In this document: piece after piece, positions 1-34,616 of the stretch
Layout of the letters: the number at the start of each line of letters is the position of its first letter
Numbering within the stretch: position 1 is the stretch's first letter
Translations under genes and position numbers: made by a program
Notes under the pieces: generated by a model
Database searches by the model: none
What the model was told of the DNA's origin: nothing
What the model saw: only the letters and a program-made list of their open reading frames with translations
Origin: Candidatus Parcubacteria bacterium
GTDB taxonomy: Bacteria; Patescibacteriota; Minisyncoccia; Phycocordibacterales; Zambryskibacteraceae
Direction: 5' to 3'
Length of the DNA: 34,616 nt
NCBI GenBank assembly: GCA_019658995.1
Contig: JAIFWN010000001.1
Span: 86,852 to 121,467 of the forward strand

Positions 1-1
1 A

Positions 2-352
2 AAAACAAAGATACTCGGTAATGGCGATGTCGTAGACATTGACGACGCAAGGAGGAAATGTGATGAAACGGGAGCAGACGGAGTTATGCTCGGCCGCGCC
101 ATCTTCGGCAATCCGTGGCTCTTCTCGGAACATATTCCGACTCTGCAGGAGAAGTTAGAGGTAATGGTCGAGCATACAAAACTTTTCGAAGAACTTCTTG
201 GTAAGCACAAGAGCTTCAATATTATGAAGAAGCACTACAAGGCCTATGTGAACGGCTTTGATGGAGCGGTTGAGCTTAGGATCAGGCTTATGGCTGCGGA
301 AAATGCCGGCGAGGTGGAGGGGATCATAAATACCTATATTCTTAGCCGTTGA
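2..352 (+). CDS. dus: tRNA-dihydrouridine synthase, C-terminal part (5' end outside window)
   Basis: The frame from position 2 reads KILGNGDV...ETGADGVMLGRAIFGNPWLF...MKKHYKAYV, which are typical Dus motifs. Confidence 0.9.
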   Translation, partial: KTKILGNGDVVDIDDARRKCDETGADGVMLGRAIFGNPWLFSEHIPTLQEKLEVMVEHTKLFEELLGKHKSFNIMKKHYKAYVNGFDGAVELRIRLMAAENAGEVEGIINTYILSR

Positions 353-384
353 TTTTGACACTTTTGAATATTTGTGTTTTTGTG

Positions 385-412
385 TTGACAAATATCTTAG
401 TTGTGATATACT
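385..412 (+). promoter_or_regulatory. sigma70-type promoter of the small ORF/structured RNA unit
   Basis: TTGACA 385-390, 16 nt spacer, TGa-TATACT 404-412. Confidence 0.7.
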
Positions 413-475
413 TATATGTGCAGTAGGGGACTTGATAGTGCCCCGTGCATGTACCTTCAACCATCGAGGTTGTCC

Positions 476-568
476 ATGCGACCGACAAGTACCGCTCCGC
501 CCAGCCGTGCCAGTACCAGTCTGAATCGCCGCTTGTACACCACGTTCGCCGCGCGCGGCACCGGCTGA
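476..568 (+). CDS. putative 30-aa peptide MRPTSTAPPSRASTSLNRRLYTTFAARGTG (below ORF-track cutoff)
   Basis: GAGGT SD at 466-470, ATG at 476 and TGA at 566-568, downstream of a consensus promoter. Confidence 0.45.
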   Translation: MRPTSTAPPSRASTSLNRRLYTTFAARGTG

Positions 569-708
569 CCTCGGCAGGTCGGCTCGACGCTCCACGCAGT
601 ACCGGCGGGTCGCGGGTCATCGAAACTGTCTGTTCGGATTGTTAATATCCGTCGATGCCCGCGGCTCCGCCGCATCCACTTTCACTCATCTGTCCGATAC
701 CGGACGGA
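564..708 (+). ncRNA. candidate structured RNA / long structured 3' region
   Basis: Hairpin 564-583; long bulged stem 603-623/652-672 with internal hairpin 635-651; hairpin 689-708. Confidence 0.4.
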
Positions 709-714
709 ATCATC

Positions 715-741
715 CCCTGACCTTGGTCAGGGTTTCATTTT
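715..741 (+). terminator. intrinsic terminator
   Basis: CCCTGACC/GGTCAGGG inverted repeat followed by TTTCATTTT. Confidence 0.7.
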
Positions 742-790
742 ATACACATCAGAAAGGCTTCTATGGCGACTGTTACCCATGTAATTATCA

Positions 791-819
791 TTGACTCAGC
801 ACGTCTTTCGTGCTAGGAA
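791..819 (+). promoter_or_regulatory. putative promoter with palindromic spacer
   Basis: TTGACT-N17-TAGGAA with a TG extension. AGCACG-N5-CGTGCT inverted repeat at 798-814. AAGGAG SD before ATG 886. Confidence 0.45.
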
Positions 820-885
820 GAGGCCAGAAACCTCTTTTGATCTTCGTCAAGAAACCACTTCACTGAACGACAAAGGAGCCCAACC

Positions 886-2229
886 ATGCGGACAAGGTTG
901 TACGTATGTGCGGCCTTGGCCGCAGTCTTCACTCTGGCGGGTGCGTGCGATAGATCGCCCACCCAGCCGAACATCACCATCAGGATCGGTATCAACAACG
1001 GCAACGACGGCGGTGTCTTAGGCACCGGCGGCGGTAACACTCCCTCCGGCTGCTCGATCAATTTGACCATCAGCGGAGTCGCTGTGGGACCGAGCGGCAG
1101 CTCGACGTGGCAGTTTGGCGAGCGGCGCAACTACACCGGCTCGTTCACTACCAACCCGTTTAGCTGTGCCAAGCCGGAGGACTTCATGTTCACGTCTTCG
1201 GCGCCCGGTATCATCGGGATCGATGCTGTGACAGGTCAGGCCACCGCAGATAACACACCCGGACAGGCCACTCTCTGTTTTGTTTACAGGCCTGATCCTC
1301 AGAACATCCGGGCCTGCACACCGCCGCAGACGGTAGTCGGACCGACCGGCGGTAACCCCTCAATCAGCCCTATCGGTCAAATCTCGACCGGGAACCTCTG
1401 TCAGAGAATCTTCAACGGGGCGATAAACCCGCCTGGAACAGCGGGTACTTGGTCGATTGAAGGTTCAACCTTAGTTACGGTGAATCCGACGACCGGTGCC
1501 GGATCAGTTACGCAGTCAGGCGTGTCCGGATCGGCGACGCTTGTCTTCACAATGACGAACGGCACGCGAATCACAACGCCGCTCACATTCGTGGCTACGG
1601 ACTGTACCGCTCCGCCTCCGACGGCTACCTTTACCTTCAGCTTGCCGAGCATCTGCCTGAGCACGATTGCAGGTTCGCCGACGACAGCGGACTTCACCAT
1701 CACGGTGATAGTGCCCGGGATCAGTAATCCGGGTGTGAACATCACTTCGTCGAATACGTCGGTGGTAACGGTTGTGCCGGTCGGTTCCAGCACTGGTACG
1801 ACTACGACCTGGAGAGTCACTCTGTCCGGACCGGGCAATGCCAATCTCACGGCGTCGGTCCTTGGTATAAGCGGTGTTGGTTCATTGCCCGTGCAGGTGC
1901 TTACTACGGCCTGCCCTGGCGGTGGAAATTCGATCAGTTACTCTCCTCCGGGAGGTACGGTCGGAACCACAGTGCCAAACCCCGGTACACTCACTTCTGT
2001 TTGTATCCTGGGTACCGGTACGATCACCTGCAATCCGTTCTACACATCGAACCATCCGGAGCTCATCGACGTCTTCGGTAACGGAGTGACGCCTATCAAC
2101 GGCTTCAACTTCAGAACCGGCATGACGGCGACGATCACCAGAATAGCGAACACAACCATCGATGTGGAGATCTGCGTGCAGTGGTCTGTGACGGAAGTCA
2201 GCCCAAGATTCTGTCGCAATTGGCGATGA
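886..2229 (+). CDS. Thr/Gly/Cys-rich putative lipoprotein with about 4 Ig-like (Big_2-like) repeats
   Basis: Signal peptide ending LAGA-C21. Repeated strands FTSSAPGII, WSIEGSTLVTV, ITSSNTSVVTV and YTSNHPELIDV resemble the Big_2 'W/F-x-SS-x-P-x-V-x-V' motif. Confidence 0.65.
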   Translation: MRTRLYVCAALAAVFTLAGACDRSPTQPNITIRIGINNGNDGGVLGTGGGNTPSGCSINLTISGVAVGPSGSSTWQFGERRNYTGSFTTNPFSCAKPEDFMFTSSAPGIIGIDAVTGQATADNTPGQATLCFVYRPDPQNIRACTPPQTVVGPTGGNPSISPIGQISTGNLCQRIFNGAINPPGTAGTWSIEGSTLVTVNPTTGAGSVTQSGVSGSATLVFTMTNGTRITTPLTFVATDCTAPPPTATFTFSLPSICLSTIAGSPTTADFTITVIVPGISNPGVNITSSNTSVVTVVPVGSSTGTTTTWRVTLSGPGNANLTASVLGISGVGSLPVQVLTTACPGGGNSISYSPPGGTVGTTVPNPGTLTSVCILGTGTITCNPFYTSNHPELIDVFGNGVTPINGFNFRTGMTATITRIANTTIDVEICVQWSVTEVSPRFCRNWR

Positions 2230-2237
2230 TCCCTAAC

Positions 2238-2273
2238 CCCCGGAGATAGCAATATCTCTGGGGATTTTTATTT
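2238..2273 (+). terminator. intrinsic terminator
   Basis: CCCCGGAGATA-GCAA-TATCTCTGGGG followed by a T-rich tail. Confidence 0.75.
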
Positions 2274-2289
2274 CTGATATACTTTCCGC

Positions 2290-3312
2290 ATGTCTGTGCT
2301 TTACCGCAAATATAGGCCCAGAAGCTGGAAGGATGTGACCGGCCAGGAGGCGGTTGTCAGCGTCTTAAGCAATGAAATCAACCTCGGTTCTGTCGCCCAT
2401 GCCTATCTCTTTGCGGGCTCCAGGGGGACGGGCAAGACCTCCGTGGCCAGGATATTCGCCGCCGAATTGGGTACGTCTCCGAACGATATTTATGAGATAG
2501 ATGCGGCATCCAATACCAGCGTCGAGGATATCCGGTCGCTCAATGAGGCTGTGCACACCTTGCCATTCGAATCAAAATACAAAGTTTACATTCTCGACGA
2601 GGCCCACATGCTCAGCAAGAGTGCCTGGAACGCATTTCTCAAAACTCTGGAGGAGCCTCCTGCGCATGTCATATTCATTCTTGCTACGACCGAACTGGAA
2701 AAAGTTCCTGAGACGGTACAGAGCCGGTGTCAGGCATTCGTCTTCAAGCGTCCGAGTCAGAAGATTCTCAGAGATTTCGCCATTCATATATCCAAAGAAG
2801 AGGGAAGAGGACTCGAGCCGGAAGCGGCTGAGCTGGTCTCCCTACTGGGTGACGGTTCCTTCCGTGATACGCATGGAATCCTTGAGAAAGTATTTTCGAG
2901 CACCAAGGAAAAAAATATAAGCAGGGAAGAAGTCGAAAGGGTCACCGGCGCTCCGAGAGCCGGACTAGTGCGAGATGTCCTGGCCTCGATAGTCGGACAA
3001 GATATCGAGAAGGGAATGAAGGCTATCGCAGAAGCCAGGAGGGATAATACCGATATTAAGATCTTCGCGCGCCTCATCCTGGAGCATTTGCGATACCTCT
3101 TCCTCATTCGTCTCAAAGCCGGGCTCGATGATTATATATTGGAAGAAACTTCGGAAGATGATTTCAAATTTCTCAAAGATCTGGCACAGAAGGCTGATAA
3201 GCATTTAACCGCCGAGGTGCTGGTGAAATTCATCGAGGCCGCTGACTCCGCGGGGCGTTCAAGCATTCCGGAACTTTCCCTCGAGATTGCTCTGACCGAG
3301 AGTATTCAATAA
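2290..3312 (+). CDS. dnaX: DNA polymerase III subunit gamma/tau (short form)
   Basis: LYRKYRP, Walker A GSRGTGKTS, EIDAASN, ILDEAHML, LKTLEEPP and SRC motifs. Confidence 0.97.
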   Translation: MSVLYRKYRPRSWKDVTGQEAVVSVLSNEINLGSVAHAYLFAGSRGTGKTSVARIFAAELGTSPNDIYEIDAASNTSVEDIRSLNEAVHTLPFESKYKVYILDEAHMLSKSAWNAFLKTLEEPPAHVIFILATTELEKVPETVQSRCQAFVFKRPSQKILRDFAIHISKEEGRGLEPEAAELVSLLGDGSFRDTHGILEKVFSSTKEKNISREEVERVTGAPRAGLVRDVLASIVGQDIEKGMKAIAEARRDNTDIKIFARLILEHLRYLFLIRLKAGLDDYILEETSEDDFKFLKDLAQKADKHLTAEVLVKFIEAADSAGRSSIPELSLEIALTESIQ

Positions 3313-3363
3313 ATATAGAAATTGATTAATGGTGTTTTAGCCTGACTGGAGTATGCTTAAGTC

Positions 3364-3819
3364 ATGGCACACAAACTTACATTATTCCTACTCCGCATTT
3401 CTTTGGGATGGTACATGTTTTACGCCGGGATTACCAAAGTGATCGATCCGGCATGGTCTGCCGAAGGGTATCTTAAGGGAGCAAAATTACTGCCCGGATT
3501 CTATATGTGGTTAACATCGCCAGGGATTATGCCGGTAGTAAATTTCATAAATGAATGGGGTCTGACGCTTCTTGGGGTTTCGCTTATCTTGGGAATCTTT
3601 ATCAAATACTCCGCACCTCTCGGAGTTTTGCTTATGCTCCTCTACTACATCCCCCTAGGTATTATCCACCCAGACGCCCACTCGCTCATTGTAGATCAGC
3701 ATGTGGTATTCGGACTTCTTATGATCTATTTTACTCTTGTGGGAGCTGGTAAGGTATGGGGTCTCGACGGCCGTATTGGTAAATTAAAAAATCCTTGGCT
3801 TTCTCAGAAAGGGGAATAG
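3364..3819 (+). CDS. DoxX-family membrane protein
   Basis: LLRISLGW..FYAGITK, four hydrophobic segments and GAGKVWGLDG. Confidence 0.85.
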   Translation: MAHKLTLFLLRISLGWYMFYAGITKVIDPAWSAEGYLKGAKLLPGFYMWLTSPGIMPVVNFINEWGLTLLGVSLILGIFIKYSAPLGVLLMLLYYIPLGIIHPDAHSLIVDQHVVFGLLMIYFTLVGAGKVWGLDGRIGKLKNPWLSQKGE

Positions 3820-3937
3820 AAACGATTCAAAAACTAGTCTGATATATCGATAATAATCTGACTTAGCGGTTCTTGGTCTTTTTTTGGTCTCTAGAACTTG
3901 TGCCCAAGGTGGCTGGCTGTCTGGTACGAAGTTGGAA

Positions 3938-4423
3938 CTAATTTAAAAGCTTACGCCACACAAAGCCCTTCTCGCCGTTTGGGGCAGTAGCAGCGCCTGC
4001 TCGTTCGAAATTTTTGTCATATATACCCCAGGAATCCTGGTGAGTTTCTCCGCCGAAGAGTACTATTTCTGTATAACCATCTTTCTTAGCCTCATCAAAT
4101 CTTCTCATGATCAGAGCTTTGCCGATACCTCTACCACGCTCTTTTGCAGCAGCAACATAAAACTCTCCTGGATTACTTGTTGTCGTGTAGCCCTTCATAT
4201 GTTGCGGGGCTCGGCGAATTGCCGCCACCCCAACCACTTCTCCGTTCTCTTCAGCTACAAAGAACTTAAAATTTTGAACCGCCAAATCTGAGTCGTTGCT
4301 AGTATATTTTTGAAGCTTATCCTCTAAATTCTGACGAAAATTGTCATGCCAATATAGATCAAATATTTCTCCGACTGATTCCACGTCTTTTAGCTCAAGT
4401 GACCTGATAGTTCCTCTAAACAT
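3938..4423 (-). CDS. GNAT-family N-acetyltransferase
   Basis: FFVAEENGEVVG strand and the acetyl-CoA motif ERGRGIGKALI. Confidence 0.85.
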   Translation of the reverse strand: MFRGTIRSLELKDVESVGEIFDLYWHDNFRQNLEDKLQKYTSNDSDLAVQNFKFFVAEENGEVVGVAAIRRAPQHMKGYTTTSNPGEFYVAAAKERGRGIGKALIMRRFDEAKKDGYTEIVLFGGETHQDSWGIYDKNFERAGAATAPNGEKGFVWRKLLN

Positions 4424-4477
4424 GTATTTAGACTATCACAACGTTTTACCTAGGCAATTCTTGCTTAACCTTGCTAG

Positions 4478-4548
4478 CTGGGAGACAGGGATTCGAACCC
4501 CGATTAAAGGCTTCAAAGGCCTCTGTCCTACCATTAGACGATCTCCCA
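4478..4548 (-). tRNA. tRNA-Gln(TTG), CCA not encoded (followed by CTA)
   Basis: TGGGAGA/TCTCCCA acceptor stem, D-arm CGTCTAATGGTAGGAC, anticodon arm GAGGC-CTTTGAA-GCCTT, T-loop GGTTCGAATCC. Confidence 0.95.
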
Positions 4549-4607
4549 ATAAACTTAAAACTATCAAATTCTGACATAATTGAATAGCACGCTTCGTCTT
4601 AAAGCCA

Positions 4608-4793
4608 ATGGAAAACAAAAATCCCAAGATAGATGCCGATGCCATAGTTTCGCCGAAGAACACCAGGAAGCTCTATGGTGACAAGCCCCTTGACCAGGAT
4701 GAACCGGCGGGAGGACAAGGCAGCGATACGCCGACGTCTCTGCCGGAAAGTGTGGACGATATCGATCAAAATATGTTTCCGAGCGCCCCATGA
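4608..4793 (+). CDS. small acidic hypothetical protein
   Basis: 61-aa ORF whose stop overlaps the next start (ATGA). Confidence 0.5.
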   Translation: MENKNPKIDADAIVSPKNTRKLYGDKPLDQDEPAGGQGSDTPTSLPESVDDIDQNMFPSAP

Positions 4794-5230
4794 GCAGAAA
4801 CCTCTTCCTGATCTTTGGCATAGCCGGACTGATAATTTTCAGTTTCCTTGTTGTGCAGAAATTTGGCTCAAAGACTTATGACAATGACGGGGTTGGAATA
4901 CGTTTCCGGTATCCCGATGAGTACAGTCTGGAGAAGGGGAATATAGATGGAGGGTTTGAAATCATCCTTACCAAGGATAAGCCCGGCGGGGAAGCCCCTC
5001 CGGCCATCAGGGTGAGCTTCGCTAAGGATCGTGACCTTCCGTCCGGTATACAGGGTGTTCTTTCCGGTAAGCCTTCAGTGTCCTATAAAACGGACGGGCT
5101 TTATGCCGGCGAGGCCGTATCTGTCTTAAACCGAGGCTACATGATTACCATGAGTGACGAGTACATCACCTCCGATGACCAGATCCGCAAGGATTTCCAG
5201 AAGATTCTGGAAACGGTCGAGTTATATTAG
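4790..5230 (+). CDS. membrane-anchored extracytoplasmic protein (PsbP-like signature)
   Basis: N-terminal TM helix, TYDNDGVGIRFRYP and C-terminal FQKILETVEL. Confidence 0.65.
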   Translation: MSRNLFLIFGIAGLIIFSFLVVQKFGSKTYDNDGVGIRFRYPDEYSLEKGNIDGGFEIILTKDKPGGEAPPAIRVSFAKDRDLPSGIQGVLSGKPSVSYKTDGLYAGEAVSVLNRGYMITMSDEYITSDDQIRKDFQKILETVELY

Positions 5231-5245
5231 GGCATTTGTTATATA

Positions 5246-5270
5246 GTAAGAGAGATAGCTTAAGGACGTT
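5246..5270 (+). promoter_or_regulatory. putative ECF sigma promoter
   Basis: GTAAGA-N15-CGTT, the same spacing as the copies at 9039-9063, 9147-9171 and 11796-11820. Confidence 0.5.
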
Positions 5271-5281
5271 AAGATAATCAT

Positions 5282-5851
5282 ATGAATAGAAACATACTCG
5301 TAGCTCTGGCGGTAATCATCCTGGCTATAGCGGCTTTTGTGTGGTTCAGGAATAGGGATGAGTCTCCTGACACATCTAACCCGGCAGTATTGGGAGAAAC
5401 TACAAGCTGGAAGAGCTTCTCCGATCCTGCCCGGGGCGTAGCCTTCAAATACCCCGAAACTCTCCCGACCAAGTACATACAAGCGGTAGACTGGCCTCCG
5501 CAGGCGGCCGTAGCTACGAGCGCCTATAATTGCACTGAGGGTGGTGCCGAGAGCGAGAGGGCGGGGAAGACCGAGAAAAGAACTATCAACGGCCGAGCAT
5601 ACTGTGTCACTAAGATCATCGGAGCTGCTGCCGGAAGTACTTATACCCAGTATGCTTACGCGGTGGAGAAAGGGGGTAAGACCGTAATCCTCACCTTCAG
5701 TATCCGCACTCCTCAGTGCGCCAACTACGACGAGCCCCAGAAGAGCGAATGCCAGTCCGAGGTTGCGTCTTTCAGCGTAGATAACTTAGTTGACAGCATA
5801 GTCGACACGCTCGAGCTCGGCACTCCGACTCTCGATTACGATAAGGGTTAA
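5282..5851 (+). CDS. membrane-anchored extracytoplasmic protein with 4 Cys
   Basis: N-terminal TM helix, WKSFSDPARGVAFKYP, GAAAGSTY and QCANYD. Confidence 0.75.
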   Translation: MNRNILVALAVIILAIAAFVWFRNRDESPDTSNPAVLGETTSWKSFSDPARGVAFKYPETLPTKYIQAVDWPPQAAVATSAYNCTEGGAESERAGKTEKRTINGRAYCVTKIIGAAAGSTYTQYAYAVEKGGKTVILTFSIRTPQCANYDEPQKSECQSEVASFSVDNLVDSIVDTLELGTPTLDYDKG

Positions 5852-5852
5852 G

Positions 5853-6266
5853 ATGAAACAAGTTTCAATCATACTGGGTGCCGCGATTCTGGCCGGGGGC
5901 ATCGTATTTTTCGCCACCGGACACAAATTGCCGAAGCCGGAAGCTAAAGACTCTGGCACCGGCATCATGGGTGAGGTCAGGCTCGGCCCGACTTGCCCTG
6001 TTCAGAACAATCCGCACAACGAAGAGTGTGCCGATAAGCCGTATCAGACTGACCTCATACTTGTTAATCTCGATGAAGTAGTGATCAAACGGTTCTCTTC
6101 CGGCACGGATGGCAAGTTCAAGATCGACGTTCCACCGGGCGACTATGCCATAAGAAAGGCTTCTTCAGAAAGTGCTCTGTCGAGCTGCGGTCAAAGCGGC
6201 ATAGTGCCCGTGGAAGAGAGCGGATACACGGAAGTGATTGTCTTTTGCGATACGGGAATCAGGTAG
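5853..6266 (+). CDS. membrane-anchored protein with prealbumin/carboxypeptidase-regulatory-like fold
   Basis: TM helix, GPTCPV motif, DGKFKIDVPPGDY and C-terminal DTGIR. Confidence 0.7.
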   Translation: MKQVSIILGAAILAGGIVFFATGHKLPKPEAKDSGTGIMGEVRLGPTCPVQNNPHNEECADKPYQTDLILVNLDEVVIKRFSSGTDGKFKIDVPPGDYAIRKASSESALSSCGQSGIVPVEESGYTEVIVFCDTGIR

Positions 6267-6271
6267 CCTTA

Positions 6272-6300
6272 TTGACAATATCATTTCAATAGTATATAGT
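6272..6300 (+). promoter_or_regulatory. sigma70 promoter of the DEAD-box helicase
   Basis: TTGACA-N17-TATAGT. The leader has a hairpin and a GAGGT SD. Confidence 0.75.
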
Positions 6301-6349
6301 TGAGCACTAACTGAGTCACTCCTTCGGTTTAGTCGACGAGGTTACATAT

Positions 6350-7546
6350 ATGCCATTCAATCATCGCGGCCATAGGCCAGCAGGTGGTCGCCCGTTCCAC
6401 GGGAGATCGCAAAACTTCAATAGAGGCGGCAAACGTCCGCAGAAATCCTTCTCCGACATCTCTAAGTTCGTCAACAAGGCGGTTATTACGGAAGAGGTCG
6501 AGCAATTCATACCCGAACACAGGTTTGCCGACTTTGCCGTGAACGATCTTCTGAAGAAGAATATAGAAGCCAAGGGCTACGTTAACCCGACTCCCATACA
6601 GGACCGGGCTATACCGCATATACTGCGAGGTGAGGACATCGTGGGCATAGCCAATACCGGCACGGGGAAGACCGCCGCCTTCCTCATTCCACTTATAGAT
6701 AAACTCCTGAGGAATCCCGAAGAGAAGGTGCTTATCATCGTACCCACGCGCGAGCTTGCCTTCCAGATCGACGAAGAACTCAGGGCTTTTGCCAAGGGTT
6801 CGGGACTCTTTTCCGTCATATGTATCGGCGGGGCGGGCATAGGCAAGCAGATAACGGAGCTTCGTCAGAGGCATCACTTCGTTATCGGTACTCCAGGACG
6901 TCTCAAGGATCATATAGAGAGCAAGCGGCTTGATCTCTCCAAGTTCAATACGGTTGTTCTGGATGAGGCTGACCGCATGCTTGATATGGGATTCATCAAC
7001 GACATGCGCTACATGATGGATAAGATGCCGAAGTTCAGGCACACCCTCTTCTTCTCCGCCACCCTTTCTCCGGAAATAGAGAGACTCATCCATGCTTTTC
7101 TCAAATCTCCGGCCCGGATCTCGGTCAAGACCCGCGACACTTCGAAGAATATTGATCAGGATGTCATCCGCATACAGGGAAAGACCAAAGCCCAGGTGCT
7201 TCTCGACCTTTTGATACAGAAGGATTTCGACAAGGTACTCGTCTTTACCCGTACCAAGCACGGAGCGGACAAGCTTACCAAGTTCCTGCGTGACAGCGGC
7301 ATAAGCGCCGAGGCCATCCACGGCAACAAACAGCAATCAGCTCGGCAGAAAGCCCTGAACGATTTCAAGGCCAATAAAACTCAGGCTCTTATTGCTACGG
7401 ATGTGGCCGCCCGCGGCCTCGACATTGCCGACGTATCACACGTCATCAACTTCGATCTTCCCGCAACTTATGAGGACTACGTACACCGCATCGGCCGCAC
7501 CGGTAGGGCAGAGAAGAAAGGCAAAGCTCTGACTTTTATAGAATAA
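6350..7546 (+). CDS. DEAD-box RNA helicase (RhlE-like)
   Basis: Q motif PTPIQ, GTGKT, PTREL, TPGR, DEAD, SAT, ARGLD and HRIGRTGR. Confidence 0.97.
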   Translation: MPFNHRGHRPAGGRPFHGRSQNFNRGGKRPQKSFSDISKFVNKAVITEEVEQFIPEHRFADFAVNDLLKKNIEAKGYVNPTPIQDRAIPHILRGEDIVGIANTGTGKTAAFLIPLIDKLLRNPEEKVLIIVPTRELAFQIDEELRAFAKGSGLFSVICIGGAGIGKQITELRQRHHFVIGTPGRLKDHIESKRLDLSKFNTVVLDEADRMLDMGFINDMRYMMDKMPKFRHTLFFSATLSPEIERLIHAFLKSPARISVKTRDTSKNIDQDVIRIQGKTKAQVLLDLLIQKDFDKVLVFTRTKHGADKLTKFLRDSGISAEAIHGNKQQSARQKALNDFKANKTQALIATDVAARGLDIADVSHVINFDLPATYEDYVHRIGRTGRAEKKGKALTFIE

Positions 7547-7553
7547 CGAAACA

Positions 7554-8195
7554 TTACTCTAACAGGGTGGTGTAGACCACCAGGCGCTCGGAGTAAGATT
7601 TTTCGCTCTTGATCCAGGTGCCGGCACAGGTTACAAGATTCAGGTGAGCCTTGCCGTCGGATGAAGTGAAGACTTTCCTGTTTGGAGTCTCCTTGTACGG
7701 ATAGTACTCGAGGGCATCGACTCTGAAGGTCAGTATCTTTCCGTCTTTGCGGCGCACCTCGACCGTGTCTCCGACCCGGAGCTCTCCCAGGCGCTTGAAG
7801 ACACCCTTCAGGGCCAGAGCATTGTCTACATGTCCGGCGAATACGGCTGTGCCAGGGTTGCCCGGTATAGCACCGTTTTTGTACCAGGCTACGTCAGTAA
7901 AGTTCGAAGGGTTCGCCATGGCGCCATTGCTCTTGACACCCACATACTGGACTGCGGCATTAACATTTATTTCGGGAATCAGGAGGCGTTCGGGGTAGAC
8001 AGAGGGAGCTGTTTTCTGAGTTACGGCCGGAGTGGAAGTCGGTGAGGTGACAACGCCGGCTGCCAGAGAACTCGTGGCATTTGGCGGAGTCAGTTCGGTA
8101 TCAGGCGCATAGAGCGTAGAACGGACGAGGACAAAACCCGCAAGAATTATGCCGATCATGGTGAGTGATATTCCGAATAATTTGTGCTTTGTCAT
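7554..8195 (-). CDS. class F sortase
   Basis: N-terminal TM helix, VAWY..G..PG..G.AVFAGHVD (His), LNLVTC (Cys) and ERLVV (Arg). Confidence 0.92.
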   Translation of the reverse strand: MTKHKLFGISLTMIGIILAGFVLVRSTLYAPDTELTPPNATSSLAAGVVTSPTSTPAVTQKTAPSVYPERLLIPEINVNAAVQYVGVKSNGAMANPSNFTDVAWYKNGAIPGNPGTAVFAGHVDNALALKGVFKRLGELRVGDTVEVRRKDGKILTFRVDALEYYPYKETPNRKVFTSSDGKAHLNLVTCAGTWIKSEKSYSERLVVYTTLLE

Positions 8196-8208
8196 GGTTT
8201 GGTACGAC

Positions 8209-8236
8209 AGCGGGCGTCACTTGCGTGACGCCCGCT
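8209..8236. repeat. perfect 12-bp hairpin between the sortase substrate and the sortase
   Basis: AGCGGGCGTCAC-TTGC-GTGACGCCCGCT. The loop is GCAA on the coding strand and there is no U-tract. Confidence 0.7.
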
Positions 8237-8258
8237 ATTATCGCAAGTTAGCTAATGG

Positions 8259-8954
8259 TTAGCGAGCCTGCTTTACAGCCTTGCTGGTGTAAGCAATACC
8301 GAGTGTTGCCAAACCAAGTGAACCAAGGAGAAGGGCGAAATTCATTGCCGCATTTCCGCCGGCACCTGTGTTAGGAACGGTCGGGATAACTACCGGAGGT
8401 ATCACCGGAGCCGCACCGCGGACGCTGACAACTGCCGGAAGACCGGTGACGATGCCAGTAGCCGCTACGTTAGCGGTGTTCATACTGACGGTGAACGAGC
8501 CGCCTGAAACGAGAGCCGCTGAGGGATCGCATCTGAGGTCGAGAGTTACAATCGTGTTTGAAGGAAGGACAAGCGGGGAAGAGAGGGTAACGGTGTTCAG
8601 GCCGTTTACCAATCCGACGCCGTTGCCGGGAGCTACACTCAAGTCGACTGACGAGTTGGTCTCATTGACCACGGTACAATTCGTGAGCGAAGATGCCAGA
8701 GCGCCGTTATTGGTGTTCAGGATGAAGGGGAGAGAAAGAATTCTTACTCCTTCAGGACTGCCGGTCGTGTCAAGAACCAATCGGGCGATAGTCGCATCGG
8801 TCGAGGATGCTGTCAATGGCGAAGTAAGGCCGGAGGTCAAGAGCTGTATTGCAACTCTTGGCTGGGTCGAAAGCTGAGCGCTCGCTGTTGCGGCAGTCGC
8901 TACTAGCGACAGGCCGACTGCGGCACTCATCAGTTTGTGTTTAAGTCTAAACAT
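8259..8954 (-). CDS. secreted surface protein with LPXTG-like sorting signal (sortase substrate)
   Basis: Signal peptide ending ASA, a beta-rich body, then VPNTG, a hydrophobic helix and a basic tail (KAVKQAR). Confidence 0.85.
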   Translation of the reverse strand: MFRLKHKLMSAAVGLSLVATAATASAQLSTQPRVAIQLLTSGLTSPLTASSTDATIARLVLDTTGSPEGVRILSLPFILNTNNGALASSLTNCTVVNETNSSVDLSVAPGNGVGLVNGLNTVTLSSPLVLPSNTIVTLDLRCDPSAALVSGGSFTVSMNTANVAATGIVTGLPAVVSVRGAAPVIPPVVIPTVPNTGAGGNAAMNFALLLGSLGLATLGIAYTSKAVKQAR

Positions 8955-9038
8955 ATGTTTTCTTTTGTAATGTTAATGCTAAGATTTCGAACAGAGTGCT
9001 CATTTATAAGTGGTCGTTCACCCTGTCTTATATCCAAT

Positions 9039-9063
9039 GACGCAGAGCATCTCCGCCTCTTAC
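9039..9063 (-). promoter_or_regulatory. putative ECF sigma promoter for the substrate-sortase operon
   Basis: Minus strand GTAAGA-N15-CGTC. Confidence 0.65.
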
Positions 9064-9146
9064 TTGCTTATTCCGCACATCTATGGATACTATAGTTAAG
9101 TAAGAAAGCTCCAAGTTTCCATAGCAGAGTTTCCTATTACAAATCT

Positions 9147-9171
9147 GTAAGAATTCCCTCAACAATACGTC
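9147..9171 (+). promoter_or_regulatory. putative autoregulatory ECF promoter
   Basis: GTAAGA-N15-CGTC directly upstream of the sigma gene. Confidence 0.6.
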
Positions 9172-9176
9172 TTTCT

Positions 9177-9698
9177 ATGTCGGAGCAAAAAAAGGTGCAG
9201 GCTGAATTCCAACAAGTATATGCGGCAGAGTCAGACGCGGTCTTTCGTTTTTGCCTGTTGAGGACATCTGATCATGATATGGCTCTTGATCTCACCCAGG
9301 ACACGTTTATGAGGTTTTGGGATACTCTCTGCAAAGATAAGAAGATCAAGAACTGCAGAGCTTTCCTCTTCGCGGTAGCGAGAAACCTCATCATTGACTG
9401 GTACAGGAAAAAGAAGGCGGTGTCGCTTGAGAGCATGCTCATCGAGGGCTCGGAGGACAAAAACGAGCTCCTTACTTCATCGGCTGGCATAGAGATAGAG
9501 GCTGAAGCCAAGTACCTTGTGAGGCAGATTAATGCTCTGGACGAGACTTATCGCGACGCCGTATACTTAAGATGCGTGGAAGGTCTAAAGCCGAAGGAGA
9601 TAGCCAAGATCATCGGCGAGTCTGCTAATGTGGTCTCCGTGAGAATTAACAGGGGGTTGCGCATACTAAGAGAGCAAATGCACTATGACGATAAATAA
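9177..9698 (+). CDS. ECF-family RNA polymerase sigma factor
   Basis: Region 2 DLTQDTFMRFW...AFLFAVARNLIIDWYRK; region 4 EGLKPKEIAKIIG..NVVSVRINRG. Confidence 0.95.
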   Translation: MSEQKKVQAEFQQVYAAESDAVFRFCLLRTSDHDMALDLTQDTFMRFWDTLCKDKKIKNCRAFLFAVARNLIIDWYRKKKAVSLESMLIEGSEDKNELLTSSAGIEIEAEAKYLVRQINALDETYRDAVYLRCVEGLKPKEIAKIIGESANVVSVRINRGLRILREQMHYDDK

Positions 9699-9876
9699 AA
9701 CACAGTTCGAAAAAGGTTTACAGGGATTACGAAAGCTCTCCATGACTCCCCGCGAGAAGGGCGAGGTTTTCCACAAACTTCATCTCTATACGGAGGCTCG
9801 TCCGGTTCCGGCAACCAGTGATATTTTTGCCGCAGTCGCCAGGTTTTTCAAAAAGAGTTTCCTATTTGTAAAATAG
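9685..9876 (+). CDS. small protein coupled to the ECF sigma, possible minimal anti-sigma
   Basis: Overlaps the sigma stop codon; 63 aa, helical, no clear TM segment. Confidence 0.55.
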   Translation: MTINKTQFEKGLQGLRKLSMTPREKGEVFHKLHLYTEARPVPATSDIFAAVARFFKKSFLFVK

Positions 9877-10563
9877 GGCATCCACCGAGTCCCACCATCC
9901 GTCATTATCGGTATCCATTTTCTTCGGGTCGGTTTTAACGCAGTCTGATGCCACAATCTGACCTATGCACTGCTCTACATCGTCGGCCAGGGTATCTCCA
10001 TCCGTATCAAGCACCATCTCATCAAGTCTCGCAGACATGGTCGATGTTGCGGCTCCCTCCGTGCGTACGATGAGCGCTCCCTGGAAGGGATTCAATGAAA
10101 GGAATTTTATATCTTGGCCGTCTCTTACGAAATACAGTGTCATCCGTGTGATGGATAGCGACTCACCCTCGAGGTGTTTAACATATTCGCTGAAGAGGAT
10201 TATCTGCTTGTCATCATACAGAACGTGTTTCAGATTATTTTTGATGAAGTGGCTGCCGAAATTGTAAGCATTGTCCATGATCTCATAGCAGTCCTTCACT
10301 CTGGCGCTGTCTTTGCATGTCTCAGAGAGCTGGTATGAGAGAGCCTCTACCTTAGGCAGGTCATGGGCTTTCAATGCCGAGATGTAACTCTCGAAAACGC
10401 TCCAGGCGGCATCTTTTACCGCTACACCAGGGGTACCCGGAGTCGAACTTGCAGTAACCTCATATTGGGTCACAGCCGGGGCGCTCGCACGTCTTTCTCC
10501 AAGCAGGACGAAAGCCGCTGCCGCCGCAATAACGATACCTATGAACAGAATCAATTTTTTCAT
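9862..10563 (-). CDS. membrane-anchored protein with C-terminal DxDxD Ca-binding-like repeats
   Basis: N-terminal TM helix; DTDGDTLADDVE and TDPKKMDTDNDGWWD. Confidence 0.75.
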   Translation of the reverse strand: MKKLILFIGIVIAAAAAFVLLGERRASAPAVTQYEVTASSTPGTPGVAVKDAAWSVFESYISALKAHDLPKVEALSYQLSETCKDSARVKDCYEIMDNAYNFGSHFIKNNLKHVLYDDKQIILFSEYVKHLEGESLSITRMTLYFVRDGQDIKFLSLNPFQGALIVRTEGAATSTMSARLDEMVLDTDGDTLADDVEQCIGQIVASDCVKTDPKKMDTDNDGWWDSVDALFYK

Positions 10564-10579
10564 CTAGCTACTATACAAC

Positions 10580-11815
10580 ATGAAGAGCGCCTGGGAAATC
10601 GAAAGAATCAGAGAGTTTAAAAAGCTCGACCACAATACCGAGGCCGATATCTGCATCATAGGAGGAGGTCTGGCCGGAGTGTGGTCTGCGTACCTGCTTT
10701 CCAAAGAAGGGAAGGAAGTGATTCTTATTGAGAAGGATAAGGTCGGCCGGGCGGCTACACTCTATACTACAGCTTTCATAACGCAGGTTATCGATACGGA
10801 TCTGACTGACCTCATCGAAATGTTTGGATCGGACAGAGCCAGACTCTCTTGGCAAGCCGGCGCGGATGCCATAGATCAGATAGCCGATTTCATAAAATAT
10901 GAGGGAATCGAATGCGAATTTGTACGCCTTCCAATGTGCTCATATAGTGACAGAAAGCGGGATCTCGATAAACTTCATCGCGAGGCGGCCGCCGCAACGC
11001 GTCTCGGATTCGAAGCCGGAGTGAGCCATAAGCCGATAGCGGGGTTCGAAAACGCTGTCTCCATGGTGGTGCCGAATCAGGCCAAATACCACCCGATGAA
11101 GTTCTTCAAGGCTTTGGTCAATGCTGCGGTAAGCAGCGGAGTAAAGATTTATGAGGATACCGAAGCGGTAGAAGTCAGCGGTGAGGATCCGGTAATAGTA
11201 AATACGAAAGAGAAAAATTCAATAAAGGTCAGAGATGTCATTGTGGCGACGTACGAACCCCTCAATAATCCCAAACCGACGCACTGGAAGAAGGGTATGT
11301 ACGAGACTTACGTATACGAGCTGGAGCTGCCCAAGGGCGCCATTCCGGAAATGATGTGCGAGGACCTACGTAATCCGTATCACTATTTCCGTGTCGATGA
11401 TCTCGGGGATAAAATGAGGATGATAGCGGGCGGTGAAGATCACAGGGCCGAGCTGAAATTCGAAGAGAGCAAGAGCTTCAGGGCACTTAAGGAATTCATA
11501 GTTAAGACTTTCCCGAAAATAGAATACGAGGTCGTGACCCGCTGGCACGGCGGCATCCTGGAGCCTTCGGACGGACTGTCACTGATAGGCGAGTATGCTC
11601 CGCACCAGTATGTTGCCAGCGCCTTTTCCGGTAACGGTATGACATACTCGGCTATCACCGGCCGTATTCTCACAGACCTTATAATGGAGAGGGGAAGCGA
11701 GTACGAGGAGCTATACGATCCCAAAAGGAGGCTCATGGGCAAGCCCGTGCTCTACAAGTTCCGCGATTACGCCGAAGAATTCCTGGGCGGCGCGGTTAAG
11801 AATTTATTCAAATAA
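10580..11815 (+). CDS. FAD-dependent oxidoreductase (DAO/DadA family, YhfW-like, no Rieske domain)
   Basis: DICIIGGGLAG Rossmann motif, QAKYHP, DGLSLIG and FSGNGMT. Confidence 0.9.
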   Translation: MKSAWEIERIREFKKLDHNTEADICIIGGGLAGVWSAYLLSKEGKEVILIEKDKVGRAATLYTTAFITQVIDTDLTDLIEMFGSDRARLSWQAGADAIDQIADFIKYEGIECEFVRLPMCSYSDRKRDLDKLHREAAAATRLGFEAGVSHKPIAGFENAVSMVVPNQAKYHPMKFFKALVNAAVSSGVKIYEDTEAVEVSGEDPVIVNTKEKNSIKVRDVIVATYEPLNNPKPTHWKKGMYETYVYELELPKGAIPEMMCEDLRNPYHYFRVDDLGDKMRMIAGGEDHRAELKFEESKSFRALKEFIVKTFPKIEYEVVTRWHGGILEPSDGLSLIGEYAPHQYVASAFSGNGMTYSAITGRILTDLIMERGSEYEELYDPKRRLMGKPVLYKFRDYAEEFLGGAVKNLFK

Positions 11816-11820
11816 GCGTC
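11796..11820 (+). promoter_or_regulatory. putative ECF sigma promoter
   Basis: TTAAGA-N15-CGTC, 9 nt before ATG 11830. Confidence 0.55.
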
Positions 11821-11829
11821 TATAATTAC

Positions 11830-12342
11830 ATGCGAAATCTTATCGTCGGGGTTGTCGTGCTAGCGGTCATAATACTCTTTGGCTGGATGATCTTCCGCAA
11901 TCGCAATGCCGCTCCTGCAGACACCGGTACGCCGGGTGTTACTAATACTCCGGGCACAAACAACCCGGACAACAACAGCGGCGGGCCTGCCAAACTGCCT
12001 GTTGTAGGCACTCAGGCAACATCAGACGACATTGTCATTGATACGCCAAAGGTCGGCGACAAAATCGGCTCGCCCCTGACTGTAAAGGGTAGGGCTCGCG
12101 GCGGCTGGTATTTCGAAGCTTCCGCACCGGTTATGGTCATAGACACGAGCGGCAAGGTTCTCGGACAGGGATTCGTCACGGCAGAAGGTGAGTGGATGAC
12201 TTCGGACTTCGTACCGTTCAGCGGCACGGTAAGGTTCAGCGGAGCAACTACCAATGCCGGTGCGGTCGTATTCATGAACGATAATCCTTCTGGTGATCCC
12301 GAGCGTCAGAAGTTCTGGGCCGTTCCGGTAATCTTCAAATAA
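11830..12342 (+). CDS. Gmad2 immunoglobulin-like domain protein
   Basis: TM helix plus linker, then SPLTVKGRARGGWYFEA, GEWMTSDFVPF and DNPSG. Confidence 0.85.
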   Translation: MRNLIVGVVVLAVIILFGWMIFRNRNAAPADTGTPGVTNTPGTNNPDNNSGGPAKLPVVGTQATSDDIVIDTPKVGDKIGSPLTVKGRARGGWYFEASAPVMVIDTSGKVLGQGFVTAEGEWMTSDFVPFSGTVRFSGATTNAGAVVFMNDNPSGDPERQKFWAVPVIFK

Positions 12343-13080
12343 CTATACGGTTTCTGCGTGGGGTGCTCCGCCTTCGGTAGGTATTTCGGCGTCGAGGTGG
12401 AGCGGAATACTCTCTCTTACCGGAGACTTTCTTATGAGGTCGATAATTTCGTCGTGATTGTCGGTGATATGGTACAGAAGGAGATCCTCAGGCAGTATGG
12501 TGCCGCGGGAGAGGAGCTCTGACTGCATGAAGCGCTCCAGGGATTTCCAGTAATCGCTTCCGACGCATATGAGGGGTACGCCAACGATCTTCCTCGTCTG
12601 TATAAGCGTCATAATCTCAAAAAATTCATCCAAAGTTCCCAAACCCCCGGGGTAGAAAACGAAAGCCTCGGCCGAGAAGGATAGACAAACCTTGCGGACG
12701 AAAAAGTAGTACGGGTCAACCTCCTTGGTGATGTATTTGTTTATAGTCTGCGGGTCCGGGAGCTTAATAGTGAGGGCCAGAGATGTGCCGCCACTCTCGA
12801 ATGCGCCCCGGTTGGCAGCTTCCATGATCCCGGGACCACCGCCGGTGAAGACCGAGTAGCCAAGTTCCTTGGCAATCCGGCCCGAGAGCTCGCGGGCTGA
12901 GACGCAATAAGGGTTGTCCTGGTTCATGAGCGAAGATCCGAAGAAGGTAACCGACTTTGGGTAATCCTCGAGGAACTTAAAACCTTCGGTGAACTCCTTG
13001 GTGATCTCGGCGATGCGCTCGCGGGCCAACATTCTCATTTCCTCTCTTGAGAATGTATGGCTGTTTTGATCTTCCTTCAT
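12343..13080 (-). CDS. LOG-family (TIGR00730) nucleotide-processing protein
   Basis: [26 protein letters not shown] and PGGLGTLDE. Start placed at ATG 13080, 7 nt after TATTAT. Confidence 0.92.
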
Positions 13081-13113
13081 ATGGGTTATAATAACATACA
13101 CACTAATATCAAT

Positions 13114-13581
13114 ATGAAAAACAAAAATACTGCCATTGCCGTAGGAGCGGCCCTCGTAGTTATCGGCTTTCTCTTCTTCGGCAACCTGGTTATGGGTCTA
13201 TTTACTCCTAAGGCTCAAGAAAATAATACCGCCAACATGTCAACCGGATATAAAAAAGATGACGTAGTCGCCGGCACCGGTCCAGCAGCCGCCAAGGGTG
13301 ACAAAGTAACCGTTCACTATGTCGGCACGCTCACCGATGGCAAAGTATTTGATTCTTCGCGAGACCGCGGACAGCCGTTTGTCTTCACTCTCGGAGCGGG
13401 AGGAGTTATACGCGGATGGGATGAGGGTGTGGTCGGCATGAGAGTCGGCGGGACCAGAAGGCTCACGATCGCTCCTGACTACGGATACGGTGACAGGGCG
13501 GTCGGACCGATACCTGCCAACTCCACGCTAGTTTTCGTTGTGGAACTCCTTGGTGTAGAGAAGCCGGCAGCCGTCCGCTAA
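13114..13581 (+). CDS. FKBP-type peptidyl-prolyl isomerase, membrane-anchored
   Basis: [25 protein letters not shown] and [14 protein letters not shown]. Start placed at ATG 13114. Confidence 0.95.
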
Positions 13582-13590
13582 TTTAAAAAA

Positions 13591-14217
13591 ATGCTCGAGC
13601 ACCACGCCTACTTGCTCTTAGGCGAGCGTCCGGAGGCTGATGCTTATATTGAAAATGTTTTCGAATCAGCCGGGATCAGACCGGCAGGAAATCCGGATGT
13701 ATTCTTCCTCGAACTTGATGTTTTCGGCGTAAACGATGCCCGCGCCTTGAGTGATCGGGCCATAGAGAAGGCCTTTGGAGATAAGAAGGTGTTTGTCATA
13801 CATGCCGCCAAGTTCACTGCCGAAGCCCAGAACGCGCTTCTCAAAACTTTTGAAGATCCGGTGCCTAATACGCACTTCTTCATTACGGCACGTGAGCACA
13901 GCGTTTTTCTGCCTACGCTTCTTTCTCGCATGCATAGTATTCGCGTCGGAGGAGAAGCGGAAGAGAGCAACGAAGTAAAAAAGTTTTTGAAGAAAACTCC
14001 CAAACAGCGTATAGACTTTGCCAAGAGGTTTGCCGATGAAAAGGAAGAAAGAGGTGCCGCCGCCCTCGCCGAATTCCTCGACTCTCTCCTCATCGAGCTT
14101 CGTGCAAGCGGTGCTCCGCTAGAAATGCAAAAGAAAATATTAAACATGCGCAAATACGCCCGTGACTCGGCCGCCATGCCGCGCCTCATCCTCGAGCACC
14201 TTGCATTATTTTTATAA
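13591..14217 (+). CDS. holB: DNA polymerase III delta-prime-like subunit (short)
   Basis: HHAYLL, NPD, EAQNALLKTFEDP and LPTLLSR. Confidence 0.8.
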   Translation: MLEHHAYLLLGERPEADAYIENVFESAGIRPAGNPDVFFLELDVFGVNDARALSDRAIEKAFGDKKVFVIHAAKFTAEAQNALLKTFEDPVPNTHFFITAREHSVFLPTLLSRMHSIRVGGEAEESNEVKKFLKKTPKQRIDFAKRFADEKEERGAAALAEFLDSLLIELRASGAPLEMQKKILNMRKYARDSAAMPRLILEHLALFL

Positions 14218-14251
14218 AAGAAAGCCGTTCGCGACGAATAGCGAACGGCTT
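14215..14251 (-). terminator. terminator hairpin between convergent genes
   Basis: AAGCCGTTCGC-N8-GCGAACGGCTT with a U-tract on the minus strand. Confidence 0.75.
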
Positions 14252-14263
14252 GGTACGACAGCG

Positions 14264-14695
14264 TTACATCTCAGCTGCCTTGAGATATGGAAGGACATTT
14301 GTGAGACCGGGCATCTTTCGCAACATACCTTCGGCGAGCTCGTTTCGATACTCGTATACGGTCTGCATGTCTTCGACTGAGAAGCTGCCACCCCACCGGT
14401 AGAGCATCTTATTGCCCAACCAGCAGAATGCGCACAGTTTCTTTGCACCCATATCTTTGTTACCCATACTCTCGCTGATGTAAACTCTCCACTCAAGAAC
14501 ATCCGGAGTATGTTCCTCAGTCTTGTTGGAGAACACAGTCAGGCAACCATCGTGTTCCCTCACGAACTTGAGGGCCTCGGGCCCGGCTCGACCGCACATG
14601 AGGCTAGCCAGTTTATCGACGGTCGCCTTCATCATGTCGATATTCTGCGCGCCGGCCAGAATTCGGTCACCGAGCCCCATCATTTCTTTTTCCAT
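14264..14695 (-). CDS. orphan hypothetical protein (143 aa)
   Basis: GGAGGA SD before ATG 14695. It has its own promoter and terminator; the longer ORF-track start runs through the promoter. Confidence 0.7.
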   Translation of the reverse strand: MEKEMMGLGDRILAGAQNIDMMKATVDKLASLMCGRAGPEALKFVREHDGCLTVFSNKTEEHTPDVLEWRVYISESMGNKDMGAKKLCAFCWLGNKMLYRWGGSFSVEDMQTVYEYRNELAEGMLRKMPGLTNVLPYLKAAEM

Positions 14696-14773
14696 TTGAT
14701 CCTCCTCCCATCTCTGGGAGACTTCATGTGAAGTGGCATCTCTGCCGTTGGACTGCCAAAGAACTACTTCTAC

Positions 14774-14803
14774 ATAATACCATACTATGTAGCTATTTGT
14801 CAA
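14774..14803 (-). promoter_or_regulatory. sigma70 promoter
   Basis: TTGACA-N18-TATTAT with a TG extension, overlapped by a CTACATA/TATGTAG inverted repeat (14770-14792). Confidence 0.7.
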
Positions 14804-14852
14804 GCTATAAAATAAGCCCAAGAATAAGGCAGAATTATGATAAAATGCAGCT

Positions 14853-15404
14853 ATGACTTATAACTTCAATCAATTTAAATCTGGCGCAGAGCAGGCAGTA
14901 GAGTGGCTCAAGAGGGAATACGCCGGATTAAGAACTGGGAGAGCTAGCGCTGCGATACTCGATGCTATAAAGGTGGACGCGTATGGAAATGCAATGGCGA
15001 TAAATCAGCTCGCGGCGATAAACGTCGAGGGGCCGGGGTCTATACGTATAGTGCCGTGGGATAGCAATGTTGGTAAGCCTATTGAGTCAGCGATACAGCA
15101 ATCTAATCTTGGTTTGTCTGTAACTATGGATGACAAAGGACTAAGAATCAATTTTCCTCAATTAACCAGCGAAAGGAGGGCAGAGTTAGCTAAGGTCGCC
15201 AAGCAGAAGCTCGAGGAAGCTCGCGTAAGAGTGCGCAACGAGAGAGAAAAGGTCCACTCGGACGTCGATAAACAAGAGAAGGCCGGAGGCATGGGCAAGG
15301 ACGATGCCTACCGTGTAAGACAGGATTTGCAGAAGCTCGTGGACGAAGCCAACAAGAAGCTCGAAGAATTACTTTTGAAAAAGGAAAAAGAAATAACCGA
15401 ATAA
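14853..15404 (+). CDS. frr: ribosome recycling factor
   Basis: LRTGRAS, V.AYG, PQLTSERR, VRNER and KKEKEI. Confidence 0.97.
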   Translation: MTYNFNQFKSGAEQAVEWLKREYAGLRTGRASAAILDAIKVDAYGNAMAINQLAAINVEGPGSIRIVPWDSNVGKPIESAIQQSNLGLSVTMDDKGLRINFPQLTSERRAELAKVAKQKLEEARVRVRNEREKVHSDVDKQEKAGGMGKDDAYRVRQDLQKLVDEANKKLEELLLKKEKEITE

Positions 15405-16139
15405 ATGACAATAATAATTTTCCTCATAATTCTCTCTGTCTTGGTCATTGCCCACGAGTTCGGGCATTTTTGGATTGCCAAGAAAGCCGGCGTGGGGGTG
15501 AAGGAGTTCGGCATCGGCTTCCCGCCGAGGGCCAGGAAACTTTTCAGCTGGATGGGCACTGATTTTACTCTGAACTGGCTGCCGTTCGGCGGCTTCGTCA
15601 AAATGGAAGATGAGGGGGAGCGCAAGATATCTGTTCTCATCGCCGGAGTGGTGGCCAACTTTATCCTGGCCTGGATCCTCTTCACCATCGTACTTATGCT
15701 AGGCATCGAGGGGCAGGACGGATTCGTACAGCGTGGTCTTTTTGACGGGCTTTGGCACGGACTCCTGACTACGGGGAAGATTACCTGGCTTACTATTGGG
15801 GCGATATGGCATCTCCTGGCCGGAGCTTTCACCGGACAGGGCAGTCTGGCTGATGTCGTCGGACCCGTAGGCTTAGTCGGGTTGGTGGGTGAAGCTAAAA
15901 TGCTCGGTCTCTCGTATGTCCTCTACTTTACCGCACTCATATCCGTAAATCTGGCTATCATCAACCTCATACCGGTACCGGCCCTCGACGGCGGCAGAAT
16001 CCTTCTTGTGATCATCGAACGCGTGAGGGGCAAAAGGATCTCGCCGAAGCTTTTCAATATGATCAATCTGGCGAGTTTTGCTCTCCTCATACTGCTTATG
16101 GTGATAATCACCGTGCGCGACATACACAGGCTGTTATAA
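15405..16139 (+). CDS. site-2 protease (M50, RseP-like, no PDZ domain)
   Basis: HEFGH, EFGIGF, LPFGGFV and NLIPVPALDGG. Confidence 0.93.
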   Translation: MTIIIFLIILSVLVIAHEFGHFWIAKKAGVGVKEFGIGFPPRARKLFSWMGTDFTLNWLPFGGFVKMEDEGERKISVLIAGVVANFILAWILFTIVLMLGIEGQDGFVQRGLFDGLWHGLLTTGKITWLTIGAIWHLLAGAFTGQGSLADVVGPVGLVGLVGEAKMLGLSYVLYFTALISVNLAIINLIPVPALDGGRILLVIIERVRGKRISPKLFNMINLASFALLILLMVIITVRDIHRLL

Positions 16140-16146
16140 TAAGTGT

Positions 16147-16449
16147 ATGAGTATGGAAGGTTTAAACCATAAGGAAAGCAGTGAGGCTAGACTCGACAAG
16201 ATGTCTCTTGTTCGTGATGAAATTCGCAATGCGTTGATTATGGTTTCCTGCGGCGACAATGCCGATTTCAACGCATGCATGAAGGAGTGGGCGCTCCATG
16301 GTAACGAAGAGTATGAAAGGTTATTCGAAGAGTTTTCCGGAGAAGATGATAATTTCCTTGACCGCTGGGATGATCCAAAAGAACAGTCGGGTATTATTCG
16401 CCGTTTTGAGGAAAGAATAAGTACGACCACCTTCAAGCGAGCCGCCTAG
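16147..16449 (+). CDS. acidic hypothetical protein
   Basis: 100-aa ORF with TG-n-TATAAT 6 nt upstream of the ATG. Confidence 0.65.
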   Translation: MSMEGLNHKESSEARLDKMSLVRDEIRNALIMVSCGDNADFNACMKEWALHGNEEYERLFEEFSGEDDNFLDRWDDPKEQSGIIRRFEERISTTTFKRAA

Positions 16450-16481
16450 TTTTGACCTCTGTTTTCGGGTACTATATTGCC

Positions 16482-17732
16482 ATGCTGCAAAGCCGGCTTT
16501 TTACCAAGACTCGGAAAGACGCGCCCAAAGATGAGGTCGCACTGAATGCCCAACTTTTGATACGAGGAGGATATATACACAAGGAGATGGCTGGAGCATA
16601 TTCTTATCTCCCGCTCGGTCTCAGGGTACTGGACAAGATTAAGAACATTGTGCGCGAAGAGATGAATTCTCTGGGAGGAGAAGAGCTCGTTATGACCTCT
16701 CTCCAGCGCAAAGAGCTCTGGGAGGAGACCGACAGATGGGACGATGAGAGGGTCGACGTCTGGTTCAAGTCTGCACTCAAAAGCGGCGCGGAAGTCGGCT
16801 TCGGCTGGTCGCACGAAGAGCCTATAACCGACATGATGAAGGAGTATGTTGCGAGTTATCGCGACCTGCCCGTGTATGTGTATCAGTTCCAGACCAAGCT
16901 CCGTAACGAGCTTCGTGCCAAGAGCGGCATCATGCGCGGACGCGAGTTTCTAATGAAAGATATGTACTCCTACACCGCAAGCGAGGAGGCGCATAAGGAG
17001 TTTTATGACAAAGTCACGGCGGCATACCTCAAGATTTTCGAGAGAGTCGGTCTTGGCGATATTACTTATCTTACCTTCGCCTCCGGTGGAGCCTTTACCC
17101 AGTTTAGCCACGAGTTTCAGACAGTTTTGCCGGCCGGGGAAGATACTATTTATATAGATTCTAAGAAGCGCATTGCGGTGAACAAGGAAGTACTAAATGA
17201 TGAAGTGCTTTCAAAGCTCGGTTTGGATAAAAAAGATCTTGTCGAGGAGACGGCGGCGGAGGTTGGTAACATTTTCAGCTTCGGCGGAGCAAAATCAGAA
17301 CAGCTCGGGCTCAATTTCAAGAACGAAGACGGCGAGTCAGTGCCAGTAACTCTCGGTTCGTACGGTATTGGTATAACCAGACTGATGGGTGTAGTGGTGG
17401 AAGCACTCGGCGATGAGAAGGGTATTGTCTGGCCGAAGTCGATTGCCCCTTTCCGCGCACATCTCTTGCTCCTCAGCGAGGATGCGAAGATTAAAGCCCT
17501 GGCTAATGAAGTTTATAAGACTCTCGAGAAGAATGGAGTGGAAGTTCTTTATGACGACCGTGATCAGAGAGCAGGTGAGAAGTTCGCCGATGCCGATCTC
17601 CTGGGTATTCCGAGCCAGATTATTATCGGCAACAAAACCGCGGAGTCAAAACTCTTCGAACTCAAGGACAGAGAAAGCGGAAAGACATCCGAGGTCAATC
17701 TAGAGCATCTGATCGCAGAACTTAGAGGTTAG
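16482..17732 (+). CDS. proS: proline--tRNA ligase (no editing insertion)
   Basis: LLIRGGYI, LRNELRAKSGIMRGREF.MKD.YS, GSYGIG.TR and the anticodon domain YDDR...GEKFADADL.G.P. Start placed at ATG 16482. Confidence 0.93.
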   Translation: MLQSRLFTKTRKDAPKDEVALNAQLLIRGGYIHKEMAGAYSYLPLGLRVLDKIKNIVREEMNSLGGEELVMTSLQRKELWEETDRWDDERVDVWFKSALKSGAEVGFGWSHEEPITDMMKEYVASYRDLPVYVYQFQTKLRNELRAKSGIMRGREFLMKDMYSYTASEEAHKEFYDKVTAAYLKIFERVGLGDITYLTFASGGAFTQFSHEFQTVLPAGEDTIYIDSKKRIAVNKEVLNDEVLSKLGLDKKDLVEETAAEVGNIFSFGGAKSEQLGLNFKNEDGESVPVTLGSYGIGITRLMGVVVEALGDEKGIVWPKSIAPFRAHLLLLSEDAKIKALANEVYKTLEKNGVEVLYDDRDQRAGEKFADADLLGIPSQIIIGNKTAESKLFELKDRESGKTSEVNLEHLIAELRG

Positions 17733-17735
17733 TTT

Positions 17736-18797
17736 ATGACAAATATTAAGGAAAAATTAAGGAGAATCTTCTCCCATGATATTGGCATCGACCTGGGTAC
17801 GGCTAATACCCTGGTGTATCTGCGTGGGCGCGGTATCGTCATCAACGAGCCATCGGTGGTGGCAGTGAACCAAAAGACCGGGCAGGTGGTTGCCGTCGGT
17901 GCCGAAGCCAAGGCCATGCTCGGACGCACGCCAGCGCACATCTCCGCCATCCGCCCGCTTGTAGACGGAGTGATCTCAGACTTCGAGGTTACTGAGGAGA
18001 TGCTAGCCTATCTCCTGGGCAAGGCTCAGGAAAGTTCGCGCAAGATCCTGGCACCGAGAGTGGTGGTCGGGGTACCGTCGGGCATCACCTCGGTTGAGAT
18101 CCGCGCCGTGCGCGATGCCGCCAGGAATGCCGGAGCAGGCATGGTGCATATAGTAGAGGAGCCGATGGCGGCTGCCATAGGAATGCGTCTTCCAATACAT
18201 GATCCGGTCGGGAGCATGGTTGTCGATATCGGCGGGGGCACTTCGGACATTGCTGTGCTTAGTCTCGGCGGGGTGGTAAGGGCCAAGAACTTGCGCGTAG
18301 CCGGGGATAGATTCAACCAGGATATTATTTCTTACGTAAGAAATCAGTTCAAAATCCTGATCGGCGAGAAGACTGCCGAAGCCGTTAAGTTCGTCGCCAC
18401 CGCCTTAATACCCGAAGGAGATACTCTCGAAGCCAGGGTCAAGGGCAGGGATCTGGTCACGGGATTGCCGCGCGAAGTAATCATAACCGATGCCGACATT
18501 CGCGAAGCCCTCTCGGCCTCGATCGAAGCGCTGGTTTTAGGTATACGAGAAGTTCTGGAGACTACGCCGCCTGAAGTCATAGCCGATGTGATTGAACGCG
18601 GAATCTTCCTCGCCGGGGGAGGAGCGCTCTTGCATGGGCTGCCGGAACTTCTGGAGAGCGAGCTCAATATTCCGATCCATGTAGCATCTGACCCGCTTTC
18701 GGCCGTAGCCAGAGGTACAGGCGTGATACTTGAGGATATAGAGAAGTTCAGAGATATTTTAATTGAAAATGAAGACGACCTTCCGCAGAAGATATAA
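17736..18797 (+). CDS. mreB: rod shape-determining protein MreB
   Basis: IGIDLGTANT, NEPSVVA, EEPMAAAIG and DIGGGT. Confidence 0.97.
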   Translation: MTNIKEKLRRIFSHDIGIDLGTANTLVYLRGRGIVINEPSVVAVNQKTGQVVAVGAEAKAMLGRTPAHISAIRPLVDGVISDFEVTEEMLAYLLGKAQESSRKILAPRVVVGVPSGITSVEIRAVRDAARNAGAGMVHIVEEPMAAAIGMRLPIHDPVGSMVVDIGGGTSDIAVLSLGGVVRAKNLRVAGDRFNQDIISYVRNQFKILIGEKTAEAVKFVATALIPEGDTLEARVKGRDLVTGLPREVIITDADIREALSASIEALVLGIREVLETTPPEVIADVIERGIFLAGGGALLHGLPELLESELNIPIHVASDPLSAVARGTGVILEDIEKFRDILIENEDDLPQKI

Positions 18798-19551
18798 TGG
18801 CGGCGAGAAGAATTTCTCGAAGCGCACCTTGTATGTAATTGCCGCTCTTGGCGCCGGTATTGCAGTCTTTTACTTCCTGCGCTCCCCCATACTCAACGCC
18901 ATTTCGCCAGTATGGAGAGGTCAAAATTCCATAACCCGCGGAATAAGTAATTTCCTCGGCCTCATAAAAGATAAGGATTCACTCGCGCGCGATAACCTGG
19001 CCCTTCGCGAAAAACTGGCTTCGTACGAGTTGCTCCTTGCCGAAAACAGGGCGCTGTCTGCCTCGCGGGACGAGCTCCTCGGGAAGTTCGGACGCGAGGA
19101 AAGCACGGCGGGGATAGCGGCTGGTGTATTGGTACATCCTCCCGAGACTCCTTATGACAATCTAATCATAGACGCCGGTGAGGTAGAGGGGGTAAAGATG
19201 GATTCGAGAGTCTCTCTTCCCGAGGGTGGGGCACTTGGAACCATATCTGAAGTTCATGAGCATCAGTCCAAAGTGGCACTCTACTCAGGATCATCTATTG
19301 AGACCGGCGGGTTACTCGAGCGCGGCAATATACCGGTTACGCTTGTCGGCGCCGGGGGTGGAACCTTCAAACTGACCCTGCCTCGCGACGTAATCGTGGA
19401 GGCGGGAGACAAGATACTCTTGCCGGGGATTCGCTCTGAACTCGTAGGCGTGGTCAGAGAGGTGTCACTGGAGCCTACGGACTCTGAGAAACACGTTACC
19501 GTCGGTGCTGTTGCCAATATTCACGGAATTCGCTTTGTAAACGTACATTGA
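18769..19551 (+). CDS. mreC: rod shape-determining protein MreC
   Basis: Follows mreB; TM helix, coiled coil and the IIDAG..EGV beta domain. Confidence 0.85.
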   Translation: MKTTFRRRYNGGEKNFSKRTLYVIAALGAGIAVFYFLRSPILNAISPVWRGQNSITRGISNFLGLIKDKDSLARDNLALREKLASYELLLAENRALSASRDELLGKFGREESTAGIAAGVLVHPPETPYDNLIIDAGEVEGVKMDSRVSLPEGGALGTISEVHEHQSKVALYSGSSIETGGLLERGNIPVTLVGAGGGTFKLTLPRDVIVEAGDKILLPGIRSELVGVVREVSLEPTDSEKHVTVGAVANIHGIRFVNVH

Positions 19552-19552
19552 T

Positions 19553-19810
19553 ATGCGGGTAGGATTCACCATCATTGCCCTTATATTGACTCTGGCACTA
19601 CCTTACTGGGTGTATCTGCCGTTTATTTTCGCCGGGGTTATTGTTTTCCCTTTATATATAGAAGCGGTTTTCCTGGCTCTGCTCATAGACACCCTGTACG
19701 GTGGCGGAGAATACGGTAAAATGCTCTTCGGATTCCCGTTCGGCATTGTCGCAGCCCTTCTGGTGATCTTTGCCGCTCCGCTTCGTGAACACTTACGTTT
19801 CAATGCATAA
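19553..19810 (+). CDS. small hydrophobic membrane protein in the mreD position
   Basis: 85 aa, about 3 TM segments, LLIDTLYG; lies between mreC and mrdA. Confidence 0.6.
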   Translation: MRVGFTIIALILTLALPYWVYLPFIFAGVIVFPLYIEAVFLALLIDTLYGGGEYGKMLFGFPFGIVAALLVIFAAPLREHLRFNA

Positions 19811-21515
19811 CATAATCCGTAAATTCAAAAAGAGTCTTGACCACAGCAGCCGGGAAATAAATCCGGAAGACATCTTTATCGACTCTGCCAATCTGCCCGG
19901 CCTTAACCGCGACCGTTTCGAAGGCCGCATGGAGAGGCCGATTGGGGAAAGGACATTCTTCTTCTTCAAAATTTTCCTGGCCATAGTGATTGTATCCCTA
20001 GCGGGTAAGCTCTGGGGTCTCCAGGTCAAAGACGGCAAGGTCTACGCGGAGGTAAGCGAAAACAATCGTCTCGACCGCACCATAGTCTTTGCCGACCGCG
20101 GAGTAATATATGACAGGAACAAACTGCCGCTTGCCGAAAACAGCATAAAGCCCGGGGAGGAGGACTTCGCCGGACGTAAGTATGCTCCCATACAGGGTCT
20201 CGCGGCGGTACTCGGTTATGTGAAGTTTCCGCAGAAGGACTCGAGCGGCCGCTACTACGATGAGTCATACCACGGCCAGGCTGGGGTGGAAAAGATTTAT
20301 GATTATCAGCTTAGCGGCGTGAACGGTTCAAAGTTAATTGAGTCCGATGCCCGGGGCGAGATCACGTCGGAGTCGATAGTCGAGTCTCCAAGGAAGGGAC
20401 TCGATCTTACTCTCGCCATCGATGCCCGCCTGACGGAAGAACTTTATAAAGCCATATCTGCCGCCGCTAAACTGAGAGGATTTACCGGGGGTGCGGCGGT
20501 CATAATGGATACAGAGACCGGAGAGATACTCGCCCTCACAAGCTATCCGGAGTATGACCCGAGTGTAGTAACAGCCGGAACAGATAAGGAAGAAATTAAG
20601 AGACTCCTGAATGATAAAAGTAAGCCCTTCCTCAACCGCGCAGTATCCGGCCTATACACTCCCGGCTCTATTGTGAAGCCGATAGTCGCTCTCGGAGCGC
20701 TTTCCGAAGATGTGATCGATCCCGGCAAGAGCATACTCTCGACCGGCGCGCTCACTCTCCCGAATCCTTATGACCCGGCACATCCTTCGGTCTTTAAGGA
20801 CTGGAAAGCTCACGGCTGGGTCAATATGCGTGAGGCTTTGGCGGTATCGAGCGATGTTTATTTCTACGAAGTCGGAGGCGGATTCCAAAACCAGCCAGGA
20901 CTTGGTATTACCAAGCTCGATAAATATTTCTCACTCTTCGGCATGACGGAGAAGACGGGTATAGATCTTCCCGCCGAAGGCGAAGGATACATTGCCAACC
21001 CGGAGTGGAAGGAGAGAACCTTTCCCGAAGATCCTGTCTGGCGCATCGGCAATACTTATCACACAGCCATAGGACAGTACGGCACGCAGGTCACGCCGGT
21101 AGCGGCGGCACGGTGGACCGCCGCATTGGCCAATGGCGGTACTCTCCTAGTACCCACAGTAGTGAAGGGCGGACACTCTGAAGATAAAAGGGTTTTGAGG
21201 AAAATCGATTTGCCGGAAGGCGACTGGGAGATAGTTCGCGAGGGCATGTACCAGAGTGTCCACGGCGGGGTAGCAAGCGGACTCTCCACTCCGGAGGTAC
21301 AAATTGCCGCTAAGACCGGTACGGCCGAGCTCGGTGTCCATAAGGAGTTTGTAAACTCGTGGGTTACTGGCTTCTTTCCTTACAAAAACCCCCGTTACGC
21401 TTTTGCTTTGATAATGGAGAAGGGTCCGGTAGCAAACTTAGTAGGCGCCACCTCGGTGATGCGTCAGGTTATAGACTGGATGACGCTAAACACTCCGGAG
21501 TATTTGCTTAATTGA
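19803..21515 (+). CDS. mrdA: penicillin-binding protein 2
   Basis: RGVIYDRN, PGSIVK (SxxK), SSD and KTGTAE; mre context. Confidence 0.92.
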   Translation: MHNIIRKFKKSLDHSSREINPEDIFIDSANLPGLNRDRFEGRMERPIGERTFFFFKIFLAIVIVSLAGKLWGLQVKDGKVYAEVSENNRLDRTIVFADRGVIYDRNKLPLAENSIKPGEEDFAGRKYAPIQGLAAVLGYVKFPQKDSSGRYYDESYHGQAGVEKIYDYQLSGVNGSKLIESDARGEITSESIVESPRKGLDLTLAIDARLTEELYKAISAAAKLRGFTGGAAVIMDTETGEILALTSYPEYDPSVVTAGTDKEEIKRLLNDKSKPFLNRAVSGLYTPGSIVKPIVALGALSEDVIDPGKSILSTGALTLPNPYDPAHPSVFKDWKAHGWVNMREALAVSSDVYFYEVGGGFQNQPGLGITKLDKYFSLFGMTEKTGIDLPAEGEGYIANPEWKERTFPEDPVWRIGNTYHTAIGQYGTQVTPVAAARWTAALANGGTLLVPTVVKGGHSEDKRVLRKIDLPEGDWEIVREGMYQSVHGGVASGLSTPEVQIAAKTGTAELGVHKEFVNSWVTGFFPYKNPRYAFALIMEKGPVANLVGATSVMRQVIDWMTLNTPEYLLN

Positions 21516-21540
21516 CAACTCTGGATTTTTAAGGTAATAA
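21512..21540 (+). promoter_or_regulatory. sigma70 promoter overlapping the mrdA stop
   Basis: TTGACA-N17-TAATAA. Confidence 0.6.
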
Positions 21541-21626
21541 GAGCTTATTCCGTAGGGGCGAAGATCGTCCTTTCTTGAGAGAAGAACTCTCATGGCATCC
21601 AGCCGGAATGGCTCTTTGGGTGACTT

Positions 21627-22025
21627 ATGGATACTCCTACGAAGTTGTTCCTCGGAATCGTTGCGTTTGTGATTGCTGTAAATCTTGTCGAATGGGTTGT
21701 TCAAAAGGTTCTCAAGGCGAAGCGTGCGGAAGCTTTTGTGGGTCTCTTCATGACTGAGGAAGTAGTCATGGGGAAACTTGCCCGGCTCGCCGCTGAGCTC
21801 GACAGCATCTTCCGTGAACAAATCAGGGTTCAGTCTGAAGGTCTTGATCTTGGCGTCGAAGTCTGGGAGGACATGAATCGCAGAATGCAGGATATCATCT
21901 GCAAAAATAAGGCCGAGTTCTGGCAGGCAGTCGAGCTTGCGCGAACATTTGGTTTTCTCAAAGAAAACCCGATAGCTTCATATAGAGATGCTCTGAAGCC
22001 TCAAAAGAAGGACAGCTCTACCTAA
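21627..22025 (+). CDS. orphan protein with N-terminal TM helix and helical domain
   Basis: 132-aa ORF with a GGTGA SD-like element and its own promoter and terminator. Confidence 0.7.
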   Translation: MDTPTKLFLGIVAFVIAVNLVEWVVQKVLKAKRAEAFVGLFMTEEVVMGKLARLAAELDSIFREQIRVQSEGLDLGVEVWEDMNRRMQDIICKNKAEFWQAVELARTFGFLKENPIASYRDALKPQKKDSST

Positions 22026-22043
22026 TAACGGTGGAGCTTTTTT
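22014..22043 (+). terminator. intrinsic terminator with the stop codon in its loop
   Basis: AGCTCTACC-TAATAAC-GGTGGAGCT-TTTTT. Confidence 0.75.
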
Positions 22044-22103
22044 ATTGTGAATAGTTGAGGTTGATAAAGGCAGCTTTTCCTGGTATCATTTTGCCATTAA
22101 TTT

Positions 22104-22565
22104 ATGCACACCGAATACCTGACCCAGAGTAAATTCGATGAGTTCAAGAAGGAGCTCGAGTACTTGAAGACCGAAAAAAGGACCGAAATTGCCAAGAGCC
22201 TCGAGTACGCCAAGTCGCTAGGAGACCTCTCGGAGAACGCTGAGTATCACGAAGCCCGCAACTCCCAGGCTGTGGTCGAAGACCGCATCAGCCACCTGGA
22301 GGCACTTCTCAAGTCCGCTTCAATTGTCTCTTCGCACAGTACAGACACTGTGGCTGTGGGCACTACTGTGACCCTTAAGCGCGAGAGTGACGGCAGCAAA
22401 AAGACTTTCACCATCGTTGGAAGCGAGGAGTCGGACGCAGCCGGCGGCAAGATCTCAGTCCGTTCGCCGCTCGGAAGTGCAGCTATGGGCAAGTCGAAGG
22501 GCGAGAGTTTCTCCTTCGAGACACCATCCGGCACTATGACCTACAAGGTTTTGGATATAGAATAA
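22104..22565 (+). CDS. greA: transcription elongation factor GreA
   Basis: GDLSENAEY and [11 protein letters not shown]. Confidence 0.97.
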
Positions 22566-22569
22566 ACGC

Positions 22570-23928
22570 GTGGCTTCAATAGACGAAATACGCGAGGCGC
22601 GACTCCAAAAGCTAAAGCTCCTCGAAGAGAAGGGGATAAATCCATACCCCACTAGCGTTTCCCGCGACATGACTCTCGCGGAAGCGGCAGAAAATTTTGA
22701 TACATTATCCAGAGAGAGCAAGTCCATACACTTAGTCGGACGCATACTGGGCATAAGGGGGCAGGGTAAGATCGTATTCTTCGACTTCGACGACGGCTCC
22801 GCCAAATTCCAGGGGCTTTTGAAGAGGGGAGAACCGACCAAAGAGGATGAATTCGACCTCTTTAACGAGGTCTTTGACATCGGTGATTTCATCGAAGTTA
22901 AGGGTACGCTCTTCCTGACCAAACAGAACGAAAAGACGGTGCTAGTCGAGACCCTGCGCATGCTCGCCAAGTCCCTGCGTCCCCTCCCGGAGAAGTGGCA
23001 TGGCCTCCAGGATATCGAGGAGCGCTTCCGCAAGCGCTATCTTGATCTTATCGCGAGCAAGGAAGTTCGTGACCGCTTCAATACGAGATTTAAGATTATA
23101 TCTCTCATCCGCGAATTTTATATCGGGGATGGATACGCTGAGGTTGATCTACCCAACCTCCAGCCACTCGCCGGCGGAGCTACAGCCGCGCCATTCACTA
23201 CCCATCACAATGCTCTGGGCATGGACTTCTTCCTACCGGTGGCGCAGGAGCTTTATCTTAAGGAGCTTTTGGCCGGCGGGATGCCGAAAGTCTTTGAACT
23301 CGGCAAACGCTTCCGTAACGAGGGTATCGATACCACTCACAATCCCGAGTTCACTATGCTCGAAAGCAATGCCGCGTATGAAGATGCCGCCTCTCAGCGC
23401 GATTTTATAGAAAGACTTTTCCGTCATGTGGTACAGGGTATCTTTGGCACTCTGGAGTTTGAATACGGCGGGCACAAAATCAATCTTGAGAAGAAGTTCG
23501 AAGTTATGAAGTTTCCGGACATGAGCGATGATGAATATAAGAAAGAATTGCGCCCGAAACTGATTCAGCCGACCTTCCTCATTGACTATCCGGTAGGTGC
23601 AAATCCGTTTGCCAAGAGGAAAGATGATAATCCGGATCTGATCGACCGCTTCCAGCTCGTGATTGCAGGAGTCGAGCTCGTGAATGCCTTCTCGGAATTG
23701 AACAATCCTATCGACCAGAGAGAAAGATATTTGGAGGAAGATAAGAAGGGCAGGAAGGGGAATAAAGAAATTTCCCCGTCAGACCAGGAATATCTCGAGG
23801 CCATGGAATACGGCATGCCTCCGAACGGCGGTATCGGCATTGGTATTGACCGCCTGGTGATGCTTCTCACCAATGTCGTGAATATCAAGGAAGTCATCCT
23901 TTTCCCAACCCTGAAGCCGAAAAACTAG
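22570..23928 (+). CDS. lysS: lysine--tRNA ligase (class II)
   Basis: [36 protein letters not shown] and [15 protein letters not shown]. Confidence 0.97.
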
Positions 23929-23929
23929 C

Positions 23930-23959
23930 TTGACATTTGACTAATCTGTGTGATATAAT
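23930..23959 (+). promoter_or_regulatory. sigma70 promoter
   Basis: TTGACA-N18-TATAAT with a TG extension. AGGAGG SD at 23979-23984. Confidence 0.8.
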
Positions 23960-23989
23960 ATAGGAAGAAACCCTCGGCAGGAGGCAGAT

Positions 23990-24325
23990 TTGGAAACATT
24001 CGTTCGGTGGGAGGACATTCGCGAGGCGGCTCAGGATCGACGTAAAAAACTCGGTCTTCGGGAGACAGCCAAGGAAATGTATCTCTCGTACGAGGGGCTG
24101 CAAAGCTTTCTCGACGGACGGAGGTCCCAAGAGTCAACGAGAGCCAATCTCGTAGCTTGGTACCTCTGGCACAAGAACATTCGCGTATCGAATGAAGATG
24201 TCACGATCGCCAAGGGAATTCTCGTGCGGCATGCATTCGAGCTTCGCAAACCGCGAGCCCGAGAACGCCGCATGGGAGCAATCGTTGGCGACCTTTTCCA
24301 CCAATTGCTGATGTTGGACGATTGA
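23990..24325 (+). CDS. putative Cro/C1-like helix-turn-helix protein (TTG start)
   Basis: GLRETAKEMYLSYEGLQSFLDG HTH pattern; perfect SD. Confidence 0.65.
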   Translation: METFVRWEDIREAAQDRRKKLGLRETAKEMYLSYEGLQSFLDGRRSQESTRANLVAWYLWHKNIRVSNEDVTIAKGILVRHAFELRKPRARERRMGAIVGDLFHQLLMLDD

Positions 24326-24349
24326 ACTTTCACAACAGGAGAGTGGAGC

Positions 24350-25012
24350 ATGAGACGCACCGTTATTATGCTTGCGCTCTGTGCTCCGTTTGCACTTGGA
24401 GCGCAGGAGTGGGAACAGGGCTTGTACTATCAGGCCCACTTCGACAAAGTCGGCCGTAGCTTCGAGCAATCTGGCCGGCTGTTGTATACGCAGGGCTACA
24501 TCGGGAAGGGTAAGAAAGGTCTGTGGGATTTCATTTCCGCGGATACCGGATACTTTTCCTTCGCGCTCGGCGGGTACTACACGCCAGCCAAGTACTTCGA
24601 TGCAGGCGTCGCTGTCGGGCTTGAGAACATTCTCACGGAGCAGGAAGCTTTGTCGGACGTCTGGAAGATTTACGCGCGTTATGCGGCGTATGTCCGTGCC
24701 GGTACTCTCAATACGGATAAGATCTTCCTGGCTCTCTACTACGAGAGCGGTACGTCGACTCCGCACTGGGTGCGCAGGTTCGATGCCGGCTGGTATCAGG
24801 CCGAGGCATCCTTCTCGGTCGGGAGATTTCTCTTCGGAGGCTTCTCTCAGACGGAGATCGGCACCGGCCCGCGGGTTCAGATCATGCTCATTGAGCGCGC
24901 TGGGCTGAAATTCCAGGCCTGGGGCTCGCCCAGCATGTACAAACTGGAAGAAAAGAAATGGGTCCATCGAGGCGTAGCTGGCGTGAACCTAATTCTTCAC
25001 AATCCCGAGTAA
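24350..25012 (+). CDS. secreted aromatic beta-strand-rich protein, probable beta-barrel
   Basis: Signal peptide ending ALG-AQ; alternating hydrophobic, Tyr- and Gly-rich strands; AGGAG/GGAG SD. Confidence 0.6.
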   Translation: MRRTVIMLALCAPFALGAQEWEQGLYYQAHFDKVGRSFEQSGRLLYTQGYIGKGKKGLWDFISADTGYFSFALGGYYTPAKYFDAGVAVGLENILTEQEALSDVWKIYARYAAYVRAGTLNTDKIFLALYYESGTSTPHWVRRFDAGWYQAEASFSVGRFLFGGFSQTEIGTGPRVQIMLIERAGLKFQAWGSPSMYKLEEKKWVHRGVAGVNLILHNPE

Positions 25013-25016
25013 CACA

Positions 25017-25052
25017 GTCCCGTATCCACCGAAAGGTGGTACGGGGCTTTTT
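25017..25052 (+). terminator. intrinsic terminator (copy 1 of a related pair)
   Basis: GTCCCGTATCCACC-GAAA-GGTGGTACGGGGC-TTTTT. Confidence 0.8.
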
Positions 25053-25060
25053 CTATGATA

Positions 25061-25088
25061 TTGACAAGTTAATTTAATATGATATGAA
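25061..25088 (+). promoter_or_regulatory. sigma70 promoter
   Basis: TTGACA-N16-TATGAA with a TG extension. GGAG SD before ATG 25133. Confidence 0.55.
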
Positions 25089-25132
25089 TACAAGCAGTCA
25101 GCCGTTCGTTTCAAAATTTCTCGGAGAAAATA

Positions 25133-25627
25133 ATGAAGCCAACTGTCTATGCCGTGATTGGCCTTGTCATGTATGGCCTTCAAAATGCCATCATCGACAT
25201 CAAGCTGAAGGGGTACTCGACCGTCAGCCTTCTCGTCGGGTTCTATCTGATTCTTCTGCCGCTCGGCCTTGGTTTGTTCCTCTATCAGAAGTACGTGGGA
25301 CAGCCACTGGTCATTCCATCCGGAAGTGCGATGATGACGGTGAGCGCTGTTGCGATCATGTTCTTCATTGCAGACTTCTTCTATATTGGTGCTTATACTA
25401 ACGGCGGCAATGCGATTGCGATTACAATCCTTGCCGCTCTGGTACCGGTAGTGGTGGCTCTGGTGAAGTTCGGCGTGATCCGGGAAGTCCCGACACCATA
25501 TCATTTCGGCGGATTTGTTCTTGCTCTTATGTCCGTGATGTTGGTCGCCTACGGCAACTCAAAGAAGCCTATAGAGTTAGGGACAGGAACTGCCATCGCA
25601 GTCGAAGAGCCGACCCTGGCCAAATAA
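25133..25627 (+). CDS. EamA/DMT-like single-repeat membrane protein
   Basis: 5 TM segments, AYTNGG, ILAALVPVVVAL and E...YHFGGFVLAL. Confidence 0.7.
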   Translation: MKPTVYAVIGLVMYGLQNAIIDIKLKGYSTVSLLVGFYLILLPLGLGLFLYQKYVGQPLVIPSGSAMMTVSAVAIMFFIADFFYIGAYTNGGNAIAITILAALVPVVVALVKFGVIREVPTPYHFGGFVLALMSVMLVAYGNSKKPIELGTGTAIAVEEPTLAK

Positions 25628-25630
25628 TTC

Positions 25631-25666
25631 GCTCCGTACCATCGTAAGGTGGTACGGAGCTTTTTT
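25631..25666 (+). terminator. intrinsic terminator (copy 2 of a related pair)
   Basis: GCTCCGTACCATC-GTAA-GGTGGTACGGAGC-TTTTTT. Confidence 0.85.
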
Positions 25667-25694
25667 ATACATAAAACAAGCTATTATTTTGTCC

Positions 25695-25723
25695 TTGACA
25701 AATAGGATAGATATTGGTATAAT
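25695..25723 (+). promoter_or_regulatory. perfect-consensus sigma70 promoter
   Basis: TTGACA-N17-TATAAT with a TG extension. AGGAG SD before ATG 25772. Confidence 0.85.
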
Positions 25724-25771
25724 AGAAAAGGTTAGGTAGCACATTCACAACTTCTACATAGGAGCTCGGAG

Positions 25772-26368
25772 ATGTCGTCAGTCAAGGCGGTACTCTCGGT
25801 TGCAGCCGGCTTGATCTTCATCTTCGCGTTCTTCCCTTATATCAAGGCGATCGTGAAGAGGCAGACATGCCCGCGCAAGGCAACATGGTTCGTGTGGGCA
25901 CTTGGCGACATCATTATCCTCGCGGGTATGATCGACAAGGGCACCATCAGCGGTCAGCTGGTCGGAGCGGTTATCGGTGCGACTACGACCTTCATCCTCT
26001 CGGTCAAACTCGGTGAACCCGGATGGAATACGAGAGACAGGGTTTGTGTCACGCTGTCGCTTCTCTCAATTGGGCTTTGGCTCTACTTCGGTGAGTCGAA
26101 TCTCGGAATCGGTTTCAGCCTCTTGGCCCTCTGCATTGCGGCCTGGCCGACCTACGTGTCGGCTTGGGAAAAGCCGGAGAATGAGGACAAGAACGCCTGG
26201 ATCTGGTTCAACGTCTCAAGCGTCATCGCTGTGCTTGCGATCCCGCGGATGACATTCGCGGATGCTGCTCCGCCGATCGTCTTCATGGCGATCGACGGAG
26301 TGATGATCTATCTACTCTTCCTCCGTCCTAAGTGGGATAGAGTGAAGACAGAAATACTAGGCTGGTAG
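25772..26368 (+). CDS. multi-pass membrane protein with two PQ-loop-like repeats
   Basis: FPYIKAIVK..T.P...TWFVW and AWPTYVSAWEKPENED..AW; about 7 TM segments. Confidence 0.7.
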   Translation: MSSVKAVLSVAAGLIFIFAFFPYIKAIVKRQTCPRKATWFVWALGDIIILAGMIDKGTISGQLVGAVIGATTTFILSVKLGEPGWNTRDRVCVTLSLLSIGLWLYFGESNLGIGFSLLALCIAAWPTYVSAWEKPENEDKNAWIWFNVSSVIAVLAIPRMTFADAAPPIVFMAIDGVMIYLLFLRPKWDRVKTEILGW

Positions 26369-26384
26369 AAGTTGTTTCAAACAG

Positions 26385-26412
26385 AAGGCCGTCGCGCAAG
26401 CGCCGGCCTTTT
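26385..26412 (+). terminator. intrinsic terminator
   Basis: AAGGCCG-T-CGC-GCAA-GCG-C-CGGCCTT-TT. Confidence 0.7.
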
Positions 26413-26430
26413 CCATACTTTAAGAACAAA

Positions 26431-26497
26431 TGTGGATAACTCGTCTAGTAGTGTGGCAGGTAGTGGGATACACTATCTATCAAGTGGGAGAAAGTGG
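26431..26497 (+). promoter_or_regulatory. DnaA box plus MraZ-binding GTGG repeats
   Basis: TGTGGATAA (reverse complement TTATCCACA) at 26431-26439. GTGG at 26453, 26463, 26484 and 26494 (about 10-bp period). Confidence 0.75.
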
Positions 26498-26517
26498 TAA
26501 TATGACAAAATCACGAA

Positions 26518-26952
26518 ATGTTCATAGGCGAGTACGCACATACCGTCGACGAGAAAAGAAGAATCTCGTTGCCAGCCAAATTCCGCAAGGAGCTTGGATC
26601 TAAAGTAGTAGTCACTCGCGGCTTGGATAATTGTCTTTTCCTCTTTCCTCACAAAGCGTGGCAGGCGATTTCGGAAGAAACCGCCAAGCTCGGACTGATG
26701 CAGCATGATACCAGAGGCTTTACCCGCTTCATGTTCTCCGGGGCTTCCGAGATAGATGTCGACTCAATGGGCCGCATCCTCATCCCGGATTATCTCCGAG
26801 AGTTCGCAGGGGTGAAATCCTCGGCTATCTTCGCCGGAGTCCACAACCGCATCGAGATCTGGAATGAAAAGCGCTGGGAATCTTATAAAAAGAAGATCGA
26901 AGGCGAGGCCGAGGAGATGGCCGAGAAGCTCTCCTCGATAGGTCTCAGATAA
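26518..26952 (+). CDS. mraZ: transcriptional regulator MraZ
   Basis: MFIGEY.HTVDEK.R...PAKFR, DSMGRILIP and RIEIW. Confidence 0.97.
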   Translation: MFIGEYAHTVDEKRRISLPAKFRKELGSKVVVTRGLDNCLFLFPHKAWQAISEETAKLGLMQHDTRGFTRFMFSGASEIDVDSMGRILIPDYLREFAGVKSSAIFAGVHNRIEIWNEKRWESYKKKIEGEAEEMAEKLSSIGLR

Positions 26953-26957
26953 ACGAC

Positions 26958-27851
26958 ATGCGGCACGTACCTGTTCTTTTACACGAAGCGGTGGAAGCAC
27001 TCAATCTCCGCGATGGAGATATCTTCCTCGACGGCACTCTCGGAGGCGCCGGGCACTCCCTCCTCGTAGCCGAGAAATTCGGCGACGATGTGGAAATCAT
27101 AGGACTCGACCGCGATATCGAGGCGCTGGAACGTAGCGGGGAGAGGCTGCGTGAGCTTACCAAGTCGGCATACCTCAAGCTCGAGAGCTTCAGGAACCTC
27201 GATACGGTTCTAGAGTCTCTCGGCATAGAGAAAATCAATGCCGTGCTTCTCGATCTGGGAATTTCATCCGAACAGCTCGAGGAGTCCGGCAGGGGATTCA
27301 GTTTTCAGAAGGATGAGCCCCTGGAGATGACCATGGAGAAGGACAAGAAAGGCGTAACAGCCAAAGAGGTCCTGAACCATTGGGATGAGGATACGCTGGA
27401 ACTCGTTCTCCGGGGATTCGGAGAAGAAAAGTTCTCAAGACGTATAGCCGCAGAAATTGTGAGAAGGAGGGAAGAGAAGCCGTTTGAGACGACGGGCGAT
27501 CTCCTTGAAGCCGTGCGTCTTGCCACGCCGGCCTCTGCCAAACGCCATAAGATCCATCCGGCTACCCGAACTTTCCAGGCTATACGTATTGCCGTTAACG
27601 AGGAGCTGACCGCGCTCGAAGAGGGGCTGAAGAAGGCGTTTGAGGTTCTGGCCCCCAAGGGTAGGCTGGCGGTCATCTCCTTCCACTCCCTAGAAGACAG
27701 GATCGTCAAGAATTTCATGCGCGATCTTGCCAGAGAGGGAAGAGGGAAGCTCATTACAAAGAAGCCCATCACCCCGAGTGAGGAAGAGGTGAAAAATAAT
27801 CCGCGTTCGCGAAGCGCCAAGCTGAGAATTTTAGAAAAAAATGAAGACTAG
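26958..27851 (+). CDS. rsmH: 16S rRNA C1402 N4-methyltransferase
   Basis: HVPVLL.E, DGTLGGAGHS, DLGISS, HPATRTFQA.RIAVN and NPRSRSAKLR. Confidence 0.97.
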   Translation: MRHVPVLLHEAVEALNLRDGDIFLDGTLGGAGHSLLVAEKFGDDVEIIGLDRDIEALERSGERLRELTKSAYLKLESFRNLDTVLESLGIEKINAVLLDLGISSEQLEESGRGFSFQKDEPLEMTMEKDKKGVTAKEVLNHWDEDTLELVLRGFGEEKFSRRIAAEIVRRREEKPFETTGDLLEAVRLATPASAKRHKIHPATRTFQAIRIAVNEELTALEEGLKKAFEVLAPKGRLAVISFHSLEDRIVKNFMRDLAREGRGKLITKKPITPSEEEVKNNPRSRSAKLRILEKNED

Positions 27852-28161
27852 AATAAGCACATTTTCATACGAAGCAAGAGTCCGGGTATTCTGGACGTTG
27901 TCTGTAGTCGCAATAGCAGCTCTTTCACTGTATTTCTACGCGGTTTTAGCAACCATACATCACACGGTAGCCAGGGCGACGCTCGAAAACCAAAGTCTGG
28001 TTCTATCCGCACGAGTGAGTGAGCTCGAGTTTGAGAGCATAGCTCTCAAGAACACGGTAAACCTGGATGTAGCCATTAGGGAAGGCTTCACCGAGGTCAA
28101 GAATCCTCTATATGTCTCGAGATCCCGAGGTTCTCTCACGCTCAACACCGGAGGTCGCTAA
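27841..28161 (+). CDS. ftsL: FtsL-like cell division protein
   Basis: TM helix plus coiled coil, between rsmH and ftsI. Confidence 0.6.
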   Translation: MKTRISTFSYEARVRVFWTLSVVAIAALSLYFYAVLATIHHTVARATLENQSLVLSARVSELEFESIALKNTVNLDVAIREGFTEVKNPLYVSRSRGSLTLNTGGR

Positions 28162-28181
28162 TAGTGCGGTAAAATATATAA

Positions 28182-29933
28182 ATGAATTCACCAGGCCGAA
28201 TGCGTCTCCTCTCTATCGGGGTCATGCTCTTTGCATTACTCCTTATAGCCAAGCTCTATGAAGTACAGGTTCTGAAGGGGGAGATATACAGGGCCAAGGC
28301 CGATCATCAGTATGTGGAGGGAGGGAACTACTTCGACCGCGGCTCCATCTTCTTTACCGCCAAGGGCGGCTCGCATGTGCCGGCCGCGAGTGTCAAGACC
28401 GGCTTCATGCTCACTATCGACCCACAGCTTTTCAGGAAGATGGAGGCCGATAAGGAAGACATATATAAGCGCATCAATGCTGTTACTCCCATAGATAAAC
28501 TTGTCTGGGACACCAAGGCTTCTAAAGATTATGATCCGTACGAAGAGCTGGCCAAGCGTCTTTCCTCGGACGTAGCCAAGGGTATCCAGGCGCTCGGCAT
28601 TCCGGGCGTATCAGTATTTAAGGAAGACTGGCGTGTTTACCCGGGCGGCCCCATGGCCGCTCACGCAGTAGGCTTTGTCGGCTACGGCGGACCGGACGGT
28701 ACGGAGCTTGCCGGCCGCTACGGCCTCGAGCGATATTATGAAAATGTTTTAAAGCGGAGCGGCAACAAGGCTTTCGTCAACTTCTTTGCGGAGGTATTCT
28801 CCGATATTAAGAAGACCCTGACTCCGGGCGAGAGTCTCGAGGGGGATATTGTCACCACCATAGAACCATCGGTCGAGAGCATACTCGAGGAGGAACTCGA
28901 AAGGCTGCAGGGAAGATATCTTTCTGAATTTTCCGGCGGTATTATCATCGACCCTAAGACCGGAGAAATCTATGCCATGGCGCTTTCGCCGTCCTTCGAT
29001 CCGAATTCGCCCCAGTCCGCAGACTCTTCAGAAATATTCAGCAACAAGCTCGTTGAGGACCGGTACGAAATGGGATCGATCGTGAAGGCTCTTACGATGG
29101 CCGCCGGCCTGGACTCCGGCGCGGTATCGCGTAAGACCGTATACAACGACCCCGGCTGCCAGACTCTCGACAAAAAGACATTCTGCAACTATGACGGAGT
29201 GTCTCATGGTAATAATTTGCCAATGCAGGTGGTACTGAACAAGTCGCTCAACACCGGAGCGGCCTTCGTGGTTTCTAAAATGGGCAATGGCACTTTCCGC
29301 AAGTACATGCTCGATTACGGGCTGGGCGAGCTTACCGGTATCGATCTCCCCAACGAGGGTAAATCGCTCATTGCCAATCTATCGAGTCCGCGAGATCTTG
29401 AGTACGCCCAGGCCTCCTTCGGCCAGGGCGTAGCCTTCACACCGGTGCAGATGGTAAGAGCGCTCTCAGTTCTCGCCAACGGCGGTTATCTCATCACCCC
29501 TCATCTGGTGAAGAAAATCGAATATGAAATAGGCACCAGCAAAGAGATAAAACCGGAGAGGGGCGACCAGGTATTCAAGAAAGGCACTTCCGAGGAAATC
29601 TCACGCATGCTTACGGAGGTGGTCGATACAGCTCTCAAGGATGGCCATGTGCGCCTGTCAAACTACTCGGTAGCGGCGAAGACCGGCACCGCCCAGATTG
29701 CCAATCCGGCCGGGGGAGGGTATTATCCTGACCAATACTTACACTCCTTCTTCGGCTACTTCCCGAGCTATGATCCGCGCTTTCTCATCTTCCTCTATAC
29801 TTATTATCCGAAAGGTGTACAGTATGCATCCGAAACTCTTACCGACAGCTTCATTAATCTCACCAAGTTCCTCATCAGCTACTACAACATTGCTCCCGAC
29901 AGGCAAGCTCCCCCGCCTCCGATCGTCAAATAA
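28182..29933 (+). CDS. ftsI: septal peptidoglycan transpeptidase PBP3
   Basis: DRGSIF, RVYP, MGSIVK, SLN and KTGTAQ; dcw context. Confidence 0.9.
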   Translation: MNSPGRMRLLSIGVMLFALLLIAKLYEVQVLKGEIYRAKADHQYVEGGNYFDRGSIFFTAKGGSHVPAASVKTGFMLTIDPQLFRKMEADKEDIYKRINAVTPIDKLVWDTKASKDYDPYEELAKRLSSDVAKGIQALGIPGVSVFKEDWRVYPGGPMAAHAVGFVGYGGPDGTELAGRYGLERYYENVLKRSGNKAFVNFFAEVFSDIKKTLTPGESLEGDIVTTIEPSVESILEEELERLQGRYLSEFSGGIIIDPKTGEIYAMALSPSFDPNSPQSADSSEIFSNKLVEDRYEMGSIVKALTMAAGLDSGAVSRKTVYNDPGCQTLDKKTFCNYDGVSHGNNLPMQVVLNKSLNTGAAFVVSKMGNGTFRKYMLDYGLGELTGIDLPNEGKSLIANLSSPRDLEYAQASFGQGVAFTPVQMVRALSVLANGGYLITPHLVKKIEYEIGTSKEIKPERGDQVFKKGTSEEISRMLTEVVDTALKDGHVRLSNYSVAAKTGTAQIANPAGGGYYPDQYLHSFFGYFPSYDPRFLIFLYTYYPKGVQYASETLTDSFINLTKFLISYYNIAPDRQAPPPPIVK

Positions 29934-29936
29934 AGT

Positions 29937-31253
29937 ATGAGAGATATTTTCAGAAGAATAGTGGTCGTAATCCTGCAGTGGGAGGCCAAAGCGGTGTTGA
30001 AAAGGTACAAGCCTTCCATTATCGGCATTACCGGCACGGTTGGAAAAACATCTACCAAGGAAGCGGTTTATACAGCTCTGTCACAATTCGAAAGCGTCAG
30101 AAGAAGCCCCAAGAGTTTCAACAGCGACTTCGGCGTGCCTCTGGCTATCCTCGGACAGAAGGGGCCGGCTGATGTGACGGATATGGCTGGATGGCTGAAG
30201 GTTTTCCTCGAAGGTCTGATTGTACTTATCTTCCCCCACCATTATCCGAGATGGCTTATTCTTGAAATAGGTACGGACAGGCCGGGTGATATACGCGAGC
30301 TGACACAATGGATCAAGCCGGATGTGGTCATCGTTACCAAACTTGCCGAGGTTCCGGTGCATGTGGAGGCCTTCGGTTCTCCGGAGGACCTCTTTGCCGA
30401 GAAGGCGCACCTGGTGAAGGCTCTTAAGCCCGGCGGTACGCTTATACTCAATGCCGATGACAGCGATGTAGTAGCTTTCAGAAATTATTCGGAAGAGAGG
30501 GTGATCCTCTTCGGCAATTCGGCCGGCTCGGATGTCAGCGCCGCCAACTACAAAATTATTTATGATGATAAGAAGATTCCCAGAGGTGTACAGTTCGAAG
30601 TATTTACCGCCGGCCATGAATCCGAACCTGTAACCGTCGCCCTTTCCGGTACTCTCGGCGAGAGCCATGCCTATCACGTCCTGGCGGCGCTCTCGGTTAT
30701 AAAATTGCTTAACGAAAATATGGCCGCCGCCGCCAAGAGCTTTTCCCGCGAGAGCCCTCCGCCGGGCCGGGTGAGGATCATCGAGGGCCTCAAAGATTCC
30801 ATCATCATTGACGACACCTACAACTCTTCACCGGTAGCCGTGGAAGAAGCTCTGAAGATCCTGAAATCGGTCAGGTTGCCCGTGAGAGGAGGAAGGCGGA
30901 TCGCCATACTCGGCGACATGCTCGAACTCGGGCGTTACACCATAGATGCGCACAAAAATATCGGCAAGAAAGCTGCCAAGATAGCAGACTTGCTAGCCGT
31001 AGTCGGCATCCGCTCGCGCGCCACGGTTGAAGAAGCTCGGAGTGCCGGTCTCGGCGAATCGGAAGTGTTCCATTTTGACGACTCTATAGAAGCCGGGAAG
31101 TTCATGAAGGATCTGATAAAAAAAGGAGATATAATCTTAGTCAAAGGCTCCCAAGGCATGCGCATGGAGCGCGTAGTCGAAGAGCTTATGGCACACCCGG
31201 AAGACAAAGAAAAACTCCTGGTCCGCCAGGATGAGGAGTGGAGGAACAGATAG
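29937..31253 (+). CDS. murF: UDP-MurNAc-tripeptide--D-Ala-D-Ala ligase
   Basis: GITGTVGKTSTKE, IIDDTYNSSP, LGDMLELG and LVKGS. Confidence 0.95.
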   Translation: MRDIFRRIVVVILQWEAKAVLKRYKPSIIGITGTVGKTSTKEAVYTALSQFESVRRSPKSFNSDFGVPLAILGQKGPADVTDMAGWLKVFLEGLIVLIFPHHYPRWLILEIGTDRPGDIRELTQWIKPDVVIVTKLAEVPVHVEAFGSPEDLFAEKAHLVKALKPGGTLILNADDSDVVAFRNYSEERVILFGNSAGSDVSAANYKIIYDDKKIPRGVQFEVFTAGHESEPVTVALSGTLGESHAYHVLAALSVIKLLNENMAAAAKSFSRESPPPGRVRIIEGLKDSIIIDDTYNSSPVAVEEALKILKSVRLPVRGGRRIAILGDMLELGRYTIDAHKNIGKKAAKIADLLAVVGIRSRATVEEARSAGLGESEVFHFDDSIEAGKFMKDLIKKGDIILVKGSQGMRMERVVEELMAHPEDKEKLLVRQDEEWRNR

Positions 31254-31306
31254 TTGATTTTTGGTTTCAGAAATGGTGATATAGGCAAAGACAGAGAGGA
31301 GAGACC

Positions 31307-31726
31307 GTGACAATAGAGAAAAGCGGCAGGGAACTGCTCTTGGAAGCCGTGAGGAAGAAGGACGGCTCAGGAGTCTTCTATATCTACGGAAGCAACGAAG
31401 AGGAGAAGCGGAGGATCGTGAAGTTTGTCAGTCTCGAGGCCCCGGATGAGATGTGCCGAGATTTCAATTTCGCCGAGAGAGATGCTCGGGAGTTAAACGG
31501 CGAGCTCTTCGCCGAGCTTCTGTCCCAGCCGATTTATCTCGCAGGCCGCCGGGTAGTCATAATCCAGTGTGCCGATAAGCTCTCGGACGAGGCTCGTCAT
31601 GCTTGGGCGCGATTTCCTGAAGTTGCGATTGAAGAGGTATTGCTCCTCTTGGTCAATACTCCCCATACTGATCGTGACGAATCCCTCGCCAGGCTAGAGG
31701 GAATTGTTCTCGTAGAGTGCAAGTAA
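31307..31726 (+). CDS. stand-alone N-terminal domain of DNA polymerase III delta (HolA-like), 139 aa
   Basis: VFYIYGSNE, RDFNF, LLSQPIYLAGRRVVIIQCADKL match the HolA domain-I pattern; AGGAG SD and GTG start. Confidence 0.65.
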   Translation: MTIEKSGRELLLEAVRKKDGSGVFYIYGSNEEEKRRIVKFVSLEAPDEMCRDFNFAERDARELNGELFAELLSQPIYLAGRRVVIIQCADKLSDEARHAWARFPEVAIEEVLLLLVNTPHTDRDESLARLEGIVLVECK

Positions 31727-31748
31727 TCCCGCTTTGGCGGGATTTTTA
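31725..31748. terminator. terminator between convergent genes
   Basis: AATCCCGC-TTTG-GCGGGATT-TTT. Confidence 0.75.
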
Positions 31749-32084
31749 TTACCTTATGACAAACGAGGTGATGGTGTGGCCGGTCTGATCCGAGGAAGTG
31801 TAAGTGAAGTCGGCAGTGTATGCGTTGTGGCCGTCTTCATACGAGACTACGCCCTTGCCGTCGGCGGCAGTAATACTAGTGACGTAGAATTTTCCGCCTA
31901 ACTGCTCTTTGACAGGGGAGAGAGCGGAAATATTTTGAGTAATATAATTCTCGATAGACATGAGCTTGCCCTGCGAAGCAATATTTTCCTCCGGTACATT
32001 CAAGTGCACATTTGGCCACCACATATAGACAGCCGCGCCAATGGCGATGATCACTATAACAAGAAAAAGTATTGATTTATTCAT
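31749..32084 (-). CDS. membrane-anchored hypothetical protein
   Basis: TM helix, NISALSP...LGGKFYVT and YEDGH; TG-n-TATAAT 6 nt upstream. Confidence 0.75.
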   Translation of the reverse strand: MNKSILFLVIVIIAIGAAVYMWWPNVHLNVPEENIASQGKLMSIENYITQNISALSPVKEQLGGKFYVTSITAADGKGVVSYEDGHNAYTADFTYTSSDQTGHTITSFVIR

Positions 32085-32104
32085 GAGCTGATTATATCAA
32101 AGCC

Positions 32105-34616
32105 TGTGACCCAAGTGGGACAAAGTTGGAACCAGCTTGTAGGAGAACTTAGCGCCTGGTACCAACTTGGTCAAGACCTACAAGGATATTCAAATCATAG
32201 CCGAAAGATGGCCCTTCAGCCAGCTTAGCCGACTACCCAGTAGGATTAGAACATATAGGGTTATTATCGAGGCGTTGAGGCTTTTGAGGGTTTAAGGGGC
32301 TTGTAAGGACTCCAGAAACCTCTCCGTAGACTACTCGCTAAACCAAATGGCTGTGAATAATGATTTTATGGCTATAAATATGGCCTATCCAGAAGTTAAT
32401 AAACAAACGGCATCGAATAAAGCGAGTGATTTCGGTGGTAAATCCGAGCCTTATTAAGGGGTAGCTGTAAGCGATACAATCTGAGGGATTACTGCAGCGG
32501 CTGAAGCGAGCCTCTCTTCGTCGATCTTTACAACAAGCTCATCCAGTACGCTATAAACAGCTGGGAGATCTTTGCTATAGCTAGCTGTATAGTTTCCTGT
32601 CTCTACAACCTTTGCCTTAGAAGAAAGATCTAAGGCTTTAATAGCAGCCGAGTTACTCCTCCAGTATTCAGCCAATCTGATTCGATCAATCACTTTAGTA
32701 AACTCTGGAACATGAGGGGTATACTCTCGTCCCGTGACTGACGAGAAGCTAGTAGAAAGGTTCATGAGCAGATAATCCAATAAGTACTCATATCCTTCTG
32801 GTGAGGGACCAAAGCACTTATCAAAGAGGTAATCATTCATTGCTTCTGCAATACCACCGTCATCCTCGTTGCCGCTCTCATCATAATAACCACACCCAAT
32901 ACCGTGGCTAATGTCCGTATTCCCTAACTGATAAATGGTAAACGACTTAATCCTTGATTTAAGTTGTGCGAGTGATTTATCAGCGTCTTCTTGGCTAAGT
33001 TTGCCTGAAGCGATCTGTGCTTTTAAATAGTCAAAATAATCTCCACTTATATCCTCGAGAGTAAGATCGTCGACTATAGAAAAGAAGTTCATGTCGGTGG
33101 TTATATATCGGCTCTTGAATATACCAAACACACGCTGCGACATCTCCCTCATTTCTTCAATAACTATATTACGTGTTGAGCCTTCGGTTGGAGCGGATGG
33201 GCTACCATGTTTTGATAATGCGCGAGTAAGATTAAATATATCTCCGCCCCTATCAGCATTGCAGAATAATCTGAAGGCTATCAAATCATATAAACCCAAC
33301 ACCCCACGTTGCTCCTGACTAAGAATATCGAGAATCCCTTCACCACTATGCCTAGACTCTCCAAATATCCACTCTGCAATCTCTGCCACATTCTTTTCGA
33401 CATTATTCCTGTGCTGATCGTTCTCATCTGCCCAACCTGCAGTATCGAGAAGCTTTATTAGGAAGAAATCTAGATCATCTCTAAATCCAAGTCCAATCTT
33501 TTCGTTCGTAAACAGCGAGTAGCGTTGGATATTGTTAACTAAGTAAAGTATCAGTTTGCGGCCATAGCTCCCGCCCACATCATATAAGCTATTTACCAAC
33601 ACTCTCCAGAGTTGCTCCTGCGAGGATTCTCCCAGAGAAGTTGAAAACACTTCGTCTGATAAGACCTCTTCCATAGTTTTTCCTCCCACAATCTCATTCT
33701 TGGCTCTCAAGTAAAATCTGTGCTGATTTTGCTTCTGTGGCTTAGATAGATTAACAATGAGCTGGAGATAATCAGTCAGATTTTGACCACCTGCCCAAGG
33801 ACCCCCATTGAAACAAGCTAGCGTCCTCTTAACCTCTTCGGGCACATCATCAATCTTTACTGTTTCTATAGCCTTACCATCAACCTTTGCCTTAGGGAGG
33901 CGCTGCAAAACATTGAAAACTTTATCAACAAGAAACTTCGGGTTTGGTGTGAGTTTCTCAGCATACTCGGTATAGAGAGTAGAGTTTGCGTATAAACTAT
34001 CACTGAATCTATCTCGAGGTCCTCTAGTCCCAGGCGGATAGTTATCATCGTACGGTATCACTACTGAGAAAAAGCCTCTCTTACCATTGGTCTCTGTATC
34101 ATAGATCTTTCTAAAAACATTTGGATAGTTGATATAAATCAAAAGCAGATGGATAAGGTCCTTTTGATCAAAGTCACTGTTGTCAAAATCTGTCTTCTGA
34201 ACTTCGAGCAGCAGAAGGGTGTTTAGGAGTCTCTTGAGCTTTCTCACATCTCCAACGAATGGGAGATAGTTATGGTACTCATCGGAGTTAAGTATCTCGG
34301 TTAAGCCTCCCAAAGCCTTAGATACAAGAATGGGATCCGCCTCAGAGTTTCCATCTAAAGCTTTGCCAATATTCTCTGTTATGTATCTAACTAAAGTACT
34401 ACTTTCAAGATATAGGCTAGTCTTTACATTCACAAACTTCTCAAGAAACTCTGTGACCTTCTCGGTATTTGAGTCCTTGTCTTCTAAGGCCTTTATGTTG
34501 TCTGTGTCGTAGCAAAGCACATAAGAAATATTTGGCAGAAGGAAACTCTTTTTTATAACAAATAGAACGTCCTTGATAGCCTTAAAAGTTAGGCGGTCAA
34601 GATCATCCACTACTAT
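32105..34616. mobile_element. left end of an AT-richer genomic island
   Basis: Visible compositional shift after about 32100, an att-like scar at the border and KAP NTPase cargo. No integrase is present in the window. Confidence 0.5.
32454..34616 (-). CDS. KAP-family P-loop NTPase, 5' end outside window
   Basis: The frame is open to the window edge: IVVDDLDRL (Walker B), YVLCYD, FLEKFV and VRKLKRLLN, followed by a long helical C-terminal region. Confidence 0.88.
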   Translation of the reverse strand: MVVDDLDRLTFKAIKDVLFVIKKSFLLPNISYVLCYDTDNIKALEDKDSNTEKVTEFLEKFVNVKTSLYLESSTLVRYITENIGKALDGNSEADPILVSKALGGLTEILNSDEYHNYLPFVGDVRKLKRLLNTLLLLEVQKTDFDNSDFDQKDLIHLLLIYINYPNVFRKIYDTETNGKRGFFSVVIPYDDNYPPGTRGPRDRFSDSLYANSTLYTEYAEKLTPNPKFLVDKVFNVLQRLPKAKVDGKAIETVKIDDVPEEVKRTLACFNGGPWAGGQNLTDYLQLIVNLSKPQKQNQHRFYLRAKNEIVGGKTMEEVLSDEVFSTSLGESSQEQLWRVLVNSLYDVGGSYGRKLILYLVNNIQRYSLFTNEKIGLGFRDDLDFFLIKLLDTAGWADENDQHRNNVEKNVAEIAEWIFGESRHSGEGILDILSQEQRGVLGLYDLIAFRLFCNADRGGDIFNLTRALSKHGSPSAPTEGSTRNIVIEEMREMSQRVFGIFKSRYITTDMNFFSIVDDLTLEDISGDYFDYLKAQIASGKLSQEDADKSLAQLKSRIKSFTIYQLGNTDISHGIGCGYYDESGNEDDGGIAEAMNDYLFDKCFGPSPEGYEYLLDYLLMNLSTSFSSVTGREYTPHVPEFTKVIDRIRLAEYWRSNSAAIKALDLSSKAKVVETGNYTASYSKDLPAVYSVLDELVVKIDEERLASAAAVIPQIVSLTATP

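Follow-up and report, generated by a model that had tools for sequence, protein, structure and literature searches.

Species-specific genes lying between the core genes of a Parcubacteria-type (CPR) genome of 0.55 Mb bear a classical ribosome-binding site, despite the anti-Shine–Dalgarno (anti-SD) sequence being missing from the 16S rRNA of the organism. This association is real and repeatable. The original prediction concerned eight dispersed units (U1–U8) in the window, that is the whole analysed stretch of 34,616 nt, and extended them to a genome-wide class; autonomous units of this kind do occur genome-wide, set apart from a leaderless or translationally coupled core by their SD-like element and terminator. 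They probably belong to a flexible genome within the CPR gene pool and would be expressed by the CPR cell itself.

Translation signals in core and species-specific genes

Our own gene calls gave 563 usable genes genome-wide; calls and starts come from a crude finder whose signal-guided choice of starts inflates SD counts. About 27% of the genes are leaderless, with TGnTAnnnT ending 6 nt before the ATG. As had been predicted for genes other than the units, leaderless or coupled expression lacking an SD is the rule: of 370 unambiguous starts, 73 have a TANNNT whose first base is precisely at -12, and 24% of the 370 reach a leaderless score of at least 4, versus 0.5% of 1932 internal-ATG decoys. 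In the window, the same score is reached by 13 of 42 genes. DnaX (2268..3312, + strand) is typical, its TGATATACT ending 6–7 nt before the ATG, and GNAT, RRF, hyp100, FtsI, hyp111 and LOG are leaderless in the same manner. No genome-wide SD signal is detected (13.5% of starts versus 15.4% of decoys). Two routes would serve the conserved genes, neither using an SD: leaderless transcription directed by an extended -10 whose end lies 6 nt ahead of the start codon, usually with no -35, or translational coupling inside operons. Leaderless-dominated bacterial genomes are known from Mycobacterium and Deinococcus and correspond to ‘group C’ of GeneMarkS-2. The present genome shares with them a -10 box that, in many genes, keeps a short and constant spacing to the start codon, and a second, leadered class, but differs in that its leadered core and operon-internal genes lack an SD, which is concentrated on non-conserved genes.

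Inspection of the 16S anti-SD, suggested along with the original prediction, showed that the 3′ end GGAGUAAUUCAAUUAGAAA (contig C1:1-60) lacks CCUCC, so that pairing with GGAGG is impossible; CCUCC is missing from the tail of 30/30 order relatives as well. The SD is therefore deprived of its canonical reader, yet it is kept in orthologs. According to the part of the source available, loss of the anti-SD has been reported for uL1-less Parcubacteria, which are believed to form no SD helices (Tsurumaki et al. 2022, RNA 28:1041, PMC9297842). The genome analysed here resembles these organisms in its 16S tail, its small size and the fact that no uL1 gene was found in it; unlike here, no SD motifs on a subset of genes are reported in that part of the source. 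Amin et al. (2018, PLoS One 13:e0202767, PMC6107228) state, in the portion available, that organisms lacking the anti-SD lack SDs as well, which agrees with the lack of a genome-wide signal but not with the strong enrichment of classical SDs in the accessory fraction found here.

For this comparison, genes with no tblastn match in three whole congener genomes were considered orphans (110 of 563), a status that rests on these three congeners, with G003 taken without 19.5 kb. Orphans make up 20 of the 34 genes with an SD of at least 5 nt versus 90 of the 529 others (odds ratio 7.0, P = 2e-7), and 41/83 versus 69/480 at a threshold of at least 4 nt. They are likewise frequent among genes with a terminator (39/78 versus 71/485) and infrequent among leaderless genes (18/155 versus 92/408). 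When only genes with at least 40 nt upstream are counted, an SD of at least 4 nt precedes 36/94 orphans versus 24/179 conserved genes. The signal is positional, since the SD core occurs in 46 of 92 orphans at -18..-3 versus 16 of 92 at -58..-43, with 45/316 versus 61/316 in conserved genes, four mock motifs giving 9–17%; GGAG/GAGG forms a sharp peak of 51 matches at -12..-8. The SD persists when the coding score is the sole criterion for the start (28/95 orphans versus 43/336), its frequency in orphans being 45% with signal-guided starts and 29% unguided. The classification of all genes by signal and conservation thus bears out the expected link of SD and terminator with non-conserved genes, and it was repeated in two congeners (49/107 versus 35/328 in G016, 27/97 versus 34/286 in G007). 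Among genes conserved in the three congeners no SD enrichment was seen.

It is conceivable, if uncertain, that the SD is functional despite the missing anti-SD, a putative reader (a ribosomal contact or a trans-acting factor) starting or regulating leadered, mostly accessory genes. At the ortholog starts of leadered SD genes an SD-like motif is present in 14/33 cases versus 14/215 for non-SD genes; at syntenic loci it is kept while the proteins have diverged to 28–62% identity, and its sequence turns over while its position stays (four orthologs have GAGGT where this genome has AGGAG). Such retention speaks against the doubtful alternative that the SD is a passenger, neutral here, of units acquired recently from donors that use the SD (other CPR, other bacteria, plasmids), in which case apparent same-site orthologs would be replacements via recombination in conserved flanks. 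The functional reading is weakened by the lack of enrichment in core genes and by searches for a reader: the rRNA offered no complementary partner, the h26 CCUCC of G007 being in a stem and not conserved, and of the CsrA and bS21 genes looked for neither was found. In addition, recurrent exchange with SD-using lineages could imitate conservation. The passenger alternative is favored by the lack of the anti-SD in this genome and 30/30 order relatives and by an SD signal that peaks among species-specific genes and is missing from the core. It also gains from composition, with a median GC of 53.7% in SD-bearing orphans as compared with 50.8% in conserved genes (P = 8e-8) and 50.5% in the remaining orphans. 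Further points in its favor are motifs reaching GGAGGT, a match to canonical ACCUCC, and the fact that a sample of 10 SD-bearing orphans includes genes for a reverse transcriptase and a subtilase; the window itself contains no mobility genes, which argues against it. A functional SD would refine the explanation by CPR flexible-genome units rather than exclude it.

Promoters, and the anatomy of the eight units

The original prediction treated a -35 promoter with a leader as specific to the units. This part does not stand: ten conserved genes have a TTGAC-type -35 and a leader (those of the RRM protein, PheS, NusA, S8, NusG, S19, EF-Tu, L10, S13 and RpoB), and none of them has an SD, which leaves the SD and terminator as the sole marks of the accessory genes. 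The same genes decide against the proviso that these signals merely mark highly expressed genes, an improbable reading: classic highly expressed genes such as EF-Tu, RpoB, NusA, NusG, S8, S13, S19 and L10 lack the SD, which tracks non-conservation and not codon typicality (coding score per codon 0.17 in SD-bearing orphans versus 0.30 in conserved genes). It could invoke the strong consensus promoters of several units and two conserved SD-bearing genes, those of the housekeeping protein MreB and of the DEAD-box helicase (6272..7546, + strand; TTGACA-17-TATAGT, 49-nt leader, GAGGT), the latter used as a control.

Total matches in the window show no excess over shuffles, either for promoter consensus (19 versus 17.0, s.d. 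4.4; 22 versus 16.4, s.d. 3.7) or for terminators (12 versus 15.3; 22 versus 17.2). The five promoter sites with at least 11/12 matches are all intergenic and each is aimed at a gene, and -35/-10 pairs number 71 per 62,325 intergenic bases versus 50 per 482,967 coding bases genome-wide. Of the eight units described, seven are self-contained genes, but U1 has a promoter and terminator and no credible ORF. Likewise, promoter and SD are present on most units, except that U1 and U4 have no SD and that the -10 is non-canonical in U2, weak in U4 and poor in U6. With U1 lacking a gene, U4 an SD and U6 a good promoter, the ‘family’ is heterogeneous.

U1 (385..742, + strand) begins with TTGACA-16-TGATATACT (385-412, 11/12 plus TG), followed by a GC-rich stretch of ~300 nt and a hairpin with a T-run (715-742). 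It lacks an SD, and none of its ORFs has coding potential; the gene finder made no call, and the longest + strand ORFs are 50–66 aa. The GC content of U1 is 62%. Its fold energy is -128.5 versus -112.6 (s.d. 4.9) for shuffles (z -3.26), no Rfam family was found at E ≤ 1 and blastn gave no match in 60 relatives. U1 is a candidate non-coding transcript or remnant of inserted DNA. U2 (791..2273, +) combines TTGACT-17-TAGGAA (791-819), the latter a non-canonical -10, with AAGGAG (873-878), an ORF (886-2229) and a GCAA-loop terminator (2238-2273). GC amounts to 58%. The 447-aa protein, starting at the ATG at 886, has a signal peptide, a lipobox-like AGAC and an Ig-like repeat (Pfam Ig_NUP210_16th, 28.6 bits, cut-off 27). 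Homologs exist in 6/21 congeners at 32–38% identity, with one weak match among 79 other relatives; the syntenic match in G016 (28%) keeps a TTGAC-17-TAGGAA promoter.

U3 (14214..14803, - strand) consists of TTGACA-18-TATTAT (14803-14774, 11/12 plus TG), a ~70-nt leader, GGAGGAGG (14708-14701), an ORF of 143 aa (14695-14264) and a terminator (14251-14214). The TTG at 14821 was rejected as its start because it lies upstream of the promoter, the real start being the ATG at 14695. U4 (21512..22046, +) has TTGACA at 21512 over the PBP2 stop, a weak -10 (TAATAA), a ~85-nt leader in which no SD was found, a 132-aa ORF with an N-terminal membrane anchor (21627-22025) and a terminator (22014-22046); weak, non-syntenic matches were found in 2/21 congeners.

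U5 (23930..25054, +) has a 12/12 promoter (23930-23959), two ORFs and a GAAA-loop terminator (25019-25054). U5a (23990-24325, 111 aa, TTG at 23990 after AGGAGG) has a weak coding score and was not called. U5b (24350-25012, 220 aa, ATG at 24350 after AGGAGA) has a signal peptide; its AF2 model contains 12 strands (pLDDT 88.6, pTM 0.81), and its top Foldseek matches are all outer-membrane barrels (TM 0.44–0.50), pointing to a predicted diderm-type 12-strand membrane barrel. It has 29 representatives at E ≤ 0.001, and syntenic orthologs in G003, G021 and G011 have a TTGAC[AT] promoter, GGAG and a terminator. Maintenance of the SD by U5b orthologs (4/4) favors a function.

U6 (25061..25668, +) has TTGACA at 25061 with no good -10 at 16–18 nt, GGAG (25123-25126), an ORF (25133-25627) and a GTAA-loop terminator (25631-25668), and encodes a small DMT/EamA-type membrane protein of 164 aa. 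Its distribution and flanks favor the passenger alternative: not found in 100 relatives searched, it has homologs of 52–67% identity, named DMT/EamA, in unclassified and Parcubacteria MAGs (one locus with AAGGAG, another with a TTGACA promoter and no SD), and a 27-nt direct repeat flanks it on both sides (25026-25052, 25639-25665). No flanking repeats were found at U3, U4 and U8, which counts against that alternative.

U7 (25695..26414, +) has a 12/12 promoter (25695-25723), a 48-nt leader bearing a conserved CACAACTTCT, AGGAG (25760-25764), an ORF of 198 aa (25772-26368) encoding an internally repetitive polytopic membrane protein, and a GCAA-loop terminator (26387-26414). There are 61 homologs (60–78% identity) in Patescibacteria/Vogelbacteria MAGs. 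Across family loci from several genera and families of this anti-SD-less order, with proteins ~30% identical, TTGACA occurs in 9/12 and a well-spaced SD-like motif in 10–11/12, as a functional SD would predict. In the leaders a CUUC(U) block is able to pair with the SD and does so in the minimum-energy fold in 3/6 cases, a further hint of function; against it, the leader alignment gave no consensus structure. U8 (31254..31750, +), announced as having a weaker promoter with an SD and terminator, conforms to this description (GAGGAG 31296-31301, terminator 31725-31750). Its ORF of 139 aa starts with GTG (31307-31726); a DNA_pol3_delta match is sub-threshold (E 0.029, 14.8 bits versus a cut-off of 21), and its one ortholog in 100 relatives (G016, 37%) is syntenic, with AGGAG.

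Synteny, origin and expression of the units

Insertion between core genes was confirmed by synteny with 10 congeners. The order from LOG to MurE is collinear in 10/10, while the gaps housing U3, U4 and U5–U7 vary from 11 to 2528 bp: the holB-like/RRF gap (U3 site) measures 11–50 bp in 5/10 and 320–2528 bp in the other five, and the PBP2/GreA gap (U4 site) 45–87 bp in 8/10 and 621 and 830 bp in two. The orphan character claimed for the units holds for U3: its sole match among 5.8 billion protein clusters is itself and tblastn gave no match at 10 congener loci, so that no donor is visible, contrary to what recent import would suggest. Several other units are not orphans. U7 is order-wide and multi-copy (14/21 congeners, 43/101 genomes overall), U6 has homologs in CPR only, and syntenic orthologs bearing like signals exist for U2, U5b, U7 and U8, diverged ones in the case of U2, U5b and U8. 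Some of the units thus show the vertical conservation and CPR homology that the original prediction regarded as contrary evidence.

Sequence homologs gave no sign of cargo taken from a host: all named ones belong to CPR or unclassified MAGs and no plausible host is represented, so this part of the original prediction is not supported. Phage-family matches were lacking for 7/8 unit proteins, with one weak match. It is very improbable that the units are host-directed genes, putatively active while the cell is attached to a host or translated on host ribosomes once nucleic acid has been transferred. Such a role could draw on an SD that a conventional host's 16S, unlike the organism's own, could pair with, and on the predicted diderm-type barrel of U5b in a genome that encodes a sortase and in which no Omp85/BamA was found. 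However, the promoters are of the same type as those of the organism's core operons, the homologs are CPR-only by name, DEAD-box helicase and MreB bear the same SD element, much of the cargo is polytopic membrane protein of a kind native to the cell, and the transfer route lacks evidence.

Flexible genomic islands, or replacement hot spots, lie between conserved flanking genes. As in these, the genes found at a given intergenic site differ or have diverged strongly from species to species, and composition is atypical; unlike them, the units are single genes of 0.5–1.5 kb, each with full expression signals and no integrase or transposase nearby. U5 to U7 also recall integron gene cassettes, being small single-gene units arranged serially at one site, but each unit has its own promoter, terminators are diverse with no attC-like repeat family, and U3, U4 and U8 lack flanking repeats.

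On the preferred explanation, in which the units are part of the flexible genome, each unit would be its own transcription unit, with a sigma-70-type -35/-10 promoter ordinary for this organism, a leader of 30–100 nt, a GGAGG-type element placed 5–8 nt upstream of the start codon, and an intrinsic terminator. The units occupy a few recurrent intergenic hot spots amid collinear core operons. Their cargo is mostly devoted to the envelope (a probable lipoprotein, a beta-barrel, two small transporter-like membrane proteins and a membrane-anchored coiled coil), the remainder being small cytoplasmic proteins that match no known family. The units would be gained, lost, replaced or fast-diverging within the CPR gene pool, and it is the CPR cell that would express them, with an SD-like element that may be under selection.

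Accessory units between core genes

The units in the window are real and belong to a general pattern, yet they form a heterogeneous set. The assembly comprises 545,292 bp in 17 contigs and is 96% complete, and the window (contig C6:86852-121467) has a core map, drawn from Pfam matches among 44 ORFs, of Dus, DnaX, DEAD-box helicase, sortase, ECF sigma factor, RRF, M50 protease, ProRS, MreBC, PBP2, GreA, a class II Asp/Asn-type tRNA synthetase, MraZ, MraW, FtsI and a Mur ligase, with the units and other small hypothetical proteins between them. Three units are textbook cases, namely U3 (14214-14803, minus strand), U5 (23930-25054, ORFs U5a and U5b) and U7 (25695-26414), with -35/-10 boxes at 11-12/12 plus TG, a GGAGG-type element and a T-run hairpin. 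Others deviate: U2 (791-2273) has a non-canonical -10 (TAGGAA) that recurs in its ortholog in congener G016, U4 (21512-22046) has no Shine-Dalgarno (SD) element, U6 (25061-25668) has no good -10 and the promoter of U8 (31254-31750) is weak. A GGAGG-type motif 5-10 nt before the start was counted in 7/8 units, all but U4, with U5a and U5b taken as one and U1 being without an ORF.

Across 10 congeners, gap sizes and matches reveal conserved flanks around variable content, as in replacement hot spots of the flexible genome. Unlike integron cassettes, which are promoterless, the units own their promoters; they also lack attC-type border repeats, no direct repeats surround U3, U4 or U8, and Pfam detects no integrase domain among the 44 window ORFs. 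A phage origin was rejected, the PHROGs search giving one weak match among eight unit proteins (U4, E 0.005). The original prediction of plug-in orphan cassettes stands in part, for autonomous accessory units at hot spots, and overstates both their orphan status and the difference of their promoters. U3 is without a relative among 5.8 billion clusters, U4 has two weak matches in the genus, U8 has one ortholog and U2 is present in 6/21 congeners, while the multi-copy family of U7 occurs in 43/101 genomes of the order, with metagenome proteins 60-78% identical. Syntenic orthologs of U2, U5b, U7 and U8 share 27-37% identity, versus 55-88% for the flanking core, and their signals match those of the units: a TTGAC[AT] promoter, a GGAG-type element and a terminator.

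U1 (385-742) is a GC-rich (62%), structured stretch running from promoter to terminator, with no SD and no ORF of coding potential; it folds better than shuffled sequences (z -3.26), has no DNA match in 60 relatives, and an Rfam search at E<=1, which returned only the tRNA, did not identify it as a known RNA. A small RNA is one candidate identity, the transcribed margin of inserted DNA another. A 17-nt direct repeat (15/17 identical; 397-413 and 2268-2284) brackets U1 plus U2 and takes in two -10 boxes, the extended one of U1 and the leaderless one of dnaX; the dnaX promoter may have been duplicated, or the repeat may amount to no more than two consensus boxes. Another direct repeat, of 27 nt and 89% identical, brackets U6 (25026-25052 and 25639-25665) and lies in the terminators of U5b and U6, whose 3' half and T-run it comprises; it is a possible insertion scar. 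Elsewhere in the window, words of the AAGTGGGA type recur upstream of mraZ (26330-26344 and 26482-26496); MraZ operators are series of TGGG-type repeats. GC falls to 42-43% at 32000-34616, over a KAP-family P-loop NTPase gene of at least 720 aa on the minus strand that extends beyond the window edge.

Cargo of the units

U2 encodes an Ig-like repeat protein that is probably a lipoprotein. U5b (24350-25012) is confidently predicted to be a signal-peptide-bearing, 12-strand membrane beta-barrel: its AF2 model (pLDDT 88.6) has a helix at 2-14 and 12 strands that close, in prediction only, into an antiparallel barrel behind the signal peptide, and among its 46 matches in the PDB at E<=0.001, all those listed are outer-membrane barrels. 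A BAM/Omp85 search (PF01103) gave no match in the genome, with the control positive in 7 diderm genomes; the genome that holds this predicted barrel also encodes a sortase. That U5b acts on a host is possible as speculation. The HTH domain proposed for U5a was not confirmed, Pfam giving no match.

U6 and U7 are small polytopic membrane proteins. U6 scores 25.6 bits against EamA (Pfam cut-off 28.2), and 21/25 of its homologs, itself aside, carry precomputed PF00892; it has no match in 100 relatives, shares 52-67% identity with small DMT/EamA proteins from other metagenome-assembled genomes, and looks acquired. For U7, a profile search of the PDB returned nothing below E 0.5 and an Atlas search only unnamed clusters. 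U8 (ORF 31307-31726) resembles a stand-alone N-terminal domain of DNA polymerase III delta at sub-threshold level (PF06144, E 0.029, with 14.8 bits where the cut-off is 21); it adjoins the dcw cluster, and the window also holds two DnaX/HolB-like genes. Named homologs point to Patescibacteria/Parcubacteria. Nothing indicates the host-derived genes that had been suggested, and expression by host machinery is unsupported.

Start signals across the genome

Genes were called with a simple, self-written finder (dicodon log-odds and greedy selection), whose 574 calls span 88% of the genome and include nearly every gene of the window. Of 370 unambiguous starts, 73 have a TANNNT whose first base is exactly at -12, against a background of ~8 per position; 52 of these 73 have G at -14, and TG stands two bases upstream in most of the 73; the same peak occurs in congeners G007 (136) and G016 (111). 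This is the arrangement expected of leaderless mRNAs, with a -10 box at a fixed ~6-7 nt before the start codon. Leaderless scores of at least 4 characterize 24% of unambiguous starts and 0.5% of 1932 internal ATG decoys, while SD cores are not commoner at starts than at decoys (13.5% versus 15.4%). These counts extend to the whole genome the earlier view that genes outside the units are leaderless or translationally coupled, with no SD. Gene finders built on a single start model will place starts wrongly in such genomes.

The promoters of the units are less distinctive than had been thought. TTGAC-type -35 boxes with long leaders and no SD precede conserved genes, among them those of an RRM protein, PheS, NusA, S8, NusG, S19, EF-Tu, L10, S13 and RpoB, and this promoter type is therefore the organism's own. 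Genome-wide, -35/-10 pairs are ~11-fold denser in intergenic DNA (71 in 62 kb versus 50 in 483 kb coding), and only ~4-6 of the 71 intergenic pairs stand at leaderless distance, leaderless promoters being mostly without a -35. In the window, total consensus promoter and terminator matches do not exceed those in shuffles; near-perfect promoter matches do, every one of them lying between genes in the correct orientation. Intrinsic terminators are found at the ends of conserved genes as well, with GNRA in 17/39 tetraloops; they were rejected as a repeat family, their sequences being diverse except for the U5b/U6 pair.

What does set variable genes apart is the SD. Orphans were defined as genes with no tblastn match (E<1e-5, coverage at least 0.5) in any of three congeners (G007 and G016 whole, G003 minus 19.5 kb), which applies to 110/563 genes. 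Orphans account for 20/34 genes with an SD of at least 5 nt versus 90/529 of the rest (OR 7.0), for 41/83 with at least 4 nt versus 69/480, and for 39/78 with a terminator versus 71/485. They also make up 14/32 of the genes with a -35-plus-leader promoter versus 96/531, and leaderless genes are poor in them (18/155 versus 92/408). The classification of all genes by these signals thus associates SD and terminator with orphans, as foreseen, while the -35 promoter is found on core genes as well.

The association persists among genes with at least 40 nt upstream (SD in 36/94 orphans versus 24/179 conserved genes) and depends on position: SD cores occur at -18..-3 in 46/92 orphans and at -58..-43 in 16/92, versus 45/316 and 61/316, respectively, in conserved genes. 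Because start choice made use of such signals, the analysis was rerun with mock motifs and, separately, on starts picked from the coding score only. Four mock motifs reach 9-17% in orphans (a 'reverse' mock motif was left out since it contains the GGAGG core), and coding-score starts give an SD in 28/95 orphans versus 43/336 conserved genes. GGAG/GAGG peaks sharply at -12..-8 in orphans, the motifs being classical (AGGAGG, GGAGGT), and the same pipeline yields 49/107 versus 35/328 in G016 and 27/97 versus 34/286 in G007. Orphans are dispersed as well as clustered: 45/111 are flanked by conserved genes, and two orphans are adjacent in 42 cases versus 20.8 expected.

A Shine-Dalgarno motif and the altered 16S tail

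Rfam finds no 16S gene in the assembly; a pattern search shows that contig C1 begins with its last ~50 nt. The 3' end (C1:1-60) reads ...GCTGCTCGTGGAGTAATTCAATTAGAAA, with no complementary CCUCC, and is shared by four congeners; the Rfam alignment of G007 places GGAGUAAUUCAAUU opposite GGAUCACCUCCUUU. CCTCC is absent within 40 nt of helix 45 in 30/30 order-level relatives, so that the 16S tail offers the SD-type leaders of the original prediction no canonical partner. In five genomes of the genus (C1:1-260 here; L099-L102 in relatives), a ~200-nt spacer containing conserved blocks separates the 16S gene from an intrinsic terminator downstream, so the 16S is apparently unlinked from the 23S. 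Ribosomal protein uL1 (PF00687) has no match in this genome, which is 96% complete (control positive in 14/14 genomes). In lacking both, the organism is like the anti-SD-less, uL1-less Parcubacteria of Tsurumaki et al. 2022 (PMC9297842).

Searches for other readers of the motif gave none. A new ribosome-binding site complementary to the altered tail was rejected, its complement being as frequent as controls (e.g. 85 versus 80, 64 and 77 of 316), as was an internal anti-SD in helix 26, where CCUCC in G007 is paired with GGGGGG, and most of 14 relatives have CCCTCTG. CACCTCC-type words, considered as a separate anti-SD RNA, are scattered and mostly inside or antisense to genes. CsrA as a reader of GGA was rejected, the only hit being sub-threshold and inside the S1 protein; bS21 was not found.

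The classical SD is thus without its canonical partner, yet enriched, well placed and partly conserved. One reading that remains is that of a functional element in an anti-SD-less lineage. It is favored by syntenic orthologs, in which the element is conserved and its sequence turns over while its position stays fixed; across the genome, an SD-like motif stands at 14/33 ortholog starts for leadered SD genes versus 14/215 for non-SD genes. In the U7 family, 12 loci from several genera and families have TTGACA in 9/12 and an SD-like element in 10-11/12. Leaders of this family (window 25724-25771; L105, L106, L108, L015 and L018 in relatives) have in common the block CACAACTTCT, which precedes the SD-like element by 8-12 nt, and its CUUC(U) can pair with that element, suggesting a regulated, SD-masking leader, although RNAalifold gave no consensus structure for six U7 leaders.

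The motif as a tag of import is the other reading that remains. The GC content of SD-bearing orphans exceeds that of the core and of other orphans, their motifs extend to GGAGGT, and U6, bracketed by the repeat of its neighbor's terminator, appears acquired. Among 10 SD-bearing orphans sampled were two species-specific genes with strong SDs, encoding a reverse transcriptase (RVT_1; C9:56871-57860) and a secreted subtilase (Peptidase_S8; C9:66742-67650). On the functional side, we propose tentatively, and with more doubt than conviction, that selection in an anti-SD-less order maintains classical SDs almost only on flexible genes, for a reader other than the 16S tail (a second, dedicated channel of initiation or control serving accessory and envelope genes) or, in the extreme, for host ribosomes that do have the anti-SD.

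Loss of the anti-SD has so far been taken as the end of the SD mechanism. In the portions of both papers at hand, organisms without anti-SD are also without SDs (Amin et al. 2018, PMC6107228) and SD helices are thought not to form (Tsurumaki et al. 2022). In the three genomes considered here, all of a single genus, core genes have lost the SD, which is prominent, well placed and partly conserved on variable ones. No paper that connects SD motifs with accessory genes of anti-SD-less CPR lineages came up in a literature search, and supplements may list per-lineage anti-SD states; as far as searched, a missing anti-SD together with SD-marked accessory genes is apparently not in print and merits follow-up. 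If the SD element works, its recognition takes a so far unknown route; if it is idle, it is a sequence tag that marks genes imported by CPR genomes, and it gives a clock for the survival of imported signals.
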